Positions 1-64,000 of a DNA stretch of 64,000 nt are shown in pieces. The DNA lies in the IMG/VR virus record IMGVR_UViG_3300036766_000889; one strand, given 5' to 3'. Under the pieces are notes generated by a model. That model made no database searches. It was not told where the DNA came from and worked only from the letters and a program-made list of their open reading frames with translations. The DNA is from a virus. A program made the position numbers and the translations under genes. The number at the start of each line of letters is the position of its first letter. Positions within the stretch are counted from its first letter, which is position 1.

Positions 1-5
1 TGTCC

Positions 6-461
6 ATGCCTGATCCACCGATTGATGAATGGAAACATCTATCTGATGGAAGAAAATTCGTTATTATTGATCATCTAAAGAAAAAAGACGACACACTTGA
101 TGGAATAAGGAATGTTAGTATACCCCCTCTCCAAAATGTCGATACTGATTTATTATCAATTCGTGCTATGGGGACTTTGCTAACAAGATTAGAATCGTCA
201 GCAGAGTCTATCAAAAAACTTTCACTACAAATAAATATCCCTGAATCGCCCGATGGTATTGAACAACTTAAAAGTGGTCAAGAGATTTTAACGAAGTTAA
301 ACGAAGCGAATGAAAATGAAGCCGCTCTCGAAGATAAGATGGTGGCGATCGATAAAGAACTTGATCAAATAAATATACAGCTCGCCGCCATACCATCCTG
401 CCCCTCGTGTGGTCGTCCCATTCCTTCAGCGGAACACAAGAACCACGCGATTAGTCTATAA
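6..461 (+). CDS. C-terminal part of a coiled-coil protein with CxxC motif (SbcC/Rad50-like), probably truncated by the window edge
   Basis: Heptad-rich coiled coil ending in CPSCGRP. Confidence 0.45.
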   Translation: MPDPPIDEWKHLSDGRKFVIIDHLKKKDDTLDGIRNVSIPPLQNVDTDLLSIRAMGTLLTRLESSAESIKKLSLQINIPESPDGIEQLKSGQEILTKLNEANENEAALEDKMVAIDKELDQINIQLAAIPSCPSCGRPIPSAEHKNHAISL

Positions 462-756
462 CCCCAAATGACAGAAGTTCTGGTGAGAGTTGAATGTTAT
501 GATGTTTCTCTTTCATAACTAAGTCTTCTCCCATATACCAGACCCCGTCGATCATCTCAAGGGGACCCTTTCCGAGCCTAATCCCGCCACCGTCCGTGCC
601 AAGCCAGTTCCCGGTTGGTACGTAGACAAGGGCCTGTATATCTCGGAAGTCAGCGACATATAACGGAGAGTCTTCCGCTATATCTCTTGAGGTGAGAAGT
701 ATTAGACTTCCGTTTTCCTGTAACATGGATAGGTCTATCTGTCGCACATTGAACAA
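451..756 (-). CDS. hypothetical protein
   Basis: 101-aa ORF filling the gap between neighbours. Confidence 0.5.
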   Translation of the reverse strand: MFNVRQIDLSMLQENGSLILLTSRDIAEDSPLYVADFRDIQALVYVPTGNWLGTDGGGIRLGKGPLEMIDGVWYMGEDLVMKEKHHNIQLSPELLSFGVID

Positions 757-807
757 TACTAAAACCTTTGTCGGACGGTTAATCCGGACGGTAATCTAGG
801 GCATAAC

Positions 808-1302
808 ATGGACAAAGAAACGCTCTCTAGAATCGCGGAAAGGGTGGCTACACCTCTCAAAGAGGGAGCTTTCTCCGCCGAACCGGGTGAACTGATTTCT
901 CATCTGAATGTTTTTCTTGCAGCAAAATATTCGATCGAGGCTTCTTACAGAAGTTATGCCGACCGTGTGAAGGGTCCATGGCGAGATTCATTGGTTGCTC
1001 ATTGGAGTGAGCATGCCGGTGATGAAAGAAAATCCGCTTATGACATCGCTATGAAGTGTGTCGCCCTTGGCGGGGACCCCATTTTGACGGTCGTCCAGGT
1101 ACCACCATGCACTCCGAGCCTTGCCGGTTTCATGCAGGTTTTAATATCTCAAGAACTCGACGCAATCGAAGCTGGCAGGAAGCTGGCAGCCATGGCCGGG
1201 GATAATATGGGCCTTCGCGTTCTTGCGGAAAACACGGTAGTGCTAGACAGCCACCACGTTGATGACCTTCGACGTTGGAGTGCAAGAATGGGCATAGACT
1301 GA
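808..1302 (+). CDS. ferritin/bacterioferritin-like protein
   Basis: EHAGDERKSA...ALGGDP and ...HHVDDL four-helix ferritin pattern. Confidence 0.75.
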   Translation: MDKETLSRIAERVATPLKEGAFSAEPGELISHLNVFLAAKYSIEASYRSYADRVKGPWRDSLVAHWSEHAGDERKSAYDIAMKCVALGGDPILTVVQVPPCTPSLAGFMQVLISQELDAIEAGRKLAAMAGDNMGLRVLAENTVVLDSHHVDDLRRWSARMGID

Positions 1303-1986
1303 TCTTACATGATCTAAGAACTCCTGCACAGATTTAGTTCCTTTTGAAATATTGCAACTCGTGCAGCAAGGAACAACGTTGTTAGAGGAATGATCTTTAG
1401 AGTTATCGAGACGATCAAGACCATTATACGTGAAATCTGCATCGTCACGTTTCGGATGACGCTTGTCTCCGTTATATTTATTGAAAGTCCTATGTGGAGG
1501 TTTTCCACAGTATGTACATGGCATTTTTGACAAACTAAAAAATGTCTCGAAATCACACCCATCTTTATAAACACGCATCCAAATTGATTTGGCACTACTT
1601 ATTTCTGGTGTGAGTTTTCTGGATTTTGCGCCAGCTATAGCTCTACGACTACTGGTTTTACACCCGCAGTTATCGGTAATCCCTCTTATGACGAAGTATG
1701 CTCTTTTCTTGATAATCTCACCACATTCACATTTTAACTTCCACAAAATTGATCTGTTATGTCGCTCATCTGTTTTTTGAATGAATGTTAAAGATCCGAA
1801 TTTTTGTCCAGTCCAATCTATATCATTTTTTACTTTCGGAATTTTTTCAGCATACTTCTTTGCTCTCCTATCCTTTGTGCATTGTTTGCAAGCTTCTACT
1901 ATTTTTTTTCTCCCCTTATACTCTGTATGCCAAAAATAACATTTATCTTCTGAAACAAGACCATGAATTTTACAACGGACTGCCAT
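1243..1986 (-). CDS. HNH-type homing endonuclease
   Basis: CTYCG...YNGLDRLDNSKDH..NNVVPCCTSCN; WTGQKFGSL...CECG N-terminal module. Confidence 0.8.
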   Translation of the reverse strand: MAVRCKIHGLVSEDKCYFWHTEYKGRKKIVEACKQCTKDRRAKKYAEKIPKVKNDIDWTGQKFGSLTFIQKTDERHNRSILWKLKCECGEIIKKRAYFVIRGITDNCGCKTSSRRAIAGAKSRKLTPEISSAKSIWMRVYKDGCDFETFFSLSKMPCTYCGKPPHRTFNKYNGDKRHPKRDDADFTYNGLDRLDNSKDHSSNNVVPCCTSCNISKGTKSVQEFLDHVRSVYAHSCTPTSKVINVVAV

Positions 1987-2155
1987 AACATTCTTTTAAG
2001 AAAAGAATTCTAACAAAGTAGAATGAACTTTTTTCCGTGAAGAAGTATTATAAAAATCCCGAATAGAATTGTGCAACCTCTAATTAAACGCAGTCCACAG
2101 AGGTGTCAAGTACACAGTCCACAGGGTTACTCAACGACATTTACGAAGGTTCTAT

Positions 2156-2710
2156 ATGAAAATCCGGTCCTTCTTTCTCATTTTAACTATAACTATTTTA
2201 CCAACTATCGGACTGATGTCTAGTTTGACCAGTCCGATTTTTGCTCAAGAAGAAGCAAAGTGTAATGGACCGGTTGAGCTATGCGCTCAGGTTCTGGAAC
2301 TTAAGTCGGTAATTGCTTCTCAGAAGAAAACAGTTCTTTCTGCCTCGAAAGAAGAAGAAAGCAGTGAAACTTCTGGAAAATTACTCGCAGCCGCTGCACT
2401 CGCAGCCGTGATTTTAAAACTATTGATTTCAACATTGAAGTCTTGGACATCTTGGATTCAAACGGACAAGCAGAAAGCCGTCATGAAGGCTGGTTTGCTT
2501 ATCCTCGGTTTTGCGTTGTTCGTTGTTGGAAACGTGGCGATCGGCCTTCCTTGGTGGCAGGCACTGATAGTTGCTGGCGGGCCCCCGGGCGCGATTTTAG
2601 TTCACGAACTCACTGATTTATTCCGAGTTTTCAAGGGAGAGAAACCTTTGCCTCCTGAACTTGACCCCACAAAAGACAGTCAGCCTCCCGTTTCTCCACC
2701 TGTTGCCTGA
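2156..2710 (+). CDS. membrane protein with signal peptide
   Basis: N-terminal signal-like segment and 2-3 hydrophobic helices. Confidence 0.6.
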   Translation: MKIRSFFLILTITILPTIGLMSSLTSPIFAQEEAKCNGPVELCAQVLELKSVIASQKKTVLSASKEEESSETSGKLLAAAALAAVILKLLISTLKSWTSWIQTDKQKAVMKAGLLILGFALFVVGNVAIGLPWWQALIVAGGPPGAILVHELTDLFRVFKGEKPLPPELDPTKDSQPPVSPPVA

Positions 2711-2718
2711 CGGACGAA

Positions 2719-3177
2719 ATGGCTAACATAATCAATGGAAGCTCGGCCGGGCTTCATGTAATTATGGACGCTCGGGTCTACGATCCGAGTGTATTCGACA
2801 AAACAACTTTGCTCAGTCTTTTCGACAAAATTGTCAAAGCACTCGGCATGAAGCCACTTGATGATGTTAAGGTGTATGAGGTTCCCGTGGATCATGCGAT
2901 TCTAGCGAGAGCTCAAGCGACGGGTAATTTCGAGGATGAGGGCGGTATTTCGACTCTGCAAGTGATCTCTACCAGCCACCTCGCGTTACATGCTTGGCCA
3001 CTCCAGAGCTATTTTGCACTTGACGCGTTTTCGTGTAAAGACTATGATGCCCAACTTGCCCTAAGTATAATTCGCGAAATGCTTGGAGTGAAGTCAGAGA
3101 ATACGCTAGTCATAAAGCGACAGAAAACTGCTTTAGACTCAACAACTAGAAATGTACAGTATTTTGAGTGTGGCTAA
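2719..3177 (+). CDS. speD: S-adenosylmethionine decarboxylase family pyruvoyl proenzyme
   Basis: GLHVIMD...GGIS...STSHLALHAWP...ALDAFSCK family pattern. Confidence 0.8.
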   Translation: MANIINGSSAGLHVIMDARVYDPSVFDKTTLLSLFDKIVKALGMKPLDDVKVYEVPVDHAILARAQATGNFEDEGGISTLQVISTSHLALHAWPLQSYFALDAFSCKDYDAQLALSIIREMLGVKSENTLVIKRQKTALDSTTRNVQYFECG

Positions 3178-3180
3178 ATC

Positions 3181-3203
3181 GGGACGGAAATATATTTCCG
3201 TCC
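3181..3203 (+). terminator. perfect hairpin after the speD-like gene
   Basis: GGACGGAAAT-AT-ATTTCCGTCC inverted repeat right after the stop; no clear U-tract. Confidence 0.4.
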
Positions 3204-3304
3204 GAAATTGAAATTCATTCGGAAATCCGTTCAGTCTTACTGTATTTATTCAAAGAAGTCCGGAGTCGTTCCGGAAACTTTGAGTAGGAAATAGTAAGGG
3301 AACT

Positions 3305-3571
3305 ATGAGTCAAATTGGACGTTGTAAGGGTTGTTACGAAGTCAATAGGCTTGATGATGGTATATGCTCAGTATGCCTAAATCACACACTTCGTGGTAGA
3401 AGTTGGGCTGACATGTCTCATAAATGTCGAACTGACCCAGCATATGCTTTGGCAGTGTACTGTCATATTAAGACAGAAACTACTCGTGAAAATTTCGTAA
3501 AGATGTATGGACTTCCGCCAGGGGCCGAACGTCTGGCTGTTGGGAAGCCTAAACTGAGACTAGTGAACTAG
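3305..3571 (+). CDS. small Cys-rich hypothetical protein
   Basis: Two CxxC pairs; AAGGG upstream. Confidence 0.55.
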   Translation: MSQIGRCKGCYEVNRLDDGICSVCLNHTLRGRSWADMSHKCRTDPAYALAVYCHIKTETTRENFVKMYGLPPGAERLAVGKPKLRLVN

Positions 3572-3620
3572 CTGAAGTTGACAGACAATGAGATCGGTGT
3601 CTTTCCATACGTGATTCATG

Positions 3621-3824
3621 TCAGGTTTTCATTACTGAGTCAATGATCATCTGGTCACAATCAGGTTCTTCTTTACTGATCGGAGTTGGCTTGCCGATGA
3701 ACGGCATATAAAGAATGTCACCCTTGACGAGAAGACACCGGTCACAAATACTATGTCCGTGTGCCCACAGTCCTGGGATCCCTAAAAAATCCGTGGATCG
3801 CGTCATACGCCATTCGTGACCCAC
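3621..3824 (-). CDS. small hypothetical protein
   Basis: Abuts the upstream ORF; ends in the shared IIDSVMKT motif. Confidence 0.5.
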   Translation of the reverse strand: MGHEWRMTRSTDFLGIPGLWAHGHSICDRCLLVKGDILYMPFIGKPTPISKEEPDCDQMIIDSVMKT

Positions 3825-4240
3825 TAGCTTTCCATCACTTCTTTAACAGCTTTCACTCGATTACGATACATAGAATCTGATTCTTGTCGATATTCGATCG
3901 AATAAGTATCCGGAAGCTTCACCCAAAAACGTGAATTCTTAACCGATTTCCCGTCTTTCAAAACTCGAAAAGTGATACTGTCGTAGTCATCACCGACACG
4001 AATAGCGGACTTGCTGAATTGACGGACGTACACTCGAGCAATTTCTAGAGTGAGACCGGCCTTTACAATACCGCGTACCTTCTTATATCCTCCTCCCTTT
4101 TCATAATGACCGCTCCCGTCTTTCGGGAGCAAATCAAGTGACTTGGCAAAGTCAGTGTTTCGATATTCGAGGTAAAGGTCGAATTCCCAGTCCTTTTCGA
4201 GGATAAGACGATCACCACACGCAGGGATATAAAAGTTCAC
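3824..4240 (-). CDS. hypothetical phage protein
   Basis: 138 aa, GTGA start/stop coupling. Confidence 0.65.
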   Translation of the reverse strand: MNFYIPACGDRLILEKDWEFDLYLEYRNTDFAKSLDLLPKDGSGHYEKGGGYKKVRGIVKAGLTLEIARVYVRQFSKSAIRVGDDYDSITFRVLKDGKSVKNSRFWVKLPDTYSIEYRQESDSMYRNRVKAVKEVMES

Positions 4241-4731
4241 AGTGTTCCACCTTTGGCTCGCATAAGAATGAAAGTTTCGTAAAGACTTCCGCTCGACTTA
4301 GTTTTTTCTCCAAAAAGTTGAATAGCTGCCAAAAGATCAGAGAGAGGAATGTTCACAAGTGCCGCAGCCGCACGAAGAGATGAGAGAGTGGCTAATGGAT
4401 CCGCCTTCGGTACTCGGGCAGACAAAACGACTTCTGAAGCTTTTTTTGCGGCCCATTCTTCCCGTTTTGCAGCCTCGAAGAACTCAAAAGATCCATCATC
4501 AAGAACCGCAAACCAGTGTCCGTCTGGAATATGACGTGGAGCGTCCAGAACTTCGGTTTCAGGGTCCTTAACTTCTCCAAAAGACCCATCATCAAGAAAC
4601 GCAAACTTTTGTCCACCATGATGAGCTTCCGAAACTTCGATTTCGAATTTCTTCGATCCATCCTCGAGAATGACCATTTTCGGGATATATGGTTTATCTG
4701 ATGATGGAGGACCGTAGGCTATAATGTTCAT
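4237..4731 (-). CDS. hypothetical protein (start revised to ATG 4731)
   Basis: ATGA overlap with the stop of the 4728-5150 ORF. Confidence 0.55.
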   Translation of the reverse strand: MNIIAYGPPSSDKPYIPKMVILEDGSKKFEIEVSEAHHGGQKFAFLDDGSFGEVKDPETEVLDAPRHIPDGHWFAVLDDGSFEFFEAAKREEWAAKKASEVVLSARVPKADPLATLSSLRAAAALVNIPLSDLLAAIQLFGEKTKSSGSLYETFILMRAKGGTL

Positions 4732-5150
4732 AGACCAGCACTCGCGGCAAAAGACGCCTTTACGAAGACCCAGACAAAAAATGCAAATATTGATGTCATT
4801 CCGAATATCGCCATCCACATGGCGATTGCACATGTTACCATGAAGAAAGACATGAAAAAACTTCTGGCAGGGGCAGTCTGTACTGATTGAGTGTCATACT
4901 CATCGTCATCGTCAGACTGATCGAAGTAATTTCCAAGATTAACGTTACCCTGTACGGAAACGTTGTTGACATTATTCTGAACGTTCTCATTTCCGCTGTT
5001 TGATAAAGTAGATAGAAGCCTACTGTTATCTTGGTTCTTGTTCAGGTTCCTGTCTACCCTGAAACCTCCGCATCCGGAGCATTCAGTCTCGGAGGCCGAA
5101 CTAGAAATTCCGCAGTTTGCACATCTCCACTTTATTAATTCTGTGTTCAT
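4728..5150 (-). CDS. zinc-ribbon membrane protein
   Basis: WRCANCG...CSGCG plus C-terminal hydrophobic helices. Confidence 0.6.
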   Translation of the reverse strand: MNTELIKWRCANCGISSSASETECSGCGGFRVDRNLNKNQDNSRLLSTLSNSGNENVQNNVNNVSVQGNVNLGNYFDQSDDDDEYDTQSVQTAPARSFFMSFFMVTCAIAMWMAIFGMTSIFAFFVWVFVKASFAASAGL

Positions 5151-5178
5151 AACTTACATACCTCTGATCAATTTGGAC

Positions 5179-5787
5179 TTACGAAGCCAGACACTTGATT
5201 CCCTCCCGGAGGAGGTCAGTGATCGGTTCTTTATTCACACGTAGTCCAAGGTTACGGACGAATTTTTCGGTTTCCGCCTTCTTAAATCCCAGGCCTGAAA
5301 GAGCCGACGAAAGGTTCTTACATGCGTCAGGGTCAACTTGTTCCTTCACAGGAGAAAAAACCGCCTGCATTTTGGGCATACTGGCGGAGTGTGATGGCGA
5401 AGCAGTAGCCTTGAACGCCTTCGCCCGATTCAATGCATGGGTGCGTTCTTTAGGAGAACAAGAGTGGTTGAAACAGGCAAGGGTCACCTTGTCGTTCATG
5501 AGCCATTTTGGGTTGACGATATCCATCATGAATTCGATATATGGTACTTCGTCTACCGCATCGTCCCGAACTCCAGCTTCGGTGCATTCGCGAAACACAC
5601 ACAGGACCCTACATTTCTCTGAAACCTGTTGATTGTTTTGAATCAACACACGTTCCAGCGTGGCCACCGCATACTGGTTCTGGGCCTCAACCACGAGATT
5701 TTTCGCCCCGATGGCGAACAAAAACGTTGCGGTCTCTACGCCGAAGGACGGGTGACCTTGATCTAGAATGTTTTCCATGCCGGTCAT
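5179..5787 (-). CDS. protein with C-terminal RuvA domain III-like module
   Basis: SALSGLGFKKAETEKFV...DLLREGIKCL matches the RuvA_C pattern. Confidence 0.55.
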   Translation of the reverse strand: MTGMENILDQGHPSFGVETATFLFAIGAKNLVVEAQNQYAVATLERVLIQNNQQVSEKCRVLCVFRECTEAGVRDDAVDEVPYIEFMMDIVNPKWLMNDKVTLACFNHSCSPKERTHALNRAKAFKATASPSHSASMPKMQAVFSPVKEQVDPDACKNLSSALSGLGFKKAETEKFVRNLGLRVNKEPITDLLREGIKCLAS

Positions 5788-5806
5788 ACTGACCCGGCTT
5801 GGAGAT

Positions 5807-6127
5807 TTACGTATTTTGGCTAATGTATTTGAATTCGTGTACTACTACCCCGAGAACCGCGCTAAGTTTAGAAACTGCTTCTTCAAGAATTGCACGGGCC
5901 TCGTCCTGGGGATTCAAAGTTCTGGCGGATTTTCTGAGATTACTTATGAGGCCCTTGAGGTCATTTATGGCGGCTCTGAAGTTTGCGTCTGCCCCTTCGT
6001 TGGCTGTCCGAATCTCGGTCAAAAGTAACCTAACTGAGGCAGCCGTCATGGCTTGGCTTGGCTTTTCTTGGCTTTCCAGATACTCAGCTATTTTTACAAT
6101 CTTTGTTTGTAAATTTTCTGGACTCAT
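5807..6127 (-). CDS. helical hypothetical protein
   Basis: 106 aa in the minus-strand operon. Confidence 0.6.
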   Translation of the reverse strand: MSPENLQTKIVKIAEYLESQEKPSQAMTAASVRLLLTEIRTANEGADANFRAAINDLKGLISNLRKSARTLNPQDEARAILEEAVSKLSAVLGVVVHEFKYISQNT

Positions 6128-6130
6128 ATT

Positions 6131-6784
6131 CTACCTTGTCAAATTACCGAGATACTGGATCGTTTCCATACTGGATTTAATTATATCACTGAAACTAGGA
6201 GTAGAAAAACCCCTATCTTCGATTACCCCAAATTCGTTCGAAAAAGCACAGTGTATAAAACATGCGTGCACTTTATGCTCAAACGGATTTGAACTAAGCC
6301 AATGGATTATTTGGTAGTATAGTTCATTGCACGTATGCGTACCGGCATGATAGCTAGGTATTGCGTTTACGCCCTTACTTTTCAGAAATTCAATCATTCC
6401 CAGTATTTCAATACTGGTTTCATACGCCGCTGGACCCCCGCGAATAATGCTCGAGTCTCGGATCGGTATTCGGTTATTATCACCCATCGCTGTATCGATA
6501 ACGTTGATGGCAAAACGTTCGTATCGTATGGGACTATCGTGTTGAGAAGCTCCGTACATCAAAATGAAATCCGGTTTAAACCGAATAGCTTCATTTTTTA
6601 GGATTTCTGATGACTTCCCGAATATTTGCGGGAGGACTATTCCACGTACAGAAAACCCGGGGATTGAAACATCTCCGTTTGCCCACACCTTAGCCAACTC
6701 TCCGGATGGAGTTTTCTTTATACCCCACTGAGGCTCAAATCCGGATAAAAGTACCTTAGTCATTTGGGCGCTCCCATACCACAC
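6131..6784 (-). CDS. pcp: pyroglutamyl-peptidase I (peptidase C15)
   Basis: KVLLSGFEP, ERFAIN (catalytic E), AGTHTCNELYY (catalytic C), FIH; likely start is ATG 6763. Confidence 0.85.
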   Translation of the reverse strand: MWYGSAQMTKVLLSGFEPQWGIKKTPSGELAKVWANGDVSIPGFSVRGIVLPQIFGKSSEILKNEAIRFKPDFILMYGASQHDSPIRYERFAINVIDTAMGDNNRIPIRDSSIIRGGPAAYETSIEILGMIEFLKSKGVNAIPSYHAGTHTCNELYYQIIHWLSSNPFEHKVHACFIHCAFSNEFGVIEDRGFSTPSFSDIIKSSMETIQYLGNLTR

Positions 6785-6816
6785 AATACCAAAATTTTAT
6801 AGTTCCGTACGGTCAT

Positions 6817-7047
6817 ATGGTACAAAAAAAGACATTTCGTTCCATTGAATTTCGGGATGGGGATGGGGATACTGTTGTCCATCATGGTTTCATGGACGAT
6901 CTCGGGGCAGAAAAACTCGTAACCCAACTGATTGAGTCAGGTGCGACAGAAGTTATGATATGCGATCTCACTCCTGATGAATCGACGAGTGTAAAATTAC
7001 ATAACGAAACTCAACAGTTAGAAAACACCCTGAAACGTTTGCCTTAA
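6817..7047 (+). CDS. hypothetical protein
   Basis: Preceded by the GTACGGT -10-like motif. Confidence 0.55.
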   Translation: MVQKKTFRSIEFRDGDGDTVVHHGFMDDLGAEKLVTQLIESGATEVMICDLTPDESTSVKLHNETQQLENTLKRLP

Positions 7048-7057
7048 TGGATTAAAC

Positions 7058-7417
7058 ATGGATTTCACTTTAGAAAAGAGAATTTTCACGGCAGAGAGAC
7101 TTATACAAAACGACTCAATTGCCAATTTGAAAATATCGACAAGGGATTCGATTTTATCAAGCATGGCAAATTCTTTGATTTTGCAGGTCGTTGCCGAAGT
7201 TGCGACACGTAAGACAGACAGCAAGACCGTTTCCTATCCAACTACATGGTGGGACTCGGTAAAAATTCGGTTTCTCCCAGCGTGGGCGCTGAAACGATGG
7301 CCCGCGAAAATGACTACGGTCACGTTGGAAGCATGGGCACACTACCCATCAATTGCAATCCCAGATACTGAATGTTATGTGACTGTTTCAATCGTTGGTG
7401 ACATGGCGAAATGGTGA
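7058..7417 (+). CDS. hypothetical phage protein
   Basis: YPTTWW..K..FLP motif; operon context. Confidence 0.6.
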   Translation: MDFTLEKRIFTAERLIQNDSIANLKISTRDSILSSMANSLILQVVAEVATRKTDSKTVSYPTTWWDSVKIRFLPAWALKRWPAKMTTVTLEAWAHYPSIAIPDTECYVTVSIVGDMAKW

Positions 7418-7420
7418 ATA

Positions 7421-7720
7421 ATGACAATTAACATTCAGATCCCAGACAATGGTAAACCCGAACACGTCAAAATTACAATAGACGGTGAGACCGTTGGTTT
7501 TGTGACAAAGTTAAAACTTGAGTTAACACCAGGAAAACCAACGGTAATTTTAGAAATTGAACGCACATTTCCTAATGATAAACACGTAAACAAACAGTTC
7601 AAGGATCACCGTTGGGTGAAGTTTCCCGTTTCGGTCACACCAGCAGTACCAGTTGTTGCGGTCACACCAGCAGTACCAGTTCGATCAAAGTTCGGTCCCA
7701 GCGTTCGTGCTAAGAAGTGA
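7421..7720 (+). CDS. hypothetical protein
   Basis: Operon context; internal VTPAVPV duplication. Confidence 0.55.
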   Translation: MTINIQIPDNGKPEHVKITIDGETVGFVTKLKLELTPGKPTVILEIERTFPNDKHVNKQFKDHRWVKFPVSVTPAVPVVAVTPAVPVRSKFGPSVRAKK

Positions 7721-7741
7721 CGATCAAGTGTACTATCCAAC

Positions 7742-8380
7742 ATGTGGAAAGAATTAATATTAGCGACCCATGAGTGCCAAAGACTTGATTATACGCCAAG
7801 GTATAGCACGATTCCGATCGTAACCCAAGAGTCTGTCTCGACTCACAGCTATTGGGTTACAGTCTACGCCGCCATGATCCACACGGCTTTAGACCCTGAT
7901 GATACCGATACCCTAGCGGCTTGCCTATTACAGGCAGCCATACATGACATCATAGAAGGAATAGGATCAGGGGATATTGTTAGAACATTTAAGTATCGTT
8001 CAGAAGCTTTGAGAGAAGCGATTGATGAAGCTGAAATTCAGGTGATGGAGGAGTCTCCTCAGTCTTTAAAGAGACTTTTTTCAGTATCTAAATCTCTACA
8101 AGAGAAAACTGGTAAACAAAAATATATCGAATCAGTCGTGAAAGCTGCTGATTTTATGAGTTTACATAACTTCATGATACGTGAATTAGAGCGGGGGAAC
8201 CAAGAAATTAAACCGTATTTTGAAAGAATGACCCAGGATCTTCATAAAATGTCGGTTAAGAATAAAGGTGTGGTTTTCATCACGTCAGGCGGAAACGAGT
8301 TTATTCTTTCAGGATTCTATGACGAACTCGTTACCAACGCAGTGGGAAAATTTGAACGAATTTATCCATTCAAGTTATGA
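7742..8380 (+). CDS. HD-domain 5'-deoxynucleotidase (YfbR-like)
   Basis: RY...ESVSTHSY...IHDIIE...GDI...VKAAD. Confidence 0.8.
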   Translation: MWKELILATHECQRLDYTPRYSTIPIVTQESVSTHSYWVTVYAAMIHTALDPDDTDTLAACLLQAAIHDIIEGIGSGDIVRTFKYRSEALREAIDEAEIQVMEESPQSLKRLFSVSKSLQEKTGKQKYIESVVKAADFMSLHNFMIRELERGNQEIKPYFERMTQDLHKMSVKNKGVVFITSGGNEFILSGFYDELVTNAVGKFERIYPFKL

Positions 8381-8388
8381 TGTAAGAA

Positions 8389-8634
8389 ATGAACAGATTT
8401 TATTGTTGGAGGGTTGGTGCCGTAATTGAAATGAATGTGGGTGATAAATGTCCAGAATGTGGATGTACTGATCACAATACGTATGGATATGGTAATTGCG
8501 GAAACTTTGTTGAACTACCTGCTGAAAAACGAACTCTGGATCACGTTGGAACAAATTGTGTTTTACCAATTAATCACCCCGGGTCGTGTTCTCATGATTT
8601 GGAAATTATAGCTGAAGAGATCCATGATTCTTGA
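8389..8634 (+). CDS. small Cys-rich hypothetical protein
   Basis: CPECG; ends IIAEEIHDS. Confidence 0.5.
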   Translation: MNRFYCWRVGAVIEMNVGDKCPECGCTDHNTYGYGNCGNFVELPAEKRTLDHVGTNCVLPINHPGSCSHDLEIIAEEIHDS

Positions 8635-8683
8635 GAATCGAATGAAAAGGTAAACATCTTAAACGCAGATTGTGAGAAATTAA

Positions 8684-10258
8684 ATGAACAGCGTAATTAA
8701 ACCTAATGAATGGTGGGCGATCCAGAAATTCGGGAAAATTCGACTTAAGAATCCAGCCACCATCAGTACTGGATACCGTAAAAAGATGGAGTTCGTATGT
8801 GAATGTGGGAATAGTAAATTCATAATTGTTAGAGATGTCACAAGCGGTAAAACTAGTAGTTGCGGGAAGTGCAATGAAATGCCACCAGAATGGTGGCATA
8901 CTAAAACATTCGGCAAGCTTCGGTTGAAACAACCAAAAATTTTGAGCCTTGGATCATCTAAAAAAGAAGTTTGGATTTGTGAATGCGGTAAAAATAAACC
9001 GATCATTGTTAAAGATGTTACGAATGGAAAAACTACATCATGTAACAATTGCCATAGTATGCCACCTGATTGGTGGGCTTACAGACGATTCGGAAGGTTG
9101 CGAATAAAATTTCCGAAACAGTTACACCAAGGGTCTCGGAAAAAAGAAATATTTGTTTGTGTATGTGGCAATGAAAAAAGACATGTAGTGTATACTGTTA
9201 CATCAGGGTTATCACGTAGCTGCGGCCACTGTTCGAGAAAAATCAGTGAGTGGTATTTGAAAAACCGAAAGACTTTGGCAACGCTCAAAACTCCAATACC
9301 AGCAGGTTCCATACCACTCGGTGGACCCATTCAATTGGAGACAGTACACCGTGTTGATAGACCATTTCTTGCAATTTGTCCACACTGTGGGGACAAATAT
9401 AGACCACGATTTAGTAGTATAAAATCTGGCAAGTCACTTACTTGTGGATGCTCGGCAGGAATGATCTCGCGACCAAACACTGAAATCCATCAGTTTATAG
9501 TATTAAATGGGTTTGAATCAGAACTCGAGTATGAACTGAGTGGGTACAAATATGATGTCTGTGTTAAACCATGTAAAACACTAATTGAGTTTCAAGGTTC
9601 TCGTTATCATTCTAGTGCAAAACAAAAAGAGCGTGATCAAAAAAAGAAAGCTCTTGCCGAAATTTATGGGTATGAACTCATTCAAATTGATGAAAAATTA
9701 TGGAATAAGAAATCAACAAAGGATGAAGTTAAAATCAACATCCTAAATATTTTGATGAATCGAAAGGGTATGGGTTCCGGTCATAAATGTAAAAGCGAAA
9801 TACTCGCAAAAATTGAAGAGTTAAACGATTTAATAGCATCCGGCCTACCTGAAGACATTTCTACTCGTGTTAATCAAAGAGTTGATGACTTGATGCAAAA
9901 AATGAAGACTGCAAATGAAGACATTATGTCGGCAGCTATATCATCACATCATGTTATGTGTGCAATCAAAAATATGAAACCGAATGAAGCATTCGGTAAT
10001 GACCCGTTCGTATATTACGCTCTTGGCCTAGTTGGTGAAGCTGGCGAACTCACTGGAGCCCTACTCCGAGCGATTCGGAACGGGGACACTGTTGAAGGGA
10101 AAAAAACTGCCGTTGAAAGTGAGTTGGCAGATTGTATAATCTACGCAGTGATTCTTGCCTATGCGACTGGTATCGATCTGGTGAAAATTGTTAATGATAA
10201 AGCAAGGATTGTTGAAGCTCGTGCTAGAGCGGGGTATTATGGCGGTCCGATACACTAA
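8684..10258 (+). CDS. homing-endonuclease-like repeats plus PD-(D/E)xK/DUF559-like nuclease, in frame with a C-terminal MazG-like NTP pyrophosphatase
   Basis: Repeated FGKLRLK..CECG..SC modules; YD...IEFQGSRYH..RD; C-terminal GLVGEAGEL...ELADCIIY. Confidence 0.7.
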   Translation: MNSVIKPNEWWAIQKFGKIRLKNPATISTGYRKKMEFVCECGNSKFIIVRDVTSGKTSSCGKCNEMPPEWWHTKTFGKLRLKQPKILSLGSSKKEVWICECGKNKPIIVKDVTNGKTTSCNNCHSMPPDWWAYRRFGRLRIKFPKQLHQGSRKKEIFVCVCGNEKRHVVYTVTSGLSRSCGHCSRKISEWYLKNRKTLATLKTPIPAGSIPLGGPIQLETVHRVDRPFLAICPHCGDKYRPRFSSIKSGKSLTCGCSAGMISRPNTEIHQFIVLNGFESELEYELSGYKYDVCVKPCKTLIEFQGSRYHSSAKQKERDQKKKALAEIYGYELIQIDEKLWNKKSTKDEVKINILNILMNRKGMGSGHKCKSEILAKIEELNDLIASGLPEDISTRVNQRVDDLMQKMKTANEDIMSAAISSHHVMCAIKNMKPNEAFGNDPFVYYALGLVGEAGELTGALLRAIRNGDTVEGKKTAVESELADCIIYAVILAYATGIDLVKIVNDKARIVEARARAGYYGGPIH

Positions 10259-10327
10259 TGATGGTTATTATGGCGGACCTTTGAAACGTGCAAAACGTTT
10301 GACAATAAAGAAAAACAAGAAACAAAA

Positions 10328-11065
10328 ATGAGTCTTCCATCAACCATTACACTCGCACTTGCTATTTCGGATGACCAAGAAATCACATGCATTTTCTGCG
10401 GATATCGTAAGATAGACTTGGACGTTGAGTTATTTCACCCAGGTAAACGTTCATGGGGCGGAGCCCATCAGAAGTGCGTAGACCAGCACAATCAGTATTT
10501 CTTGCGTCGATACGCTAATCAACCGGATACCCTATCAAATCGTATCTTAGCGATTGCCAATAATTTTGACGTTGAAGACCCACGTTGCGATAACGTTAGA
10601 GAACTATCACGAGCGGTTGCGTCTCTGCAGAAACTTGTTCAAGCCGCAAACATGGCGATGTATGCAGCACAGTACACTCTTGAAAAGACGCACTGGACTC
10701 CAACAGATAACTTCAATCAGTGGTCAGCTACGGCTGATGGGTATAATCACGCACAAGTGCAGCAAACCGTCCAAGACTTGATGATTGCGCAACAATCTAT
10801 TCGAGCCGTAATCGGACCGAATGATTTAGAATATCAAGTTCAAGAATGTGATAGGTGCGGAGCTAAACGCGAACCGTGGCAGGATCCGCAAGACATCCGT
10901 TGCCCTCGTCACGCAATTCCTGGGTCAGATCCTAGTTGCGACGGAACATTATATGCTCCATCGGTTTTTTCAGGTTCAGTGTTGGATAAGCCGACTTGCG
11001 AAAATTGCTTCGCACCTTACGGGGAAGAACATGCACCCGAGTGTCCGTCAGTGATTCACAATTAG
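10328..11065 (+). CDS. Cys-rich hypothetical protein
   Basis: Several CxxC motifs. Confidence 0.6.
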   Translation: MSLPSTITLALAISDDQEITCIFCGYRKIDLDVELFHPGKRSWGGAHQKCVDQHNQYFLRRYANQPDTLSNRILAIANNFDVEDPRCDNVRELSRAVASLQKLVQAANMAMYAAQYTLEKTHWTPTDNFNQWSATADGYNHAQVQQTVQDLMIAQQSIRAVIGPNDLEYQVQECDRCGAKREPWQDPQDIRCPRHAIPGSDPSCDGTLYAPSVFSGSVLDKPTCENCFAPYGEEHAPECPSVIHN

Positions 11066-11119
11066 GTTATGCCAGTAATTCACCGCACTGTTGGTCCAGA
11101 CACCAATTTCTTTTTTACT

Positions 11120-11506
11120 CTAACCATCAATATTACCCTTGAAAAGGGTATAAAATGGAAGAGTTCCAGCACCAGTTCCTCTCCCTTTGTTGATTAGATC
11201 TGACGCAGCTTTATCTGATTCAATTTCATCCGAAATTAGGTGAGAGTCATTTGCAAGCGACCTTAGAGTTGGGTCGGTTGTGATATTTAATAAGTCCTGT
11301 TTAGCACGTGGAATTCTTTCGAGTATCAACCAAACTTGGTCATACGTTAATTGATCAAGTTTGCATACTCCGTCAACGTACCAAATATTGCATGAATCGG
11401 ATTTATCCCCGTCACAAACCGTGCAATACTGATAGTTGTCATTCACATTGTCCGACATCGAAAAATCGCACCCGCACGCGGGTGCGGTTGGACATCCGCA
11501 ACTCAT
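11120..11506 (-). CDS. Cys-rich hypothetical protein
   Basis: Translationally coupled to the upstream hydrolase. Confidence 0.55.
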   Translation of the reverse strand: MSCGCPTAPACGCDFSMSDNVNDNYQYCTVCDGDKSDSCNIWYVDGVCKLDQLTYDQVWLILERIPRAKQDLLNITTDPTLRSLANDSHLISDEIESDKAASDLINKGRGTGAGTLPFYTLFKGNIDG

Positions 11507-12300
11507 ATTGAACCTCCGGTATACGCTGTTACAACGCAGTCAGCGTTAAACTTTAAACCACCAGTATGGATGGTCCAGTTAGGTTCTATTATCGCAGAAC
11601 CGCCTTGACCAAAGTTTTGACTGAATGACCCGTTGGCCTCTTTACCCCATCGGTTTGCCACCGCTAAAACACACGAGTTGTCTGCCACGAAATCCATCCA
11701 AGAAGTAGATGGAAAACCTCCCTTCCCCCAATTTACGCAAGCGGCAACAACATCAACTTTTTTCCCGTTAAATATCGATGAATCGTCTGAGGATAACCTT
11801 GGAATATTTTTCGGGATCTTATCACGTAAATCACGACAGATAACAACACTCAGAAGTCCGAGATCTGTTTGAACAATTGGCGCGGGTTCAATGCCAGGTT
11901 TTGACCAGAGAAAATCTGTCGAAAACAGATTTATTTTATCACAACACGATATGATTTCACCCTGAGGGGAGATCATAGTAGCAGAATTGTGTAAACGTCG
12001 AGTTTTAGGGTCTATGCGAACATATCCCCATGAAACATATGACTTCATGTTCACAGCAACGTTTTGCATGAAACGGAAAGTAGGTCCGTTCTGATTTTCA
12101 GCCACCAGCATGGCTTCGTCTAAATTGAGAAAAGAGTATCCGGTCAAGCATAGTTCGGGGAAAACCAAAAAATTAGTTCCCATATCATGAGCTTGGCTGA
12201 TTAGTGGTTTCAGTTTTCGAAAATTGTCTATAACATCGGCATGACACTTTGCAAGCCTAGGATTAAACTGAACGACAGAAACTATGAGCGCATTTCCCAT
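11503..12300 (-). CDS. carbon-nitrogen hydrolase (nitrilase superfamily amidase)
   Basis: VFPELCLTGY, DKINL and VICRD supply the E-K-C triad. Confidence 0.85.
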   Translation of the reverse strand: MGNALIVSVVQFNPRLAKCHADVIDNFRKLKPLISQAHDMGTNFLVFPELCLTGYSFLNLDEAMLVAENQNGPTFRFMQNVAVNMKSYVSWGYVRIDPKTRRLHNSATMISPQGEIISCCDKINLFSTDFLWSKPGIEPAPIVQTDLGLLSVVICRDLRDKIPKNIPRLSSDDSSIFNGKKVDVVAACVNWGKGGFPSTSWMDFVADNSCVLAVANRWGKEANGSFSQNFGQGGSAIIEPNWTIHTGGLKFNADCVVTAYTGGSI

Positions 12301-12308
12301 TCGTTTAG

Positions 12309-12629
12309 TTATTTCTTCTCGATAAAGACTGAACGTCGAGCCATAGATTCTTCAGCTTTTCTGGCAGCTTCCATGGTTTTCTTCTCAAACATTTCTGCGT
12401 GATGAAATATCGCTTCCAACGCGTTTTGGACTTTTTGAAATTTTTCGGCATCCCCACCCATGTCCGGGTGATTCTTTGCAAGCAAAGCCCTTGATAGTTT
12501 CTTCGCCTCCTTGGATAGGTCTGATACTGCACCCGACCGTTCACTGCGGGGAAGTTTAGATATACCATTCATGATGACATTGATGTCCTTACCAAGGATC
12601 GACCAAGCTTCATGAAGTGGCATCATCAT
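12309..12629 (-). CDS. stand-alone J-domain protein
   Basis: AWSILG...KNHPDMGGDAEKFQKVQNA (HPD motif). Confidence 0.75.
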   Translation of the reverse strand: MMMPLHEAWSILGKDINVIMNGISKLPRSERSGAVSDLSKEAKKLSRALLAKNHPDMGGDAEKFQKVQNALEAIFHHAEMFEKKTMEAARKAEESMARRSVFIEKK

Positions 12630-13243
12630 ATTATGGAAAAAGCATTCGAAGGCTTTTTGCCGCCATTGCAGCCCTTGGTTTCGGTCTGGACAAACGTCTA
12701 TCTAAAAATTTTTCAAGTTCATCAACAGTTTCTGGGTATTTTCCTGTAGAGACTCGAAAATCTTCTTTAATCTTCCGAAGTTTTTCAGTAAATTCGTCGT
12801 ATCCCATTTTTCCTCCTGAGTTATTGAACTGTACTGAATTAGCCACGTATTTAACTTCAAAAAAGTATCGTTAAAATAACAGGCTTCAATCGAGTTCCAT
12901 ACTTCTTTGGAACCTTTGAATCATGCGTACTGATCACATGTTCAGTTTATATAGGTCGGGTAGTTAAATGAAAAGTCAACCAGATTTCACGTCTCTTTGG
13001 AACCTTTTGGTAACGGCTTCAAAAACCTCAGGGAATGAAAGACTGCAGTCAACTTTGATGAATCACTCTTCCAAGAAAGAGTACATATGTAGAAAGCTTG
13101 GAGTAATTTCTGGTACCGACATAAATAGGTATAAAATTGTATCAAAGAAAACTGGGAATGATAAAAAAGTTTTGCTGTAGTGTATAGATCCAGTATGGCC
13201 CAATTTTATGGGTCGGTTTTCAAACTTTAGAGGATAAATCGAC

Positions 13244-13930
13244 ATGTCTAAGACGCAAACAAAAACTGAAATCAGGAACAACACCGCGAAGATAGGGAAA
13301 CTTCTTCGTGGAATTGATAACGACACCTTGGCCATCAAGAAGGACCAAGTGAAACTGAACGTAAGGATCAAGGCGGTCCAGGATAGCGCTAAAACTGTCC
13401 AAACCCTCATCGGTGGCATTTCGAATATGGCTCTTGCCGCTCCGGCCAGTCTGAAAAAGGTTCAGGTCAAGAAGCCCGAACCGAAAACCGCCTCGAAGGT
13501 ATCTCCCAAGGCTCCCAAGGCTCCCAAGAAACCGACGCCCAAGAAGGCGGCTACGAAAACTGCGGCCCCGAAGAAGAACCTGACGAAGGTCCCGAAGGCC
13601 CCGAAGGCCCCGGCGGCTGTAAAGGCGTCCACAAGCGAATCACCTCAGGACCGACCTTCACTCAAGAAGGTTATTACTGATATTATTCTGAAAAATGGGA
13701 AGCCGATGGGAGCTGCCGATATTTACAAGATGGCATGTCAGAAGTTCGGATATTGGTCGCGCCAATCCCTTTACAATGCCTTGAAGGATAACAAGGCTTT
13801 TGCTAAGAAGGGAGAGGGATATGATGTACCTGACTCTTCCCCCATCAGTATTTCAGAGACTTCAGACTCTGAAGCGGAAAAATTCGTTCAGAGGGTTGAA
13901 GGCAACTCTGCTACATCGGCGGTTATTTGA
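13244..13930 (+). CDS. histone H1-like Lys/Ala/Pro-rich DNA-binding protein with C-terminal winged-helix-like domain
   Basis: PKAPKAPKK repeats; LKKVITDII..GKPMGAADIY...SLYNAL. Confidence 0.6.
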   Translation: MSKTQTKTEIRNNTAKIGKLLRGIDNDTLAIKKDQVKLNVRIKAVQDSAKTVQTLIGGISNMALAAPASLKKVQVKKPEPKTASKVSPKAPKAPKKPTPKKAATKTAAPKKNLTKVPKAPKAPAAVKASTSESPQDRPSLKKVITDIILKNGKPMGAADIYKMACQKFGYWSRQSLYNALKDNKAFAKKGEGYDVPDSSPISISETSDSEAEKFVQRVEGNSATSAVI

Positions 13931-13989
13931 GTAAATTACGGCTCTGCCCTGATCGAAGATCTTAAACCCAGGGCCGTAACATCAAACAT

Positions 13990-14370
13990 ATGGAAGTACA
14001 AATAGACCTTCGAGTTAGAACAGGGATTAGTAAAACCCTGTTCTCAGCCATAGAAGTATGCAGCGTTAGGATAGCCAGGAAAGTTATCCTCAAAAGATAC
14101 TGTCCGGAGGGTCATCCAGTTATAGAGGTAGAGAACCAACTTGTAGAGATGGCTGCGGCCAAACTCATCGAGATCGTCGGGTCTAAGGATCCTAATCTTG
14201 AGGAAGCAGCTTTAATGATCCGAAATTCCGCAGCGATTAAAGTTCGTAACTCGGATGAAGAAGACCAAACAAAGATGTTGGCTATAATGGACATCATGAA
14301 GATGAAGACGAATGAAATTCTTCCTTTTGAATTGAAATTTCATGTGGTCGGACGTGAGCATGACACCTGA
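13990..14370 (+). CDS. hypothetical protein
   Basis: 126-aa ORF. Confidence 0.55.
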   Translation: MEVQIDLRVRTGISKTLFSAIEVCSVRIARKVILKRYCPEGHPVIEVENQLVEMAAAKLIEIVGSKDPNLEEAALMIRNSAAIKVRNSDEEDQTKMLAIMDIMKMKTNEILPFELKFHVVGREHDT

Positions 14371-14557
14371 ACAGATCAGAGCTAGACGGGGTGAACTGAG
14401 TTCACAGATTCAGAACCTGAAAAATCAGATCGAGCACGTAAGAATAGACTTCAAACATCTGCAGCTAGAGTGCAAGCACCCAGGCAAGATCTCGACAAAC
14501 ACTTGGGGTCGAGATCCAGGTGGTGCCCATTGTCCTGACTGTGACAAGAACTGGTAA
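14360..14557 (+). CDS. small coiled-coil/zinc-finger protein
   Basis: MTPEQ... start; CKH and CPDC motifs. Confidence 0.5.
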   Translation: MTPEQIRARRGELSSQIQNLKNQIEHVRIDFKHLQLECKHPGKISTNTWGRDPGGAHCPDCDKNW

Positions 14558-14719
14558 ATCTACAATATGGTGATCACGCCGGAACAGGCGAGATACCACG
14601 AAACTACAAATACTTGCTTGGGCAGGATTTCACAAACTAGGATTTCGAATTCATGACGCCACCATCCCTCGCCCGAGGATTGATGGTGAAAACTGTAATA
14701 AAACAACAGTATTTCGATT

Positions 14720-15373
14720 ATGAAAAAACCTTCTAGTCTTTCAGCCATGGTAGTAAGTTACGTCCCGCTGTTGTTCGGAGACCCAATGTTTTATGTTGAG
14801 GATCCGAAAGAAATCACTGAAGCTTTACTCAAAATACCGGATGTCGAGACATTAGCCTGCGTATGGTTCATGAAGGAGAATAAGCCTTTTCCCATCATCG
14901 TCATGAAAGACATGAAAAAGGTACTCGACCACCTCAATTGGTGGTCCGAAGGGAAACCTACTGAATGGTTTGACCTTAACATCGCACAACGCGATGGTAA
15001 ATACATCATCGCTCTCATCCCAAGAATCAAGAAATCAATTAAACGTTGGGATATTGCTTATCAACTTAGGACAGGATACCCTCCGCCACGTGATACCAAA
15101 TACAGTGTTATGTTTCGGTCCATAACTTTCGTTTCCGGAAATGGCACCGTGTTTGACAAAATTTCCGACCAAATTGGTTCAGAGATTAAAATCGGGTTCG
15201 TCGATGACAATGACGTGAATCGTAATAACATTAGTGATATTGCTGACGACAAGATCCACACGCTTGGGTCATTTCCAATTAATCAAGACAACTCACTCTA
15301 TGACTACATCATGAGTATGATTGATGACGCGAAGGATCCAGGTGTGCCGAATATTGTGAGTGAAGTTATTTGA
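14720..15373 (+). CDS. hypothetical protein
   Basis: 217-aa ORF. Confidence 0.65.
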   Translation: MKKPSSLSAMVVSYVPLLFGDPMFYVEDPKEITEALLKIPDVETLACVWFMKENKPFPIIVMKDMKKVLDHLNWWSEGKPTEWFDLNIAQRDGKYIIALIPRIKKSIKRWDIAYQLRTGYPPPRDTKYSVMFRSITFVSGNGTVFDKISDQIGSEIKIGFVDDNDVNRNNISDIADDKIHTLGSFPINQDNSLYDYIMSMIDDAKDPGVPNIVSEVI

Positions 15374-15388
15374 CGCGACAGGATTAAT

Positions 15389-15673
15389 ATGAAAAAAGCA
15401 CGAACGATAGTATCGCGTCAGATAAGAGCACGAGTACTCCCTGAGAAAGGTGTAGTCTTTCCACTGCTAGATAGTGTTGATGTAAAGACGCCACCCGTAG
15501 GTTATGCAACATTATTCAGACAAGCCGTAGATGGTAAGTTCTACATGAAGCATGGCGATGGTACTATAGCACCACCCACAGAAGACGATTTGTTATCGGT
15601 CATTGTTGGCTTAGTGAAATTTCCCCAAGAACCTCCATTGTTTGACGTCTTCAGTTTTCAACAGCGCCGTTGA
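15389..15673 (+). CDS. hypothetical protein
   Basis: Shares a motif with 20415-20633. Confidence 0.5.
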   Translation: MKKARTIVSRQIRARVLPEKGVVFPLLDSVDVKTPPVGYATLFRQAVDGKFYMKHGDGTIAPPTEDDLLSVIVGLVKFPQEPPLFDVFSFQQRR

Positions 15674-16425
15674 TCACCCCTCGGGGACTCATAAAACGAG
15701 TGGGAAACTGAGTGGTGCGGAAAACGAACGGGTGTTCCATATCCGATTCCTTGAAGAAATTTTTCACACTCAGTTCCGATGCCGCTAGACTTAAATTCGT
15801 GTTCCTCGATTAAAAGACGGGGAAGATGCTTTCTTATGGTCTTTTTTGCACCACGAAGGACGGATAACTCACCTCCTTCGACATCAAGTTTAATCATATC
15901 TATTCGTTCGTTTATGCCATAACTTTCCATTTCATCAAGAGATATGACTTTTAGACATCCTTGATTAATCTGGTCATCTGAAAAAATATTAGCGTCAGGG
16001 TCAAACCACCCTGACTTTTCGTGTAGACCAAGTGATACGACATGAACTGGAAACTCTGGATTTACGGCTATATTTTCTTCAAGAATTGACCTACAAAATA
16101 AATTCGGTTCAAATGCATAAACAACTGCTCCCTGCAAAGCTGCAGTGATGGCATAACTACCGAATGCTGCCCCCACGTCTAAAACCACGTCACCAGGTTT
16201 AAAATGCCAATGTCGTTCTCGAACTTCTCGTTCATCCACAAACGAAGCATGTGTCGCATAAGCATGGTTATATAAAGAACACACGGTCATGTCAATACCG
16301 GGAACCGTTGCGATCGATGCTTCGTCCATCACAACAATGTTATAGGTTACCCCGTTAAACTGGGCAGTTGTAATCTGTTTCATAATAAACACTACCATAG
16401 TCACACGGGATATCTCAGTAGCCAA
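15658..16425 (-). CDS. FkbM-family SAM-dependent methyltransferase
   Basis: VLDVGAAFG, VYAFEPN, IKLDVEGGE; likely start is ATG 16383. Confidence 0.85.
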   Translation of the reverse strand: MATEISRVTMVVFIMKQITTAQFNGVTYNIVVMDEASIATVPGIDMTVCSLYNHAYATHASFVDEREVRERHWHFKPGDVVLDVGAAFGSYAITAALQGAVVYAFEPNLFCRSILEENIAVNPEFPVHVVSLGLHEKSGWFDPDANIFSDDQINQGCLKVISLDEMESYGINERIDMIKLDVEGGELSVLRGAKKTIRKHLPRLLIEEHEFKSSGIGTECEKFLQGIGYGTPVRFPHHSVSHSFYESPRGDQRRC

Positions 16426-16480
16426 ACAATCTACACCGTGTACAAAACGTATCGTTTTATATGAATCGGTACGGCTGGAA

Positions 16481-17083
16481 ATGAAGTTATCCGATGCAGT
16501 AGCTTCGGTGAAGATTGCAATGATGGACGCATCTCAGAAGGCGTCTATACGACGTCTGAACGTCCTCGGAGACAAGTGTAAGTGTAAACCTGGGTGTTCA
16601 GCGTGTTGCAGTAGACTCATACATATTAGTATTGCCGAAGCTTTAATAATGTATGACCATCTAAAAAGGTCAAATACGTGGTTGAAAGTTCGGGAAGCCG
16701 CTCAAAAACAGTATAAAACGGCGTCCTCGTTAAGTGAGATCGCCTGGTTCAATATGAACATATCGTGTCCCATTCTTGATCTAGAAACCAAGATGTGCAG
16801 AGCGTACCCAGTACGTCCGACTCCGTGTTCCGTTCATTTCGTAACGTCCGACCCTTCTATTTGTGATCCTTGGTCAACTTCTGGAGGGACGTTTGAAAAA
16901 ACTGACTTCCCTGAAGTCCATGCTGATTTTATGGACGCTCTCTCAAAAGAACTTTCCGGACGTGGAATATTAGAACTAAGACTCCCATTGCCTGCTGCTC
17001 TATTGTTTGCAGAAAAAGTCCAGGTTCAAAAAGGTTTGACGGCGGATCAAATCATCACGTTCATATCATCTGAGATCGCCTAG
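16481..17083 (+). CDS. YkgJ-family Fe-S/Zn cysteine-cluster protein
   Basis: CKPGCSACC...CPIL...CRAYPVRPTPC. Confidence 0.8.
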   Translation: MKLSDAVASVKIAMMDASQKASIRRLNVLGDKCKCKPGCSACCSRLIHISIAEALIMYDHLKRSNTWLKVREAAQKQYKTASSLSEIAWFNMNISCPILDLETKMCRAYPVRPTPCSVHFVTSDPSICDPWSTSGGTFEKTDFPEVHADFMDALSKELSGRGILELRLPLPAALLFAEKVQVQKGLTADQIITFISSEIA

Positions 17084-17084
17084 T

Positions 17085-17324
17085 ATGAATGGTAAATGTA
17101 ATTATTGCGAAAGAATGGGACCGAATCGTCTCGGTGAAGACGATCCGACTTATGTTTGTTCCGGGTGTTGGAATATGCTTCAAAACCCGGTTACAGCTCT
17201 CCCATTCATCCGTGGACACCTAACGTTGGAACTTCGAGGAAAAGTTCCAGACGATCAGCTCAAAGTCCGGATCAATAGGTTTATGGAGGGTATATCGAAA
17301 TGGAAGAGATCGAACGCCAATTAG
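17085..17324 (+). CDS. small zinc-finger protein
   Basis: CNYC...CSGC. Confidence 0.5.
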   Translation: MNGKCNYCERMGPNRLGEDDPTYVCSGCWNMLQNPVTALPFIRGHLTLELRGKVPDDQLKVRINRFMEGISKWKRSNAN

Positions 17325-18005
17325 CTACAATAGATTGGCGTGTCCATCACGAACGACCGTCTGAATTTGTGAACGAATGTCACGGATCGTTTTACTCGAA
17401 ATTTTCCGTCCTCCCCAAGAGAGCGCTTCTCTAATAACATCAGCGTCAGCTCCGGAACGAACGGCACGTAAATAACGCGCCATATCCCACATGCCATGAC
17501 GACGCATGTTCGTTTCTATTTCGTCCATGTACTCGGACATACCATCGCAGTTTTTTTCCGGGGGAGCTTCAAATGAGTCTAGGATGGTACGATTGTCATC
17601 GTGCCCGCTCGGGGTATGTATAGATTCTGATTCTTTGTCGTATCGACGTTTACGATGAACTAGGTTGATGCAAACGTTGTTTGCCACCATGTAAACATAA
17701 TGTCCGAAAGAACTCTTTCGTGAATCGTGAGCAGATCGTGTAAAATTCTTATGTATGATCGCTACATAAACTTCTTGAAGAAGTTCTTCCATAGGTATAT
17801 TATTTACCTTGAAAAATTTATGTACAATTTTAATTATATCTTGACGTTTTGCTACCACGTCAACACCAAGGGCGACAATTCGACCTTGTTCGTCAGGACT
17901 TGAAAGTCTCGGCCATGGGAGCCTATCGGGGCGCTTTTTTAGTGGTTTTCCGGGAATTTTGACGACTCTGGATATTCCTGTCCCGAACTTAGTTTTAAGT
18001 TTCAT
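17325..18005 (-). CDS. phage RNA polymerase sigma factor (sigma70 region 2)
   Basis: EELLQEVYVAI...SSFGHYVYMVANNVCINLVHRKRR region-2 pattern. Confidence 0.7.
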   Translation of the reverse strand: MKLKTKFGTGISRVVKIPGKPLKKRPDRLPWPRLSSPDEQGRIVALGVDVVAKRQDIIKIVHKFFKVNNIPMEELLQEVYVAIIHKNFTRSAHDSRKSSFGHYVYMVANNVCINLVHRKRRYDKESESIHTPSGHDDNRTILDSFEAPPEKNCDGMSEYMDEIETNMRRHGMWDMARYLRAVRSGADADVIREALSWGGRKISSKTIRDIRSQIQTVVRDGHANLL

Positions 18006-18192
18006 TCAGCCACCTCCGATGAAAACCACGATAAGGAGTGTCATCACTTTGATGATCTCCCCGAATCGTGTGTAATTTAACATATTGAAAGTTTTTCCAC
18101 AATAAGAAAAGTAAAATTTATACAAATTTGAAAAACGACACTGTGGCATAGAACGCATAGTATACTACATTATGAAATTGGTACGGTAAAGA

Positions 18193-18786
18193 ATGGAAAA
18201 TAATGTTAACCGCCCAGATTTCTTGAAAGAGTGTATGTCCGATGTTGGGCAAACTCCGCTAGATATATTTCAAAAATCATATTGTTTCGTATGCGGTAAC
18301 CGAGAATGTTCCAGAAGTTCCGCAAATAACCTTCAGTTTGACAGGAGGGTTTTGAACTGGAAGAAAGATTTATTCGATGAGGTACCGAGGGCAGATGAAT
18401 TCGATCAAAGATTTGCTCAAATTCGATCAAAACAATTTCTTCCAGCCAATCAATCACCTGCAGTTATTACATCGCGATTTCAGGAGATAGCCCCCGTATT
18501 TAAAGAAACCATCCCCGAAGTGGTCCAAACAGACCCCATTTTAGATCAAGTAAGCCCCGAAAACTCGACACAACCTATGGTAGATATGATCGAAATATCT
18601 ACCATAGATCCGCCAGTACCGGTAAATACTCTAAAGCCGGTTCAACCGATCGTTCAGCCTACTCAGGGGCAGTCAAATACGCCATTTTCACAGGGAACAA
18701 CGCTTCCAGGTTTTCGAAAAGAAGAAACTAAGGATATCATTATAGAGGCGGGCGGTAGCTTTACGTTCGGAGGTGATAATGAGTAA
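18193..18786 (+). CDS. hypothetical protein
   Basis: 197-aa ORF with the upstream -10-like motif. Confidence 0.65.
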   Translation: MENNVNRPDFLKECMSDVGQTPLDIFQKSYCFVCGNRECSRSSANNLQFDRRVLNWKKDLFDEVPRADEFDQRFAQIRSKQFLPANQSPAVITSRFQEIAPVFKETIPEVVQTDPILDQVSPENSTQPMVDMIEISTIDPPVPVNTLKPVQPIVQPTQGQSNTPFSQGTTLPGFRKEETKDIIIEAGGSFTFGGDNE

Positions 18787-19540
18787 TGATATAGTATGGT
18801 CTAAAGAAAATGCTATATCTAACGTTCGAATTCGGGTCCGTGACTTGTTTGAGATAGACCCCGACATCAGAAAAATTTTGAGTGACGCAGAAAACCCGTC
18901 GGACGCGAGTGTACCAATTCTAGAAATACTCAAAAAAGAAAAATTAAATGAATTGGTATTGGAAGAAGTTCTAGGTGAACTTCTAGGAGAATTAGAGCAG
19001 TATAGGAATTCAGAGCCAGGTTTATATCTGGTCGACTCAAAGACTGGAAAATCTGTTATAAAATTACGGGAAGGCGCAGTTTACCAACCTCCGGATTATA
19101 TCGGAGAAGATGGCACTAAGCGAAGAGCGAAGCCGATTCTCCACCCCGGAATATCTGTTCCGTTAACTATGCTAATTCATGAAGAAGGACGGTTATCCCT
19201 GGCAAAAGAAAAACCAGGGTCGTCAAAAGCCCTGACTGCCGTACTCGATCCTACCTCTATCATTCGTGAAGCAGAGTTTAGGCTTCAAGAAATGGGATAC
19301 AAAGTAGGACCGGTAAATGAAGGGGTTGTTGAAAAAATTGAAATAGGCAGGGAGTACTATGACCCTCTGCAATCAAAAAATAATCAGTTCCATCGTCATT
19401 CCGCGTTCGGTGCCATACTTGCTAAAAAAATAATGAGCAAAATGCAGGATTTCGAAAAATGCGAATTGATGTCGATTGAATCAATGAAGAACTCGAAACA
19501 ACGCTGGTATGAAGTCTCCGTTAAATATGACATCGACTAA
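18773..19540 (+). CDS. hypothetical protein
   Basis: 255-aa ORF; GGAGGT SD upstream. Confidence 0.65.
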   Translation: MIMSNDIVWSKENAISNVRIRVRDLFEIDPDIRKILSDAENPSDASVPILEILKKEKLNELVLEEVLGELLGELEQYRNSEPGLYLVDSKTGKSVIKLREGAVYQPPDYIGEDGTKRRAKPILHPGISVPLTMLIHEEGRLSLAKEKPGSSKALTAVLDPTSIIREAEFRLQEMGYKVGPVNEGVVEKIEIGREYYDPLQSKNNQFHRHSAFGAILAKKIMSKMQDFEKCELMSIESMKNSKQRWYEVSVKYDID

Positions 19541-19541
19541 G

Positions 19542-20108
19542 TCATTTGATATTACGTAATCTGGTTCTTTCTTCCGCTATTTGGAATTCCATACACACCA
19601 TCGCTAGAACTGAAGCGAGAGCCCACTGAAAATCGGGTATTCCGATAACCGGCGTATTTTGAACGCCCTCCAAAACTTTTGGTATATCGTCTATTCGGCA
19701 TCTGAATCTGAGTTGTACATACGTCCCCATGGGCAGGAACGGAATGATGTCAGACGGATCAATGAGATATTGAGAGATTTTCTGGAAAACTTGAACAACT
19801 TCATCCGTCCACTGCTTTAAAGCCATGTTGGATCTGATGTGAGGAACATCAATTCCGGCCGCCGCATTGTTCATTCTCTCCGCAGTCAACTGCGGAATCC
19901 AAACCGAAATTGGTTCTTTCACTTTTAGTCTATCGACCCACCCAGATCCTAGAAGTGATGGAGTTATGGCTTGGAGAAGTGTGTGTGGGAGACATATTTC
20001 AAGAGATGCTTGACGTGTCTTAAAATCTTTAGCTTCAAGAATGACATAGCCATGCCCGAAAAACCTTGAGTTTTCTGATGGTTCTGGCTTTTTATCAGGA
20101 CCAAACAC
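19542..20108 (-). CDS. hypothetical protein, possibly a degenerate ThyX-like fold
   Basis: FLPMGTYV segment only loosely resembles ThyX; no RHR motif. Confidence 0.5.
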   Translation of the reverse strand: MFGPDKKPEPSENSRFFGHGYVILEAKDFKTRQASLEICLPHTLLQAITPSLLGSGWVDRLKVKEPISVWIPQLTAERMNNAAAGIDVPHIRSNMALKQWTDEVVQVFQKISQYLIDPSDIIPFLPMGTYVQLRFRCRIDDIPKVLEGVQNTPVIGIPDFQWALASVLAMVCMEFQIAEERTRLRNIK

Positions 20109-20112
20109 TACT

Positions 20113-20394
20113 TCATTTCCAATCTGGATGACTCGTTAACTCTAAGTCGATATCAGTAGTACGAATATTTGGTTCATGTAGTTTCAATCTTGCCCATAGG
20201 ACGTCAACATAAATTTTGTTTCGGCGTGCTTTTATTAGTGTTTGTCTATGTGCCTCCTCTGGTGTTCGGTTATCCTTCATTCCAGGATCGAGAACTGCGT
20301 ATAAAAGTTCATTATACTGAAGTTGAAGTTTCTCCAGTTCTTGACTTGGCGTCGGTTTTTCTACTTCAGGTACTTGTTTTTTTGGTATGTTCAT
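20113..20394 (-). CDS. hypothetical protein
   Basis: GAGGAG SD upstream. Confidence 0.55.
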   Translation of the reverse strand: MNIPKKQVPEVEKPTPSQELEKLQLQYNELLYAVLDPGMKDNRTPEEAHRQTLIKARRNKIYVDVLWARLKLHEPNIRTTDIDLELTSHPDWK

Positions 20395-20414
20395 AACTTC
20401 TCCTCATCGGGCAG

Positions 20415-20633
20415 TCATCGTTCTATTCTATGTCGCGATTGACTCGCAACCAGTCGTTCAGCGTCAACCACTTCTTCTTCGGTAGCCTCTCGAACTTCAC
20501 CTAAATGATTTTTGATCATGATCTTGCCATCGTGATCACGAAACATGATAACGTGCTCCTCAGACGGTGTGGGCAAGCGAGGCCTATTGTCTTTCAAGGT
20601 AATACTCATTTGGTAACCACTCCTAGACAGCAA
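20415..20633 (-). CDS. hypothetical protein
   Basis: Shares a motif with 15389-15673. Confidence 0.5.
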   Translation of the reverse strand: MLSRSGYQMSITLKDNRPRLPTPSEEHVIMFRDHDGKIMIKNHLGEVREATEEEVVDAERLVASQSRHRIER

Positions 20634-20898
20634 CCCATTGATCTTGCTTTTGAACGATAAGATGCAACAACTCTAGATATGCTATTAAATGTGTGCTAAA
20701 CGTAAATGTAATACGCATTTCAGTTGACCAAACTTTGATTTGCTTAAGCGTCTTAGGCTGCTGTAGATACGTAAGCAAAGGAGCACTCCAGACATCCCAG
20801 CGAGAATCTTGTGCCGCTGGTACATCTTTAGATGTTGGTACGGGTATGCCGTTAAGCATATGTGTACTTTTCCTAGTACGTGCACGTTTCTTTATCAA
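20623..20898 (-). CDS. hypothetical protein
   Basis: Operon context. Confidence 0.45.
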   Translation of the reverse strand: MIKKRARTRKSTHMLNGIPVPTSKDVPAAQDSRWDVWSAPLLTYLQQPKTLKQIKVWSTEMRITFTFSTHLIAYLELLHLIVQKQDQWVAV

Positions 20899-20907
20899 GC
20901 TTATCTT

Positions 20908-21207
20908 TCATGTACTACCAGCTAAGACACAAGGAAGGCATAATGTCTTCGTTACAAACCCGTTTACAGTTCGTTTAATCAAAATCTCTTGAGAACTGGG
21001 TGCGAGCCATACAAGCTCTTTACAAGAATCACAAGCCACTTTACCACTACCGAGAACGGGCTCACATTCTGTCGCTCTCATGGCACACATGGTCATTGAC
21101 TGCGAGTCTTCTGTGAAGTCTTGCTCCGGCTTGATTTCTACCCCTAACGCTTCTACCTTCTTCCGTAACAAAAGCTCTTCTTTCAACTTTCTCGTATTCT
21201 TACTCAT
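20908..21207 (-). CDS. zinc-finger hypothetical protein
   Basis: CDSC...CLPC. Confidence 0.55.
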   Translation of the reverse strand: MSKNTRKLKEELLLRKKVEALGVEIKPEQDFTEDSQSMTMCAMRATECEPVLGSGKVACDSCKELVWLAPSSQEILIKRTVNGFVTKTLCLPCVLAGST

Positions 21208-21457
21208 ATTTCCGTACTACCTCGTAATTGTCGCACACTGGGCCAAGTATTGTCCACGTTCTTCTTGCTTCCACAAGTCGGATAAATCCAATTGTGCATC
21301 CCAGTACACGAGCACCAGTTCTTCAAGAGAAAGCATGCCAGCTTCTGCCTTCTGTTGAACTGCTGGCAAGTCACACATTTCGTAAACTGTTAGCATTTAC
21401 TTTCCATGGTTTCTCTGGCAAGATTCCAGCCATTTATGGTTTACGGTATGGTCATAT

Positions 21458-21745
21458 ATGGAAATACCAATAACCAACGAAGAAAAATCTGACATGGAGT
21501 TTATCGCTCTTGGACTTTCTAATGAAAGTGTATCTGAAGGGCTTCAGTTCCTGTTAGATAGAGAAAAAAGTCTACTTGAACAACTTGAGACTGGAGAAAT
21601 GAGAGAAATCACACTTCATAACATGACTATTTTACTGGCTGCGGCTGCTAGGATAACGGATCTCGCAGATGCAGAAATGGTAGATGCAGAAATGAAAGTT
21701 GTTTCGAGGTCCATTAAAAAACCCGAAAACAAACCCGATGAGTAA
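21458..21745 (+). CDS. hypothetical protein
   Basis: Upstream GTATGGT motif. Confidence 0.55.
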   Translation: MEIPITNEEKSDMEFIALGLSNESVSEGLQFLLDREKSLLEQLETGEMREITLHNMTILLAAAARITDLADAEMVDAEMKVVSRSIKKPENKPDE

Positions 21746-24619
21746 CTAACCAAGTCCGAATAAATCAGCTATTGTCCTAAATCGAGCTGGGTCGACTTTA
21801 ATACCGGCTTCATCTGAAACGAGAATCGTTCCATTCGGGTTTAAAATTCTGAGCAGGGTGTTGCCCTCAGTCAAAATGCAAACCGCATGTAGTCTCCGCA
21901 TATTGTATTCATTCCTTTGAGCTCGAAAAGTCCAGCGAAGAACCTCCGATTCATCATGCTTACCATTAGGGTTTTGAGTGTCAGTCGATTTGCTCGGTTT
22001 TTCGGGCGTTTTAGGGGTAGCTTCCGCACGCTCTTGTACTTTTGGAGTGTCAGAGAATGCTTCAATATCTAGTTTGATGTCGTCAAAATCAATCGATATT
22101 TCCCCGGAAACCTCTGGAGACACTTCTGAAGGAACGTGTTCGGTTTCATCAGACTGATTTGATAATTTCAATTCATCAATTTTAACATCAGGTAAGGCTA
22201 ATATCTCAGGCGTTTTGACTTCAGTGTCGGGTTGGGGTGGAAGCTTTAATTCAGTCTTGACTTCAGGTAGAACGTTTTCAGTAGTGTTTTCAGTCATAAC
22301 TTTTACGTTATCAAGTCTTCTGATGCTAGGCTTCAACCAGTCCGGTATCTCCTGATACATACGACCGTCTAAAAAGTAGTAGCCTTTCTTGATCTTTCCC
22401 GTATACTTACCGTTTTCATCAACACTATTAAGATCAACTGGCAAACCATTAACCATTTCAAAATAATTGTATCTGGCCTTCCAGTTCGTATCGATTCCGG
22501 GTTCGGTTAACAACGGAACCACCCATGTACGACCATGCGCCTTTGGGAGTCTTCCTGGGATTGTCATCCATTCGTCAATTAGTGGGATGATTTCCATCAA
22601 ATACTCAGGTTTGATCTCAAACACGATCTCATCGTGAACGGTTAAGACGTAGCGACAGCGATCCTTCCAGTTACGTGCACGAAGCTGTTTATCTATGTAA
22701 CACATTGCGAGCTTGATTACGTCTGCAGAAGTACTCTGGATCGTATAATTAATAGCGCAGCGTTCTGCTTTCTTTCGGATTGATTGTATCTGGCTTTCAA
22801 TCGTCGGTATCGGGATCTTTCTTCCAAACGCGGTAAGAATATACTTATACTTCTTGGCGTACGCTTTTTGATGGTCAACATAACTCATCAAAACCGGCAC
22901 GTCTGACCGTAGATTGTTCATGTGACGTTGAGCGTCTTCCATCGAACAGCCAACGTTACGTTGAATTGCCCCCGACCCGCCGCCATAAATAAATGCGAAG
23001 TTACAACGTTTTCCGCGATTACGTTCGTCCTTGTTGATTTCTTCTTTTCCAAACAAAGTACGTGCGGTAATACTATGAACGTCCCCGTCTTTGTTTAAAA
23101 AGGAGTCAGTCCAAACAGGGTCTCCAGACAGATTAGTTACGACACGAAGTTCTTCACCTGCATAGTCGAATTTCACTAACGCCCAACCTGGACGTGGGAT
23201 TATGCATGTGCGTATCTGTTTAAACAATTCAGGCTTGTCTTCATCAGAGTCACGCGGTATGCCCTGGAAGTTGACACCCGAGTAACCATTAACGATTTTG
23301 TCAGCCTTACATGAAAGACGTGCTGTATCGGTACCCATTTGGTTAAATGACGGTCGAACGTCGCCATTTTTATCAACCGCTAAGATGAGTTTCTCAACAT
23401 ACGAACCCTTCATCTTTTGGTAGTGACGCCACTCAAGTATTAAATCAAATACACTATCTGGTTTTTCTTTCCCTTCACGTTTCACCATGAATTTCGGACC
23501 GTAAGCACGGTCCATTGACTTTAGTGCTTCATCCTTGAGTGAATACTGTTTTTGTTCCTCATTACCATCGTCATCGTCATCGTCATCATCAGGATCTGAC
23601 AATTCTTCGCCAGACTCACCTATCATCTCCGGAGTAGGTTTTAGCTTCATCCCCTCAGAGTCAGTAATCAGGGCCATGGAAAGTTGTTTCGGAGATCCAA
23701 CGTTCAACGTCAACCATTTGCCGGATCTCTTCGTACGAGATTCTATGACATCACGGATCAAGTCACCAACGCGGTCAAGTTCTAGTCTGCATTCAGTGTC
23801 GAGTTGTACGGCGCGTTCAATATCAACGTGGACGCGATTACGCTCCATCTCGCGAACGACGTTGCAAAAAGACTTCTCGAGCATATATATGCTTAAGTCA
23901 CCTTCTGACAACTTATCACGTAAAACATGGTAGTTTTTATATGTGAATATTCCATCGGAACATCCATATATCAAACCCTCTTTTGGATGTAGAACGGCGA
24001 AGTTCTTAGTGGAACGTTTGTCTCGTTTAAGCTGTTCCACCATTTCTGGCGTGAACAGTTCATCGAGTTCAATCATGTCAACGCCGAAATTTAACTTAGT
24101 TAGCGGCTTAAGACCAGCCGGATTACCCTTCAAAGGCGATATTACTTTCGCCATCAAAAAAGTGTCTTCGTACTCGCCATTTTTCCAGTATTCTTTGCCC
24201 GTTACAGGATATAAGAATTCGGCGTCGAATTTTTTGTTGTGAAAAATAACGCGACAATTGTTAACGAGTCTCGTTAACTCATCCCATGACAGATCCCATG
24301 GTAAATTTCCAGATTCTTCCGGTTCATGAGATAAAGGTATGTAATATCCGTGTTGACCATCAAATGATATGCACACACCAACAATTCGATCTACAGTCCT
24401 TATGCCATTTCTAGTAGTTTTTCCATCATCAAAGTATTCATCGGGATATATGCGATTATCAACACCTGTCGACTCGAGATCGAGCGAACACAGATTTCGA
24501 CTAATGCACATGTCAACGAGTGTCGCAAGCTCTCGGACAGTCGTTACTAGACGGAAACTGTAGTTTTGAAACCAGTCTCGTTGTATGTCGATACGGTCGT
24601 CTAGTCTTTGGAGCTGCAT
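21746..24619 (-). CDS. polA: DNA polymerase family A with 3'-5' exonuclease
   Basis: LDLESTG, FHNKKFD, motif A DYAGEELR, motif B RGKRCNFAFIYG, motif C VHDE. Confidence 0.93.
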   Translation of the reverse strand: MQLQRLDDRIDIQRDWFQNYSFRLVTTVRELATLVDMCISRNLCSLDLESTGVDNRIYPDEYFDDGKTTRNGIRTVDRIVGVCISFDGQHGYYIPLSHEPEESGNLPWDLSWDELTRLVNNCRVIFHNKKFDAEFLYPVTGKEYWKNGEYEDTFLMAKVISPLKGNPAGLKPLTKLNFGVDMIELDELFTPEMVEQLKRDKRSTKNFAVLHPKEGLIYGCSDGIFTYKNYHVLRDKLSEGDLSIYMLEKSFCNVVREMERNRVHVDIERAVQLDTECRLELDRVGDLIRDVIESRTKRSGKWLTLNVGSPKQLSMALITDSEGMKLKPTPEMIGESGEELSDPDDDDDDDDGNEEQKQYSLKDEALKSMDRAYGPKFMVKREGKEKPDSVFDLILEWRHYQKMKGSYVEKLILAVDKNGDVRPSFNQMGTDTARLSCKADKIVNGYSGVNFQGIPRDSDEDKPELFKQIRTCIIPRPGWALVKFDYAGEELRVVTNLSGDPVWTDSFLNKDGDVHSITARTLFGKEEINKDERNRGKRCNFAFIYGGGSGAIQRNVGCSMEDAQRHMNNLRSDVPVLMSYVDHQKAYAKKYKYILTAFGRKIPIPTIESQIQSIRKKAERCAINYTIQSTSADVIKLAMCYIDKQLRARNWKDRCRYVLTVHDEIVFEIKPEYLMEIIPLIDEWMTIPGRLPKAHGRTWVVPLLTEPGIDTNWKARYNYFEMVNGLPVDLNSVDENGKYTGKIKKGYYFLDGRMYQEIPDWLKPSIRRLDNVKVMTENTTENVLPEVKTELKLPPQPDTEVKTPEILALPDVKIDELKLSNQSDETEHVPSEVSPEVSGEISIDFDDIKLDIEAFSDTPKVQERAEATPKTPEKPSKSTDTQNPNGKHDESEVLRWTFRAQRNEYNMRRLHAVCILTEGNTLLRILNPNGTILVSDEAGIKVDPARFRTIADLFGLG

Positions 24620-24659
24620 TAAACAACCTTACACCGGAACTGCAACTGTATAATCAAAA

Positions 24660-25775
24660 ATGGATAGGAATTTATATGATGTACTTGGTATTCAAAAGAA
24701 TGCTTCTCAAGAAGATATAAAGAAGGCATTCAAAGAACTTGCTCTGAAATTCCATCCAGACAGAAATCCTGGGGATATATCATCAGAAAATCAGTTTAAA
24801 GATGTGAATGAAGCTTACCAGACGCTATCAGACGTCACGAAGAAGGCAAACTATGACCTTCGTGAATCTTTCTCATTCGGGTATCAAACGAGAGCCAATA
24901 CGAGGTCCGGGACCGGACCGAACATATCAGATTTTAGAAAAGCTGTGGAAGACATGTTCGGAAGGACTCACGGAAGGACTCAGGGTGCCCAAAATACCGT
25001 TTGGGGTTCCCAAAGTACCCAGGCAACGCAACAACCCCAAGAAGGAACTTGGCACCCGTCTCATGACATTCCTGGAGAAGACATAGAGACGAGTGTAGAG
25101 ATAACACTCAAGGAGTCAATTAGTGGGTGCAAGAAACCGATTAAAATACATGGAAACCGGTCGTCTCCCTGTAAATCGTGTGGGGGAACCGGAGGGCAAC
25201 CCGGAGCCAGGACAATAGTATGCTCGTCATGTGCCGGTCGTGGATCTGGGGTGAGCCCGAATGGCATGTCCGCAAGCATCCGAAAGTGCATAGTTTGTCG
25301 AGGTCGCGGCAAGGTACCGCTTGCTTTATGTGAAGCTTGCTTAGGCCACGGACTCGAAACTTACGCGAAAGAAGTTACAGTCAGTATACCGGCTGGCATA
25401 GAAAACGGACAACAGCTTCGTATTTCGGGTCGCGGCAACCCAGGTCATCCACCAGGGGATCTATACATTAGTGTTCGAGTTACAGATGATGGGAGGTTCC
25501 GTCGGAATGGGATGGACATCCATTGCAACGTTAAAGTCATGTTAAAACAGGCGATTCTCGGCGGGTATATATCAATCAATGGACCTGACGATTCAAACGT
25601 GGACGTTAAAATTCCGCCTGGAACGCAACCCGGAGATGAAGTTAAAGTATCAGGAGCTGGAGTTAAAGGTGCACACTTACGTGGAGATTTCGTCGTACAC
25701 GTGACAGTTGATTTGCCGAAAGTTCTTTCTCCACGCGGAGAAAAATTACTTGACGAGCTACTAGACGATAGATGA
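24660..25775 (+). CDS. dnaJ: DnaJ chaperone (J-domain, zinc finger, C-terminal domain)
   Basis: HPDRN; four CxxCxGxG repeats; IPAG and IPPGTQPG. Confidence 0.92.
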   Translation: MDRNLYDVLGIQKNASQEDIKKAFKELALKFHPDRNPGDISSENQFKDVNEAYQTLSDVTKKANYDLRESFSFGYQTRANTRSGTGPNISDFRKAVEDMFGRTHGRTQGAQNTVWGSQSTQATQQPQEGTWHPSHDIPGEDIETSVEITLKESISGCKKPIKIHGNRSSPCKSCGGTGGQPGARTIVCSSCAGRGSGVSPNGMSASIRKCIVCRGRGKVPLALCEACLGHGLETYAKEVTVSIPAGIENGQQLRISGRGNPGHPPGDLYISVRVTDDGRFRRNGMDIHCNVKVMLKQAILGGYISINGPDDSNVDVKIPPGTQPGDEVKVSGAGVKGAHLRGDFVVHVTVDLPKVLSPRGEKLLDELLDDR

Positions 25776-26189
25776 TTACGGTTCGAATCCTTCAGCGTGA
25801 GTGAGCCAGTTTCCTGAGCGTATTTCTCGACAGTGTGCAACTTGTCTCGGAGTAAGCAAGTACGTCTGTACGGTCGAGCCGTCGGTCAGTTGGATGGGCT
25901 GGCGGCGATAGAGTGACGGGTGATCCTCGAGTTGGTCGAGCGCAGCGAGTTGGTCTTCGTTGACTTCGAAGACCTCACCAACGATCGACTGCGACCCGCC
26001 AGCGACTACCCCGGGGAATCCTCCGAGCGAGTGCATGCGATAGGCGGGCATGGTCATGGCCGGTCCCACGAACCGCGCTCGCGACAGCAGGCGGTGGTTC
26101 CCTTCTCCGCGCAGCAGGGTTCCATATACGAACACCAGCGACGTCGTCATAATTTCCCCTTGCGGCTCGAGCCAGAACCCGGCGATCAA
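25776..26189 (-). CDS. gamma-glutamylcyclotransferase (GGACT/AIG2-like)
   Basis: VFVYGTLLRGEGNH...GEVFEV...LDQLE..YRR. Confidence 0.85.
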   Translation of the reverse strand: MIAGFWLEPQGEIMTTSLVFVYGTLLRGEGNHRLLSRARFVGPAMTMPAYRMHSLGGFPGVVAGGSQSIVGEVFEVNEDQLAALDQLEDHPSLYRRQPIQLTDGSTVQTYLLTPRQVAHCREIRSGNWLTHAEGFEP

Positions 26190-26193
26190 AGCA

Positions 26194-26601
26194 TTATTTA
26201 TTCTTTGGCGGTGGATAAGAAGAATCTTTTTCAGGAACCGTATTTTGAATCACGCGCAAAACTGGTCCCCATCCATGTGCTATTGCCATTGATTCTAGTA
26301 CTGTGTGTCCGATCATCGTAAAGGCTCCGGCAAGCATGCCAGCATTGATGGCACCGCCACGACTCGTAACGAATTCAATTGATGGCATGAATGGCCAAAG
26401 CGCTCCCCAAAGCGCTCCCGCAATAATCGGGTGTAATGGGAGAGTAGAACGTGCGAATAGCCATATCCCGCCATTCTTAGCACGTTTCTTCGTCCAAATT
26501 CTCTTCTTGGCGACCTGCCCGAATAACCATATTACTAGTACTTGAGTGATGAATGGCCAGTATGGGCCAGCTTCTGCAAGAATTTTCGTCAAATCTGGCA
26601 T
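26194..26601 (-). CDS. membrane protein (holin-like)
   Basis: Three hydrophobic helices. Confidence 0.5.
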   Translation of the reverse strand: MPDLTKILAEAGPYWPFITQVLVIWLFGQVAKKRIWTKKRAKNGGIWLFARSTLPLHPIIAGALWGALWPFMPSIEFVTSRGGAINAGMLAGAFTMIGHTVLESMAIAHGWGPVLRVIQNTVPEKDSSYPPPKNK

Positions 26602-26666
26602 AAATCACCTTCTAACTCAGTTGAGAAAGAAGGCTTATCGTAAACTCAATACTAACAAGATAAAAT

Positions 26667-27395
26667 TCATGTTCCAGTTCCATGTTCAAGATAGAACTCT
26701 TTGTAAATGCCGGTAGTAAGTCCATAATCTAAAAGGACTAAATTTCCTGAAGCAGACTTACCCCAGTGTTCAAGTACTACTAAATCTTCGTACTCTAAAC
26801 CAAAACCTTTTAGTTTTTCAAGAATTTTAATTGCACTCTTGCATGACTCTTTATCTTGATCAGTAATAGGTTCAGATCTATAAAAATGGAATTCTTCAAC
26901 AAACAGATCGTATGCTCGTTTTGATGATAACCCATCGGCTAAAATAAATTGAGCAAGAGTTCCGAAAAGGTTCATACTTACGCCCGCTAATGACTCGAAT
27001 TCATGATTATTATTAATCGGCCTAACGAGTTCTGATAAGATCCATCTAAATTCATGATCAGTATCAAATATTTTGGTGCATATTTGTTTAGTTTGTGGAT
27101 TTGTGTACATATCCACTTCCGCTCGATTTTGAGCAGTTCCAGCGCCATTTTCGCGACCACGAAATGAAATGGCGATTTTTAGTACTTTAGATCCACTCAA
27201 TAAATAACAAGCTCTTGATGACCCTTGTCCAAGTTTCTTTAGTTTATCTCCAGCGTATTCATTCATTTCGTTCGCTGAATTAAGGTTTTTAAACTCATTC
27301 CAGTCAAACTTATTACTTTTGTCTTCATGCCGAATCCCAAATCGGTTCGGTTGAGTCGCCAAACGAATGGCTATGCGAAATAAGTCCATACCCAC
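26667..27395 (-). CDS. protein kinase-like fold protein (paralog 1)
   Basis: LGQGSSRACY, VLK, NRAEV, EDL, LLDYG. Confidence 0.7.
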   Translation of the reverse strand: MGMDLFRIAIRLATQPNRFGIRHEDKSNKFDWNEFKNLNSANEMNEYAGDKLKKLGQGSSRACYLLSGSKVLKIAISFRGRENGAGTAQNRAEVDMYTNPQTKQICTKIFDTDHEFRWILSELVRPINNNHEFESLAGVSMNLFGTLAQFILADGLSSKRAYDLFVEEFHFYRSEPITDQDKESCKSAIKILEKLKGFGLEYEDLVVLEHWGKSASGNLVLLDYGLTTGIYKEFYLEHGTGT

Positions 27396-27470
27396 TTTTT
27401 TCGGCCCGTTTTAGTCCACAATCTCTTCTTCGCGACTTAACCAATCAACCAAATTACATTTCTGCTGACA

Positions 27471-28184
27471 TTATGTACCCGTTCCTTGTTCACGATAAAA
27501 TTCTTTATATACACCGGTAGTAAATCCATAGTCAAGAAGAACTATGTTTCCTGAAGCAGATATGCCCCACTGCTCAGGTGACAAATCTTCATACCTTAAG
27601 TCAAGACTTTTCAGATTACTGAGAATCTCGGCAACATCTTTGTTCTGTTCATGTTGTTTATCACGATCGTCAATATCATGAGACTGTACCTCGATGATTT
27701 CACGGCAAATTTCATCGACGGAAAAATTTCTTTCAATTAATCTAGCAATCAAAAAAAAGTCTCTAGTTTTAACGCCCATTTTTGATTCGAATTCAGAATG
27801 ACTGGTGATAGGTCTAACCAGTTCAGATATCACCCATCTAAATTCAGGGTCAAAATCGAAAATTTTAGCGCAAATAGGCTTCGTCTTTGGATTTGTATAA
27901 ACGTCAACTTCTGCTTTGTTTTGAGCAATTCCTGCACCGCCAGTTTCAATACCACGAAATCTTTTGGATATCTTCAATACCTTTGATCCGCTCAAAACAT
28001 AACATCTTCTAGATGACCCTTCCCCAAGCCTTTCTAACCTTTCATTAGCATAATCATCCATTTCACGAATAGAACTTAGATTCTTAAACTCAGATAAACT
28101 GAATTTATTACCTTTATCCTTATGTCTAGTCCCGGACTCAAGTGGGACAGAAGATATACGAGCAGCTATTCGAAGAAGATCCAC
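27471..28184 (-). CDS. protein kinase-like fold protein (paralog 2)
   Basis: LGEGSSRRCY, VLK, NKAEV, EDL, LLDYG. Confidence 0.7.
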   Translation of the reverse strand: MDLLRIAARISSVPLESGTRHKDKGNKFSLSEFKNLSSIREMDDYANERLERLGEGSSRRCYVLSGSKVLKISKRFRGIETGGAGIAQNKAEVDVYTNPKTKPICAKIFDFDPEFRWVISELVRPITSHSEFESKMGVKTRDFFLIARLIERNFSVDEICREIIEVQSHDIDDRDKQHEQNKDVAEILSNLKSLDLRYEDLSPEQWGISASGNIVLLDYGFTTGVYKEFYREQGTGT

Positions 28185-28206
28185 GCTCGAAATATATAAA
28201 AAAAGC

Positions 28207-28677
28207 TTATTTTCCTACTATGATCGCGTATGTACCGTGACGCCATACATGAACAACAGCCGTTCTTAAAGCACGGGATGCTTCAATGATATCTGTAGGA
28301 AACTTTATAGATATATTAGCTTCGGCTTCCCAACACTCTGGGAATGCACCACCCTGTCGTGAAATATTTTTAGTGGAACACTCCGTTTTGTTGTACATGG
28401 AGCACGACCACCGCTCTGAGCATAAAGGTGATGAAATCTTCAATAACGCTCCGACAGGAGGAGTCTTCAAAAGTGACTTCAGTTCAGTGTCGTAACCTCG
28501 TTTCGCTGATTCAAGTGCTTCACGCGAAGCTCTTGTGCAACGATCAAGAACATCTGCTGACGCAATAATCACTTCCGGATCGTTCATTTCCGGGATGCGT
28601 TCAGGATCAAATTCTGCAATTTTCAGTTCTTCACCGGTACTAAGGTCTATGATATAATCAACCGGGTGGATCAGCAT
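28207..28677 (-). CDS. hypothetical protein
   Basis: Overlaps the end of the primase ZBD gene. Confidence 0.55.
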   Translation of the reverse strand: MLIHPVDYIIDLSTGEELKIAEFDPERIPEMNDPEVIIASADVLDRCTRASREALESAKRGYDTELKSLLKTPPVGALLKISSPLCSERWSCSMYNKTECSTKNISRQGGAFPECWEAEANISIKFPTDIIEASRALRTAVVHVWRHGTYAIIVGK

Positions 28678-29317
28678 CTGTACTCACAACGTTCAGATTT
28701 TCTGGAAGAGCGGTTATGTCGTTCACCATGGATATAGCTCTCATGAGAACTGATACCATTTCTGGGGTAGAGACCTGGGTTTTGTCATAATCATATTGAA
28801 CGGAGTCAATAAGACGGCAAAATTTAATATAATCTGACATACCACAACGATCACGAATTGAAATGAGTTTTTTCTCGAGAATCGCCAAAACTCTCGGAAC
28901 ATCACTCCACTTATCAGAAACGTACTCAGATTTTCGTTCAGAAGGTTCGACAATTTCCGGACCTTCTGGTCTGCGTGGTATTTTGATTCGGAATCTTTTC
29001 TCAAGATCCACCAACGCGTCCATGAACCTTAGTCCACGAAATTTCGCATATAAATTTATTGAGTCCAGTCGAACTTTGCACTTGAAACAAAAAAAGTGGG
29101 GCCTCTGACCAGATCCGTAGTAACGAGCAGATGGTCGATTGTCAGGGCCATGTCCAGGAAGCGGACAACTTATTTGAAAATCAGTTCGTTCTTCTGGAAT
29201 GTCAATATTATTACTAGTAAGAATGTCGTACATAGATATGTGCGACTCGACTTCACGTACTCTTCTCACAATCCATTCTTGAAATTCTGTTTTAGAATCT
29301 TTGTGATTTGTTGTCAT
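28658..29317 (-). CDS. CHC2 zinc-finger protein (DnaG primase zinc-binding domain, stand-alone)
   Basis: ISCPLPGHGPDNRPSA...FFCFKC...F.DAL. Confidence 0.75.
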   Translation of the reverse strand: MTTNHKDSKTEFQEWIVRRVREVESHISMYDILTSNNIDIPEERTDFQISCPLPGHGPDNRPSARYYGSGQRPHFFCFKCKVRLDSINLYAKFRGLRFMDALVDLEKRFRIKIPRRPEGPEIVEPSERKSEYVSDKWSDVPRVLAILEKKLISIRDRCGMSDYIKFCRLIDSVQYDYDKTQVSTPEMVSVLMRAISMVNDITALPENLNVVSTDADPPG

Positions 29318-30297
29318 TAAAAATGGGAACCTATGAAAAACTTATATCCAGTCATGCTGAACGAATAAACAAAATATCTAATGAATTTTTACGTTGTTTA
29401 CCTGATTGTCGTACAGACAGGAAAGCATTAATTAAAAGTGGACTAAGTAAAAACATGCTCAGGAAACTTAAAAATAGAGACCAAATTTTTATATCAAAGT
29501 ATAGAGAAATACACAGGGAGATTGAGTTAAATAGGTTATGCAGAAAATGTGGAGTCACATTTACACCGGAAAAACATAGGAAAAACTCAGTGTCATTTTC
29601 AGTATGCATAGGGTGTTCAACAAAATACTATAACATGCACCTTGATAATCCAGAAGCAAGAGTTAAACGAATTATTGCATCAGCGTCAACACGCGGTGAA
29701 TGTTCGTTAAAACCAAACCGTGTAATAAAACATCTTGACTCAACAAAATGGGTGTGTTCCTTATCAGGGGTCGTGATGACAACTGAGTCTGGACCAGATT
29801 GTGTGAGTCCAGATCGTATTGTTTCACATGATGGGTATTCAGTTAAAAATGTTCAGTTTGTTAGAAGACGAGTGAATTTAATGAGAGGAATGCTAAAATT
29901 AGATGAATTTATACACTTATGTAATCTTGTTAGTAATCCCGTTATTTATAAATCAAAAGTGTTTATTGATGAAAAACTTTTAAAAGAGTCGGCACGAAAA
30001 TTGATAAGAGACATAACAAGGAGAAAGAAACCATGCAACATATCAATAGATAATATCATAACCATTGTAAAGCGTCAAAACGGAGTTTGTTTTTATACCG
30101 GACTACCGATGAAAATTGAAAAAGGAAGAAATGATCCTTGTCAAGTTAGTATCGATAGAAAAAACTCGAGTGAAGGGTATTTGATAAACAACGTAGTTGC
30201 TTGTAGGCTAGATGTCAACAGAATGAAGTATGATATGAGTACTGAAACATTCATATCAGAATGTGATAGAATTTCTAGCATGAATGTTTCAGTATAA
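29308..30297 (+). CDS. HNH-like homing endonuclease with two tandem nuclease modules
   Basis: Two C..(S/T)G..M...S.DR....GY...NV....VN.M repeats. Confidence 0.7.
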   Translation: MLSLKMGTYEKLISSHAERINKISNEFLRCLPDCRTDRKALIKSGLSKNMLRKLKNRDQIFISKYREIHREIELNRLCRKCGVTFTPEKHRKNSVSFSVCIGCSTKYYNMHLDNPEARVKRIIASASTRGECSLKPNRVIKHLDSTKWVCSLSGVVMTTESGPDCVSPDRIVSHDGYSVKNVQFVRRRVNLMRGMLKLDEFIHLCNLVSNPVIYKSKVFIDEKLLKESARKLIRDITRRKKPCNISIDNIITIVKRQNGVCFYTGLPMKIEKGRNDPCQVSIDRKNSSEGYLINNVVACRLDVNRMKYDMSTETFISECDRISSMNVSV

Positions 30298-30495
30298 TGA
30301 TGAAAGCACGTTACTTGGATTGGTGTGCTTTCATCAATAAGCATTTCACCGTGTCCAAATTCATTTATACACGAATACGTTGTATAAGCATCACGTACAG
30401 TTATATAATTGAGACGTTTCTAAGAAGTGGTGGATCATGCCCGGGGTTACCGCGCATGTATTCAACAACGCCAACCATTTCTTAGAAACAATCCA

Positions 30496-31665
30496 TCATC
30501 CTTTAACACAGAGAATTTCTTTGAGACACGCCATAATCTCTACTAAATCTACCTGATAGGCCATAACTTGATCCAAGTCTTTGTAAGCACCTGGTATCTC
30601 ATCCAAAACTCCTTGGTCTTTTCGGCATTCGACTCCTGCCGTTTGTGCAGCCAAGTCCTCTAATGTGAACGTCCGTTTAGCAGCTCCACGGGACATTTTT
30701 CGTCCCGCCCCATGTGATGCTGAATGAAACGATTCTAAATTACCTAATCCGCGTACGATATAAGACTTAGTACCCATGGATCCAGGTATAATCCCCATTT
30801 CACCCAAGCGAGCAGATATGGCACCTTTGCGCGTCACCAACACTTCCTCTCCGAAGTGATTCTCTTCAGAGACATAATTATGGTGACACGTTATGGGCAC
30901 TTCATATTTGACTTGTGGGAACATTTTGAACATTATATCCAAACTGATTTTCAACATGATCTGTCGGTTGGCTAATGCGTAATCTTGACACCAATTTAGA
31001 TCGCGCCGATATGCATCCATTTCAGTAGTCCCAGATAGAAATACTGCTAGATCCCTATCTGGTAATGCTTGGTTGTGCGTCAACTGCATGGCCTTACCGA
31101 TGTGGATCTCAGCTAACGTCTTACCGATATTACGAGATCCGGAATGCAACATTATCCATACACTTTGATCTTCATCTAAGCAAAGAGACCAAAAATGATT
31201 GCCGCCTCCGAGCGTCCCCATTTGCTTGCGTGCTTTGCCAAGAATATCCTGAACTTTGTCATGCAAATTATGAAATTCGTCCCATAATTTATGCTTGTCA
31301 GCATATTTATTAGTATACTCATGAGCGTTGAACCCGACAGGGATCTTCGCTTCAATCTCCAGCCGCAACGCTTGCAGCGAGTTCGGGAGATCTGATGCCA
31401 TGAGGTTGGTTTTAACTGCGATCATTCCACAGCCAATATCCACACCTACCGCGCTTGGAGATACCGCACCCTTCATAGCGATTACAGAACCTACCGTCGC
31501 TCCTTTGCCATAGTGGACATCAGGCATGACCGCAATATGATGGAAAACCCAAGGTAGAGAAGCAACGTTTCTTAGTTGGTCTAGGGCGCTACTCTCAACC
31601 TCATGAATTGGCACCCACAACTTAACCGGAACAGTCTTCCCTTTAATTTCTGAAATTGACATCAC
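30496..31665 (-). CDS. rtcB: RNA ligase RtcB
   Basis: MPDVHYGKG, GVDIGCG, GTLGGGNHF, HSGSR, CHHNY, SHGAGR, DEIPGAYK. Confidence 0.97.
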   Translation of the reverse strand: MMSISEIKGKTVPVKLWVPIHEVESSALDQLRNVASLPWVFHHIAVMPDVHYGKGATVGSVIAMKGAVSPSAVGVDIGCGMIAVKTNLMASDLPNSLQALRLEIEAKIPVGFNAHEYTNKYADKHKLWDEFHNLHDKVQDILGKARKQMGTLGGGNHFWSLCLDEDQSVWIMLHSGSRNIGKTLAEIHIGKAMQLTHNQALPDRDLAVFLSGTTEMDAYRRDLNWCQDYALANRQIMLKISLDIMFKMFPQVKYEVPITCHHNYVSEENHFGEEVLVTRKGAISARLGEMGIIPGSMGTKSYIVRGLGNLESFHSASHGAGRKMSRGAAKRTFTLEDLAAQTAGVECRKDQGVLDEIPGAYKDLDQVMAYQVDLVEIMACLKEILCVKG

Positions 31666-32252
31666 AAACCCTCACCGATTTCCCACCGAATGAATCGTCG
31701 GATATTAACCTTTTCACCAAGCTTGGCGCTTAATTCTACTTGAATTTGTTCGATGGTCTTACCTGGCATGGCCACCGATTCCTGCTCAAGCAAGCAGACC
31801 TCGGAACACCACTTCATATACTTGCCCGAGAAAATCTTCTGTTTCCGATCCTCTGGAACATCCACAGGAATTTGAGCCCTAAACACAGCTTCTTGGGCTT
31901 CCCACGCTTCTAAGGGAACCTGTTGTTCACGCACTGCCAACGGGGATGTCGCTACGATTTGAAACATCACCAAATCAGCGAATTGTTTGAAGTCAACAGA
32001 TTTCGCTGCAAAGTCCGTCTCGCAATTGATTTCAACCACAGCAACGATCTTCCCATCACTGTGGTTGTAGGAAAACACCTTGCCTTCGGTCGCAAGTCGC
32101 CCCGCCCGTTCGGCAGCCTTGATGATGCCGCGCTTCTTGAGCAACTCCAGCGCTTGCTCCACATCGCCACCTGACTCTTCAAGCGCTTTACGACAAGCAT
32201 CCATCCCGACGCCCGATCGCATTCTAATTTCTTTGATTTTTTCTACACTCAT
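31662..32252 (-). CDS. tsf: translation elongation factor Ts (short form)
   Basis: IKEIRMRSGVGMDACRKAL...EINCETDFAA...IRRFIRW. Confidence 0.95.
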   Translation of the reverse strand: MSVEKIKEIRMRSGVGMDACRKALEESGGDVEQALELLKKRGIIKAAERAGRLATEGKVFSYNHSDGKIVAVVEINCETDFAAKSVDFKQFADLVMFQIVATSPLAVREQQVPLEAWEAQEAVFRAQIPVDVPEDRKQKIFSGKYMKWCSEVCLLEQESVAMPGKTIEQIQVELSAKLGEKVNIRRFIRWEIGEGL

Positions 32253-32593
32253 AGTGTATACTACACTAGAGAGTTGCGTATTTACGGGGATGAGTAAACC
32301 TACCCCCCCCCCCCCATATATTACGCTAGCTGAGACTGCGCCACGTACCGGAGTCGTAACCGTTGTACTTACGGACTTCGTGCCTCGGACAACACTTGCA
32401 GTGACGAAACAGCGGACGTTGCTGAGCGTCTACTTCGGCTCCGTAGAGCCAAGCGTGCGCGCCGAACAGACAAAACAAGGCGTCAAGGAAACGAAGCATC
32501 AGTTCAACCTATTGTTGGGGTGGTTGTCTTGACTGGCCTTCTAAAGCTAGCAGCTCGAACAATCGTTTCATGGCCGCTGCTAACGCAGCAAAG

Positions 32594-32962
32594 TCATCGG
32601 CGTCCAGGTCGTCCAACATTTTCCCAAACATGGGCTTTAGCCGAGCTTCTGGTATGAGCCCGAGAATTCGGGACACCTGCATGGCTATCCGAACCACTTC
32701 CCCGGTATTGCTGTCGATTTTTTTTCTTCACGGCCCCCGTCTCCTTCGGAGACGAAGTAAACCAGTTCGCCATCGACGGATCTGTGCCTTTGTTGTGGAG
32801 GCTGACCGGAAAGCTAACGCGCAGCCATTTAGACGAAGGCGTCGTTTTCTTGCAGAAGCCGCATGTGGTGTTTCCGTCTGGCCGACGTTCCATCGTAGTT
32901 TTCAACGGGCTGTCTTTCCCGCAGGAGGGGCAGAACCCGTATCCGTTATCACGTGCTTTCAT
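32594..32962 (-). CDS. zinc-ribbon hypothetical protein
   Basis: YGFCPSCG...ERRPDGNTTC. Confidence 0.45.
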   Translation of the reverse strand: MKARDNGYGFCPSCGKDSPLKTTMERRPDGNTTCGFCKKTTPSSKWLRVSFPVSLHNKGTDPSMANWFTSSPKETGAVKKKNRQQYRGSGSDSHAGVPNSRAHTRSSAKAHVWENVGRPGRR

Positions 32963-33197
32963 AGAATTTCAAAAAGCGCAGCCGGTTGACACGGGATCTG
33001 GACATCGAAACCTTCGCGGCCCGTTGTAACTGTCCATAGTCACTATCAGAGTTTTACCACATGTACAGACTCCAGAAACAGGCTCGCCTCCAATCCAGAT
33101 TTGGCTGGGAACATAGACAGTCGGAATCAGATGGAACGTGGAATATGACCTGAAAGAGACGCCTCCGAGAATCACCCATTTCATGTGGTCGCCTGTA

Positions 33198-33596
33198 TTA
33201 GCGCTTTGGTTCATTTGTATCTTCTACGGGTAGTCCAGCGGCCTGCTGAAGCCGCGTTGCGTCTTGAAGAAGAAGCTTCGTTTCAGCTTTGAGCGCTTTC
33301 ACTTCAAGTCCAAGCATCTGAACTCTCAAAGCCAACAACTCCATCGGCTGTGCTTCAGCCTTCTGTTTTTCCTGAAGCTCTGCCCAAGCCACGAGTACCG
33401 CCCATACTGTAGCGACGCTCAAAAGGACAAGGACAAGAAAAAGTGGGCCGAACTCAACCACCTGGTACCAGAAGTAATGTCGTGCGGACTCCTTGCGTTC
33501 TTCGTCCGTTGGAAACCCTGGAAACCCTGGGAGCAGGATGCGGTCTGGACGTGTCGCTGGCGGTTTACTCATCGGTGCACTCCAACGTGTTCTCAA
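33198..33596 (-). CDS. membrane-anchored coiled-coil protein
   Basis: One TM helix followed by a coiled coil. Confidence 0.5.
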   Translation of the reverse strand: MRTRWSAPMSKPPATRPDRILLPGFPGFPTDEERKESARHYFWYQVVEFGPLFLVLVLLSVATVWAVLVAWAELQEKQKAEAQPMELLALRVQMLGLEVKALKAETKLLLQDATRLQQAAGLPVEDTNEPKR

Positions 33597-33639
33597 CGTA
33601 TAATCACATGGTCATAAAACATTAATATCACATAGTTTC

Positions 33640-34197
33640 ATGGAATTGAAATTATGTCGAAAATGTGGACAGGAAAAACCTTTGATAAAATTTCCGAAAC
33701 AGAGGAAAAATCCTATGAAAAGGACAAGTCCCTGTCTCAGATGCTCAGAGAAAAAACGATTAAATAATCCAAATAGTGTAATCGGGAAAACTGTTTTACG
33801 CAGAAGAAAACTGTATTTATCAAATCCAAATAACATTCCTTCTATCATTATTCGGAGCGCGAGACATTATGATAAAACTCATACTAAATACGGTTTTGAC
33901 TTGGATCATGATTTTGTTTCTGCATTAATTGCAGATGGATGTAAATACTGTGGTATTAATAATGTGAGGATGACGCTTGATCGTATTGATAATCAGTTAG
34001 GACATCTGAAATCAAATGTTCATCCAGCTTGTGTGCGATGCAATCATATCCGTGGTTCAATGCCATTTGATGCCTGGATGAATATGGTTCCTTCGATTCG
34101 AAAGACGTATGAACTTGGTCTATTCGCAGATTGGTGGATCGACACCAAGTCCATTTATAAATCAAATATCATACCATTTGTCTCTTCTAGTACCTAG
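33640..34197 (+). CDS. HNH-type homing endonuclease
   Basis: CKYCG...TLDRIDNQLGHLKSNVHPACVRCN. Confidence 0.8.
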   Translation: MELKLCRKCGQEKPLIKFPKQRKNPMKRTSPCLRCSEKKRLNNPNSVIGKTVLRRRKLYLSNPNNIPSIIIRSARHYDKTHTKYGFDLDHDFVSALIADGCKYCGINNVRMTLDRIDNQLGHLKSNVHPACVRCNHIRGSMPFDAWMNMVPSIRKTYELGLFADWWIDTKSIYKSNIIPFVSSST

Positions 34198-34799
34198 GGT
34201 TCTAGTTCAGCGTCCCAATACAACCAAGAACGCCAGCATTCTGGAATGTCCTTTATAGATTCCATACGTAAAGCTGCAATCGGAAGCGACTTGGGACGTA
34301 CCGGCTGATTCAAAAGGTACATACCGGCTTCAGCGGGCGTACGATTACGCTTGATGGAGTTGCACGGGTAGCAACTCATCACGATGTTCTCCCAGACCGT
34401 TTTACCGCCTTGGGCACGAGGAATTACATGATCAAAATTCAGATCACGCATATTGTGCTTGGCTCCGCAATACTGACAAGCGAACTTGTCTCGAGTCAGC
34501 ACGTTGATCCGGCTGAACTTCACTACTTTCTTCTTGCCGATCTTACCGAGCAGTCGGATTACGGCCGGAACCCTAACCACGAACGTATCCGGGTCAGAGT
34601 CCTCCACGCCAAGCTCGAACCAGGCAAGCATCTGCTTGCTGACCTGCAAGCCATTAGCTGCGTCCCTGGAAATAGCCCGGACAACGTCCGTGTACAGCTC
34701 TACGACTTCAGCACGACCGTCGTGAAGAAGCTGGGCAGCACGCTGCCAACTCACGACTCGGTGAGGTTGAAAACCAATATCTAGGACTAATGTTCTCAT
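34194..34799 (-). CDS. HNH endonuclease (McrA-like)
   Basis: RDKFACQYCG...DHVIPRAQGG..WENIVMSCYPCN. Confidence 0.9.
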   Translation of the reverse strand: MRTLVLDIGFQPHRVVSWQRAAQLLHDGRAEVVELYTDVVRAISRDAANGLQVSKQMLAWFELGVEDSDPDTFVVRVPAVIRLLGKIGKKKVVKFSRINVLTRDKFACQYCGAKHNMRDLNFDHVIPRAQGGKTVWENIVMSCYPCNSIKRNRTPAEAGMYLLNQPVRPKSLPIAALRMESIKDIPECWRSWLYWDAELEP

Positions 34800-34811
34800 A
34801 TTAATTATTAA

Positions 34812-34937
34812 GTGGTAACAAAATTTAGTGATTCAATTTCAGCTGCTCTACCACTGAGCTATACATAACTTTCGCTATGTAATTGGACTTGAACCAATGA
34901 CCCGCTGTTTGGTTGTAGAACCACCGGCATTTACCAC
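34812..34937 (-). ncRNA. yrlA: YrlA-type Y RNA with permuted tRNA-like module
   Basis: Terminal stem GTGGT/ACCAC; T-arm (TTGGTTCAAGTCCAA), closed acceptor-like stem (ACATAGC-GAAA-GTTATGT), then D-arm (AGCTCAGTGGTAGAGC); just downstream of Ro60. Confidence 0.85.
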
Positions 34938-34968
34938 ACAATAAATGGAAACTATACCATAAACATAT

Positions 34969-35172
34969 GCTGACAACAAGGTTCGCAGAGATGTTTACAT
35001 TATCGGTGTAATCCCATGCAGCATTTGTCAACGTTATTTATACTGACAACGAAATTCGTAGAGATTTTTACAGTTTAAATGTAATCCCTACAGCATTTGT
35101 CAGCGTTATTTGTACTGACGACAAAATTTACAGAGATTCTTTTTACCTGTAGTCCCTGCAGCATTCGTCAGT
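34969..35172 (-). repeat. three tandem ~60-nt Y-RNA-like hairpin units (34969-35032, 35042-35104, 35114-35172)
   Basis: Each unit reads YTGACRAATGCTGYA(T)GGGAYTACA...ATCTCT...TTGT/TCGT..GTCAG, closed by a terminal stem; conserved spacer (G)TAYAAATAAC. Confidence 0.8.
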
Positions 35173-35178
35173 GTTATT

Positions 35179-36735
35179 TTATCCTACACCTATCATTTTC
35201 TCAATCTTTTCGACCCAGGCATCTTTATTGCCACCGTCAATGAAACTTGAAATCACACCGAACACTGCATCACTGAAACCACCAACGTTCAAACGGTCTT
35301 CATCGGTGATTACTTGTGCAGTTTGATTCGGTGTTAGGTCAATACACACAAGCTTGGCTTTACGATTACGCCTCTTGAAAGACAACCACTCGGTCGATAA
35401 ACCGGTACCTCTACGATAACCCCTATCAGCCCAGCTTTCGTTGTCGGAGACATATATCACAAGGTCAGCATTTGCATTTTCCTCGTTAAGCAAAGCGAGT
35501 GGAGCAGAACAGGTGGTACCGCCGCCTCCCACACTTGCAATTTGGGTAGCTAGAGTCATCACACTATCACGAGGATTGATCTTCAAATCAACAACATCTG
35601 TTTCAAACGGGATAACTCTTGCGTTTGGATTCTTGCGCAAAATCGCGGCAGCAATCAACGCAGCTATGTCTATGCAACGAGCCTTAGATGTAGCACCTTG
35701 ACGTTGTCCAGTAATCGGGCTACTCATGCTACCGGAAACGTCTACACAGACTACAACGTTACAATTGTAGCTCGGCACGTTGTTCAGCGAATGCTCCATC
35801 GCGTCCTGTAACGCGTTGGTCAATTCGGCAGGAATGTCAGTTGCATTCAAATATGCCATAAGTAGCTGGTATGGAAATACCCGCGCCTTATTGATTTCAT
35901 CAACATTGCGCAAACGTGCAGCCAGTAGACTAACCATTTCTGGGTTGTCTAGCACACCGTGACGCTTGAACGTGTTGAGATTCATACGAGTCATCTGCCA
36001 ACCAGCATTCTTTGCAACGGTTGTCCAGCCAGCCGTATCAAGATTAAGAGAGTCTAGCATCTGAAATGGGACGTCCGGGATGATCTGACTACGGTCAACC
36101 TTATAATTCTCGTACGCACGTACGAGCTCCGGAAGGTGTTCGACAGTATACGGCTTACCAATTAGATAAGCATACAACGCCTTACGATCGTCGCTAACCG
36201 GGTTCGGGCGAACCATCTTAACCAGATCAGATAGAGACGGCTTCTTTCCGACGCTATCTCGGAAAAGTTGGTCCGATGACCGAGATGCAAACCATTCACG
36301 AAGCATGCGTCGAGGAGCAGAACCAAAGGACTTACGGGACGTCTTACCAGATCGGACAATTTGCGCGAAATTTCTCGCCATTTTGCCATTATCGATAACT
36401 CGTGGAAACACAAGCTTAGCTGCAAGTAAGCCTTCTGGACCACGAGAACATAAATGCGCAAGCAAAATCGCTGGCATATCCTTCATATGACCAAGTTGGC
36501 GTGCATATACAGCGACTTTAGCCACATAACTAACTTCACAGTTAGCTGCGTGCTTCAAAACTTCATCCAACTGGTCAGACGCAGCAGCATAGTACGTGTT
36601 ACCGAAGCAACCGGTAGACGCAATTTGAGCAAGAGCTTGCTTTGACGTAAGCGAGTATGCATTCCCACCGGCATGATTTACAGCCGTTGAAACATGAGCC
36701 TGAGGCAGAGTGTTAAATAGTTGTTGATTTGTCAT
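35179..36735 (-). CDS. rsr: Ro60/Rsr TROVE-domain RNA-binding protein with vWA domain
   Basis: NHAGGNAY, MTRMNLNTF, RVFPYQLL, DVSGSM (MIDAS), GGT.CSAPL, SDNESW. Confidence 0.95.
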   Translation of the reverse strand: MTNQQLFNTLPQAHVSTAVNHAGGNAYSLTSKQALAQIASTGCFGNTYYAAASDQLDEVLKHAANCEVSYVAKVAVYARQLGHMKDMPAILLAHLCSRGPEGLLAAKLVFPRVIDNGKMARNFAQIVRSGKTSRKSFGSAPRRMLREWFASRSSDQLFRDSVGKKPSLSDLVKMVRPNPVSDDRKALYAYLIGKPYTVEHLPELVRAYENYKVDRSQIIPDVPFQMLDSLNLDTAGWTTVAKNAGWQMTRMNLNTFKRHGVLDNPEMVSLLAARLRNVDEINKARVFPYQLLMAYLNATDIPAELTNALQDAMEHSLNNVPSYNCNVVVCVDVSGSMSSPITGQRQGATSKARCIDIAALIAAAILRKNPNARVIPFETDVVDLKINPRDSVMTLATQIASVGGGGTTCSAPLALLNEENANADLVIYVSDNESWADRGYRRGTGLSTEWLSFKRRNRKAKLVCIDLTPNQTAQVITDEDRLNVGGFSDAVFGVISSFIDGGNKDAWVEKIEKMIGVG

Positions 36736-36780
36736 GATCTAACCTATAATAACATACAATCAAATAAGTTGTTTCAATCG

Positions 36781-36854
36781 TGCTGTGCGCGAGACTCGAA
36801 CTCGCAACCTCTCGGACCTAAACCGAGCGCCTCTGCCAATTGGGCTACCACAGC
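36781..36854 (-). tRNA. tRNA-Leu(TAG), short variable loop
   Basis: Cloverleaf; anticodon loop TTTAGGT. Confidence 0.85.
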
Positions 36855-36861
36855 AAAACAA

Positions 36862-37009
36862 CGGATGGGTTGGACTTACACCAACAGAGCGCCTGGGCTG
36901 GAGTCGAACCAGCTTCTTACCGTTCAGGAGCAAGCTCGTCAGCTTCGCAGCCTCGGTCGATATTCAGCTCGCTAGCAGCCTATTCCCGCCATTCACTGCG
37001 TTGCCATCC
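36862..37009 (-). ncRNA. unassigned tRNA-like RNA with two T-loop hairpins
   Basis: Terminal GGATGG/CCATCC stem; GCTGG-TTCGACT-CCAGC and GTTGG-TGTAAGT-CCAAC. Confidence 0.45.
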
Positions 37010-37095
37010 TGGTGCAAGAGATGGGATTTGAACCCATAAGACCTTTCGGTCGGATGATTTTAAGTCATCTGCGTATTCCATTCCGCCACTCTTGC
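37010..37095 (-). tRNA. tRNA-Leu(TAA)
   Basis: Long variable arm; encoded CCA. Confidence 0.95.
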
Positions 37096-37117
37096 GTAAC
37101 GATTGATCTATTAAATC

Positions 37118-37219
37118 AACCAACCACCAAACAATGCGGGCATCGAACCCACTCAGGTTTCACAGCAGTCTCCAGAGTTGCCACGCCCTGCTGGGGCTAC
37201 TCTTGTTTGGCGGTTGGTT
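37118..37219 (-). ncRNA. tRNA-shaped RNA with 17-bp terminal stem
   Basis: AACCAACCGCCAAACAA/TTGTTTGGTGGTTGGTT; D-like GCCC/GGGC; T-arm GTGGG-TTCGATG-CCCGC. Confidence 0.55.
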
Positions 37220-37262
37220 CATTAAACAGAGTTGCATACGACCCAATTAACTGAATTTACAA

Positions 37263-37916
37263 CTAAACTCGTCCGGAAGCGAAAGCCTTAGCAAATTCTC
37301 GTTTGAAAACTTCCGTCTGATCTTCGGGAAGTATGCCGACGTGGCGATAGAATTCAGTAATTGGGCGTACTACGGGAGCCAAAAAGCTTTCTCGTGATCC
37401 TCTCTGGCCCATGACTGTGGCTTCAATTGGTGTTGCCTTACGGGCGTAATAATTCCAGTTTTTCAAGGAAGTAAGAAATAAAGCGTAGGCCATATTTCCT
37501 ACAACATCCACGATAGCTGCCATATGATGGCCAACGCCATCATTGTGCGTGCAAATAGACCCAACTTTGATCATAGACAAAGGTATGACAGGTGGCGTGA
37601 TATCCGAAACTAGGGGAATTACTTTTTCATCAACGAGACTAAAAGGAGGTGGGAACTCCTCGAGATACTTCAGCATCTCTTCAGCTTTCTGCCGTGGTAG
37701 CGTCGAATCATTATCAAATGCAATAATAGTTGCCGAAGCAAAAATGAACTCATGAACCCCAACATCAGTGCGCGTATAAAACGTTCGAAAAAAACCTTTT
37801 TTTCCACGCAACACGCCACATGTCCACTCTATCATCGTTGCAACAGGCTTTGACTTTGGTATCGCTTTCCCACTGATATAATCTTTCAATGTGAAATCGT
37901 CGTCATTCATAGTCAA
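37263..37916 (-). CDS. hypothetical protein
   Basis: 217-aa ORF inside the tRNA array. Confidence 0.65.
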   Translation of the reverse strand: MTMNDDDFTLKDYISGKAIPKSKPVATMIEWTCGVLRGKKGFFRTFYTRTDVGVHEFIFASATIIAFDNDSTLPRQKAEEMLKYLEEFPPPFSLVDEKVIPLVSDITPPVIPLSMIKVGSICTHNDGVGHHMAAIVDVVGNMAYALFLTSLKNWNYYARKATPIEATVMGQRGSRESFLAPVVRPITEFYRHVGILPEDQTEVFKREFAKAFASGRV

Positions 37917-38119
37917 TGTCCAGTTTGAGTACTCGATTTTTCTTCTTTACTCAACCCTTCACCACAGTTACCACAGTTACCACTATGACATAGACCAAAA
38001 CATACAATTATGAACAAAGCTAAAATTGCTGAGTCATCTTTTCTTCGTGCCATTGCTACAAGAACAGCAGTAACTCCGAAAATCATAGCAAGAATTAAAG
38101 TGTTTGTTGATATATCCAT
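37913..38119 (-). CDS. small membrane protein
   Basis: AAGGAG SD; two TM helices. Confidence 0.6.
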   Translation of the reverse strand: MDISTNTLILAMIFGVTAVLVAMARRKDDSAILALFIIVCFGLCHSGNCGNCGEGLSKEEKSSTQTGH

Positions 38120-38135
38120 AAACTCCTTGTATCAA

Positions 38136-38218
38136 TGGTTGCGGGCGAAGGAATTGCACCTACTTGTCCGAGGAACCGGGTTATGAGCCCGGTGGGTTTC
38201 TGTTACCCCATGCCCGCA
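38136..38218 (-). tRNA. tRNA-Met(CAT), initiator-like
   Basis: Three G-C pairs (GGG/CCC) closing the anticodon loop; enlarged variable region; CCA. Confidence 0.85.
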
Positions 38219-38235
38219 TAATGTAACGAATTCAG

Positions 38236-38308
38236 TACGGGGTGCGGGACTCGAACCCGCCTCAAACTGCCGTGTAAAAGCAGCGCACTCCCTGAATGCG
38301 AACCCCGC
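38236..38308 (-). tRNA. tRNA-Val(TAC)
   Basis: Cloverleaf. Confidence 0.9.
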
Positions 38309-38397
38309 ATAATTATTTCACAACGCGACTTGTTTTCCACAACGTTTACATCGGGCGTCAGGTTCGCCACGTCGTTTCCACCAGTCACGAATTCCAT

Positions 38398-39114
38398 TCA
38401 TGGAATACTAACCTCTCTTGCGTGCCGTTCTTGATTTCGTTTGGAACGCTCTGTCTCAAGTGAACCAATCACATGTTCAAGAATCTTTGCGACAGTTGCA
38501 TAGGATCCGACCTCACAAACGAACGACATCATGCCGTCTTCGTAAACCTTGAAGGTTTCTTCGGGCAGCCCAAGCATGTCGATTCCTTCGCAATACACAC
38601 TTTTGTGGCTGCCAGCCCGGTAAATGCGGCCGTCTTTTCTTATGATGGTGCCGGATGCCCAGTTTTTGTTGTACCACTCATCCGACCCATCGGGCGGCTT
38701 CTCTTTTTTCGTATAACCAACATAACGTTCAACTTCGGCCGCGTACTTCTCTGGGCTCCATTCCGAGTACATCACATGATAGGGGATGTGGATTGGAGAG
38801 TCCGAAATCACCACGACCTTGATATTGTAGAAGTTGTCTCGGATGAAGCAATAGGCCGATACTTGATTGTATGGCGTGAACCTGAAGCAGGAGACCGGAA
38901 GTCCTACTGATTTACTAGTTTGTGTCCCTACAATTCTTGGTGGGTACACTTCATCCTGACTGTAGTTAGGAAGGATGGCCGCCACACCACCAATTTTTAG
39001 GATCTGGTTTTCTACACCACTCCTATAGATCAGATCTTCATCTGGCGCGTTTGTACTGCCCCAGGTTTTGAGGTCGATGCCGTTGGCATAAATTGCGTTT
39101 AGTTCTTGCATCAC
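38398..39114 (-). CDS. hypothetical protein
   Basis: VGTQTSKSVGLPV motif; coupled to the upstream HD gene. Confidence 0.65.
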   Translation of the reverse strand: MMQELNAIYANGIDLKTWGSTNAPDEDLIYRSGVENQILKIGGVAAILPNYSQDEVYPPRIVGTQTSKSVGLPVSCFRFTPYNQVSAYCFIRDNFYNIKVVVISDSPIHIPYHVMYSEWSPEKYAAEVERYVGYTKKEKPPDGSDEWYNKNWASGTIIRKDGRIYRAGSHKSVYCEGIDMLGLPEETFKVYEDGMMSFVCEVGSYATVAKILEHVIGSLETERSKRNQERHAREVSIP

Positions 39115-39866
39115 AGAGCAGCCAGGTACACGTCAAAGGAAGCATTTCGAGGAAGTTCACCCGCCTCTACACGTGCTTTCAATTCTGTCATTATGATACC
39201 AAGTTCACGACCAGGCGGTAGGCCGAGATGAGCACCTAAAGCATCACCGAGACCTTTTGGTAGGGCTGGAGGCTTTGAATCAGCTAACCGTAAAAACTCC
39301 ATACGTACTTTAAGACCGTCAACTCGAGAAAGTTGAGCCATACGTTTCGCAGGATGCTTAGTTGTGCAGTCTGCTTCGGCTACTGCTAACACAGAATCAG
39401 CCGCAGGTCCAAGTTCAAGGATCAATCGACGTACCGCTGAATCAGTCCAATCAGGATTGTACGCTTCAACCCTGCCAAGATACCTAATGATAAACTCGAT
39501 ATCTTTTATTTCTGATTCATTAAGCAGAAAACCAAGCCGACTAGCGTCTTTCTCAAACAATTCTGCACCGACAAGTTCATGTACAGGGAAACCGATTTCA
39601 CCATTGGGGTATAGACGAAATGTACGTGGTTTTCCTACATCATGATACAACGCAGCTAGTCGCAAGATAAAAGACGGGCGCGTCTGTTTTACCACCTGTT
39701 TGGTGTGTGCCCATAGATCCTTGTGACCGGTATTTGACCCACCGAACCCGACCAGCCCTTGTACAGCTGGGAACAGTTGCGTTATGTCACCGTTCTCCTG
39801 CAGAGCTTCAAGTTTGACATCTACATCATCACTGATGAGAATTTCATATAGTTCATGTCTATTCAT
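39111..39866 (-). CDS. stand-alone HD domain of CCA-adding enzyme type (start revised to ATG 39866)
   Basis: HKDLWAHT, LRLAALYHDVGKPRT, HELVGA, WTDSAVRRL, ADCTT, LG..PG.ELG; no nucleotidyltransferase DxD domain. Confidence 0.8.
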   Translation of the reverse strand: MNRHELYEILISDDVDVKLEALQENGDITQLFPAVQGLVGFGGSNTGHKDLWAHTKQVVKQTRPSFILRLAALYHDVGKPRTFRLYPNGEIGFPVHELVGAELFEKDASRLGFLLNESEIKDIEFIIRYLGRVEAYNPDWTDSAVRRLILELGPAADSVLAVAEADCTTKHPAKRMAQLSRVDGLKVRMEFLRLADSKPPALPKGLGDALGAHLGLPPGRELGIIMTELKARVEAGELPRNASFDVYLAAL

Positions 39867-39907
39867 GGTGAAAACACTACGTTCGGTACAGGGAAATTTA
39901 CACTCTG

Positions 39908-39976
39908 TGCCACCGGACGTAATCGAAACGTCACCGACGCCCATATGAAAGGCGCGTTCTTCCTAAGATCGATGGC
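39908..39976 (-). tRNA. tRNA with CAT anticodon (Ile2 or Met), reduced D-arm
   Basis: GCCATCG/CGGTGGC acceptor; CGCCT-TTCATAT-GGGCG; GACGT-TTCGATT-ACGTC. Confidence 0.7.
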
Positions 39977-39979
39977 TTG

Positions 39980-40051
39980 TACCCTCGGCAAGACTCGAAC
40001 TTGCATGTACTTCGTTCGTAGCGAAGTGCCCATCCTTTGGACCACGAGGGT
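39980..40051 (-). tRNA. tRNA-Arg(ACG)
   Basis: Cloverleaf. Confidence 0.9.
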
Positions 40052-40066
40052 ATGAATTAAACGGAC

Positions 40067-40140
40067 GGTGATCACGGCGGGACTCGAACCCGCATCAGCC
40101 AGCTTCGGAGGCTGGTGCCCTTCCTTTAGGCGTCGTGACC
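40067..40140 (-). tRNA. tRNA-Arg(CCG)
   Basis: Cloverleaf. Confidence 0.9.
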
Positions 40141-40214
40141 TGGTGCCCGCGAGAGGATTTTCACCCCTATCAACTACTTAATTGGTAGACGTGCTAGAAT
40201 TGCACCACGCGGAC
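40141..40214 (-). tRNA. atypical tRNA (loop CAATTAA, nominal ATT), identity undetermined
   Basis: Intact acceptor stem and CCA; A33; T-loop TGAAAAT. Confidence 0.55.
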
Positions 40215-40218
40215 TTAG

Positions 40219-40291
40219 CACCCCCGGCAGGAATCGAACCTACATAGTTCCGCTTAGAAGGCGGACGCCTGATCCATTAGACTACGGGGGC
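40219..40291 (-). tRNA. tRNA-Arg(TCT)
   Basis: Cloverleaf. Confidence 0.92.
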
Positions 40292-40300
40292 AAGATATTC

Positions 40301-40371
40301 GGAGACCCGCGATAGATTTGAACTATCTTAATTAGTTTTGCAGACTAACCGCCTCACCTGAGGAACGGGTC
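40301..40371 (-). tRNA. tRNA-Cys(GCA), minimal D-arm
   Basis: U73; D-arm CCTC-AGGT-GAGG. Confidence 0.85.
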
Positions 40372-40388
40372 ATATTTTTGAATCTTCC

Positions 40389-40559
40389 TGTCCATTCACC
40401 AAACGCGTCGACTTAAGTTTACACTCGGGCCAATTGAAACGGATCCAACATGATTCCCCAAGACCATCTCGGTGCCGATGCCAGCCTTGCTTCCAAAGAT
40501 GCCAAGGCAGACGTGGGTATAACAACTGGACCGAGCCACTCAACTCAACGGAACGAACA
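40389..40559 (-). ncRNA. 6S RNA-like rod with central bubble
   Basis: Long interrupted closing helix, unpaired TTATACCCAC, apical hairpin; about 170 nt. Confidence 0.55.
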
Positions 40560-40590
40560 CCTTTAACCATCACCATCGAACTATCCCCAT

Positions 40591-40982
40591 TGTGGACTCG
40601 TGCGGAATCGAACCGCAGTCCTACAAGACTAACGAGCAGCTTCTACGTGTGTATCTGGAGTTCCGAGTGTTAATAAGCACCCCGGTGTCCCAGCCTCCAT
40701 GCTTTGGGGCGCGACAGGTTTCCCTGCTTTGCCTCCACCATCTGTCTGTAAAGTGAACTTCCCACAGCCGTCAGAACGCCGTGGCACAGGTTGCTTTTAA
40801 TCACGCCGCACGGAGTCGATGGCAACTACCTACTCCGTGCAACGGTTTCACGCGGCCTTTAGGACCGGTGCAACATATGCGTTGTCGTTCGCACTTACGT
40901 TGGTCTCTTGATAACCCGGCCTGAAGACCATCCGGGACACGCTGCTACTTATATCATCTCGCAGTCGAAACCTTTCGAGCCC
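40591..40982 (-). ncRNA. ssrA: tmRNA; tag (A)ANDNAYVAPVLKAA* at 40848-40892
   Basis: 5' GGGCTCGAAAGGTTTCGAC, 3' GGTTCGATTCCGCACGAGTCCA; G3-U70 pair; resume site after TAAGT. Confidence 0.95.
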
Positions 40983-41033
40983 GTATAACAGAACAATTAA
41001 GTTAACAAAAGTACAATCAAACCAAGTAAACCA

Positions 41034-41213
41034 TCAATCTTCGTTATGCCCGATGAGTGGTGATTTACCTGGACAAAGGCAGTGATACTTGATGAAATCA
41101 CAAACAGGGCAAGGCTCTACGCCTAGCAATTGAGCCAAGAACCGAATATGATCCGGGTTATCGGCCGCAGCACGAGCTAGGATCTCAATGGCTTCGTACG
41201 ACGAAATTTTCAT
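41034..41213 (-). CDS. small Cys-containing protein
   Basis: MKISSYE...CPVC..HCLC. Confidence 0.45.
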   Translation of the reverse strand: MKISSYEAIEILARAAADNPDHIRFLAQLLGVEPCPVCDFIKYHCLCPGKSPLIGHNED

Positions 41214-41229
41214 TTCTATCCTACAGATC

Positions 41230-41302
41230 GGTGCGAGCGGAGAGAATCGAACTCTCACTTACGGTTTGGAAGACCATCGTGCGACCATCACACCGCGCTC
41301 GC
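41230..41302 (-). tRNA. tRNA-Gly(TCC)
   Basis: Cloverleaf; A73. Confidence 0.9.
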
Positions 41303-41399
41303 TTTTTGTTTTCGTCCCAGTGCAACTTACCGTGGCAATTTGCGCAAAGCACCAAGTCCTGCTTGGAAGGCTGATGCCAGGCCATTAGACGTCGCTCGC
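41303..41399 (-). pseudogene. 5' half of tRNA-Gly(TCC) fused to an HNH C-terminal remnant
   Basis: GCGAGCG..CTTCCAA followed by a frame reading VLCANCHGKLHWDENK. Confidence 0.7.
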
Positions 41400-41429
41400 G
41401 AAAATTACACTAGCGGAATTGAAATGAAA

Positions 41430-41834
41430 TTATGTTTTTGGACCTGTTCCGAAATAGGGTGTTGCAAACCCGCCTTTGATCAATTCTTGGTTAGCGTTAA
41501 ACTCAGGTTGATCAGGCGGGGTCACGAAAATGTCTGCTAAATACCGTCCATATTTATCGGGTTTGTAACTAACAATTCGAATGGTCCCCGTATCAAGCAA
41601 ACGAGACAACTCTGTTGACGAAGCCAAACCCGCTTGCTTCGTCACCCCGACGACTTCAGGAGTATTAATCCCATACAAACGAAATTCAACGATTGCTTCT
41701 TTAAGTAAAATAACAGAGTCTAGGATATTGAATCCAAAATCAACTGGAAGGGTAAATGTCTTACTCAGTTTCAAATAGACTGTATCACCGTCTACGACTC
41801 GATGGACTGTGGCCTGATATTCATATTGTTTCAT
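41430..41834 (-). CDS. thermonuclease (SNase) family nuclease
   Basis: RVVDGDT, RLYGINTPE, DKYGRYLA. Confidence 0.9.
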   Translation of the reverse strand: MKQYEYQATVHRVVDGDTVYLKLSKTFTLPVDFGFNILDSVILLKEAIVEFRLYGINTPEVVGVTKQAGLASSTELSRLLDTGTIRIVSYKPDKYGRYLADIFVTPPDQPEFNANQELIKGGFATPYFGTGPKT

Positions 41835-41867
41835 ATACCTACCGTACCAACTTCATAATCGGTTTAG

Positions 41868-41938
41868 GGCCCTATGACAGAATCGAACTGTCCTAACGTG
41901 CTTACAAAACACGGACATCACCACAATGTTTATAGGGC
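41868..41938 (-). tRNA. tRNA-Thr(TGT)
   Basis: Cloverleaf. Confidence 0.88.
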
Positions 41939-41983
41939 AAGCATACGTCACAAATTGACGGTTTAAATCATATCCCGGTATAG

Positions 41984-42052
41984 TGGAGAGACCGGGAATT
42001 GAACCCGGCGCGGTCGGTTTGCAAGACCAACCTCCGCCCCAGCGGCCTCCCC
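41984..42052 (-). tRNA. tRNA-Ala(TGC), minimal D-arm
   Basis: G3-U70, A73; D-arm CCGC-TGGG-GCGG. Confidence 0.8.
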
Positions 42053-42080
42053 GAAATTTTTATCGAGTGTCTAAAGGTGT

Positions 42081-42365
42081 ATGATGAAACCACTAGAAGC
42101 CCTAGACAGTGCGATAAGTTATGGTCTCAGGCACCATCAATTCAATCGACGTGGAGTGTATGGAAAAACTCCCGGAGCAGTCATCGGACGAATTGGTGAC
42201 GAAGCTCGAGAAGCTTTATCCAAACTCACATCTGATGAATTAGCTGGTGTGCGTATTGAAAAAGATGAAGTAGGTAGTGATGATTATTTCGCGGATCTTG
42301 AGGTCCGGAAACTCAAGATAGCTTTTGATCAAAAATGCAAGTATCGTGTTACACGACCTTCATAG
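42081..42365 (+). CDS. hypothetical protein, antisense insertion in the tRNA array
   Basis: 94-aa ORF between tRNAs. Confidence 0.45.
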   Translation: MMKPLEALDSAISYGLRHHQFNRRGVYGKTPGAVIGRIGDEAREALSKLTSDELAGVRIEKDEVGSDDYFADLEVRKLKIAFDQKCKYRVTRPS

Positions 42366-42436
42366 GGCCCGCACCGCGAATTGAACGCGGGTCTCGATCT
42401 TACCGGGATCGAATACTACCATTGTACTATGCGGGC
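42366..42436 (-). tRNA. tRNA-Thr(GGT)
   Basis: Cloverleaf; C33. Confidence 0.88.
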
Positions 42437-42443
42437 AAACTAG

Positions 42444-42516
42444 AGCCCCTGATCGGGATCGAACCGACCTAGCCCTCCTTACGAAAGAGGTACCTCTCCA
42501 TTGAGGTGACAGGGGC
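42444..42516 (-). tRNA. tRNA-Thr(CGT)
   Basis: Cloverleaf. Confidence 0.88.
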
Positions 42517-42519
42517 ATC

Positions 42520-42592
42520 GGTGGAGATCCGGAGAATCGAACTCCGATTTCTAGCTTGCAAGGCTAGCACACGCCCGTTGTGTTAGATCCCC
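42520..42592 (-). tRNA. tRNA-Ala(TGC)
   Basis: G3-U70. Confidence 0.9.
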
Positions 42593-42601
42593 ATGATACA
42601 G

Positions 42602-42673
42602 TGGACGTGGCTGGAATCGAACCAGCGGCTTCCTGCGAGTCATGCAGGCACTCGGCCTCTGAGCTACACGTCC
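42602..42673 (-). tRNA. tRNA-Val(GAC)
   Basis: Anticodon loop ATGACTC. Confidence 0.88.
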
Positions 42674-42681
42674 GTATAAAT

Positions 42682-42757
42682 TGGTAGGCCGTGAGGGGAT
42701 CGAACCCTCTCCTGTCGCTTATAAGGCGACTGCACTGAACCACTGTGCTAACGGCCC
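42682..42757 (-). tRNA. tRNA-Ile(TAT)
   Basis: GTCGC-CTTATAA-GCGAC; CCA. Confidence 0.9.
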
Positions 42758-42761
42758 ATAA

Positions 42762-42950
42762 CTATTTCGAAGACTTGATCAATTCCGTGATTCGCATGTG
42801 CTGAAGAGTCAAAATCGCGGCTATCTGTGCTTGCGTCATGCTACCAATGACATCTAGCGCAGACTGAAACAAATCTATGGACGGATGTCCCTTGTCCAGC
42901 AAAGAAGCTATGTATCGTTTGATCACAATCTGCTCTTCTTCGTATTCCAT
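42762..42950 (-). CDS. small hypothetical protein
   Basis: AGGAGG SD upstream. Confidence 0.55.
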   Translation of the reverse strand: MEYEEEQIVIKRYIASLLDKGHPSIDLFQSALDVIGSMTQAQIAAILTLQHMRITELIKSSK

Positions 42951-43014
42951 GATTCCTCCTATGCTATGCTACAAAACCGGTCCATGCAGAGATAATCGAA
43001 CTCCCATAGTTCGC

Positions 43015-43569
43015 CTATAACAACAAACGTCTGGACTCCAGGCTACTCTCCGAAGACTCTCGATCGGCTAACTCATGCAACTCGCCATGACAGTTGGCGC
43101 AGACCAGCATGGTCTTATCCAATTCCAGCTTCAACTTAGCCCAGCCTGATACCGATCTTGTTGCTACCGTGAAATCCTTACTTGCTGGATCCGTATGGTG
43201 GAAAACCATCGAACGAAGACACTTATCATAACCGCAGCGACAACATACCCCGCCTTTATAGGCGACGGCCATGGCTTTGAGCGATGTTCGTTTTCGGTTG
43301 GCTACGCAAGAGTTGCAGAAAACCCTGGTGGCCCCGCGCCTTGCGCTTCGCAAATAACTATATTTGCGAAAACAGCTGGTGCACCTAATTTCTACAGGCT
43401 TCCGGGTATGCCTAGATCCAGGCAAAATTGGCCGCGAATTTCTGGAACCGTAGGGAGAGCAGGTAAAGCAATACTTCCTCTTGGAAAGAGCCATCCGCCT
43501 TCCGTTTATAATTACCGTGGCTGGTATTTCAACGTCGCAAGCCAAGCACCGCTTAGTGGTAGTAGACAT
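43015..43569 (-). CDS. HNH homing endonuclease
   Basis: KGGVCCRCGY...FHH...ELDK..LVCANCH. Confidence 0.85.
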   Translation of the reverse strand: MSTTTKRCLACDVEIPATVIINGRRMALSKRKYCFTCSPYGSRNSRPILPGSRHTRKPVEIRCTSCFRKYSYLRSARRGATRVFCNSCVANRKRTSLKAMAVAYKGGVCCRCGYDKCLRSMVFHHTDPASKDFTVATRSVSGWAKLKLELDKTMLVCANCHGELHELADRESSESSLESRRLLL

Positions 43570-43631
43570 AACGCCATATCATACCATAAGACGAGCGCAT
43601 TAGAAAAGCCAGGACGACCTCAAGCCAGCGT

Positions 43632-43705
43632 TGGTTGGCCCGGAGGGAATTGAACCCTCGCCGCCCGCTTATCAAGCGGATGCACGACCTTCGTGCTGCG
43701 GGCCA
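43632..43705 (-). tRNA. tRNA-Ile(GAT)
   Basis: Cloverleaf; CCA. Confidence 0.92.
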
Positions 43706-43737
43706 ATGACATCCCCTTCCACTAGACGATGCGTGGA

Positions 43738-43814
43738 TGGTGCTCCAGGCAGGACTCGAACCTGCATAAAAGCCGCTTTAGGAAAGCGGTGCCCATCCTT
43801 TGGACCACTGGAGC
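43738..43814 (-). tRNA. tRNA-Arg(CCT)
   Basis: Cloverleaf; CCA. Confidence 0.92.
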
Positions 43815-43816
43815 AT

Positions 43817-43893
43817 TGGGTTACATGGCGGGAATCGAACCCAGCTAACACCTGATCCACAATCAGGCCGCTATCCATTAGCGTTCATGCAAC
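43817..43893 (-). tRNA. tRNA-His(GTG)
   Basis: G-1:C73; CCA. Confidence 0.88.
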
Positions 43894-43998
43894 ATAACAC
43901 AGTTTAGGGCCCTTGCGAGGGGTCAATCTCTTACGAGATTCTGCTTCCCGTCACTACAAAGTTTGGCTTTGCGTTTCACCAAGAGTCCCATCCTGTGC

Positions 43999-44074
43999 GG
44001 TCGGAGTGACTGGAATCGAACCAGCTCAATCTCTTGCTCCCGAAGCAAGCGGGCAGCCATTACCCCACACTCCG
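43999..44074 (-). tRNA. tRNA-Pro(CGG)
   Basis: Cloverleaf. Confidence 0.9.
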
Positions 44075-44191
44075 TAAAAGAAGACCCCTGATAGCACTCT
44101 ATGGCTTGCTGTACCCGTGAGAGATGGGCCGACGTGCAAACCGAGTAATCTACCGTTTCTCAATCCCTGCCGGGGTCACCGCAGGAAACAG

Positions 44192-44263
44192 TCGAGGTGG
44201 CAAGAATCGAACTTGCGATCTCTGCATCCCAAATGCAGCGCCATTCCACTTGGCTACACCTCG
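44192..44263 (-). tRNA. tRNA-Pro(TGG)
   Basis: Cloverleaf. Confidence 0.92.
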
Positions 44264-44369
44264 ATAAGGGCTGCCGAAGAAGGCGTATCCTTCAGCTTAG
44301 TAGCTTTGCCCTAGCTAGCGTGTCTTTCAGCACGCGACTGGACGCCAGCCAGTCTGACCGTTGCCGGTC

Positions 44370-44456
44370 GGCGGAAGACGGAGGACATGCTCCCCAGACG
44401 CTTGCGCGTCCCCTTGGATTAGCAATCCAGGATGATCCTTGATCATTTCGTCTTCC
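44370..44456 (-). tRNA. tRNA-Ser(GCT) with 8/4 fold
   Basis: Acceptor GGAAGACG/CGTCTTCC; T-stem GGGG/CCTC; long variable arm; G73. Confidence 0.8.
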
Positions 44457-44482
44457 AAATTGTCACAGCTCTTTGTTGATTA

Positions 44483-44680
44483 TCAGCGACGATGAAAAGC
44501 CACGATGAGAAGGATCACTCCATCCTTGTCTTGGTAGCGCCATTCCCCGCGATGCTTTTCGTACCGCTCCAGGCTACCCAAAAGACCACGGGCTTGATTC
44601 CTGGTTAGATCAAACCACGGTCCCCATGATTTGGAGCCGTGGAAGCGACAAGCGGTGTACTCGATCCATCCGTGTTCCAT
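44483..44680 (-). CDS. small hypothetical protein
   Basis: 65-aa ORF between tRNAs. Confidence 0.45.
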   Translation of the reverse strand: MEHGWIEYTACRFHGSKSWGPWFDLTRNQARGLLGSLERYEKHRGEWRYQDKDGVILLIVAFHRR

Positions 44681-44716
44681 GACCTAAAGACGTTTGCCTT
44701 TTAGCCAACTGACACA

Positions 44717-44819
44717 TGGCGGAGAAAATAGGAGTCAGCGGAAACCGGACGAGAACGCCATGCCTTGCGGCACACACCATTTTCGAGATGGGTCTTGCTC
44801 CTCAGCAAGTTCAGTTTCC
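44717..44819 (-). pseudogene. 8/4 tRNA-Ser(CGA) with shortened T-loop, plus an orphan tRNA 3' end
   Basis: GGAAACTG/CGGTTTCC; T-arm GGCG-TTCT-CGTC; followed by GACTCCTATTTTCTCCGCCA. Confidence 0.65.
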
Positions 44820-44848
44820 AGAGAGCGGGACCATTCAAGGTCGAACTC

Positions 44849-44970
44849 TGTCTTGCTCCTGCAAGTTCCGTTTCCAATCAGAAATCGTACCGCCCAAGGT
44901 CGAACTCTTGTCTTGCTCCTGCAAGTTCCGTTTCCAATCAGAAATCGTACCGCCCAAGGTCGAACTCTTG
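44849..44970. repeat. exact 60-bp tandem duplication containing tRNA-Ser 5' fragments
   Basis: Identical sequence at period 60; minus strand GGAAACGGAACTTGCAGGAGCAAGAC resembles the tRNA-Ser(CGA) 5' end. Confidence 0.9.
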
Positions 44971-45145
44971 CGGGTTCGATCGTTTCCGATCCGGTTTTTT
45001 AACCAGGCAATGTGCAGGGCTGGTGTTGCTTGCGTTTTACCATTACCATTCTTTGCTGAGTCCAACTCCTGTTTCCAGTACAACTCCTGTTTCCGGTATA
45101 GTTCACTTTCCATTTCGTTCATAATTCACCTCATGGATAATACAG

Positions 45146-45228
45146 CGGAAGACGCCGGAATCGAACCGACTCAGCCTTGCGGCCTTATTTGCTTTCCAAG
45201 CAAACTCCTGACCATTCGGATGTCTTCC
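45146..45228 (-). tRNA. tRNA-Ser(GGA)
   Basis: Long variable arm; G73. Confidence 0.88.
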
Positions 45229-45233
45229 GGTAG

Positions 45234-45317
45234 CGGAGAAGGCGAGAATCGAACTCGCTCAGCCTTTTGGGCCTTATCGGTATTCAAAGCCGACTCCTGA
45301 CCATTCGGGTCTTCTCC
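45234..45317 (-). tRNA. tRNA-Ser(TGA)
   Basis: Long variable arm; G73. Confidence 0.88.
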
Positions 45318-45354
45318 AACTCGTTACACCGTTCTCTGAGAGTTTGTTCTCCGT

Positions 45355-45534
45355 TCATGCAAGTGTGACTAACTTCCAACCGATACCTTCATCCATCATG
45401 TCAGTATTTGCTATATAAATATCAGAATTTGGAGATTCAACGTCTTCCATAACAGCAGTTCGATGTTCATGACTCAGTTTCAATACGCGCCATAACTTTC
45501 CTTTGCGTTCCCAAACTTCATTTACTTGAGGCAT
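45355..45534 (-). CDS. 59-aa hypothetical protein, not in the ORF track
   Basis: MPQVNEVWERKGKLWRVLK... fills the inter-tRNA gap. Confidence 0.5.
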   Translation of the reverse strand: MPQVNEVWERKGKLWRVLKLSHEHRTAVMEDVESPNSDIYIANTDMMDEGIGWKLVTLA

Positions 45535-45574
45535 GTTTGAACTCTACCGCGTAAGCCACAGACAGTACACTTAG

Positions 45575-45646
45575 CGTCCCGTATCGGAATCGAACCGATG
45601 TTCCCTGACTGAGAATCAGGTTGCCTGGCCTCTAGCAGAACGGGAC
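45575..45646 (-). tRNA. tRNA-Glu(CTC)
   Basis: Cloverleaf. Confidence 0.9.
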
Positions 45647-45647
45647 A

Positions 45648-45724
45648 TGGCGGGACCGACGAGAATCGAACTCGCCTCGACCTGGCGTGACAAGCCAGCG
45701 GCGTCTCCAGACGCCTCCGATCCC
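45648..45724 (-). tRNA. tRNA-Asp(GTC)
   Basis: Cloverleaf; G73; CCA. Confidence 0.9.
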
Positions 45725-45829
45725 AAAAGCCGACCGCGACCAACGGAAGTTGTTGATCCGCTGACCAGTGATTCATCGTGCGCACGAACGCCACGGCCAC
45801 GGCGTGTCTTGGCTAGCTAGACCTTCGAC

Positions 45830-45903
45830 TGGTTCGGGCGGAGAGGATCGAACTCCCATAGAAGGTATCAAAAACCTTCGTCTTTCCATTAGACGACGCC
45901 CGA
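45830..45903 (-). tRNA. tRNA-Gln(TTG)
   Basis: U1-A72; CCA. Confidence 0.88.
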
Positions 45904-45910
45904 ATAACAC

Positions 45911-45983
45911 GGCAGGGGTAGAGGGAATCGAACCCACGTTGACTGCTTCAGAAACAGCTGCCAAACCACTTGGCGATACCCCA
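45911..45983 (-). tRNA. tRNA-Gln(CTG)
   Basis: Cloverleaf. Confidence 0.9.
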
Positions 45984-45989
45984 ACGAAG

Positions 45990-46123
45990 TGGACACAACG
46001 GGAATCGAACCCGCTAATTCCTGTTTTTGCAGGATACGGAAAACTGCAGTGACTGATATTTTCGGGTGGCCATCTCCCTACTAACTCAGATCCAGTTTTC
46101 CAGCGCACCGTGGCTTTGTGCCC
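45990..46123 (-). ncRNA. tRNA-Ala-like RNA with a long arm replacing the anticodon arm
   Basis: GGGCACA/TGTGTCC-A with G3-U70; T-arm GCGGG-TTCGATT-CCCGT; GGAAAACTG/CAGTTTTCC arm. Confidence 0.65.
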
Positions 46124-46136
46124 GTAACAATTGTAG

Positions 46137-46208
46137 TGCTCCCACGGAGAATCGAACTCCGCTCGCCGGGGTGAAAACCAAGCATTCTGACCACTAAACT
46201 ATGGGAGC
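46137..46208 (-). tRNA. tRNA-Glu(TTC)
   Basis: Cloverleaf; weak anticodon stem. Confidence 0.85.
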
Positions 46209-46282
46209 AAACTTTCTAATGTGGTACGTGGGGTCAAACTTAATCTTCAACATCCGGACCAGTACCTTGGTCCGTGAATTTG

Positions 46283-46354
46283 AGCGACTGATGTGAATCG
46301 AACACATGAAGTCCATTTTGGCAAAATGGTGCCTTACCACTAGGCTACAGTCGC
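46283..46354 (-). tRNA. tRNA-Gly(GCC)
   Basis: Cloverleaf; U73. Confidence 0.92.
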
Positions 46355-46397
46355 GTGCGGACCCTCAAACACTGTTACTGCATGTTGATTAATACTG

Positions 46398-46470
46398 TGG
46401 CTAGGGTCGGTATCGAACCGACTACACCCCGGGCTTCAACCGAGTGCTCTACCGTTTGAGCTACCTAGCC
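46398..46470 (-). tRNA. tRNA-Phe(GAA)
   Basis: Cloverleaf. Confidence 0.92.
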
Positions 46471-46473
46471 AAA

Positions 46474-46657
46474 ACCTTGATCTTCGGCAGTTGGTTCCGT
46501 AGCAAGGAACCGGCCAGACTTAGCTTTTGGAGGTTGCTAGACCCTCCTACTTGCCGACCGCATGAGCCTTTCGAGGGGCGTGCGTTCTATAGGCCATAAG
46601 CCTGCTGTCTGGTATTGAAGCCTACGACCCGCGAGTTAACTCAGGTCTGATCAAGGT
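46474..46657 (-). ncRNA. unassigned ~185-nt multi-stem structured RNA
   Basis: Terminal ACCTTGATC/GATCAAGGT stem enclosing several hairpins. Confidence 0.55.
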
Positions 46658-46659
46658 AG

Positions 46660-46728
46660 CAAGCCGTGACGGAATCGAACCGCCGCCTACTGGTTTGGAA
46701 TCAGTTCGGTCACCATGACCTACGGCTT
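46660..46728 (-). tRNA. tRNA-Trp(CCA), minimal D-arm
   Basis: AAGCCGT/ACGGCTT-G; 5' end overlaps the GIY-YIG stop codon. Confidence 0.85.
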
Positions 46729-47653
46729 ATTTCAATAAATTATTCGACAGAGCAGTTGTTTTAACAACTGGAGTGTTCTTACTAGCATGGTATCTAAGCA
46801 TCACTTTAGAATTTTTGCATTTCTTACAAATTAAATATGGTCTTCCAGTATCTGACTCTCCTGTTCTAACATAACAGTTTTCAATAGGAACAATACCATG
46901 CACTTTACAAAGTTTATTGGTAGGCGACCTATCCTGTTGAAATTTAGTTTTAGCTTTTTCTGATATTGTTTTTGCTATTTTTGCCTTGCAATCGTTACTA
47001 ATAGATCTTCCAACAGCGGCAAGTTTGATATTCATCCTTGCCTTATCCGAAAATTTTCGGCCTCGACTACGAGAAGCGTTTTTTTCTATGATTTCATGAG
47101 TAAGAATGGGTGGTTTGCAACGTCCATCTCGATGAGCTTTTTTGGCTGCTATAGATATTTTTCTTTTCACATCCGGGAGAGCTTGAATATGACGTGATAT
47201 TTCAATTCTCTTTGCTCGAGATTCTGATGTATTGAGTGCTGCTTTATTTGCAGCACGAGCTTGAGGTGTATGAAATCTAAGGACGACACCGTTTTGTTTT
47301 TCTCGATACTCTGGACGATCCCATGGATTTCGACGAATTGGATGCGGCGTATGAGATCCGCCCTTCATTAAGTTAAATCCAAACTTTGGATCTCGCGTAT
47401 TTTCTTGTTCGATTATCGCTTCTTCAGTCGCATTTGCACCTTCAAGGTCCCGACTCATCGCCAGAACTTCATGGGAGAAGGCATCCTTGCCATACTTACG
47501 AATTGCATTCGGAAAATACCAACGTCCGCCCTTGGAATTCTTAGCTTGGGAGCAATGTTGATTCCAACGATGCATCATTGTATGGCTAGTTAAGCCAATG
47601 TAACGACGACCCGATTCTATATGAGTGTGACAGTAAATGGTCCAGCGTTTCAT
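46727..47653 (-). CDS. GIY-YIG homing endonuclease with NUMOD-like repeats
   Basis: WTIYCHT...RRYIGLT...RW..H...AIRKYG...E...GFNL. Confidence 0.85.
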   Translation of the reverse strand: MKRWTIYCHTHIESGRRYIGLTSHTMMHRWNQHCSQAKNSKGGRWYFPNAIRKYGKDAFSHEVLAMSRDLEGANATEEAIIEQENTRDPKFGFNLMKGGSHTPHPIRRNPWDRPEYREKQNGVVLRFHTPQARAANKAALNTSESRAKRIEISRHIQALPDVKRKISIAAKKAHRDGRCKPPILTHEIIEKNASRSRGRKFSDKARMNIKLAAVGRSISNDCKAKIAKTISEKAKTKFQQDRSPTNKLCKVHGIVPIENCYVRTGESDTGRPYLICKKCKNSKVMLRYHASKNTPVVKTTALSNNLLK

Positions 47654-47675
47654 GCTGAACCCAATCCATAAAGCT

Positions 47676-48092
47676 CTAACTTGACATGATTTCGATAACC
47701 TCGAGTTCTCGTAGAAAGTTAAGCAAAATTTCTGGAGTCATTTCCTTGAGAGGAAGCGCCTCAGTTTCCGCGATTACAGTGAAATCTCGTTCTTTGTATT
47801 CGCTCTTCTTACCGTAAACAAGTCGATCGATCTTTTGAATCATTCCACCATATGAAGATAGGATATAAACTGCACCCTTATGATGTTTACGATTGAGTAT
47901 GTCAAACTGAAATGACCAATTTTTATCTCCCCGGACGTATTTGTAAGGAGAATTTCGTGAACGTTGTTCGAATATCCGTTGTAAGAACGGGTCTTTACAA
48001 TCTAGTTCTTGCTCCTTCCAGCGCATTTCGCGCAAAACATTATTCAGGTAATCAAGTGAAGGGTTTACCTCTACTATGTATTTTCTTGACAT
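47676..48092 (-). CDS. hypothetical protein
   Basis: 138 aa; ends VIEIMSS. Confidence 0.6.
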   Translation of the reverse strand: MSRKYIVEVNPSLDYLNNVLREMRWKEQELDCKDPFLQRIFEQRSRNSPYKYVRGDKNWSFQFDILNRKHHKGAVYILSSYGGMIQKIDRLVYGKKSEYKERDFTVIAETEALPLKEMTPEILLNFLRELEVIEIMSS

Positions 48093-48182
48093 AAATCGTA
48101 CCGTTGTTCGGCACGATTTATGGTGGTCGGTATTCCTCCATCATATCAACTATACATTGGAAATTAAAGAGTATCACACAAT

Positions 48183-48266
48183 TGGCTCCGAGTCCAGGAT
48201 TCGAACCTGGAATGGATTTCTCCGCACGGGTAACAACCGTGTGCCTTACCATTAGACTAACTCGGA
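48183..48266 (-). tRNA. tRNA-Asn(GTT) with long variable arm
   Basis: U1-A72, G73, CCA; variable arm GGA-GAAA-TCC. Confidence 0.88.
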
Positions 48267-48336
48267 ATAAAAAACAATTCGCGCACCGAGCCATGCCGAG
48301 CAACCCCGATAGGGCCCGGTGCGCGTTGAAACAACT

Positions 48337-48356
48337 TATTCAATTGTCAAAGACTC
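48337..48356 (-). promoter_or_regulatory. boxA-like antitermination element
   Basis: GAGTCTTTGACAATTGAATA resembles rrn boxA TGCTCTTTAACA. Confidence 0.5.
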
Positions 48357-48404
48357 AGACACTTAGCGTTCGGAGGTTGATCCCTGACGGGCCTCGTCGT
48401 GTCT

Positions 48405-48479
48405 TGGTCGGCAGCACGAGAATCGAACTCGCCTAAGCCTGGGTAAGAACCAGGTGCATCTCCTTGATGCTAACTGCCG
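48405..48479 (-). tRNA. tRNA-Lys(CTT)
   Basis: Cloverleaf; CCA. Confidence 0.88.
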
Positions 48480-48506
48480 ATGTTTTCTTGAGCACTCAGT
48501 TTTTGT

Positions 48507-48698
48507 CTAATGTTTCGTTGTGGACTCTTCCTGTTCATTACCACACCAATGACAACGTTGAGTCATGACGCCTTCTTTGATACCGGCGTCTTCCCACATA
48601 CAAACACCGGTTCTTCCGCAGGGTGGAACTGGTTTAAGTAACTCACGTGTAGCATTTTTAAACTCACGTTCACGTTTGGTTAGTGTCCTAGTTTTCAT
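48507..48698 (-). CDS. small zinc-ribbon protein
   Basis: MKTRTL...CHWCG. Confidence 0.5.
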   Translation of the reverse strand: MKTRTLTKREREFKNATRELLKPVPPCGRTGVCMWEDAGIKEGVMTQRCHWCGNEQEESTTKH

Positions 48699-48711
48699 GA
48701 CATGTTTCTTG

Positions 48712-48787
48712 GGTGGGACCGGCGGGACTTGAACCCGCAACCGTTCGGTTAAAAGCCGACTGCTGCTTCCGATTGAGCTACGGCCCC
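48712..48787 (-). tRNA. tRNA-Lys(TTT)
   Basis: Cloverleaf. Confidence 0.92.
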
Positions 48788-48848
48788 AAGGAATACTTGA
48801 GTGCAGTAGCTAGGTTTGAGTTCCTTCATGATTACCGTGACTTTCTTG

Positions 48849-48934
48849 TGGTGGAGCCGTGCAGAGTCGAACTGCCTAGTCTAAGACCCGGCGTTTACAG
48901 CGCCAGTCGCCTTCCGAGGACGAACCCCGGCTCC
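48849..48934 (-). tRNA. tRNA-Tyr(GTA), atypical D region
   Basis: TGGCG-CTGTAAA-CGCCG; A73; CCA. Confidence 0.85.
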
Positions 48935-49015
48935 GTAATAGATACGAGAGCAGGTGAGCGTCGATAACTTTCGTGCAGTGGTTTGTGTGAATTGAACATT
49001 GTTATTTCGAACCCT

Positions 49016-49056
49016 AAAAACATTGAGACCGCCTCTAGTTTCCTAGGGCGGTCTCA
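49016..49056 (-). terminator. intrinsic terminator (attenuator) ahead of the tRNA array
   Basis: TGAGACCGCCCTAG-GAAA-CTAGAGGCGGTCTCA followed by ATGTTTTT. Confidence 0.8.
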
Positions 49057-49083
49057 CGCGAACGAGTGTTCTTGTGATTCCGC

Positions 49084-49227
49084 CTACGTCGTATCCTCAT
49101 GGCTAATGGGGCTGACGGCTGGGCGTTGATTCCCTCCGAGCCATATAAATGACGATGTCGCTTCCAAGCGTACGCCATTCAGCGTCGGCTGGACCGTCGT
49201 CATATAAGATTTTATGGATCTGGACAT
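49084..49227 (-). CDS. putative 47-aa leader peptide MSRSIKSYMTTVQPTLNGVRLEATSSFIWLGGNQRPAVSPISHEDTT
   Basis: Starts 10 nt after the -10 box; its stop codon overlaps the antiterminator strand. Confidence 0.6.
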   Translation of the reverse strand: MSRSIKSYMTTVQPTLNGVRLEATSSFIWLGGNQRPAVSPISHEDTT

Positions 49228-49237
49228 CGAAGTATTT

Positions 49238-49266
49238 ACTTTAGCACAGGCTGTTTATGGCGTCAA
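49238..49266 (-). promoter_or_regulatory. sigma70-type promoter of the tRNA/RNA-repair block
   Basis: TTGACG-17 nt-TAAAGT with extended TG. Confidence 0.75.
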
Positions 49267-49387
49267 GGCCCTTGTTTATGATCTTACACTGAAAAGATTC
49301 GAATTTACGTCAGAAGGTAGTTCTTCGTCCTCACCCGCACATTTTTCACATATGATGAATACCGGAGCCATCCGACAATCGTGGAAA

Positions 49388-49636
49388 TCATGTATCGTGA
49401 ACTCTCTCAACTACCCCGTGTTTGCAGCCCCCATCTCCAAAAGGGTGGAGGCCCCAATACTTTATCTTGCATTCTGGACAAGTACGTTGTGAAGGACCAG
49501 TTGCTCCAGTTGCTCCAGTTAACCCGACAGCTTGATTCGGCCACATCGGACCAGTGCACCCGGCAGCCCCCGTTGCCCCGAAAGTATCAATCACTGATAC
49601 TTTCTTTTCGTTTTCAAGTGTCATGGACTCTCTCAA
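49388..49636 (-). CDS. small protein with GAT collagen-like triplets and C-terminal Cys/His motif
   Basis: GATGATG; RTCPECKIKYWGLHP...VVERVHDT. Confidence 0.55.
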   Translation of the reverse strand: MRESMTLENEKKVSVIDTFGATGAAGCTGPMWPNQAVGLTGATGATGPSQRTCPECKIKYWGLHPFGDGGCKHGVVERVHDT

Positions 49637-49928
49637 TTATTCCGTGCTTACATTCAGTGTTTGGATGGAGACCCCAGTATGATAACTTGCACTCTGGATA
49701 GGTACGAATCAAGTTACCGCCTCCAATCGCTACATTATCGTTTCCAGTCATGAGCGAACCAAGACGTTCATACCCGACAGCAGTATTAACATTTGTGTTT
49801 TCGGAATTTACATTCGACAGTGCCAGTGCCAGTGCATTTAATGAGTTTATCTTACCTGCAGACTCATTTTGAGAAAGAATCTCATATTTATCTGCACCTA
49901 AAGAAAATAATTTCTTAATCCATGACAT
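49614..49928 (-). CDS. small protein sharing its C-terminal module with 49388-49636
   Basis: NTAVGY...TGNDNVAIG repeat; RTYPECKLSYWGLHP...IIERVHDT. Confidence 0.55.
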   Translation of the reverse strand: MSWIKKLFSLGADKYEILSQNESAGKINSLNALALALSNVNSENTNVNTAVGYERLGSLMTGNDNVAIGGGNLIRTYPECKLSYWGLHPNTECKHGIIERVHDT

Positions 49929-49933
49929 TTAAA

Positions 49934-52771
49934 TTAACCAGCGTTCGATAAACCAATTAGCATATCGTCCATCGTGAGGGACACGGTTTTAATTTTCTGA
50001 GAAGCTTGAATTAGAGCATCAGCACTAGTGTCCAAAAGTCCACTCTCGAGAGCACGCATGCGTTTTGATTGCCATAAGATTTTCCCAACCATCCGGTCGA
50101 AAATTGCGCCGTGACGACTCTTCAAATTCCCCATATAAAACTTTCCGTCTTTACGAAGAGTGTCGTTCAGGTATGTGTATGTGATGTAATCAGCGGCCTT
50201 CTCAATTTCATTTGCATACGCGATTGCTGAGAAGTCATATCGTCCATCTTCTTTATCTGCTTTTGCTTTTCCTTGACGATTGAGTTGAAAAAGGGCGAGT
50301 AGAGGGACTCCTCGTCCACGTGCAAAATTAGCGCATAGCATCTGGCCTTCTCGTACTGCGCTGTTTACACTAGTCACGTAATCGTTCGTTCGATATTTTG
50401 GCTTTACGAGAGCAAGATAGTCAATTACTATTCCGTCACATCCATATTTTGCATGAAACATTTCGGCCTTACGCCTAATATCTTCAGCCGTAACCTGTTC
50501 CGGTGGATGCCAAATGAAAGGTTTTCCTTTACAGTGAGCTTTAAAATCCTGAGCTACAATTTTGAGACGCTTGTATCCGAGTTCATCAAGCTCACCATCG
50601 CGGACCTTTTGAAAATCAAGCCCGACATAACACTGAGTGATCGGAACACCGGCTTTTTTGTCTTTTTCGTACCAATCTGTTACAAATTTTCCATGCGAAG
50701 AATGAATTACATATAGTTGATTTCGAAGATTCTTGTACTTCATTTCCAAAATGCAGTAGAAGATGTTCTTTCCGTATAAGAAACAGTTATTGTACGTGTA
50801 GTTCAGTGCCAACGTAGTATTATGGGTCACCATATCGTCAACAACAAATGAATGGTGTTCCGGAACCTCCATGTCATAAGTCATTTCTTCACCACAAGGA
50901 ATTATAGAAGCGACTCTTTCCCAGGAAAGGTCTCCATCTAGTGTTTTATCGAGAACTTGACTTTGTCCTCGGAATCTTTCCGCAACATGTGTTGCAACAG
51001 TTCCATGACATATAATTTGACTTACGTATCTTTTCTTTCCACTTGGCATAATGACTGATGTACACCCGGCCATTAGAGAAGATGGAATCGGTGAGTCATC
51101 TTCAATGGAAACTCTATTTATGACTGAATCAAGTTTCCAGTCTTTTCCAATTGGTCTCACATAATCACAGAAAACTCTCTTTGAAAATGCATCAACGACT
51201 CTCGTTACGTATACAACATACGGAGACCCACGATAGTCAAATTCGTAATCCGTAACCGTAGACCTCACCCCAAGTCTCAATAAGAGAGATTGGACCCCGA
51301 GACATAAATCTTCTGAAGTTGAATAATATTTAATGTCATTCCTTGAACTAACACCACACGGACGATCTTCTCGTATGTGGTCACCAACATGAATAGATCC
51401 GTCAGTAGACCAAAGTGCCCCGATAAGTAAGGCCGTCTGGTGTTCTGATAGACCCATCATTTCATCTGGAATTTTCTTTGTTGAAGCGACTTTCCCATAA
51501 ATTTTCAAATTATCAAGAAGTATCCTGACTGGAGAAATTTGATTGTGATGCGTACCGCCTGGACTTCTACTTACACGAACACCGGGAGCTCTATTCAGTG
51601 GGGTCTCTTCCTCAAAATTTGGTCTTAAAAAGTCTGCAGGACCTTCATAAAGACCCATTTCACGAAGACAGTCCATAAAATCATGTCTTATCTCCGTGTT
51701 TGATGCTGTCAGACGTATTTGACCAGATGAAACAGTTCCATCTCCAAGAAGATAACCAACAACTTTTATTTCGTCATCTGAAAATTTTGTCGACGGATTA
51801 TCAATTACAAATTTTTTTGGAACAGCTACCCAGTCACCTGGCCTAAGACCGGAGAGTTCCTTCCATCCGTCTATTGTTAGCCACCTGTGATTTCCAGTTG
51901 CCTTTGTTCTACGTCCAGATTCGAGTTTCAATTCGAAGACTGGACGTATACCATTTTCCACAATATGTGAAGCTTCAGCAGTTATGAGAGAGAATTTTTC
52001 TCCTTCTCTATATACGGAAGTAACCACTGGCATATCACCAGAGTCATAAACTTCCTTCATAGTTCGTCGTCTACCTGTTGAGTGGTCAAAGATAGACGAC
52101 GAACCCGCTAAACACTTTAATTCACCTGAGAATGCGCAATGAACCCAATATTCACCACGTCGATGACCTTTGCATATTGAGTCGACGGGTTCTAGACCAA
52201 ATAACAATCGATCTGAGTATATGTTGTTCTTAACTTGTTCTTCGTATTCAGATATTACTTCTTCAGCATCTTCTGATACGACACCCTCGAGCTTCTCACC
52301 GGCTTCAAGCCTGTGGAGATGGGCCATCATATCTGACATGTACGAAATGGCGTCCGGAACGCCTCGAAGTATCTTTTTTCCGTTGATCGGTTTATCTAAG
52401 TTTCTTCCGTGCTCAGCAATAGCCGAGGCATCACGACAGGCTAGTATGAATTCCCTTGTTAACTGACTTTCAAGTTGAGATTTTACGATCGAAAGGAAAT
52501 TTGTCCGAATGTACGGCTGAGCTTTTTTAACTTCTTCAAGTCGAGAAGTTACTTCAATTTTGTCTTTTTTCTCAAAGAACTCACGAACGAGAGAGAAATC
52601 CGGAGGAGCGGACATCTGACCATAAAAGTTCTTGAGGTACTCATGAATTTCATGATCCTCTTCATTCGGAAACCCTAAGTCATGTTCTTGAAGTCTAACC
52701 CAGTTTTGATAACAATCATCAGCTTCAGGTTGACCACCCACTTGTATGACACTTCTTAAGATTCTTTCCAA
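49934..52771 (-). CDS. dnaB: replicative DnaB-like helicase with intein
   Basis: Walker A AFSGELK|TT, LEM, IVIDYL, QLNR, IEKAAD, KSRHG. Confidence 0.9.
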   Translation of the reverse strand: MERILRSVIQVGGQPEADDCYQNWVRLQEHDLGFPNEEDHEIHEYLKNFYGQMSAPPDFSLVREFFEKKDKIEVTSRLEEVKKAQPYIRTNFLSIVKSQLESQLTREFILACRDASAIAEHGRNLDKPINGKKILRGVPDAISYMSDMMAHLHRLEAGEKLEGVVSEDAEEVISEYEEQVKNNIYSDRLLFGLEPVDSICKGHRRGEYWVHCAFSGELKCLAGSSSIFDHSTGRRRTMKEVYDSGDMPVVTSVYREGEKFSLITAEASHIVENGIRPVFELKLESGRRTKATGNHRWLTIDGWKELSGLRPGDWVAVPKKFVIDNPSTKFSDDEIKVVGYLLGDGTVSSGQIRLTASNTEIRHDFMDCLREMGLYEGPADFLRPNFEEETPLNRAPGVRVSRSPGGTHHNQISPVRILLDNLKIYGKVASTKKIPDEMMGLSEHQTALLIGALWSTDGSIHVGDHIREDRPCGVSSRNDIKYYSTSEDLCLGVQSLLLRLGVRSTVTDYEFDYRGSPYVVYVTRVVDAFSKRVFCDYVRPIGKDWKLDSVINRVSIEDDSPIPSSLMAGCTSVIMPSGKKRYVSQIICHGTVATHVAERFRGQSQVLDKTLDGDLSWERVASIIPCGEEMTYDMEVPEHHSFVVDDMVTHNTTLALNYTYNNCFLYGKNIFYCILEMKYKNLRNQLYVIHSSHGKFVTDWYEKDKKAGVPITQCYVGLDFQKVRDGELDELGYKRLKIVAQDFKAHCKGKPFIWHPPEQVTAEDIRRKAEMFHAKYGCDGIVIDYLALVKPKYRTNDYVTSVNSAVREGQMLCANFARGRGVPLLALFQLNRQGKAKADKEDGRYDFSAIAYANEIEKAADYITYTYLNDTLRKDGKFYMGNLKSRHGAIFDRMVGKILWQSKRMRALESGLLDTSADALIQASQKIKTVSLTMDDMLIGLSNAG
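50819..52114 (-). mobile_element. intein (432 aa) with LAGLIDADG endonuclease in the DnaB P-loop
   Basis: N-terminal CLAG, block B TGNH, GYLLGDG and ALWSTDG, C-terminal THN|T. Confidence 0.92.
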
Positions 52772-52832
52772 CTAGGCCTCCGATCAAGAACGGCCTGTTT
52801 AAGAATTTTCATCATTATTTCCATTCGTAACA

Positions 52833-53672
52833 TCAATCCCTGCTTGAAAACTTTTTACCACTACCAGACCCTCTCCCAAAGTTCTCAAATCCTTTAGGCA
52901 GATCCGGGTCCGGATCGGCAGAGCGTATGCGTCCTCTTTTCTTTTCGGGTGCGGGTCTAGTCGGTTCTTCTTGATTTTGATAACGTTTAGTCGGTTGGGA
53001 AGACTGAGACGCTATCGGCTCTGGAGCGAATGCCGATACTGCAGATTGAGAATCGGGAGAATGCGCGAGTGATATGCGCGGTATGACGAGCTCATTCATC
53101 GCACCTTTTAAAATACTCCAAACTGAATCCGAGTATGAAACGCTTCCCTGACCAAACGGGCGATCATAATATGAAACAACCCATGTTGGAAGATCTCGGT
53201 CTAGCCTGATACAAATAGATTCTTCAAGTATGGCTGCAGCAGCCTTATTCTTTGATACAAGCTCTCCTAACTGAATTACACACAAAGCAGGAGGACCCAT
53301 CACTTCTTCAAGCGTATTAATTACTTCTCCGGCGTCGTCGCCTTTAGACTTTCTGGAAGTGCTACCAACGTATACGTCGCGAAGTTCTCGATCCGATGTT
53401 ATACGGACAAATTTTGATGAATTTATCATCATTGCAGCTTTGACTAGTGCGTACAAGTCTTCTCTGGCCGCTTTGATGAAATATGATTTTTTGATACCAC
53501 CCCGCAAGATGGGTAATTTTAGATGTTCATGTGTGAGGTCAGCACATCTAACGTAAGCTGGCATCGCCGCTGCCACTCTTCGTAAAACGGCACACTCACA
53601 CTCTTTCGGCATCATCCCATCCTGGCGTTCAATAACACCAGTATCACCACAATGCTCGCATGTCTTTCTCAT
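52833..53672 (-). CDS. helicase loader-like protein (degenerate DnaC/IstB-like)
   Basis: CEHCGDTG...ECEC zinc motif; adjacent to dnaB; no intact Walker A. Confidence 0.5.
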   Translation of the reverse strand: MRKTCEHCGDTGVIERQDGMMPKECECAVLRRVAAAMPAYVRCADLTHEHLKLPILRGGIKKSYFIKAAREDLYALVKAAMMINSSKFVRITSDRELRDVYVGSTSRKSKGDDAGEVINTLEEVMGPPALCVIQLGELVSKNKAAAAILEESICIRLDRDLPTWVVSYYDRPFGQGSVSYSDSVWSILKGAMNELVIPRISLAHSPDSQSAVSAFAPEPIASQSSQPTKRYQNQEEPTRPAPEKKRGRIRSADPDPDLPKGFENFGRGSGSGKKFSSRD

Positions 53673-53682
53673 CTGGATAACG

Positions 53683-55851
53683 TTACAGTAAATCAGACAA
53701 GTCTAGTTCGATCGTAGCCGTAGGGTTATCTTCCCAAACCTTTACGTTTTTCTGAGTCTTCTTAGTATCTTTCAGTTTTGCAGTTTTCAAAGTCTTCCCT
53801 GACGCAATTCTTGCGTTTACTTTTGCGAGTAGAGTACCCTTATCTCCAGCTTTACTTCCTGATTTCTGATTGAACTCTTGTCTCATCATGTTCATGACGT
53901 CTTTCACAACGTCCTTGTCACTAAAGTCCAACCCGCCTTTCAAAGCATCACCAGCTACCTTATCTATGAGTTTCTTCTTGTCTCGAAGAGCTTTGTAAAC
54001 GTTGTGGTCTATGGTCTTTTTCCCGCTCTTTTTCCTTGCAAGGAAATGGTGGGCTATAACAGTAGTATATGAAGACCCGATTCGGATCATACGACCGATT
54101 AACTGTACGTAGTCACCACAACTCCACGGTAGATCAATGAAAACAAAGTGTTCGGCTGACTGCAAGTTCAACGATTCCGCACCGGCAGTAGTGATCAATA
54201 TTACGTTTGTTCCGGAATTCATATCCTGAAACTTATTCTTCGATTCTTCTCTGATTTTTGGGTCGTTCTCTTTACCGGTTATTCGAACATATCTTATCCC
54301 ATTACGTTTGTTACCACTACCGTCAACCCACTTCGTTTCTTCAAGTGTCTTTCCAATAAGACTGATCATTTTTTCAAATCTTGAAAAAACAATGACTTTT
54401 TGTCCTTCGGCTTCGTCGAGAAGTAAATCGATGAGGGCATCAATTTTGCTTGAAGGACCATCAAATGGTTCGTCGTCTTCGTTCACCAACAAAAGCGGCG
54501 AGTTTACCGCTTGTTGAATCATCGTCATACTAGCTAAAACTTGACCGCTCGTAGTCTCATCATCATCCATGTCTTGCATTAGACCGGCTTCTGCCATGTC
54601 ATATAATTCTTCCTGCAAGTCATAAAGTTCACATTCAACTTCACGTGATAACAACTGAGGGAGTTCTTTAGCTACATCATGTTTCTTTCGTGAAAGATAG
54701 AATAACTCAATCCTTCGGACGAATTCATCCAAATTCTTATATCCGACGACAATCGGTACCTTACGCCCACCCCCTATATGCTGTAGTTTCGTTATGCAGA
54801 ATTCATCTTGAAAACGAGTAATTTTTGGAAAGAGATTCGGCTTGATTATGCGGAATAAGCTCCAAAACTCCATTAGTCTATTTTTCACCGGGGTGGCTGT
54901 CATCCCGTAGACTCGTTGACATTTGAGAGAAAGCGCCTGAACTTTCTGATGAAACTGACTCCTATGATTTTTTAATTTATGCATCTCGTCCATGACGAGC
55001 ATGAAACGAGTTTCAGGATGAAGTTCTTTCAAGTGAACAACATAATCTATTATTCCAGGGACCGTTATAGACGGATGAGCCTGATCAGTTAATTTTTGAA
55101 CGTTCGAGTTCAAAGCATTCAGTTTATCACGAGATATTCGGAACGATGACAAACGATCTGTGTCCTCGGAATCCCACCCAACGGGGGCTTGTATTCCCTT
55201 CGAATCGGAACTCATTTGATCACGAATATAATCTTGAACATCGAAAAGACGACTTTGAAAATGAGCGTCAAATTTTATCTCCTCCTCTTTTGCCAGTTTA
55301 CTTTCCTCTTTTGCATCAAAACGTGCTTTCTTTAGTTGGTCCCGTAGTAATTTCGGTACTTTTACCGAAGTATCGCGGATTACCGATGATTCCAGGTCAC
55401 GCATGACCGTGTCATATGTGATCAATAACAAACGCTTCTTCGATGACTCATGCTTAACGAAGAAACTTTCATATATGGCGCGACGTTCAAATGGTTCTCC
55501 GGATGCTGGGACGGCTTCCATGTTTTGCATGAAACGTTCGGTCTCAGCCACCCACTGAAATAGAGCTGATTTCGTGGTTATTATTATCGGAACATAGTCG
55601 GGTTCAACATCCCATATGTAACCGATGGCTGTTAAAGCAATAAGAGTTTTTCCAAGTCCAGTGTCATCACCCTCGATCATGCTCTCAAGTTGGAGTATAT
55701 TCATCACCCCAATTTTTTGATAATTTCTGAGAGTAACTGACTGTTCGTCCCCATATTCATTTACGTACGAATTTTTGAGGTATGAAGATGGTTTCATAAC
55801 CATTTCTTCTTTTAACCTAATTTCTCTAATTCGATCGATCACATCAGTCAT
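53683..55851 (-). CDS. SNF2-family helicase
   Basis: GDDTGLGKT, DEMH, TATPVKN, ESLNLQ, Q.IGRMIRIG. Confidence 0.92.
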   Translation of the reverse strand: MTDVIDRIREIRLKEEMVMKPSSYLKNSYVNEYGDEQSVTLRNYQKIGVMNILQLESMIEGDDTGLGKTLIALTAIGYIWDVEPDYVPIIITTKSALFQWVAETERFMQNMEAVPASGEPFERRAIYESFFVKHESSKKRLLLITYDTVMRDLESSVIRDTSVKVPKLLRDQLKKARFDAKEESKLAKEEEIKFDAHFQSRLFDVQDYIRDQMSSDSKGIQAPVGWDSEDTDRLSSFRISRDKLNALNSNVQKLTDQAHPSITVPGIIDYVVHLKELHPETRFMLVMDEMHKLKNHRSQFHQKVQALSLKCQRVYGMTATPVKNRLMEFWSLFRIIKPNLFPKITRFQDEFCITKLQHIGGGRKVPIVVGYKNLDEFVRRIELFYLSRKKHDVAKELPQLLSREVECELYDLQEELYDMAEAGLMQDMDDDETTSGQVLASMTMIQQAVNSPLLLVNEDDEPFDGPSSKIDALIDLLLDEAEGQKVIVFSRFEKMISLIGKTLEETKWVDGSGNKRNGIRYVRITGKENDPKIREESKNKFQDMNSGTNVILITTAGAESLNLQSAEHFVFIDLPWSCGDYVQLIGRMIRIGSSYTTVIAHHFLARKKSGKKTIDHNVYKALRDKKKLIDKVAGDALKGGLDFSDKDVVKDVMNMMRQEFNQKSGSKAGDKGTLLAKVNARIASGKTLKTAKLKDTKKTQKNVKVWEDNPTATIELDLSDLL

Positions 55852-56090
55852 TGAAATTCTCCGCCATATGTCAATCCGTCAGTTCATACTTCAAATGTAT
55901 CATTTATGAATACGGTAGTGTTACGCCGCATAGATCACGCAAGGAATGAAGGATTCAATTGAAATCCTACATTTAACCCGGCAATTTTCAAAGTGAAGTT
56001 TACGGTCAATGGGAAAGTACAGGAAAAGATTAAACTTTGTATAGTTATTTAATGTATTCGTCAACAGTAGTATAAATCTCGATTACGAAT

Positions 56091-57041
56091 ATGACATTAC
56101 CAAAATATCTATACGATCCAGACAATTACGTAGAAGTACTCGGTAACTTCAATAAAATTGGGTCGGCGGCTGTTACAGCCGCTTCACGTATATATTTATC
56201 GAAGGGAGGAGGGGCATTACTTCCTACGACGATCCCGGGTCTGGTTATTGCACACAACTGTTACTGGCTTCCATTATTCCATGCTTGGTTAGTAGACGAC
56301 ATAATGAAACCGGCAACAATTTTAATATCCGGATTTAACGGAGCCCAATCAACTTTATGGATTGACCCGTCCACGGCATTCTTCGGGATCTGGAATGACT
56401 CGATGTGGCAGTCTTCCCCGCCAACAGGGGCACAATTATTGTCGATGCCTGGGGCGGGAAGTTTTCGTACTTCCAATAACTTCGATTGGACTTTCCCAAG
56501 AGTAGTAGTTAAAGAAGTTTCCTTGTACGAACTCGCATCTTCAGCATCTTTTAACATAATAGATCCTATTGGAGCTTATACACCAAGCTTGGGACTTTTC
56601 ATGATGCCCCCTGGGGTACTCGGAGATTTTCCAGTCTCTCTTGATTATGCAACTTTCGCGTTGAGTGAAGGTTATTGGAACCTGCGAATTCCACAGGGCT
56701 CCGTATTAGGTTTGACGGTAGAAGTAATGGTTGATTTCGCTGGAGTCCTTGCAACAGCCAACACTGTCATAGCCTATGTTGGAACCAAAGGAGAAGTTCT
56801 TGGTACAGATCGAAAATGGACTCCTCCGTACAACGGCGGAACATCAGACATAACCATTCCCGTAGGAAATGTAGCATCGTTGGATAATGGAATTCAGATA
56901 TTGACAATTCCTTTATTATTCTTCGTTAGTAACTACACGAATGAATACTATTTGAGAATCCAGCACCAAAATACAGTTACAATTTCTAGGATTCTTGGTA
57001 TACGAGTTGTTTATCTGGAAGCTGGCCTTAGAGGGCTTTGA
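56091..57041 (+). CDS. putative virion/tail-associated protein
   Basis: Beta-rich, G/S/T-rich; directly upstream of a fibre-assembly-like gene. Confidence 0.5.
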   Translation: MTLPKYLYDPDNYVEVLGNFNKIGSAAVTAASRIYLSKGGGALLPTTIPGLVIAHNCYWLPLFHAWLVDDIMKPATILISGFNGAQSTLWIDPSTAFFGIWNDSMWQSSPPTGAQLLSMPGAGSFRTSNNFDWTFPRVVVKEVSLYELASSASFNIIDPIGAYTPSLGLFMMPPGVLGDFPVSLDYATFALSEGYWNLRIPQGSVLGLTVEVMVDFAGVLATANTVIAYVGTKGEVLGTDRKWTPPYNGGTSDITIPVGNVASLDNGIQILTIPLLFFVSNYTNEYYLRIQHQNTVTISRILGIRVVYLEAGLRGL

Positions 57042-57047
57042 GGTGAT

Positions 57048-57665
57048 ATGATGGGTTTAGAAGAACATCCAAGTTTCCTCAAAATAGTGACAGACGATCA
57101 CCAATATACACTCGCACAAACTGCTAATGGTACGTTCAACGTTAACAAAATAAGCATTGATTTGCGTGCGTCCGGTATTACACAGTTACCACAAACGATA
57201 GGGATATCAAGTACATCTGTGACGTTTCGTTTTTCGGCTCCACTAAGTGTACCTGATAAAGACAGGCTCAACGCCGTAGTGGCCTCTCATACAGGCAATG
57301 GAACTTTGCTGGAACTTGCAAAAAGAACGAAGTCATTGTATGTTGATCAACGTACTACCGGTTTAATAGAACGTGGCACATTCGTTTACGATACTAAACA
57401 ATTCTCGACATCAAAGACAGCTCAGTTCAACACACACGTAATGTGGACACGTCGCAACGAATCTAGTTTTTCCTACCCTGTCGTGCGCGCAACGAAGGAC
57501 AACTTGTCAACAACGTCACTCGCAGACGCCACGGCAGTTGAAGCATTTTATGATGCTTCAGAGTCAGCAGTGCGTAGTATTCTAGACGCCGGTAACGCGC
57601 TCAAGACTCAAGTGAATGCCGCTACAACGGTAGAAGAAGTGAACGCCGTTATTGATAACCGCTAG
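57048..57665 (+). CDS. DUF4376-like tail fibre-associated protein
   Basis: C-terminal ...GNALKTQVNAATTVEEVNAVID. Confidence 0.6.
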   Translation: MMGLEEHPSFLKIVTDDHQYTLAQTANGTFNVNKISIDLRASGITQLPQTIGISSTSVTFRFSAPLSVPDKDRLNAVVASHTGNGTLLELAKRTKSLYVDQRTTGLIERGTFVYDTKQFSTSKTAQFNTHVMWTRRNESSFSYPVVRATKDNLSTTSLADATAVEAFYDASESAVRSILDAGNALKTQVNAATTVEEVNAVIDNR

Positions 57666-57673
57666 TTCGATAA

Positions 57674-58006
57674 TCATTCACACCCTGCGACGAAGAGCGA
57701 CGGCCCGCCATGGTGCGCGACTTGCGCCGCGTCGATAGCGCACGCCATCTCTTCCATGCCGCTCGCTCCGCCGTCACCGTGATTCCAAGCTTCGATCACA
57801 CCAGCAAGCGCCACCTTCAGCCGCGAGATCTCTGCCAGCGCGGCGTCACGCTCGCGCTCCGCATACTCGCCGCTCTCATAGAGCAATTGCGATTGCAGTT
57901 TTGAGAGGTCTAGCGCCTTGGTCAGCCGCGAGATCTCCTCCCGCGCTTCGTCGAGTTCACGGTGTGCGGACCGTAGTAGAGCAGTTTTATACTCACCGTC
58001 GATCAT
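57674..58006 (-). CDS. GC-rich coiled-coil hypothetical protein
   Basis: ERERDAALAEISRL repeats. Confidence 0.55.
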   Translation of the reverse strand: MIDGEYKTALLRSAHRELDEAREEISRLTKALDLSKLQSQLLYESGEYAERERDAALAEISRLKVALAGVIEAWNHGDGGASGMEEMACAIDAAQVAHHGGPSLFVAGCE

Positions 58007-58029
58007 CCTAGACCCATTCCATAAACATA

Positions 58030-58689
58030 CTAATTAAACGAAAAATACACCGAAGCTAGTAAACTTGATTCAAACCCATCATATATCAGTGAATACCCAA
58101 CGTACGGTCCGAAATTCTTTGTAAGATCGTAACCAAGTCCACCGCCACAAGAGTTCACACCAGTGTATAAAGCAGCGTTCAAGTCATCAATGTGGAAAAA
58201 GTCCCATCCAATGCCAGCATCAAAAATTCGCTTTTGTTTTTCGTCGAGTGTTTTGATAGCTTGAGGAAAGAAAAGTCCAACTTGTGCTCTGACCCTTAGG
58301 CGAAACATCGGATCAGGAGGCTCTGGGCGGTAATGAATTTGCGTTTGCAAGGTCATACCCATTTCACGTTCCAGTGTTTTCCCGATTTTAAGCTTGAACC
58401 TAATCGGATTTGCTTGACCGCCGTTCGTGTAAACTCGACCCTTCCAGTCCTGGATAATCGTTATCTTGTCATCAGTCGTGAGAACGGCAGGCGACTGATG
58501 AATGTCATCAAGTTCTTGAAGAGCACTCTTGATGTCACTGAGTTGCTCTTTCGTTATGCACCTTCCACCGGGTGGAGGTACACACTCTTGTACGGGAGCC
58601 GCTGATTGTACGGGGTCGACTGGCTGCGGTTCATCCGCGAATGCTAATGACGGGATAAGAAGAGCGACTACAAAAAATAATATCTTCAT
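58030..58689 (-). CDS. exported protein, C-terminal beta-barrel-like
   Basis: Signal peptide ending AFA; amphipathic strands ending YFSFN. Confidence 0.6.
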   Translation of the reverse strand: MKILFFVVALLIPSLAFADEPQPVDPVQSAAPVQECVPPPGGRCITKEQLSDIKSALQELDDIHQSPAVLTTDDKITIIQDWKGRVYTNGGQANPIRFKLKIGKTLEREMGMTLQTQIHYRPEPPDPMFRLRVRAQVGLFFPQAIKTLDEKQKRIFDAGIGWDFFHIDDLNAALYTGVNSCGGGLGYDLTKNFGPYVGYSLIYDGFESSLLASVYFSFN

Positions 58690-59189
58690 CCGAGATCCTT
58701 TAAGATCTTCTTAGTGTCTACACCTTTATCATGATTCGTGACTTCGTAAGTCGACGGAGCTATTAAAACAATCTGCTTGACGTCCTTGTTTTTCACGCCC
58801 GTAGGAAGCTTGATTGTCACATCTGGCTTACCGGGCTGAACGACCGTCACCGTATTTGGATCAGACAAAATGGATGGTGGTTTAATCGGGACGACAACAG
58901 GAGCTTGAACCCAACCTTTATCATCAGACTGACCGGGTTGGATGATTTGACCGGTCTCCGGGTCTTTACGTTCCGGTGGAGGTGTTGTTACAATAACATT
59001 CGGGTCATGCGTATTTTTATTCCACAACCACCCGAGAAGTCCACCGATTTGTACCTTCTTACCAAGGAACATCATCGCACCAGCTCCAACCACGAGCAAC
59101 ACTGTTGCTGCGGTGGCGAGCGGGTATCTGATCAAATAAGAAAAAGATACTTTTAACACACCATTAACCCATCCAAACAATTTATTCAT
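58686..59189 (-). CDS. membrane-anchored protein
   Basis: One TM helix and a Pro-rich domain. Confidence 0.6.
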   Translation of the reverse strand: MNKLFGWVNGVLKVSFSYLIRYPLATAATVLLVVGAGAMMFLGKKVQIGGLLGWLWNKNTHDPNVIVTTPPPERKDPETGQIIQPGQSDDKGWVQAPVVVPIKPPSILSDPNTVTVVQPGKPDVTIKLPTGVKNKDVKQIVLIAPSTYEVTNHDKGVDTKKILKDLG

Positions 59190-59363
59190 TGGATAACCTT
59201 TATTGAATTACAATTAAAGATTTCCGATCCTATAAACGAGACTCTTCAACCATGCCATGAACGTTGGCTTCGATTCAGAAGTTTTCGTATTGGGATTATT
59301 CATTATGTGTATAATTTACAATGATGTACATTCTGAATCGAGTGAAAGGTATATCATGACACA

Positions 59364-62348
59364 TCAAAAAACAAAATAGCGCTTAACGCTACCAAGCAGT
59401 ATACGTGAAGTAAGAGAAGAGTCAAACCCTAGGGATATGAACTTGTAAACATCAACAGATCCTACAGCATCTGAAAGCCACCCATCGTTCGGATTTTCCC
59501 ATATGATGGACGGACCCCAAGCACTAGGACCAGGAGTAACTTGAGCTCCTGCAAGAGTATGACTTATTATAACTTCGAAGTCATCACCAATCGTGTACGT
59601 CAAATTCGTAGACATATCGATCAGATTAACTAAGCATGCAACTCCAATATTAAATATGAATCGATCAGACCCTTCTACACAAACAAGTGAAAGAGGTCCG
59701 GCCGCTAGGATATTCACATAAGGAACCGGAGTGCCTCTCCTAACAGATTGGGCCTTGAGAGGCGACAACATGAAGTTAACTGCGCCAGTCGGGAGGGGCT
59801 TAGTCAAATAAGTCGGACTAGAATATGTAAAATATGGAGTTGAGTCCCAACCGGTCCAGGGGGCGTCGTTACCGGGCTCTTTCAAAGAAATACGGAAAGA
59901 CGGGAGACCGAAAAAAGAATAATCATCCAAGACAGTAGTTGCAGCACCTATTCCAGGAACATCTTTATTCCAGTTACCAAGGTTATCTAGATACGCATTT
60001 ACGGTGTCAATAGAAGACGATCCTGTTGTAGATGCAAAATAATACGATCTCAATGCAGTTGAAGTTGCTGTAAGATTCAAACCCTGCGTTACTAGTGAAA
60101 ACGTTGAGTCTTTCAGATTAATTTGAATACGAGGAACGTAAACGTTCTGTTCAAGACTCTCGTGGAAAGGGTCTCCAAGACTGAAAAGAGGAGTACCAAC
60201 TCGTGGAACACCAGACGATATGTCTGACGGAGAAATCGTAACAGGGCTTGTCCAGTCAAATTCAGTCCACGAAGTGTTGAGAGCAGCTGGACGAGTAGAA
60301 TATTGAGTCGTACCCTCCCATACGAGAATTCTCGTAGCGACGAGTCCCGCCACGTCTTTCGTGTAATTCGTTCCGTCGTATGTAGCGTTCCACGTTTCAA
60401 TAGTAATTCCTGGCGTATTCCCAAATTGATAGAGACGTGTCCTAACCTGATTATTTCCCAGGATGGACGTTGTTTCCAATAAAAGAGTCGGACCTAAAGA
60501 TAAATTAAACGAAGCCGTAACACGAGGCTTTAACTGATCACTAGCGCTACCGGTCAGTTGTTTCCCGAGATCCAGTTGTCCGACAGCCATGAATGGGAAA
60601 TGCTTCGGAATAATATTCGGAATGATCAGACCATCAGGACCGATAACCGGAGAAGAACCAAAATTCGACGTACCTCCTAGTGGGTTTATGGGAGGAAAAT
60701 CGTTTATTGACAAGAATTGTTGAACAATAGTATCCGTCCCATTAGGGACTTCACCGAGTTCCATCATTTCAGGAATCAGCGTATGAACGAACGGAGCAGG
60801 GGTCGGTTCGACACCGAGAGTAGAAACACTTGAAACGGGACTAGCACTAAATCCGAGCTTTGACATCACTGGTGCAAGCCCAGTAATTGTTATGGACGAG
60901 TTTTCAATATGGCTGGGGTTAGAGAAAACAATTTCATCGTTTCCGTACAGAGCAGCTATGCTACTGCCCTTAAAGGTTCCAGGAACGAGTCCAATCTTCT
61001 CGAGGGTGACCATGTAGTCAGCCGGTGATGAACCTCCTGGATTTCCCGGGTAAACAGTCAACGTTGAACCAGGCCCCGATGTATCAAGGCTCTTGATCAC
61101 CACTTTCAACTGATTGGTGATAGGGTCTATTACCTGAACAGCTTGACCCGCCGCACCAGCACCAACAATGGCGGCTTGAATGAAAGCGACTAGTTCACTA
61201 ACAGTAACAACACTTGGACCGGGGGTGAATTGAATTGGGAGCATCGTCTGGAAAGAAATGAAGAATGATTCAGATATTCCGAAAGAGTAAGGACCTGATA
61301 ATTCTGATTTTACGGTGGCCGCACCAGCCATGTACCCAGTGTCAATGAGTGTTCGGTTATTCCATTGGGTGTTAACCAGGTTTATTACACTTTGAGGGGA
61401 TGTAGGTACTGGTGAGAAGGTTACGGGAACATTCTGATTCAACCCTCGAACCGGGTCGAATATGTTAATTGTTACCGTATCAGCAGCGAGAAGGGAAGAG
61501 AAATCAGACCTATATGTAATGAGACTTGGACGAAGGAACCCTTTCCGAAAGAAAGACAGTTCGAATCTTTCGCCATTGATGTGGGGTCCGGGAAACTCAC
61601 GGAGGCGTGCGTACACCGGCTGTGCTGGTGGAACCTCTTCCGTATATCGAAGGTATCCGAGAGGCGCGGGGAAAGTTATGAGTGCCGTGTTGAAGGTTAC
61701 GGCCGGAGTCTGGTCGTCTCTCCGAAGGGATACATGCCCACCGAGACCATCTCTAGAAACGGTGATAACTCCCCGTCTCGGAGCCGTTATTCCATTTGAC
61801 ACAGATGGGCTCGTAGCGAACCCTAACTTCGTGAGGGTTCCTATCGTGACATCTGTTATCGTGACGAATGCTTCATCGCTGTATGTCCTACCCAGTGTAT
61901 CTGCACTGGTTAGGACAAGTTGACCTTTGATATTTTCCGCAACAGGTGTTGAAACACCAAATGGGCCCAGAGCCGTATTGATCATCGAGGCAACTCTCGA
62001 TGTTGTCAAAACCGGGTTGCCACTTATATTTACAATATCGGATACCAAAACGGTAACGGTAACCGGGTTCCCAGAATTAACTCCAGGAAGAATAATGGTG
62101 AAGCTATGGCCAACCGCAATGTTAATGAACGGCCCGAACCCTCCGTATAAAATGGCAGGAGCTGATTCATCAGCACCGTTTACGAGGCCGGTTACGGACT
62201 GTGCAAGAAATTCATCATATGATTGTGGCGGATTTAAGTTTATTAAATTCTGTACATCAGAACCGCCAAACTTAACGGAGCCTACCATGTCCATACGAAC
62301 GGACTTGGTTTTTAAATCCTTGATCTGATGTTTGCGCGGTTGTGTCAT
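59364..62348 (-). CDS. large virion structural protein (tail/baseplate/fibre-like)
   Basis: 994 aa, G/S/T/P-rich with repeated beta modules. Confidence 0.65.
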   Translation of the reverse strand: MTQPRKHQIKDLKTKSVRMDMVGSVKFGGSDVQNLINLNPPQSYDEFLAQSVTGLVNGADESAPAILYGGFGPFINIAVGHSFTIILPGVNSGNPVTVTVLVSDIVNISGNPVLTTSRVASMINTALGPFGVSTPVAENIKGQLVLTSADTLGRTYSDEAFVTITDVTIGTLTKLGFATSPSVSNGITAPRRGVITVSRDGLGGHVSLRRDDQTPAVTFNTALITFPAPLGYLRYTEEVPPAQPVYARLREFPGPHINGERFELSFFRKGFLRPSLITYRSDFSSLLAADTVTINIFDPVRGLNQNVPVTFSPVPTSPQSVINLVNTQWNNRTLIDTGYMAGAATVKSELSGPYSFGISESFFISFQTMLPIQFTPGPSVVTVSELVAFIQAAIVGAGAAGQAVQVIDPITNQLKVVIKSLDTSGPGSTLTVYPGNPGGSSPADYMVTLEKIGLVPGTFKGSSIAALYGNDEIVFSNPSHIENSSITITGLAPVMSKLGFSASPVSSVSTLGVEPTPAPFVHTLIPEMMELGEVPNGTDTIVQQFLSINDFPPINPLGGTSNFGSSPVIGPDGLIIPNIIPKHFPFMAVGQLDLGKQLTGSASDQLKPRVTASFNLSLGPTLLLETTSILGNNQVRTRLYQFGNTPGITIETWNATYDGTNYTKDVAGLVATRILVWEGTTQYSTRPAALNTSWTEFDWTSPVTISPSDISSGVPRVGTPLFSLGDPFHESLEQNVYVPRIQINLKDSTFSLVTQGLNLTATSTALRSYYFASTTGSSSIDTVNAYLDNLGNWNKDVPGIGAATTVLDDYSFFGLPSFRISLKEPGNDAPWTGWDSTPYFTYSSPTYLTKPLPTGAVNFMLSPLKAQSVRRGTPVPYVNILAAGPLSLVCVEGSDRFIFNIGVACLVNLIDMSTNLTYTIGDDFEVIISHTLAGAQVTPGPSAWGPSIIWENPNDGWLSDAVGSVDVYKFISLGFDSSLTSRILLGSVKRYFVF

Positions 62349-62383
62349 GATAAAGTCAAAGTGCTGGGCCGTCCTGTAAGGTT

Positions 62384-63988
62384 CTAAAAGGTCAAGTAAA
62401 ACAGCTCTAATAGGTCCCCAAGGACCACAGGGTCAAAAAGAGGCGGGTCGGGGATGTAGACCAAATTCTGATTGGTCGGACCACCAATAGTACAACTCGT
62501 CCCGTACGTTATTTTCACACCGTTCAAGAAAAATTGAACCGCAGTCGGATCAAGTGGCCTCTTACTAAGAGTGAAATCAGTTTGACCATTCGATGTAACA
62601 AGGAGAGTTTCTTGTACTTGTGATAGCAGCGGAACATCGCCTGAACCGTAGAATAGCGGATCGTCATAAATTTTATTGACAAAAACCGGTTTTTCAGACG
62701 GCTGAATAGAAGTGTCAACAAAACCGCGTCTCTTCTCAAGCGGACGTCCGAGAAGACGAAATCGGTCAGCAGCTGTAAATCCCTCGTTAGCTCCCGAAGC
62801 AGAGTGGGCAATCTCGGTATCGCGGAAATAAGCCGGGACTGCTTGTGTCACAACAACCATTTGCAGCTCAGAGCCCATATGAATTTCAGCCATTCCGACT
62901 GATTCCGGTTGAGACCGAACTAGGTATGCGTTAGCAAGAAGAACAGAGCCAACCTCAGAATTCGGTCTAGCCTTTTGGAACTTGGAAGAGATCACTCCAC
63001 CCGGCCATGGTCCAGTAGTCGAATACGCGGCCCCTCCACGGGTCGTCTTAAAGATTGCCGTATCCGTCGGGTTTTGAGTCCCATCGACTTTTACGATTGA
63101 CTCCATTCCAACCCCTGCAGATCCAGAGGTATTGCCGCAAATGAATTCAGTCCCCTCCCATGTAGAAGCTCCAGCTGCTCCTTGATTGGTGGATGACTCA
63201 TAATTCACATTGGAAAGAGTTCCCATGGACGAAGCTCCGACATTACTGAAGCTCCTCTGTTGCCAAAGAGTCTTACCACAGAAATCTTTGTCTCTGAAAT
63301 AAATACCAAGTGGTAGGTTAACGGTGCAACCAGCAAACTCTTGATGGACATCGTTATCATATCTCTCTGACAAGCCATGAAGAGCGAGTGGAGGACGAGT
63401 CGCAAGAGATGCTGGGTTTACAGGGAATTTTGGAGTCGACCAGTCTTCATACCCAACTCTGTTAACGGAAAACCTGCGCCAAAGGTCCACAGGACTTCCC
63501 TGATAATCAGGCGGGTTATTCGGGGCTTCAAAATCGTTCAAAAGAGGAAGAGGAACCGACCCGGAAAGTCGTCCCGTACCTAACGATGTAACGAAAGACG
63601 TTGAAGCCAAAACTTCGAAACCAGTCTTATTTGGCATCGTAAGGGATGCGACCGGCACGAGTGGACTAGCAGCAATTCCTGTGGCTTCACCAGGCGTCAG
63701 GGGTCCGAGTCTGTATAGGTCATCTGAGTACGCACTTTGGGTTCCGAACACATCGCCTTGATATGGCGCACGACTGTAATAAACCGTGAGTTCATTGTTC
63801 GAAGCGTCTGCAGATAGCGGTGCTGGTGAGATTAGACCAACTCCGTTACTCTCATGGCCCGTCGTAACGTCATCCGTGAAACTTTCTATTGCAAGAGACC
63901 CAGCTCCACCAGAAAGTTTCGTAATGCAAAGACGTCCGTTTGTCTGCAAGAACCCACGATCGAAACCGAATAGTGTGCACTCAATCAA
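62384..63988 (-). CDS. C-terminal part of a large virion structural protein, extends beyond the window
   Basis: Frame open to the window edge; C-terminal NGQTDFTL...FLNGVK module. Confidence 0.65.
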   Translation of the reverse strand: MIECTLFGFDRGFLQTNGRLCITKLSGGAGSLAIESFTDDVTTGHESNGVGLISPAPLSADASNNELTVYYSRAPYQGDVFGTQSAYSDDLYRLGPLTPGEATGIAASPLVPVASLTMPNKTGFEVLASTSFVTSLGTGRLSGSVPLPLLNDFEAPNNPPDYQGSPVDLWRRFSVNRVGYEDWSTPKFPVNPASLATRPPLALHGLSERYDNDVHQEFAGCTVNLPLGIYFRDKDFCGKTLWQQRSFSNVGASSMGTLSNVNYESSTNQGAAGASTWEGTEFICGNTSGSAGVGMESIVKVDGTQNPTDTAIFKTTRGGAAYSTTGPWPGGVISSKFQKARPNSEVGSVLLANAYLVRSQPESVGMAEIHMGSELQMVVVTQAVPAYFRDTEIAHSASGANEGFTAADRFRLLGRPLEKRRGFVDTSIQPSEKPVFVNKIYDDPLFYGSGDVPLLSQVQETLLVTSNGQTDFTLSKRPLDPTAVQFFLNGVKITYGTSCTIGGPTNQNLVYIPDPPLFDPVVLGDLLELFYLTF

Positions 63989-64000
63989 GAAATCCGTGTT

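Follow-up and report, generated by a model that had tools for sequence, protein, structure and literature searches.

The 64-kb stretch of phage DNA analysed here (the window) carries on its minus strand, between 30496 and 48934, 37 tRNA genes, a tmRNA, Ro60 with Y RNAs, an HD protein, EF-Ts and RtcB. These parts can be identified and are intact, and they are present or absent as modules in related phages. We conclude that they probably form a translation island, in which independent and individually dispensable modules have accreted around a core of tRNAs and tmRNA, and not one obligate pathway served by a single promoter. The phage is large and a distant relative of Myxococcus phage Mx1 (OR576727). 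Islands of this type are already known from big phages; the rarest part of the present one is the phage EF-Ts.

The island sits in a replication-gene region, between genes for DnaB and SNF2 on one side and for a DnaG-like protein and DNA polymerase on the other. The analysis covers this one window and fragmentary relatives, for which we have used Mx1, a near-identical metagenome contig (L007) and a second viral contig (G004).

The core of tRNAs and tmRNA

With default settings ARAGORN finds 33 tRNAs in the block, and four further ones beyond that default bring the set to 37. All lie on the minus strand and all 20 amino acids are represented, in agreement with what the earlier note had claimed. 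The tmRNA that it named is also present at full length.

48183-48934, minus: tRNAs Tyr(GTA), Lys(TTT), Lys(CTT), Asn(GTT)
45574-46728, minus: tRNAs Trp, Phe, Gly(GCC), Glu(TTC), Gln(CTG), Gln(TTG), Asp(GTC), Glu(CTC)
45984-46135, minus: tRNA-like element bearing a T-arm, inside the preceding sub-cluster
45651-45724, minus: the Asp(GTC) of that sub-cluster, beyond the ARAGORN default (Rfam tRNA, 37.5 bits)
44370-45317, minus: Ser tRNAs TGA, GGA (45145-45228) and GCT
45233-45317, minus: Ser(TGA), beyond the ARAGORN default
44370-44456, minus: Ser(GCT), beyond the ARAGORN default
43632-44263, minus: tRNAs Pro(TGG), Pro(CGG), His, Arg(CCT), Ile(GAT)
41867-42757, minus: tRNAs Ile(TAT), Val(GAC), Ala, Thr(CGT), Thr(GGT), Ala, Thr(TGT)
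41230-41302, minus: tRNA Gly(TCC)
40590-40982, minus: tmRNA (ARAGORN and RF00023, 103.6 bits, model positions 1-374), predicted tag ANDNAYVAPVLKAA
39979-40371, minus: tRNAs Cys, Arg(TCT), an odd tRNA with anticodon ATT, Arg(CCG), Arg(ACG)
40141-40214, minus: the odd ATT tRNA, beyond the ARAGORN default (Rfam, 39.9 bits)
38136-38308, minus: tRNAs Val(TAC), Met(CAT)
36780-37095, minus: tRNAs Leu(TAA), Leu(TAG)

An ORF of 95 aa lies between the Ser tRNAs, as does a perfect tandem duplication of 60 nt.

Modules around the core

47676-48092, minus: 138-aa ORF, no match in family searches
46727-47653, minus: GIY-YIG homing endonuclease (PF01541; phrog_314, E 7e-20)
43015-43569, minus: HNH homing endonuclease (phrog_2255, E 2.7e-31)
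41430-41834, minus: Staphylococcal-nuclease-like (SNase) protein (PF00565, E 9e-9; phrog_452)
39111-39944, minus: HD phosphoesterase that corresponds to a class II CCA-adding enzyme's C-terminal half (PF01966)
38398-39114, minus: 238-aa ORF, meeting the HD gene in a GTGATG junction
37263-38119, minus: 68-aa and 217-aa ORFs, no match in family searches
35179-36735, minus: Ro60 (vWA_Ro60 and TROVE domains; phrog_850, E 1e-45)
34966-35172, minus: three candidate Y-like RNA repeats of about 70 nt each
34809-34937, minus: YrlA-type Y RNA with tRNA-like T-arm and D-arm (RF02553, full model)
34194-34799, minus: HNH endonuclease (PF14279, PF01844), with homologues in Mx1 and G004
33640-34197, plus: Endonuclease VII/HNH-like gene inside the block, likely real (phrog_1035, E 3e-21)
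32594-33848, minus: four small ORFs of 78, 132, 81 and 122 aa, function not assigned by searches
31662-32252, minus: EF-Ts, short Thermus type, 196 aa (TIGR00116, 134.9 bits; cutoff 104)
30496-31665, minus: RtcB RNA ligase (PF01139, E 5e-122)
29308-30297, plus: Endonuclease VII/HNH-like gene, convergent with RtcB and just outside the block (phrog_3322, E 3e-24)

The assignment of Ro60 with Y RNAs made in the earlier note is borne out by the two protein domains, the YrlA match and the three repeats. The closest Ro60 is a protein of Mx1 (47.8% identity), and Ro60 also lies within the tRNA arrays of Mx1 and of Streptomyces phages. The YrlA-type RNA scores 64.5 bits, just below the gathering score of 69 (E 6e-13, and 1e-14 locally). 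Each of the Y-like repeats has a closing stem with AAUGC on its 5' side and a UUUUGU-like element on its 3' side, and covariance models give them no support.

The HD protein matches the actinobacterial CCA-enzyme model TIGR02692 over positions 211-457 of 466 (E 6e-30) and aligns with residues 308-484 of the A. aeolicus enzyme, retaining HDxGKP. The earlier description of a CCA-type HD phosphoesterase is confirmed, the match being to the C-terminal half. The nucleotidyltransferase head that adds CCA is absent from this protein and was not found in the block, and thus CCA repair, if any, would be left to a CCA enzyme encoded elsewhere, by host or phage. The adjoining 238-aa ORF has a confident predicted fold (pLDDT 89.6), with no known match to it (best Foldseek E 5e-3, best Z 7.2).

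EF-Ts and RtcB are likewise as had been proposed. EF-Ts aligns end to end with 1aip_C, retains the NCETDF motif and belongs to a conserved clade; its nearest cellular relatives are from Oligoflexia and Nannocystis. In RtcB the motifs MPDVHYG, GVDIGCG, GGGNHF, HSGSR, HHN and SHGAGR are all kept, and the active site is intact. The RtcB start overlaps the EF-Ts stop in the sequence GTGATG. Together with the near-adjacency of the two genes in G004, this argues for some real coupling inside that pair. Of 26 viral EF-Ts loci, 17 lie within 10 kb of a tRNA or tmRNA gene.

The two plus-strand endonuclease genes had been overlooked in the earlier reading, as had the two HNH genes and the GIY-YIG and SNase genes of the block. 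About ten ORFs of the block have no function assignable by family searches, and these could tie parts of the block together.

Modular variation among relatives

The synteny comparison proposed in the earlier note was run on L007, Mx1 and G004, and the full set does not travel together. L007 is 95-99.5% identical to the window at 32510-31660 and 29066-26299, and it conserves the 122-aa ORF. In place of RtcB it has a 508-bp segment with a 135-aa ORF, and it also lacks the plus-strand endonuclease (29308-30297) that adjoins RtcB here.

Like the island, Mx1 has a tmRNA and 37 tRNAs on the strand that encodes Ro60. The Mx1 array closes with Arg three times, Met, Met, Val, Leu and Leu, a few kb ahead of Ro60, and has interspersed HNH endonucleases and a phosphoesterase within it. 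That phosphoesterase, however, is of the calcineurin type and not HD; RtcB, EF-Ts and the HD protein are all absent, whereas a small 'RNA ligase A' and a peptidyl-tRNA hydrolase are annotated.

G004 has about 38 tRNAs and a tmRNA. Some 22 kb downstream of its array lie EF-Ts and RtcB (58% and 79% identity, respectively) with one small ORF between them, and another of its ORFs is 46% identical to the endonuclease at 33640-34197. Ro60 and the HD protein were not found in this contig. Only EF-Ts, RtcB and two endonucleases are common to it and the window. The parts thus vary independently among the three relatives, and the description of the block as 'integrated' does not hold.

Relation to known systems

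Streptomyces phage Blueeyedbeauty and its relatives (Stanwilliamsviridae; MH536814) have an annotated analogue, co-oriented over about 19 kb. It too has a large tRNA array broken by HNH endonucleases, a mid-array Ro-like protein, a tmRNA and then enzymes for end healing and sealing. The sealing enzyme there is an ATP-dependent RNA ligase, accompanied by polynucleotide kinase, in place of RtcB; a band-7-like protein occurs as well, EF-Ts and the HD protein are absent, and Ro60 is only about 25% identical.

In the Salmonella rsr-yrlBA-rtcBA operon (PMC7790460, PMC4201824) Ro60, a tRNA-like YrlA, shorter Y RNA(s) and RtcB similarly share one strand and one neighbourhood. In the island, by contrast, the setting is an array of phage tRNAs, and about 3 kb (an endonuclease, the four small ORFs and EF-Ts) separate the Y RNAs from RtcB. 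Family searches gave no match to RtcA or RtcR among the scanned block ORFs, although the small unassigned ORFs could still hide one.

Iyer, Anantharaman, Krishnan, Burroughs and Aravind (2021) have described jumbo-phage tRNA and RNA-repair systems (PMC7824862, section 3.4.9), in which a phage's own numerous tRNAs come together with RNA ligases (RtcB or ATP-grasp), ROT/TROVE (Ro60) and its tRNA-like partner, phosphoesterases of the HD or calcineurin type, proteins of the CCA-enzyme type and factors for ribosome rescue. They read these as a counter to second-line host immunity that cleaves tRNA. EF-Ts and tmRNA are unmentioned in that survey (0 occurrences each), and in the island the HD protein stands alone without the nucleotidyltransferase half and all the parts fall within one 19-kb stretch.

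Phage T4 has a tRNA cluster with segB, encoding a GIY-YIG endonuclease, in the tRNA region, and its Pnkp and Rnl1 repair tRNA-Lys cut by PrrC. It differs from the island in its 5'-P/3'-OH ligation chemistry, in having 8 tRNAs only, and in lacking tmRNA, Ro60 and EF-Ts. The likeness, for which PMC7824862 gives a summary, lies in the tRNA cluster, the internal homing endonuclease and the tRNA-resealing enzymes.

Possible functions of the island

The tRNAs could serve codon supply and independence of the host, if the phage is richer in AT than its host or itself degrades host RNA. The repair and helper genes would then maintain the phage tRNA pool against processing errors, misfolding and EF-Tu load, and not against host attack. 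The window has a GC content of 44.5% and a GC3 of 38.5%. Under strict wobble the 37 tRNAs decode 55 of the 61 sense codons (61 with four-way reading by U34) and cover 91% of sampled phage codons, with the A-ending codons served by Ile(TAT), Leu(TAA) and Arg(TCT). The affinities of EF-Ts (Oligoflexia, Nannocystis) and Ro60 (Myxococcus phage) hint at a host from one of these lineages, and Myxococcus genomes are GC-rich; the tRNA region of Mx1 has a GC content of 55.6%. About 24 of the 37 tRNAs have no encoded CCA and require maturation. Against this, the set also covers G- and C-ending codons, beyond what compensation needs, no introns were seen in the tRNAs of the block, and RtcB is not known to act in normal bacterial tRNA maturation. 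In favour of it, Ro60 and Y RNA constitute a quality-control system in bacteria (PMC4201824). We regard it as possible, if somewhat less than probable.

The earlier note proposed instead an integrated, co-regulated operon directed against anticodon nucleases and tRNA-cleaving abortive infection. Spare tRNAs would replace those lost, the HD protein heal, RtcB seal, Ro60 and Y RNA act as chaperones, and tmRNA and EF-Ts rescue. RtcB, with its intact active site, recurs behind phage tRNA arrays: 9 of 20 RtcB loci in IMG/VR are downstream of at least five co-oriented tRNAs, two of these nine with a tmRNA. Both this array and that of Mx1 open with Tyr and Lys tRNAs. Phage-encoded Tyr and Lys tRNAs reportedly rescue infection from defence systems that cleave tRNA. 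Two reports describe PARIS as neutralised by a phage tRNA (PMC11464382) and retron defences as evaded via phage tRNAs (PMC11555353). The established activity of each part also fits (PMC7824862, PMC7790460).

The one clear promoter that had been placed upstream of the array is not supported.

49238-49266, minus: sigma-70-like site TTGACG-17-TAAAGT, 9/12 match with a TG extension
49018-49060, minus: strong hairpin resembling a terminator or attenuator, with AAUGUUUUU after it, located downstream of that site and ahead of the first tRNA

The site is ordinary. The block contains 24 sigma-70-like sites compared with 27.2 ± 4.7 in shuffles, many equal its 9/12 score, and it is indistinguishable from chance. 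The hairpin, with a 3' U-run, has a folding energy of -30.2 kcal/mol (z -5.2), which none of 200 shuffles equals. Upstream, the DnaB and SNF2 genes run on in the same orientation as far as 55851. Moreover the near-identical L007 lacks RtcB, and Ro60, HD and EF-Ts are each absent from relatives that retain the tRNA array. Finally, removal of cyclic phosphate by the HD protein would destroy the substrate of RtcB, so 'heal then seal' would not be a linear pathway with RtcB. A translation and rescue theme fits the parts and recurs elsewhere, but its integration and single promoter are unsupported, and we consider such an operon unlikely.

Least likely, and to our minds distinctly doubtful, is a passive hotspot in which arrays tolerate insertions, homing endonucleases shuttle neighbours, and co-location reflects shared sites and history more than joint function: it would accommodate the five free-standing genes for homing-type endonucleases that lie in the block or next to it and the DnaB intein, the coincidence of the RtcB polymorphism with a neighbouring endonuclease gene, the short list of genes in common with G004 and the roughly ten unrelated ORFs without an assigned function, but homing endonucleases are frequent over the whole window, and the same functional classes adjoin tRNA arrays in unrelated phages via non-homologous genes (calcineurin-type phosphoesterase in place of HD in Mx1, Rnl and Pnk for RtcB in Streptomyces phages), which argues for selection on function.

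We therefore favor a translation island, with the co-oriented array of 37 tRNA genes and tmRNA as the core and cargo modules gathered round it, homing endonucleases probably helping. The substrates and timing of the parts, and any role against defence, are inferred. Ro60, with the YrlA-type RNA and the three short Y-like RNAs, may bind and triage misfolded or damaged small RNAs. The HD phosphoesterase would free the 3' ends of tRNAs from 2',3'-cyclic or 3' phosphates. RtcB would seal breaks in tRNA or rRNA that have a 5'-OH on one side and a 3'-P or 2',3'>P on the other. EF-Ts might quicken the recycling of EF-Tu or protect it. The counter-defence reading already published for jumbo phages (PMC7824862) is plausible for the present island, and the tRNA set may just as well be there to supply the codons of an AT-rich phage. 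Acting in parallel, the modules would sustain phage protein synthesis if host tRNAs were scarce, codon-mismatched or cut.

The tRNA array and tmRNA

The array lies on the minus strand of what we term the island (approximately 30496-49266), which also carries the genes for tmRNA, Ro60, an HD protein, EF-Ts and RtcB. With default settings ARAGORN finds 33 tRNAs and one tmRNA within 36780-48934 (-), and four further tRNAs are added by Rfam and relaxed ARAGORN. The resulting count of 37, serving all 20 amino acids, agrees with the number given in the earlier note, which had also listed the tmRNA and the four proteins.

Individual tRNAs and the tmRNA
45651-45724, minus: tRNA-Asp(GTC); Rfam 37.5 bits, anticodon loop UUGUCAC
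45233-45317, minus: tRNA-Ser(TGA); Rfam / relaxed ARAGORN
44370-44456, minus: tRNA-Ser(GCT); Rfam / relaxed ARAGORN
40141-40214, minus: non-canonical tRNA, anticodon ATT; 39.9 bits
40590-40982, minus: tmRNA; full-length RF00023 (model positions 1-374), 103.6 bits, gathering score 47

Under strict wobble the set reads 55 of the 61 sense codons, corresponding to 91% of the codons in 23 sampled phage genes, and CUY, CCY and GCY are the only codons that require four-way reading by U34. The phage is AT-rich, with a GC3 of 38.5%. The CCA end is encoded in about 13 of the 37 tRNAs, and the remainder need CCA to be added. The tmRNA has a tRNA-like domain and a tag reading frame, predicted by ARAGORN as ANDNAYVAPVLKAA; no SmpB was found among the ORFs scanned in the window.

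Several members of the array have individual peculiarities. The ATT tRNA has an encoded CCA, A33 and an unusual T-loop (UGAAAAU). In bacteria A34 is uncommon except in tRNA-Arg(ACG). A different tRNA with the same anticodon, an encoded CCA and a normal U33 is present in the array of the IMG/VR viral contig G004 (98134-98207, which is 18134-18207 (-) of locus L118). The ATT tRNA of the window may serve as a decoy or in recoding, or may be a pseudogene. The tRNA-Asn(GTT) (48183-48266, -) has a stem-loop variable arm that is atypical for Asn, and tRNA-Met(CAT) (38136-38218, -) has a long variable region atypical for Met; no intron is seen in either. A tRNA-Ile with anticodon TAT (42682-42757, -) is predicted to read AUA directly, as opposed to the route through a lysidine-modified CAU tRNA. 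T-arm-like sequences of the GGAATCGAACC type, called neither by default ARAGORN nor at the Rfam gathering threshold, lie in gaps between tRNAs (36896-36918, 37131-37151, 42976-43009 and 45984-46016, all minus), which suggests extra tRNA-like RNAs or tRNA remnants. In the region of a 95-aa ORF amid the Ser tRNAs there is a perfect tandem duplication of 60 nt (44849-44968).

Protein genes and Y RNAs of the island

Each of the four proteins can be assigned to its family, and Ro60 is accompanied by Y RNAs, as the earlier note had proposed.

Protein genes and Y RNA
30496-31665, minus: RtcB RNA ligase; PF01139 408.5 bits, E = 5e-122, model positions 1-426; phrog_1075 E = 4e-135
31662-32252, minus: EF-Ts, 196 aa; TIGR00116 134.9 bits against an equivalog cutoff of 104.05 (EF-Ts family also PF00889)
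34809-34937, minus: YrlA-type Y RNA; RF02553 full model, 64.5 bits, E = 6e-13
35179-36735, minus: Ro60; vWA_Ro60 E = 4e-20, TROVE E = 6e-6; phrog_850 over residues 7-498
38398-39114, minus: 238-aa ORF, downstream of the HD gene and start/stop-coupled to it
39111-39944, minus: HD protein; PF01966; positions 211-457 of the 466-position actinobacterial CCA-enzyme model TIGR02692

The match of RtcB to its family is full length. In alignment with the structures from P. horikoshii (1uc2) and T. thermophilus (2epg), the motifs MPDVHYG, GVDIGCG, GGGNHF, HSGSR, HHN and SHGAGR are all retained, with the metal-binding Asp, Cys and His residues and the GMP-accepting His of the HGAGR motif. By homology the enzyme would seal 3'-phosphate or 2',3'-cyclic phosphate ends to 5'-OH ends. 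Its substrate may be tRNA, or else rRNA as for RtcB2-PrfH (PMC9223846). We reject a role as splicing ligase for intron-bearing phage tRNAs, since those tRNAs that are unusually long (Met 83 nt, Asn 84 nt and Lys 79 nt) owe their length to long variable regions and not to anticodon-loop introns.

The stop codon of EF-Ts overlaps the start of RtcB in the junction GTGATG. Residues 3-193 of EF-Ts align end to end with residues 4-195 of the 196-aa T. thermophilus protein (1aip_C), with NCETDF retained. There is an N-terminal UBA-like domain, followed by a core containing the TDF motif that enters the nucleotide pocket of EF-Tu, and neither D80 nor F81 varies among 22 relatives. QESVAMPGK takes the place of the bacterial QPF(V/I)KD stretch. 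The protein is predicted from its homologues to recycle EF-Tu.

About 28 metagenomic protein clusters, with identities of 50-95%, make up the phage clade to which this EF-Ts belongs. The nearest cellular relatives, including those of Oligoflexia and Nannocystis, are at most 49% identical. More distant versions occur in 25 other IMG/VR contigs, often next to tRNAs or tmRNA; a tRNA or tmRNA lies no more than 10 kb from the EF-Ts-like gene in 17 of 26 IMG/VR loci. These other viral proteins (30-39%) are further from that of the window than are the bacterial ones, which suggests repeated independent capture. EF-Ts matches were obtained in 9 of 50,697 phage records, several of which are probably bacterial sequence (one is a Salmonella enterica contig, and others are unannotated fragments). 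The metagenome context scan for EF-Ts relatives returned mostly bacterial tsf loci, with the exception of L007, a metagenome contig near-identical to the window on both sides of RtcB. A literature search found no paper on phage EF-Ts. Seven IMG/VR loci (L091, L092, L096, L100, L101, L102 and L109) form a separate viral group, having an EF-Ts of about 200 aa that is approximately 31% identical to that of the window, and a permuted tmRNA called by ARAGORN 3-5 kb downstream on the same strand. The scanned neighbors in L096 are an AAA ATPase, a subtilase and a papain-like protease, unlike the bacterial rpsB-tsf context.

The HD protein corresponds to the C-terminal half of a class II CCA-adding enzyme (TIGR02692 / PRK10885). 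It aligns with residues 308-484 of the A-adding enzyme of Aquifex aeolicus, with LYHDVGKP opposite LFHDIGKP and the HD dyad kept. The nucleotidyltransferase head (Pol-beta, PF01743) is absent, model positions 211-457 alone being matched. In CCA-adding enzymes, such as that of E. coli, the HD domain is described as a 2',3'-cyclic phosphodiesterase and phosphatase that acts on tRNA 3' ends. Homology points to such a role for the phage protein, and this is consistent with the account in PMC7824862. The HD ORF begins directly next to a tRNA gene. There is also a tRNA-Met(CAT)-like candidate at 39907-39976 (-), with a 3-bp D stem and a 6-bp anticodon stem, that overlaps the annotated start; if this element is real, the HD protein starts further downstream.

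The coupled 238-aa protein has 15 metagenomic homologues (43-96% identity). It has no sequence match in Pfam, PHROG, NCBIfam or PDB, and its structural model, although confident (pLDDT 89.6), has no credible fold match (best Foldseek E = 5e-3, best VIA Z = 7.2). The protein atlas contained nothing usable for this ORF or for a 217-aa ORF. We reject the idea that the 238-aa protein is the missing nucleotidyltransferase head of a split or permuted CCA enzyme, which is unsupported by sequence or fold. The similarity of the model to TriTu, an immunity protein connected with an EF-Tu-ADP-ribosylating toxin, is a lead that lies within noise (Z = 6.2).

Ro60 has both TROVE and vWA domains. It scores 76.7 bits against the cutoff of 900 for the NCBIfam Rsr equivalog, and is therefore a divergent member of the family. 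The YrlA-type RNA lies 242 nt downstream of the Ro60 stop codon on the same strand, and while its score is 4.5 bits under the gathering score of 69, it has a clear Ro-binding stem, T-arm and D-arm. Between Ro60 and YrlA there are three Y-like repeats of approximately 70 nt with a common stem signature, AAUGC plus UUUUGU. Y RNAs beside phage Ro60 genes were reported in 2014, and Ro60 with its Y RNA binds small RNAs that are misfolded and brings in exonucleases (PMC4201824); by homology the pair in the window would do the same. In Salmonella the linkage rsr-yrlBA-rtcBA and its response to damaged tRNA are established (PMC7790460).

The components are separable in related phages

The earlier note regarded the island as one integrated system, and this is contradicted by its relatives. 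With the exception of the complete genome of the Myxococcus phage Mx1 (OR576727), the relatives compared are fragments, and our own sequence is the 64-kb window. No near DNA relative of the whole block was found by megablast in the 50,697 phage records, and IMG/VR searches with EF-Ts, Ro60 and RtcB as queries gave no contig with all the parts within the fetched flanks.

Mx1 has the closest Ro60 (47.8% identity), encoded on the same strand as a tmRNA and an array of 37 tRNAs. Much as in the window, the first tRNAs of the array are Tyr and Lys, and the last, a few kb ahead of Ro60, are Arg x3, Met, Met, Val, Leu, Leu. However, homologues of RtcB, EF-Ts and HD are absent, and a calcineurin-type phosphoesterase is found in the array instead. 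In G004 (132.8 kb) an EF-Ts of 58% identity is followed by one small ORF and then by RtcB (79%), with about 38 tRNAs and a tmRNA some 22 kb upstream on the same strand. G004 lacks Ro60 and HD, and has almost no other gene in common with the window. In L007 (4.5 kb) the EF-Ts region is 95% identical to the window and the genes on the primase side 99.5%, but the position of RtcB is taken by a 508-bp segment with an unrelated 135-aa ORF, and the neighboring plus-strand endonuclease gene is missing too. RtcB is thus a cargo gene that varies among otherwise almost identical phages, and its gain or loss goes along with that of a homing-type endonuclease gene. The Streptomyces phage Blueeyedbeauty (MH536814) is annotated with a co-oriented tRNA array, HNH genes, a mid-array Ro-like protein and tmRNA, and has in addition a band-7-like protein, an RNA ligase and a polynucleotide kinase.

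The theme also recurs in unrelated phages. Among 20 IMG/VR loci of RtcB relatives, nine have at least five co-oriented tRNAs just upstream, two with tmRNA; EF-Ts, Ro60 and HD were not found near any of these loci. The Oligoflexia and Nannocystis relatives of EF-Ts, together with the link to Mx1, hint at a host in Myxococcota or Bdellovibrionota.

Endonuclease genes, strand and transcription

The island and its surroundings are interspersed with nuclease genes, and are flanked by replication genes.

Nuclease and replication genes
1243-1986, minus, and 8684-10258, plus: further HNH/endonuclease VII-type genes, outside the block
29308-30297, plus: endonuclease VII/HNH-like gene, convergent with RtcB
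33640-34197, plus: endonuclease VII/HNH-like gene, within the block
34194-34799, minus: HNH gene
41430-41834, minus: staphylococcal-nuclease-like gene
43015-43569, minus: HNH gene
46727-47653, minus: GIY-YIG homing endonuclease
49934-52771, minus: DnaB-type helicase with intein
53683-55851, minus: SNF2 helicase

HNH/endonuclease VII-type genes also occur outside the block, so that homing endonucleases are abundant throughout this region of the genome. The tRNAs, tmRNA and named cargo are all on the minus strand as claimed, yet the block is not purely one-stranded, because the endonuclease gene at 33640-34197 within it is on the plus strand. The minus-strand run continues upstream through DnaB and SNF2, and past the convergent gene are a DnaG-type zinc-finger protein and DNA polymerase. 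With co-oriented replication genes on both sides, the island is an insert within a replication-gene region. The DnaB intein has a LAGLIDADG endonuclease domain within it. Tandem paralogues at 26667-27395 and 27471-28184 (-) encode 242 and 237 aa with approximately 69% DNA identity, neither having a Pfam match.

The one clear promoter that had been placed at 49266-49238 is a 9/12 consensus match, and such sites occur at chance frequency. There are 24 promoter-like sites in the block, several of them internal, compared with 27.2 +/- 4.7 in shuffled sequence, in a consensus scan that cannot settle transcript structure. The block contains other sites that match as well or better, such as 35204-35176 just before the Y-like RNAs. 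A direct-repeat search returned no repeated promoter-like motifs, only tRNA T-arm similarity and the Y-like repeats. Between the 49266 site and the first tRNA there is a hairpin with a U-run (49060-49018, -; -30.2 kcal/mol, z = -5.2), which may terminate transcription of the replication genes upstream or attenuate that of the tRNA array.

Function of the island

The conserved core appears to be the tRNA array and tmRNA, with Ro60 and Y RNAs in this lineage. This core would provide an RNA for ribosome rescue and a decoding set almost independent of the host, and it is surrounded by modules for RNA ends and elongation. Each module is missing in some relative that keeps the array, which argues that they are parallel, individually dispensable helpers. 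HD and RtcB are not sequential steps, because removal of the cyclic phosphate would destroy the substrate of RtcB. More likely they act on different lesions, with HD dealing with acceptor-end damage and RtcB with internal cuts.

The selective driver may be host tRNA-cleaving immunity, the codon mismatch of an AT-rich phage, or the upkeep of a large pool of phage-made tRNA, between which sequence alone cannot decide; defense and supply are comparably likely and mutually compatible. Counter-defense, the theme of the earlier interpretation, is plausible, but it is already published. Iyer et al. 2021 (PMC7824862, section 3.4.9) described a jumbo-phage counter to second-line immunity that cuts tRNA, comprising tRNA sets, RtcB and ATP-grasp ligases, ROT/TROVE proteins with tRNA-like partners, HD and calcineurin phosphatases, CCA-adding enzymes and peptidyl-tRNA hydrolases. 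The defeat of anticodon nucleases, PARIS and retrons by phage tRNAs is documented (PMC10264068, PMC11464382, PMC11555353). Since the concept of spare tRNAs and RNA repair is in print, our finding refines the picture and opens no new question. The block is unusual in having an EF-Ts gene and a CCA-type HD protein that stands alone, and in being so dense in parts.

A more specific proposal, which we consider improbable, is that EF-Ts and RtcB are a mobile two-gene cassette gained by large phages against defenses that hit tRNA and EF-Tu, with the divergent EF-Ts acting as an EF-Tu guard or exchange factor resistant to inactivation by the host. It is based on the start/stop coupling of the two genes in the window and their separation by one small ORF in G004 at 58% and 79% identity. 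If it were true, phage EF-Ts would be a new class of anti-defense protein. Of all the pieces, the phage EF-Ts clade has been explored least, and it could reveal whether phages tune or protect EF-Tu. L007, as a near-twin without RtcB, offers a natural comparison for what phage RtcB gains the phage. As a whole, the block illustrates in a compact form found in nature how large phages gain independence from the host in translation by means of interchangeable modules.

What the first reader, a model, noticed from the sequence alone, without database searches (positions are those of the whole stretch)
34812..35172. Ro60 followed by an array of three minimal Y-like RNAs and one full YrlA
Immediately after the Ro60 stop are three ~60-nt diverged repeats with a conserved spacer, then a YrlA-type RNA with a permuted tRNA module (T-arm, closed acceptor, D-arm). 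All four share one scaffold: terminal stem, AATGC..GG..YTACA on the 5' side, and AAT/AACYTYGT on the 3' side. The terminal stems show compensatory changes (CTGACA/TGTCAG, CTGACG/CGTCAG, GTGGT/ACCAC). The three short units keep only the presumed Ro-binding helix and replace the effector module with different short loops. Established: Rsr/Y RNA pairs occur in bacteria and some phages, often near rtcB. Inference: this is a tandem family of minimal Y RNAs acting as Ro60 gates or decoys, or as variable-loop adaptors.
Basis: partly seen in the sequence, partly recalled or inferred. Interest (0 to 1): 0.85.

Follow-up and report, generated by a model that had tools for sequence, protein, structure and literature searches.

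The report
Phage Ro60 gene with four Y RNAs
A large tRNA-rich phage carries a gene for the RNA-binding ring protein Ro60, followed by three short hairpin RNAs and one tRNA-like RNA that all share the known Ro60-binding handle, which makes it an ordinary, if tidy, new example of the bacterial and phage Ro60/Y-RNA system.

Summary
Everything lies on the minus strand. A TROVE+vWA Ro60 gene (35179-36735) is followed, 6 nt after its stop codon, by three tandem 59-64-nt hairpins (U1-U3). These are separated by a conserved 9-nt A/U-rich spacer. A YrlA-type RNA follows (34809-34938; Rfam RF02553, 64.5 bits, E 1.8e-14, just under the gathering score of 69).

A covariance model built only from U1-U3 found about 140 matches beside Ro60 genes in other phage and metagenome contigs, all but one on the Ro60 strand. 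Their two helices covary strongly: 93% of cells pair, against 30-54% in slid controls. A broader model found 357 units in 102 of 125 loci. Of these loci, 64 have three or more units, 10 have three or more short units, and 56 of the 67 with both kinds have a short unit first. The window's layout is therefore typical.

The short units match the known short hairpin Y RNAs (Salmonella and M. smegmatis YrlB, Deinococcus Yrn2). Phage Ro60 with two Y-like RNAs has been studied experimentally (Thermus phage phiLo, 2025).

Verdict: a new member of a known kind. Ro60 binding and function are inferred, not shown. The scan has also noted Y-RNA-like arrays beside Ro60-like genes on other DNA; I did not test those notes.

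The parts
35179..36735 (-). Ro60/Rsr gene (518 aa; TROVE ring plus vWA domain)
   Evidence: Pfam finds vWA_Ro60 at 4.2e-20 and TROVE at 6.2e-6. PHROG 850 'RNA-binding protein' scores 1e-45. More than 8000 full-length homologues were found; the best named ones come from Myxococcota and Verrucomicrobiota genome bins at about 55% identity. Identity to Myxococcus phage Mx1 is 47.8%.
35114..35172 (-). Short hairpin Y RNA U1 (59 nt). It has the handle P1 ACUGACGA/UCGUCAGU, AAUGC, and P2 UGCAGGGA/UCUCUGUA. It has no apical helix.
   Evidence: The fold gives -17.8 kcal/mol with z -3.6. Model R1 scores 73.1 bits and R2 58.4 bits. It contains GACGAAUG, an exact match to the GNCGAAN0-1G motif of PMC4201824.
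35042..35104 (-). Short hairpin Y RNA U2 (63 nt). It has the handle plus an apical UACA/UGUA helix with loop UUUAAAC.
   Evidence: The fold gives z -4.1. R1 scores 89 bits and R2 65.7 bits. The apex resembles units in L072, L073 and L071.
34969..35032 (-). Short hairpin Y RNA U3 (64 nt). It has the handle with one bulged U, and an apical UACA/UGUA helix with loop CCGAUAA.
   Evidence: R1 scores 82.1 bits and R2 62.4 bits. The fold z-score is only -0.8. The 5' C to U change in P1 leaves a U.G wobble pair.
34809..34938 (-). YrlA-type Y RNA. It has the handle GUGGUAA/UUACCAC, AAUGC, and CGGUGGUUC/GAAUCACU, plus a tRNA-like module (T-arm, closed acceptor-like stem, D-arm).
   Evidence: Rfam RF02553 scores 64.5 bits (gathering score 69), E 1.8e-14, over model positions 1-114. 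R2 scores 42.9 bits. The near-identical contig L053 carries a compensatory U-A to C-G change in the acceptor-like stem.
35173..35181 (-). First copy of the conserved 9-nt A/U-rich spacer (UAAAAUAAC; it includes the Ro60 stop codon). Further copies lie at 35105-35113 and 35033-35041.
   Evidence: Read directly from the sequence and part of the 72-nt repeat unit. A role as a processing site is inference.
30496..31665 (-). RtcB RNA ligase gene, on the same strand 3.1 kb downstream (context; a likely functional partner)
   Evidence: Pfam RtcB scores 5.4e-122. The linkage of rsr, Y RNA genes and rtcB is documented in PMC7790460.

Best explanation
This is a canonical Ro60/Y-RNA cassette carried by a large phage. 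It sits inside a long block of genes on one strand that also holds 33 tRNA genes, a tmRNA, an HD-domain protein, EF-Ts and RtcB.

Shown here:
- The Ro60 gene is intact.
- The four downstream elements share the conserved handle: a terminal stem, a 5' GAAUGC internal loop, a second helix, then UACA, with a 3' strand ending in a YUUGU-like sequence.
- This handle defines hundreds of RNAs next to Ro60 genes and on the same strand, and its helices covary.
- One of the four elements carries the YrlA tRNA-like module.
- The three short units arose by local tandem duplication of a roughly 70-nt unit made of spacer plus hairpin.

Inferred:
- The region is transcribed with the Ro60 gene, or through it from the tRNA cluster, as one precursor.
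- The precursor is cut in the single-stranded A/U-rich spacers, plausibly by a host RNase E-type enzyme.
- Each product is bound on the outer face of the phage Ro60 ring through the 5' strand of the handle and is stabilised by that binding.
- By analogy with Deinococcus Yrn1, Salmonella YrlA and Thermus phage phiLo, YrlA would tether Ro60 to a partner such as host PNPase, or act as a tRNA look-alike.
- The short units would either gate the Ro60 cavity or present different small apical loops to other partners.
- The setting next to tRNAs, tmRNA and RtcB suggests a role in RNA quality control or repair during infection.
For: Ro60 domains were found.

Model R1, built only from U1-U3, found 147 matches at E<1 in Ro60 loci, 146 of them on the Ro60 strand. 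On the 94 best matches, 93.3% of cells pair, against 30-54% in slid controls. Changes on both sides occur at 17 of 21 pairs, and 0 of 500 shuffles reach the observed covariation.

Short units outside the window, analysed alone (141 distinct), pair at 95-99% in the core of P1 and 89-100% in P2, with 4-6 pair types at most of these pairs. G.U is the commonest pair at one P2 position, which fixes the RNA strand.

Model R2 hits the window only at these four places. It also hits the enterobacterial YrlB at 40.1 bits.

The layout is typical: 102 of 125 loci have units, 64 have three or more, a short unit comes first in 56 of 67 loci with both kinds, and the median gap is 17 nt.

The near-identical contig L053 keeps the array with 5 differences. 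Two form a compensatory pair in YrlA and one restores a pair in U1.

From the literature: Rsr binds the short hairpin Y RNAs YrlB and Yrn2 (PMC4201824), and a phage Ro60 binds two phage Y-like RNAs and host PNPase (PMC12135203).
Against: No expression, processing or binding data exist for this phage, and its host is unknown.

YrlA scores below the Rfam gathering score (64.5 against 69). Rfam YrlB (RF02565) gives no match to U1-U3 even at E<=10.

U3 folds no better than shuffled sequence (z -0.8). U1 has lost the apical helix and has a C.A mismatch in this window.

The only close relative with DNA available (L053) is 98-100% identical over most of the region, so it adds little evolutionary power.

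The alignments used for pair counts were fitted to the model structure.

The closest cultured phage, Mx1, has a related Ro60 gene but no such RNA within 3 kb, so the pairing is not universal.
Confidence: 0.8

Rival explanations
1. Only YrlA, and perhaps one short unit, is a working Y RNA. The other short units are recent duplicates that are decaying and have no function of their own.
For: U1 lacks the apical helix and carries a C.A mismatch. U3 has a bulged U and a fold z-score of only -0.8. The three units are each other's nearest relatives, so the duplication is local.
Against: All three units keep both handle helices through compensatory or wobble changes. All three score 58-66 bits with the general model, among the top four matches of the phage-contig search. 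Ten other loci keep three or more short units, and the arrays of L130 and L111 are conserved unit by unit at 79-89% identity.
Confidence: 0.1
2. The hairpins act in cis on the Ro60 mRNA, as 3'-end stabilisers, processing signals or attenuators, and are not free Ro60 ligands.
For: They begin 6 nt after the stop codon and are stable stem-loops.
Against: No terminator-like site lies in the array, and no U-tract follows the stems. The conserved single-stranded GAAUGC and UACA motifs are the same as in YrlA. In other loci, such as L010, L012 and L019, the same hairpins lie upstream of Ro60. Short hairpin Y RNAs are bound by Rsr in three studied species (PMC4201824).
Confidence: 0.05
3. The repeats are DNA-level elements, such as protein-binding iterons or promoters, or they are chance repeats or a small coding ORF (34825-35031, minus strand).
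For: A promoter-like match, TTGAGA-17-TAAAAT, ends at 35176. U3 begins with TTGACA. A mechanical 68-aa ORF overlaps U3 and YrlA.
Against: Promoter-like sites are no more frequent than in shuffled sequence (2 found, 5.3 expected). The matches are strand-specific (353 of 353 on the Ro60 strand). G.U pairs and two-sided compensatory changes point to RNA structure. The ORF overlaps a full-length YrlA alignment.
Confidence: 0.03

Closest known systems
Salmonella Typhimurium rsr-yrlB-yrlA-rtcBA operon (Chen et al. 2013, 2014, PMC4201824; Hughes et al. 2020, PMC7790460)
   Same: The order is the same: Ro60 gene, short hairpin Y RNA, YrlA, all on one strand, with rtcB downstream. The handle is nearly the same. 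The enterobacterial YrlB reads GCGCGAAUGCUGGCCGGGAUUACA...GAAUUUGUCGCGC (L002). U1 reads CUGACGAAUGCUGCAGGGACUACA...AAUUUUGUCGUCAG. My general model hits both.
   Different: The window has three short units where the enterobacterial locus I read (L002) has one. The cassette lies in a phage tRNA/tmRNA block, with an HNH endonuclease gene and several other ORFs between it and rtcB. I saw no RtcR or RtcA, though I did not search for them. Rfam YrlB does not match the units.
YrlA family, Rfam RF02553 (254 bacteria and 22 phages in PMC4201824)
   Same: The fourth element aligns over the full model, with T-arm, acceptor-like stem, D-arm and handle.
   Different: The score is 4.5 bits below the gathering score. 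An extra 9-nt insertion lies between the handle and the tRNA-like module.
Short hairpin Y RNAs: M. smegmatis YrlB and D. radiodurans Yrn2 (PMC4201824)
   Same: These are long hairpins with a small loop, encoded beside rsr, co-transcribed with other Y RNAs, and bound or stabilised by Rsr.
   Different: Those loops were described as pyrimidine-rich, and M. smegmatis YrlB may carry a T-arm. The loops here are A-rich or mixed. Binding has not been tested here.
Thermus phage phiLo Ro60 with Yrl1 and Yrl2 (PMC12135203, 2025)
   Same: It is a phage-encoded Ro60 with several adjacent Y-like RNAs. Binding to Ro60 and a ternary complex with host PNPase were shown in vitro.
   Different: The phiLo RNAs lie upstream of the gene, and there are two. 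The phiLo protein is only about 22% identical to this one.

Membership tests
Ro60/Rsr protein | TROVE (HEAT-repeat ring) domain followed by a vWA domain, at full length | tested here: met
   Pfam finds TROVE at 6.2e-6 and vWA_Ro60 at 4.2e-20. The protein is covered at 99% by homologues of 515-530 aa.
Bacterial/phage Y RNA | Encoded within a few kb of the Ro60 gene, on the same strand | tested here: met
   U1 starts 6 nt after the stop codon. All four elements lie within 370 nt on the same strand.
Bacterial/phage Y RNA | 5' and 3' ends pair into a stem that carries the conserved 5'-strand motif GNCGAAN0-1G | tested here: met
   U1 has GACGAAUG, an exact match. U2 and U3 have GACAAAUG, where G to A is compensated by C to U on the 3' strand. 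YrlA has GGUAAAUG. In relatives, the exact motif occurs in 52 of 139 short and 116 of 210 long units, and the relaxed form YRAAUG in 105 of 139 and 192 of 210. Covariation of the stem is shown.
Bacterial/phage Y RNA | Bound by Ro60, and dependent on it for accumulation | not testable with these tools
   This needs immunoprecipitation, a gel-shift assay, or Northern blots with and without Ro60.
YrlA (Rfam RF02553) | Handle plus a permuted tRNA-like module (T-arm, acceptor-like stem, D-arm) | tested here: met
   The alignment is full-length, with all three arms paired and GGUUCAAGUCC and AGCUCAGUGGUAGAGC present. L053 shows a compensatory change in the acceptor-like stem.
YrlA (Rfam RF02553) | Score at or above Rfam's gathering score (69 bits) | tested here: not met
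   The score is 64.5 bits with E 1.8e-14, and the element is absent from the whole-window search at gathering thresholds. This is a curated cut-off and not a structural feature.
YrlB (Rfam RF02565) | Match to the Rfam covariance model | tested here: not met
   No match at E<=10 over 34700-35300. The same model scores 105.5 bits on the enterobacterial loci L002 and L003. BLASTN searches with YrlB found orthologues only in Salmonella enterica serovars (PMC4201824).
YrlB-type short hairpin Y RNA (architecture) | Ro60 handle closed by a short apex, with no tRNA-like module | tested here: met
   ARAGORN finds no tRNA between 34000 and 36779. Model R2 hits both the units (58-66 bits) and the enterobacterial YrlB (40.1 bits).

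The most novel reading that the evidence does not exclude
Short hairpin Y RNAs with the handle P1-GAAUGC-P2-UACA may form a broad family that is not yet catalogued. It would be the usual first gene after rsr in many phyla and phages, and Y-RNA genes would commonly form arrays of 3 to 10.

Rfam at gathering thresholds finds none of the 25 units in four array-rich loci. The 2014 survey stated that hairpin-type Y RNAs eluded bioinformatic discovery.

In phages, such arrays would supply one Ro60 ring with a set of interchangeable adaptors that differ only in their apical part. I could not read the 2019 and 2020 reviews, so prior description cannot be excluded.
Probability: 0.3. Interest if true: 0.55.

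Novelty: new member of a known kind. Interest (0 to 1): 0.35.

Why it matters
The locus adds a clean phage example of Ro60 with four Y RNAs. It sits in the middle of a translation and RNA-repair block (tRNAs, tmRNA, EF-Ts, RtcB), which fits the idea that phages bring their own RNA quality-control kit.

The more useful product is the handle model derived from these three units. It recovers several hundred Y RNAs that Rfam thresholds miss. It also shows that a short hairpin followed by tRNA-like Y RNAs, often in long arrays, is the normal layout. That gives a concrete way to annotate Y RNAs, and a set of natural handle variants for binding studies.

Tried and rejected
- A DNA search of the locus against 50,697 phage records found nothing.
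- No whole genome is held for this window.
The closest Ro60 relatives at 61-67% identity (P0002-P0006) could therefore not be examined for their RNAs. Only a 98% near-identical contig and relatives at 56% identity or less were available.
- Rfam YrlB does not match the short units.
- The two best 'phage' protein hits after Mx1 (L002, L003) turned out to be enterobacterial rsr-yrlB-yrlA-rtcB fragments filed as unverified phage records. I used them only as a reference for YrlB.
- Myxococcus phage Mx1 has no handle RNA within 3 kb of its Ro60 gene, even with filters off, so it is not a ready test system.
- I compared the window with L053 to look for excess conservation of the array. The background identity is already 98-100%, so the comparison says little.
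- The terminator, promoter, tRNA and small-ORF readings were rejected.
- Two review papers (PMC10870794, PMC6542706) are not held.

Full report
**What is there**

The finding lies on the minus strand. ORF 35179-36735 encodes a 518-aa protein with TROVE and Ro60-type vWA domains. It has thousands of full-length homologues.

Its stop codon TAA is at 35181-35179. Six nucleotides later the first of three repeats begins:
- U1: 35172-35114
- U2: 35104-35042
- U3: 35032-34969

Tandem Repeats Finder reports a 72-nt period, 3.0 copies and 78% matches. Each unit is preceded by the 9-nt spacer (U/A)(A/C/U)AAAUAAC, and the first copy contains the stop codon.

After a 30-nt gap comes a 130-nt element (34938-34809). 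It aligns over all 114 positions of Rfam YrlA, with T-arm, closed acceptor-like stem and D-arm. The score is 64.5 bits with E 1.8e-14, against a gathering score of 69.

An HNH endonuclease ORF starts 10 nt further on (34799).

**Structure of the short units**

Each short unit folds in the same way:
- a terminal stem P1 of 7-8 bp
- a 5' AAUGC internal loop opposite a 3' strand of 7 nt (AAUUUUG, AAUUUCG or AACCUUG)
- a second helix P2 of 8-9 bp
- UACA

U2 and U3 close the apex with a UACA/UGUA helix and a 7-nt loop. U1 has lost that helix.

Between units, P1 changes G-C to A-U, and C-G to U.G. P2 changes C-G to U-A, G.U to G-C, and U-A to U.G. YrlA has the same handle with different helix sequences (GUGGUAA/UUACCAC and CGGUGGUUC/GAAUCACU).

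**Is it more than chance, and is it conserved?**

I built covariance model R1 from U1-U3 alone. I searched it against 132 loci fetched through the Ro60 protein: 49 phage contigs from IMG/VR, 80 metagenome contigs and 3 GenBank records.

R1 gave 147 matches at E<1, and 146 were on the Ro60 strand. Most lay directly after or before the gene.

On the 94 matches with E<0.01:
- 93.3% of cells form standard pairs, against 30-54% when the 3' partners are slid by 1-3 columns
- 17 of 21 pairs show changes on both sides
- none of 500 shuffles reaches the observed covariation score

The alignment was fitted to the model, which favours pairing, but the slid controls and the number of pair types per position make the case clear.

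Model R2, built from those matches, found 382 matches at E<0.01, all on the Ro60 strand. In the 64-kb window it hits only the four elements described. In the 7.6-kb Mx1 locus, with filters off, its best score is 8.2 bits.

Taking only short units (90 nt or less) outside the window, 141 distinct sequences, the core of P1 pairs in 95-99% of sequences and P2 in 89-100%, with 4-6 pair types at most of these pairs. G.U is the commonest pair at one P2 position, which fixes the transcribed strand.

UACA sits at nucleotide 21-22 in 127 of 139 short units and is present in 138 of them. It is also present in 208 of 210 long units. RAUGC occurs in 133 of 139 short and 206 of 210 long units.

**How typical is the layout?**

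After removing duplicate loci:
- 102 of 125 sources carry at least one unit, 357 in all
- 92 have two or more, 64 three or more, 25 five or more, and 3 have nine or ten (L015, L048, L104)
- 88 loci have a short unit, 40 have two or more, and 10 have three or more
- in 56 of the 67 loci with both kinds, the 5'-most unit is short
- the median gap between units is 17 nt

The window's arrangement (short, short, short, YrlA) is therefore a common pattern and not an oddity. Its three short units are each other's nearest relatives. They also share the spacer, so they arose by local duplication.

**Closest relative**

Contig L053 (Ro60 98% identical) has the same array with five differences in about 390 nt:
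- one restores a U-A pair in U1
- two lie in the spacer before YrlA
- two form a compensatory U-A to C-G change in the YrlA acceptor-like stem

Most of the neighbourhood is 98-100% identical, so this comparison has little further power.

**Context**

The window looks like a large phage. It has a DNA polymerase, helicases and several homing endonucleases. It has 33 tRNA genes and a tmRNA on the same strand upstream. It also carries an HD-domain protein, and EF-Ts and RtcB downstream.

No terminator-like site lies in the array. A promoter-like match ends at 35176, but such matches are no more frequent than in shuffled sequence.

**What is known**

Chen et al. 2014 (PMC4201824) reported YrlA RNAs beside Ro60 in 254 bacteria and 22 phages. 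[quoted passage not shown] They remarked that such RNAs eluded bioinformatic discovery.

The Salmonella operon is rsr-yrlB-yrlA-rtcBA (PMC7790460). The enterobacterial YrlB in L002 has almost the same handle as U1-U3, and R2 hits it at 40.1 bits. The narrow Rfam YrlB model, however, does not match the phage units.

A phage Ro60 has been shown in vitro to bind two adjacent Y-like RNAs and to form a complex with host PNPase (Thermus phage phiLo; PMC12135203).

**Mechanism**

Shown: the gene, the four RNAs' shared and covarying handle, the tRNA-like module in one of them, and the typical layout.

Inferred from the studied systems:
- co-transcription with rsr
- cleavage in the A/U-rich spacers
- binding of each RNA to the outer surface of Ro60 through the 5' strand of the handle
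- a tether or tRNA-mimic role for YrlA
- a gate or alternative-adaptor role for the short units

I put 0.8 on 'real Y RNAs that bind the phage Ro60'. The particular roles are far less certain.

**Verdict**

This is a new member of a known kind.

The wider pattern may deserve a note of its own: a general short-hairpin Y RNA family and long Y-RNA arrays that Rfam thresholds miss. I could not check the 2019 and 2020 reviews.

Earlier notes of this scan describe Y-RNA-like arrays beside Ro60-like genes in other genomes. I did not test them and they carry no weight here.

Noticed in passing
L015:4753-6818, L048:4589-5763, L104:4690-5897: Arrays of 9-10 Y-RNA units sharing the handle lie directly after Ro60 genes, in two IMG/VR phage contigs and one metagenome contig. 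Rfam at gathering thresholds finds no YrlA or YrlB in L015, L130, L075 or L004.
   Followed up: partly
L075:4891-4963: A tRNA gene sits inside a five-unit Y-RNA array. This recalls the Yrn2-tRNA(Asp)-Yrn1 precursor of Deinococcus (PMC4201824).
   Followed up: no
L002:1-1748 and L003:1-2244 (OR845705.1, OR851267.1): Two GenBank records labelled as unverified Escherichia and Salmonella phages are fragments of an enterobacterial rsr-yrlB-yrlA-rtcB operon. They also hold a third Y-RNA-like element (L002:1076-1188; RF02553 31.7 bits, R2 37.9 bits) between YrlA and rtcB.
   Followed up: partly
L001 (Myxococcus phage Mx1, 56915-58564 of the record): The closest cultured-phage Ro60 (47.8% identity) has no RNA with this handle within 3 kb, even with filters off (best score 8.2 bits). 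Its Y RNAs, if it has any, lie elsewhere or are different.
   Followed up: partly
window 35176-35204 (-): A promoter-like match, TTGAGA-17-TAAAAT (10 of 12), has a second hexamer that overlaps the Ro60 stop codon. It would start transcription at about the first base of U1. It is not above chance in the scan (2 found, 5.3 expected).
   Followed up: no
window 34194-34799 (-); L004:4633-5936: An HNH endonuclease ORF starts 10 nt after YrlA. In the phage contig L004, two ORFs (284 and 150 aa; family not tested) separate Ro60 from its two short Y RNAs. This suggests that mobile genes insert around this cassette.
   Followed up: no
window 36660-37260 and 33650-34560: Against the near-identical contig L053, identity drops from 98-100% to 81-89%, with indels, in the tRNA-Leu and spacer region upstream of Ro60 and in the 3' part of the HNH gene and the ORF beyond it. 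The two genomes are mosaic.
   Followed up: partly
window 30496-32252 (-), 40592-40982 (-): RtcB (5.4e-122) is preceded by a short EF-Ts homologue whose ORF overlaps its start. A tmRNA (103.6 bits; tag ANDNAYVAPVLKAA) lies in the tRNA cluster.
   Followed up: partly

Follow-up and report, generated by a model that had tools for sequence, protein, structure and literature searches.

The window analysed here, a 64,000-nucleotide stretch of DNA from an uncultured jumbo phage, carries on its minus strand, at the head of a large tRNA array, a regulatory element whose conservation in related phages confirms, at the level of sequence, that it is real. This element is likely to be a whiB7-like attenuator that responds to a broad range of translation stresses and controls a phage tRNA operon. 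It consists of a promoter, a 47-codon leader ORF and a terminator followed by the first tRNA gene, all of them located on the minus strand where an earlier note on this DNA had placed them, together with an antiterminator that excludes the terminator. These parts and their conservation were read directly from the DNA, and from them we infer translation of the leader, polymerase pausing and regulation of the array. The reason for which large phages carry tRNAs has long been debated, codon compensation and the replacement of host-destroyed tRNAs being the two contending answers. If a leader gauges the speed of decoding and turns on the array accordingly, these tRNAs would amount to a rescue kit used on demand, and such a leader would represent both a natural list of the codons that a phage monitors and a compact, broad translation-stress sensor.

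The predicted promoter is of the sigma70 type (49238..49266, minus strand), with a −35 box, a 17-nt spacer and a TG-extended −10 box (9/12 match). Such a match alone is no better than chance (19 promoter-like sites observed vs. 21.4 in shuffles), and the −35 and extended −10 boxes are retained in nine of the ten homologues. A GTGTAAA-like motif also recurs 20–50 nt before the −35 box, at 49289 in the window and ahead of several homologous promoters, and is possibly a second, phage-specific promoter. The leader ORF (49084..49227, minus strand) is near-leaderless in the window, where its start is separated from the −10 box by about 10 nt and lacks a Shine-Dalgarno sequence; the initiation signal of this copy is the weakest among the homologues. 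Its 47 codons include 36 distinct ones and encode 19 of the 20 amino acids (no Cys), as counted in the earlier note, which had judged this breadth only modestly above chance; taken alone it is indeed weak (p 0.12–0.19), and its significance comes from the homologues rather than from the window leader.

Downstream of the ORF lies a predicted intrinsic terminator (49016..49057, minus strand; −26.6 kcal/mol), with its stem at 49057–49024 and a U-tract at 49020–49016. A consensus terminator scan missed it, probably because the U-run begins 3–4 nt past the stem. The sequence around the leader stop had been proposed to pair with the 5' strand of this terminator in a mutually exclusive antiterminator, and it does pair as claimed. 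The 5' arm of the antiterminator (region 2, 49074..49084, minus strand) begins inside the stop codon and nearly repeats the sequence of the terminator's 3' arm, and its partner (region 3, 49047..49057, minus strand) is the arm common to both structures. At −20.0 kcal/mol, the window antiterminator encloses an inner 4-bp hairpin (49060..49071, minus strand; stem retained and loop altered in the related contig L015), includes a 2 × 2 mismatch in its core and carries an additional distal 4-bp helix. The region 2/region 3 duplex beats all 970 control windows in the case of the window itself, and at least 99.2% of control windows in each of the seven phages tested.

Folding of the nascent RNA with and without the stop region masked, using an assumed ribosome footprint of 13 nt, gave the outcome expected by the earlier note. 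The antiterminator is predicted to form (P 0.8–1.0) when no ribosome is present or when a ribosome is stalled up to 2–3 codons from the stop, and its probability is 0 with a ribosome at the stop in all seven phages tested in silico. For the full-length RNA at equilibrium, the terminator is preferred in the window, G007 and G008, and the outcome is mixed in the other tested phages; since the terminator invariably wins in the full-length window RNA, the switch must operate during transcription there, i.e., kinetically. Structure is also predicted within the leader RNA (z −1.2 to −7.0 relative to shuffles), and a hairpin predicted in the last third of the ORF (49099..49144, minus strand) is a candidate RNA-polymerase pause hairpin. 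In most homologues a hairpin closes 2–6 codons before the stop, with a z-score that is significant in only 3 of 10.

The cassette is found in nine related jumbo-phage contigs, as a sigma70-type promoter, a 46–54-codon ORF, an antiterminator and a terminator, followed by a Tyr-Lys array. A search for tRNAs in 17 related phage contigs yielded five large arrays (G003, G007, G008, G010 and G014), each of which opens with the cassette and continues with tRNA-Tyr and tRNA-Lys (the G003 and G008 copies having longer 5' leaders than the window), and L015 (helicase 92% identical) displays the promoter, a 48-codon ORF with all 20 amino acids, and matching start and stop contexts. We also searched 2.9 million viral contigs with an RNA-only pattern composed of the three RNA arms and the U-tract, which gave 23 matches: 5 already known, 3 new (L184, L188 and L196) and 15 others. 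The three new loci each have a stop 2–3 nt before region 2, a 46–54-codon ORF and a Tyr-Lys array, and are recovered by a covariance model at E about 1e-10; among the remaining 15 matches, there is neither a tRNA nor an ORF with a start codon that ends at this position. An open leader frame would be expected by chance with a probability of 0.09–0.22 per homologue and is found in 10 of 10, the ten sequences being related, so that joint p-values overstate their independence.

There is one copy of the attenuator per genome searched, at the head of the array, with no second copy in the window. In five relatives with few tRNAs, a single one of them complete, the covariance model gave no full match over the whole length searched. 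GenBank phages yielded no relative of the leader, and exact-motif scans of viral and genome contigs returned chance matches or nothing. In L147 (G001), which has a small tRNA array without the attenuator, a different large hairpin with a U-tract precedes the first tRNA-Leu.

Sequence changes between the homologues follow the two alternative pairings. Across the terminator alignment, 95% of the cells are paired, and 2 of the 9 pairs are changed on both sides. L015 and G014 each have, at a different position, a C-to-U change in region 3 that is matched by a G-to-A change in region 2, such that the antiterminator stays Watson-Crick and the terminator pair becomes G-U; in L196, all three arms have changed together. 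The sequence of the antiterminator's outer helix varies among phages, and a MAFFT-based comparison of the antiterminator was weaker because region 2 was shifted by one column in some rows. Region 2 starts 2–4 nt from the first base of the stop codon in all ten homologues. Both the ORF and the pairing, on whose conservation the earlier note had staked its model, are kept in the nine relatives, with covariation and with strong selection on codon content.

This selection is not visible at the peptide level, as the leader peptide is not conserved: identity between the seven leaders compared (44–62%) is near random (47.6 ± 2.9 when shuffled). All 20 amino acids are present in 8 of the 10 leaders, the exceptions being the window (without Cys) and L196 (without His and Trp). 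Among the first seven leaders compared, six have the full set (joint p about 1e-9.7, assuming independence), and all seven contain exactly one Trp, His, Tyr and internal Met each, at unrelated positions. In a permutation test on the codons of the ten leaders (conserved last 8 codons dropped, 5000 permutations), 20 codons were present in at least 8 leaders vs. 8.0 ± 1.9 after permutation, a number reached in none of the 5000 permutations (p < 0.0002), and distinct codons summed to 325 over the ten leaders vs. 273.5 ± 6. Synonymous choice is biased as well: Tyr, His, Asn and Asp codons are U-ending in 42 of 46 cases vs. a 62% background (p 7e-6), other NNY codons are mostly C-ending, and in four-codon boxes, codons ending in C, A or G are preferred. 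Judging from these patterns, the leader is under selection for codon content, not for the peptide, and would offer about one test codon per tRNA species by way of the codons most dependent on a single tRNA.

We consider the following course of events likely. A ribosome would follow RNA polymerase along the leader, the candidate pause hairpin in the last third of the ORF perhaps keeping the two in step. If the ribosome reached the last 2–3 codons in time, region 2 would be covered, the terminator would form and transcription would stop at about 49016. If it were held earlier, by an uncharged, cleaved or unmodified tRNA or by an inhibitor, or if it never started, the antiterminator would form first and the polymerase would enter the tRNAs. 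Spare tRNAs are in this case probably made only when ribosomes slow down. The cassette has the composition of a ribosome-mediated transcription attenuator, with a leader ORF under selection, a terminator before the genes and an exclusive antiterminator, which in silico is masked by a ribosome at the stop and left free by a ribosome upstream. The ribosome-stall model of the earlier note is supported to that extent by conservation, covariation and codon selection. Its further claim that loss of any tRNA would open the array was too broad, since Cys, AAG, CGG, AGG and ACY codons are missing from the window leader, and the antiterminator is masked once a ribosome stalls within the final 2–3 codons; the sole Asp codon is often so close to the stop (2–3 codons) that a ribosome stalling on it would be expected to cover region 2.

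Given its near-leaderless start, the missing Shine-Dalgarno sequence, the loss of Cys, and an antiterminator of −20.0 kcal/mol set against a terminator of −26.6 kcal/mol, the window copy might have decayed, or act mostly as a fixed terminator, within a family of true attenuators. We consider this unlikely, as L015 (62% leader identity), which also has a short 5' end, keeps the start, frame and stop, and G007 combines a still weaker antiterminator with all 20 amino acids; moreover, the window has the added distal 4-bp helix, and its duplex outperforms every one of the control windows. The fact that leader RNAs fold better than shuffles, with a central hairpin at the same place in the window and L015, could instead indicate that the structured leader RNA is bound by a ligand or protein that throws the switch, in a riboswitch-, 6S- or T-box-like manner, and that the ORF is incidental. 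However, the leaders are near random in sequence and their folds differ, no Rfam match was obtained for the leader even at E 10, and the evenness of the codons and the position of the stop would go unexplained without translation, all of which makes this reading quite improbable. An identity of the leader as 6S, T-box or another Rfam family was rejected, as no covariance model matched.

Translation could also matter for timing only, the array opening upon general translation shutdown without any codon-level sensing. The antiterminator is the default fold in the absence of a ribosome, so that any translation block would open the array, but the single Trp, His, Tyr and internal Met of each leader and the choice of codons would then have no explanation, and we give this version very little credence. 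That a chance ORF simply lies ahead of an ordinary terminator is hardly tenable: it is contradicted by the ten homologues, the covariation and the out-of-sample matches, even if the promoter match and the 19 of 20 amino acids of the window are unremarkable alone.

The translation-stress attenuator that we favour belongs to a mechanism type already known from the mycobacterial whiB7 uORF (10.1101/2023.06.02.543512). For the whiB7/wblC uORFs of mycobacteria and streptomycetes, efficient translation leads to a Rho-independent terminator and stalling to an antiterminator; the amino-acid content of the whiB7 uORF sets what is sensed, loss of its start codon raises expression, and removal of a sampled codon abolishes induction by the matching starvation (10.1101/2023.06.02.543512). 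The breadth of amino-acid content is similar, and the M. smegmatis whiB7 uORF contains every amino acid except Cys (10.1101/2023.06.02.543512), as does the window leader. The output differs, in that whiB7 is a chromosomal transcription factor whereas here a phage tRNA array would be controlled, with tRNA-Tyr rather than whiB7 following the terminator. The phage cassette would work like the whiB7 uORF attenuator but is a member of neither the whiB7 nor the trpL type. It shares with the classical leader-peptide attenuators (trpL, hisL, thrL, pheL) a leader ORF, exclusive II:III and III:IV hairpins and a biased choice of synonymous codons (PMC1183508), and may share a pause hairpin. Unlike these, the phage leaders follow a one-of-each design without a codon run for a single amino acid, and the product is tRNA, not biosynthetic enzymes. 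Furthermore, no I:II helix wins in the absence of a ribosome and the antiterminator forms instead (P 0.8–1.0), so that a lack of translation predicts read-through in the phage cassette.

Among other systems, the E. coli toiL-topAI uORF likewise senses many kinds of translation stress, but does so through translational attenuation and Rho and controls a toxin-antitoxin pair (PMC12121999). The Anabaena trn operon is likewise a long tRNA array, which has moved horizontally, responds to translational stress by induction and is co-regulated with rtcB, but it is plasmid-borne and controlled by the TrcR repressor at its promoter rather than by an RNA switch (PMC8421152, PMC10272220). Counter-defence phage tRNAs include the T5 tRNA-Tyr, which acts against retron-Eco7, and tRNA-Lys, which acts against PrrC (PMC11555353), and the first two tRNAs of the window array are Tyr and Lys(UUU); in the portion of that article drawn on here, the tRNA is supplied by a strong promoter, without mention of a feedback sensor. 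The literature searched yielded no published account of an attenuator acting on tRNA genes, most subscription papers being beyond the reach of that search.

Two short ORFs downstream of the terminator, both on the minus strand, contain codons for the amino acid of the tRNA that they run into. Mini-ORF 2 (48895..48999, 34 codons) starts just after the terminator and runs into tRNA-Tyr(GUA) (48849..48934, minus strand), the first gene of the array in all ten phages; its sole Tyr codon, TAT at 48966–48964, lies 32 nt before the tRNA. In the homologues, mini-ORF 2 usually enters tRNA-Tyr, and a TAT is located 29–40 nt before the tRNA in 9 of 10; among 40 control ORFs, 2 contain Tyr. Mini-ORF 3 (48749..48829) contains Lys codons and runs into tRNA-Lys(UUU) (48710..48788, minus strand); all ten homologues have a mini-ORF with Lys codons ahead of their first tRNA-Lys, with a weaker control (Lys in 15 of 40). 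Both mini-ORFs, conserved with their Tyr or Lys codons and leading into the first two tRNAs, are new here. A ribosome finishing them would cover the 5' end of the tRNA, and so might restrain its maturation as long as cognate tRNA is abundant, which is speculation at this stage. An extension to cognate-codon mini-ORFs before every tRNA was rejected, as a cognate residue occurs in 17 of 40 control ORFs and was judged near chance, and the pattern does not reach beyond the first Tyr and Lys genes. Likewise discarded as support was a hairpin that would occlude the 5' end of tRNA-Tyr, as its predicted −10 to −16.6 falls within the control range (−11.1 ± 5.3).

The window comes from a phage whose DnaB has relatives 52–70% identical on IMG/VR contigs, five of which are complete (362–436 kb). 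Between dnaB (52771–49934) and a primase-like gene (29317–28658) lies a 20-kb minus-strand island, which is absent at the same site in relatives with helicases 86–88% identical. The tRNA array (36780..48934) comprises 33 genes predicted by ARAGORN and interspersed nuclease genes. The island, which holds several nucleases, also includes a tmRNA (40590..40982), an HD-domain protein resembling part of a CCA-adding enzyme (39111..39944, below the family cut-off), Ro60/Rsr (TROVE-vWA; 35179..36735), a YrlA-type Y RNA (34809..34937; Rfam RF02553, 64.5 bits, E 6e-13, narrowly missing the gathering score of 69), elongation factor Ts (31662..32252; best matches 46–49%, to Myxococcota, Paenibacillus and others) and the RNA ligase RtcB (30496..31665), all on the minus strand. 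The Y RNA directly follows Rsr/Ro60, with rtcB 3 kb beyond, an arrangement that we take to resemble the bacterial rsr-yrl-rtcB repair module.

About 670 nt beyond the attenuator, a boxA-like site (48341..48356, minus strand), predicted as an rrn-type Nus antitermination signal and resembling the B. subtilis rrn boxA (PMC13753749), may make the polymerase processive through the long array. Eight of the 10 homologues have this site, between +320 and +645 relative to tRNA-Tyr and after the first Lys/Gln genes; the pattern was chosen post hoc, with 0.04–0.14 occurrences expected per homologue. A second terminator-like hairpin with a U-tract (48269..48323, minus strand; −27.5 kcal/mol) is located just before tRNA-Asn; it is conserved in L015 with an altered stem sequence, and similar hairpins occur 500–700 nt into G007, G008 and G014. 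A common structured element is also found in G008, G014 and L184, 500–650 nt after tRNA-Tyr and between the boxA-like site and the second hairpin.

Control by the attenuator of the tmRNA, Rsr/YrlA, EF-Ts and RtcB genes, 8–17 kb downstream, is unproven on account of this second conserved hairpin, the 17-kb distance to RtcB and a plus-strand ORF at 33640–34197. Within the partial stretches available for the relatives, rtcB is found in the array of G010 only. A two-tier sensor of tRNA attack, in which the attenuator opens the 20-kb island and the Tyr and Lys mini-ORFs gate maturation of tRNA-Tyr and tRNA-Lys(UUU), both of them established targets of anti-phage defences, is best regarded as a tentative and rather doubtful extension. 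Under such a scheme, failure of any sampled tRNA would open the tRNAs, tmRNA, CCA-like enzyme, Rsr-YrlA, EF-Ts and RtcB, and tRNA-Tyr and tRNA-Lys(UUU) would mature only if the ribosome stalled before running into them.

Several minor features of the region were also noted. A tRNA-Ile at 42682–42757 has a UAU anticodon, which is unusual among bacteria, and the leader ORF has two ATA codons. ARAGORN missed tRNA-like genes at 45651–45725, 45234–45318 and 40144–40214, the first two of which look like Asp(GUC) and Ser(UGA), respectively. Non-coding stretches at 46470–46660 and 44370–44460 are 82–91% identical in L015 without any Rfam or ARAGORN call, and are possibly unrecognised structured RNAs. 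The DnaB helicase (49934–52771) contains a LAGLIDADG intein, and small genes upstream of the promoter (49388–49928 in the window, 6818–7321 in L015) share a terminal Cys/His-rich motif. Finally, two near-identical strains in ENA (ERZ27247851 and ERZ27247880) differ from the window by an additional gene, which encodes an Endonuclease VII of 138 aa and lies between the terminator and tRNA-Tyr (at window ~49003–48991, a position deduced from gene offsets), two other near-identical strains are without it, like the window, and homing may explain the ~45 nt that are identical between the window and L015 just before tRNA-Tyr.
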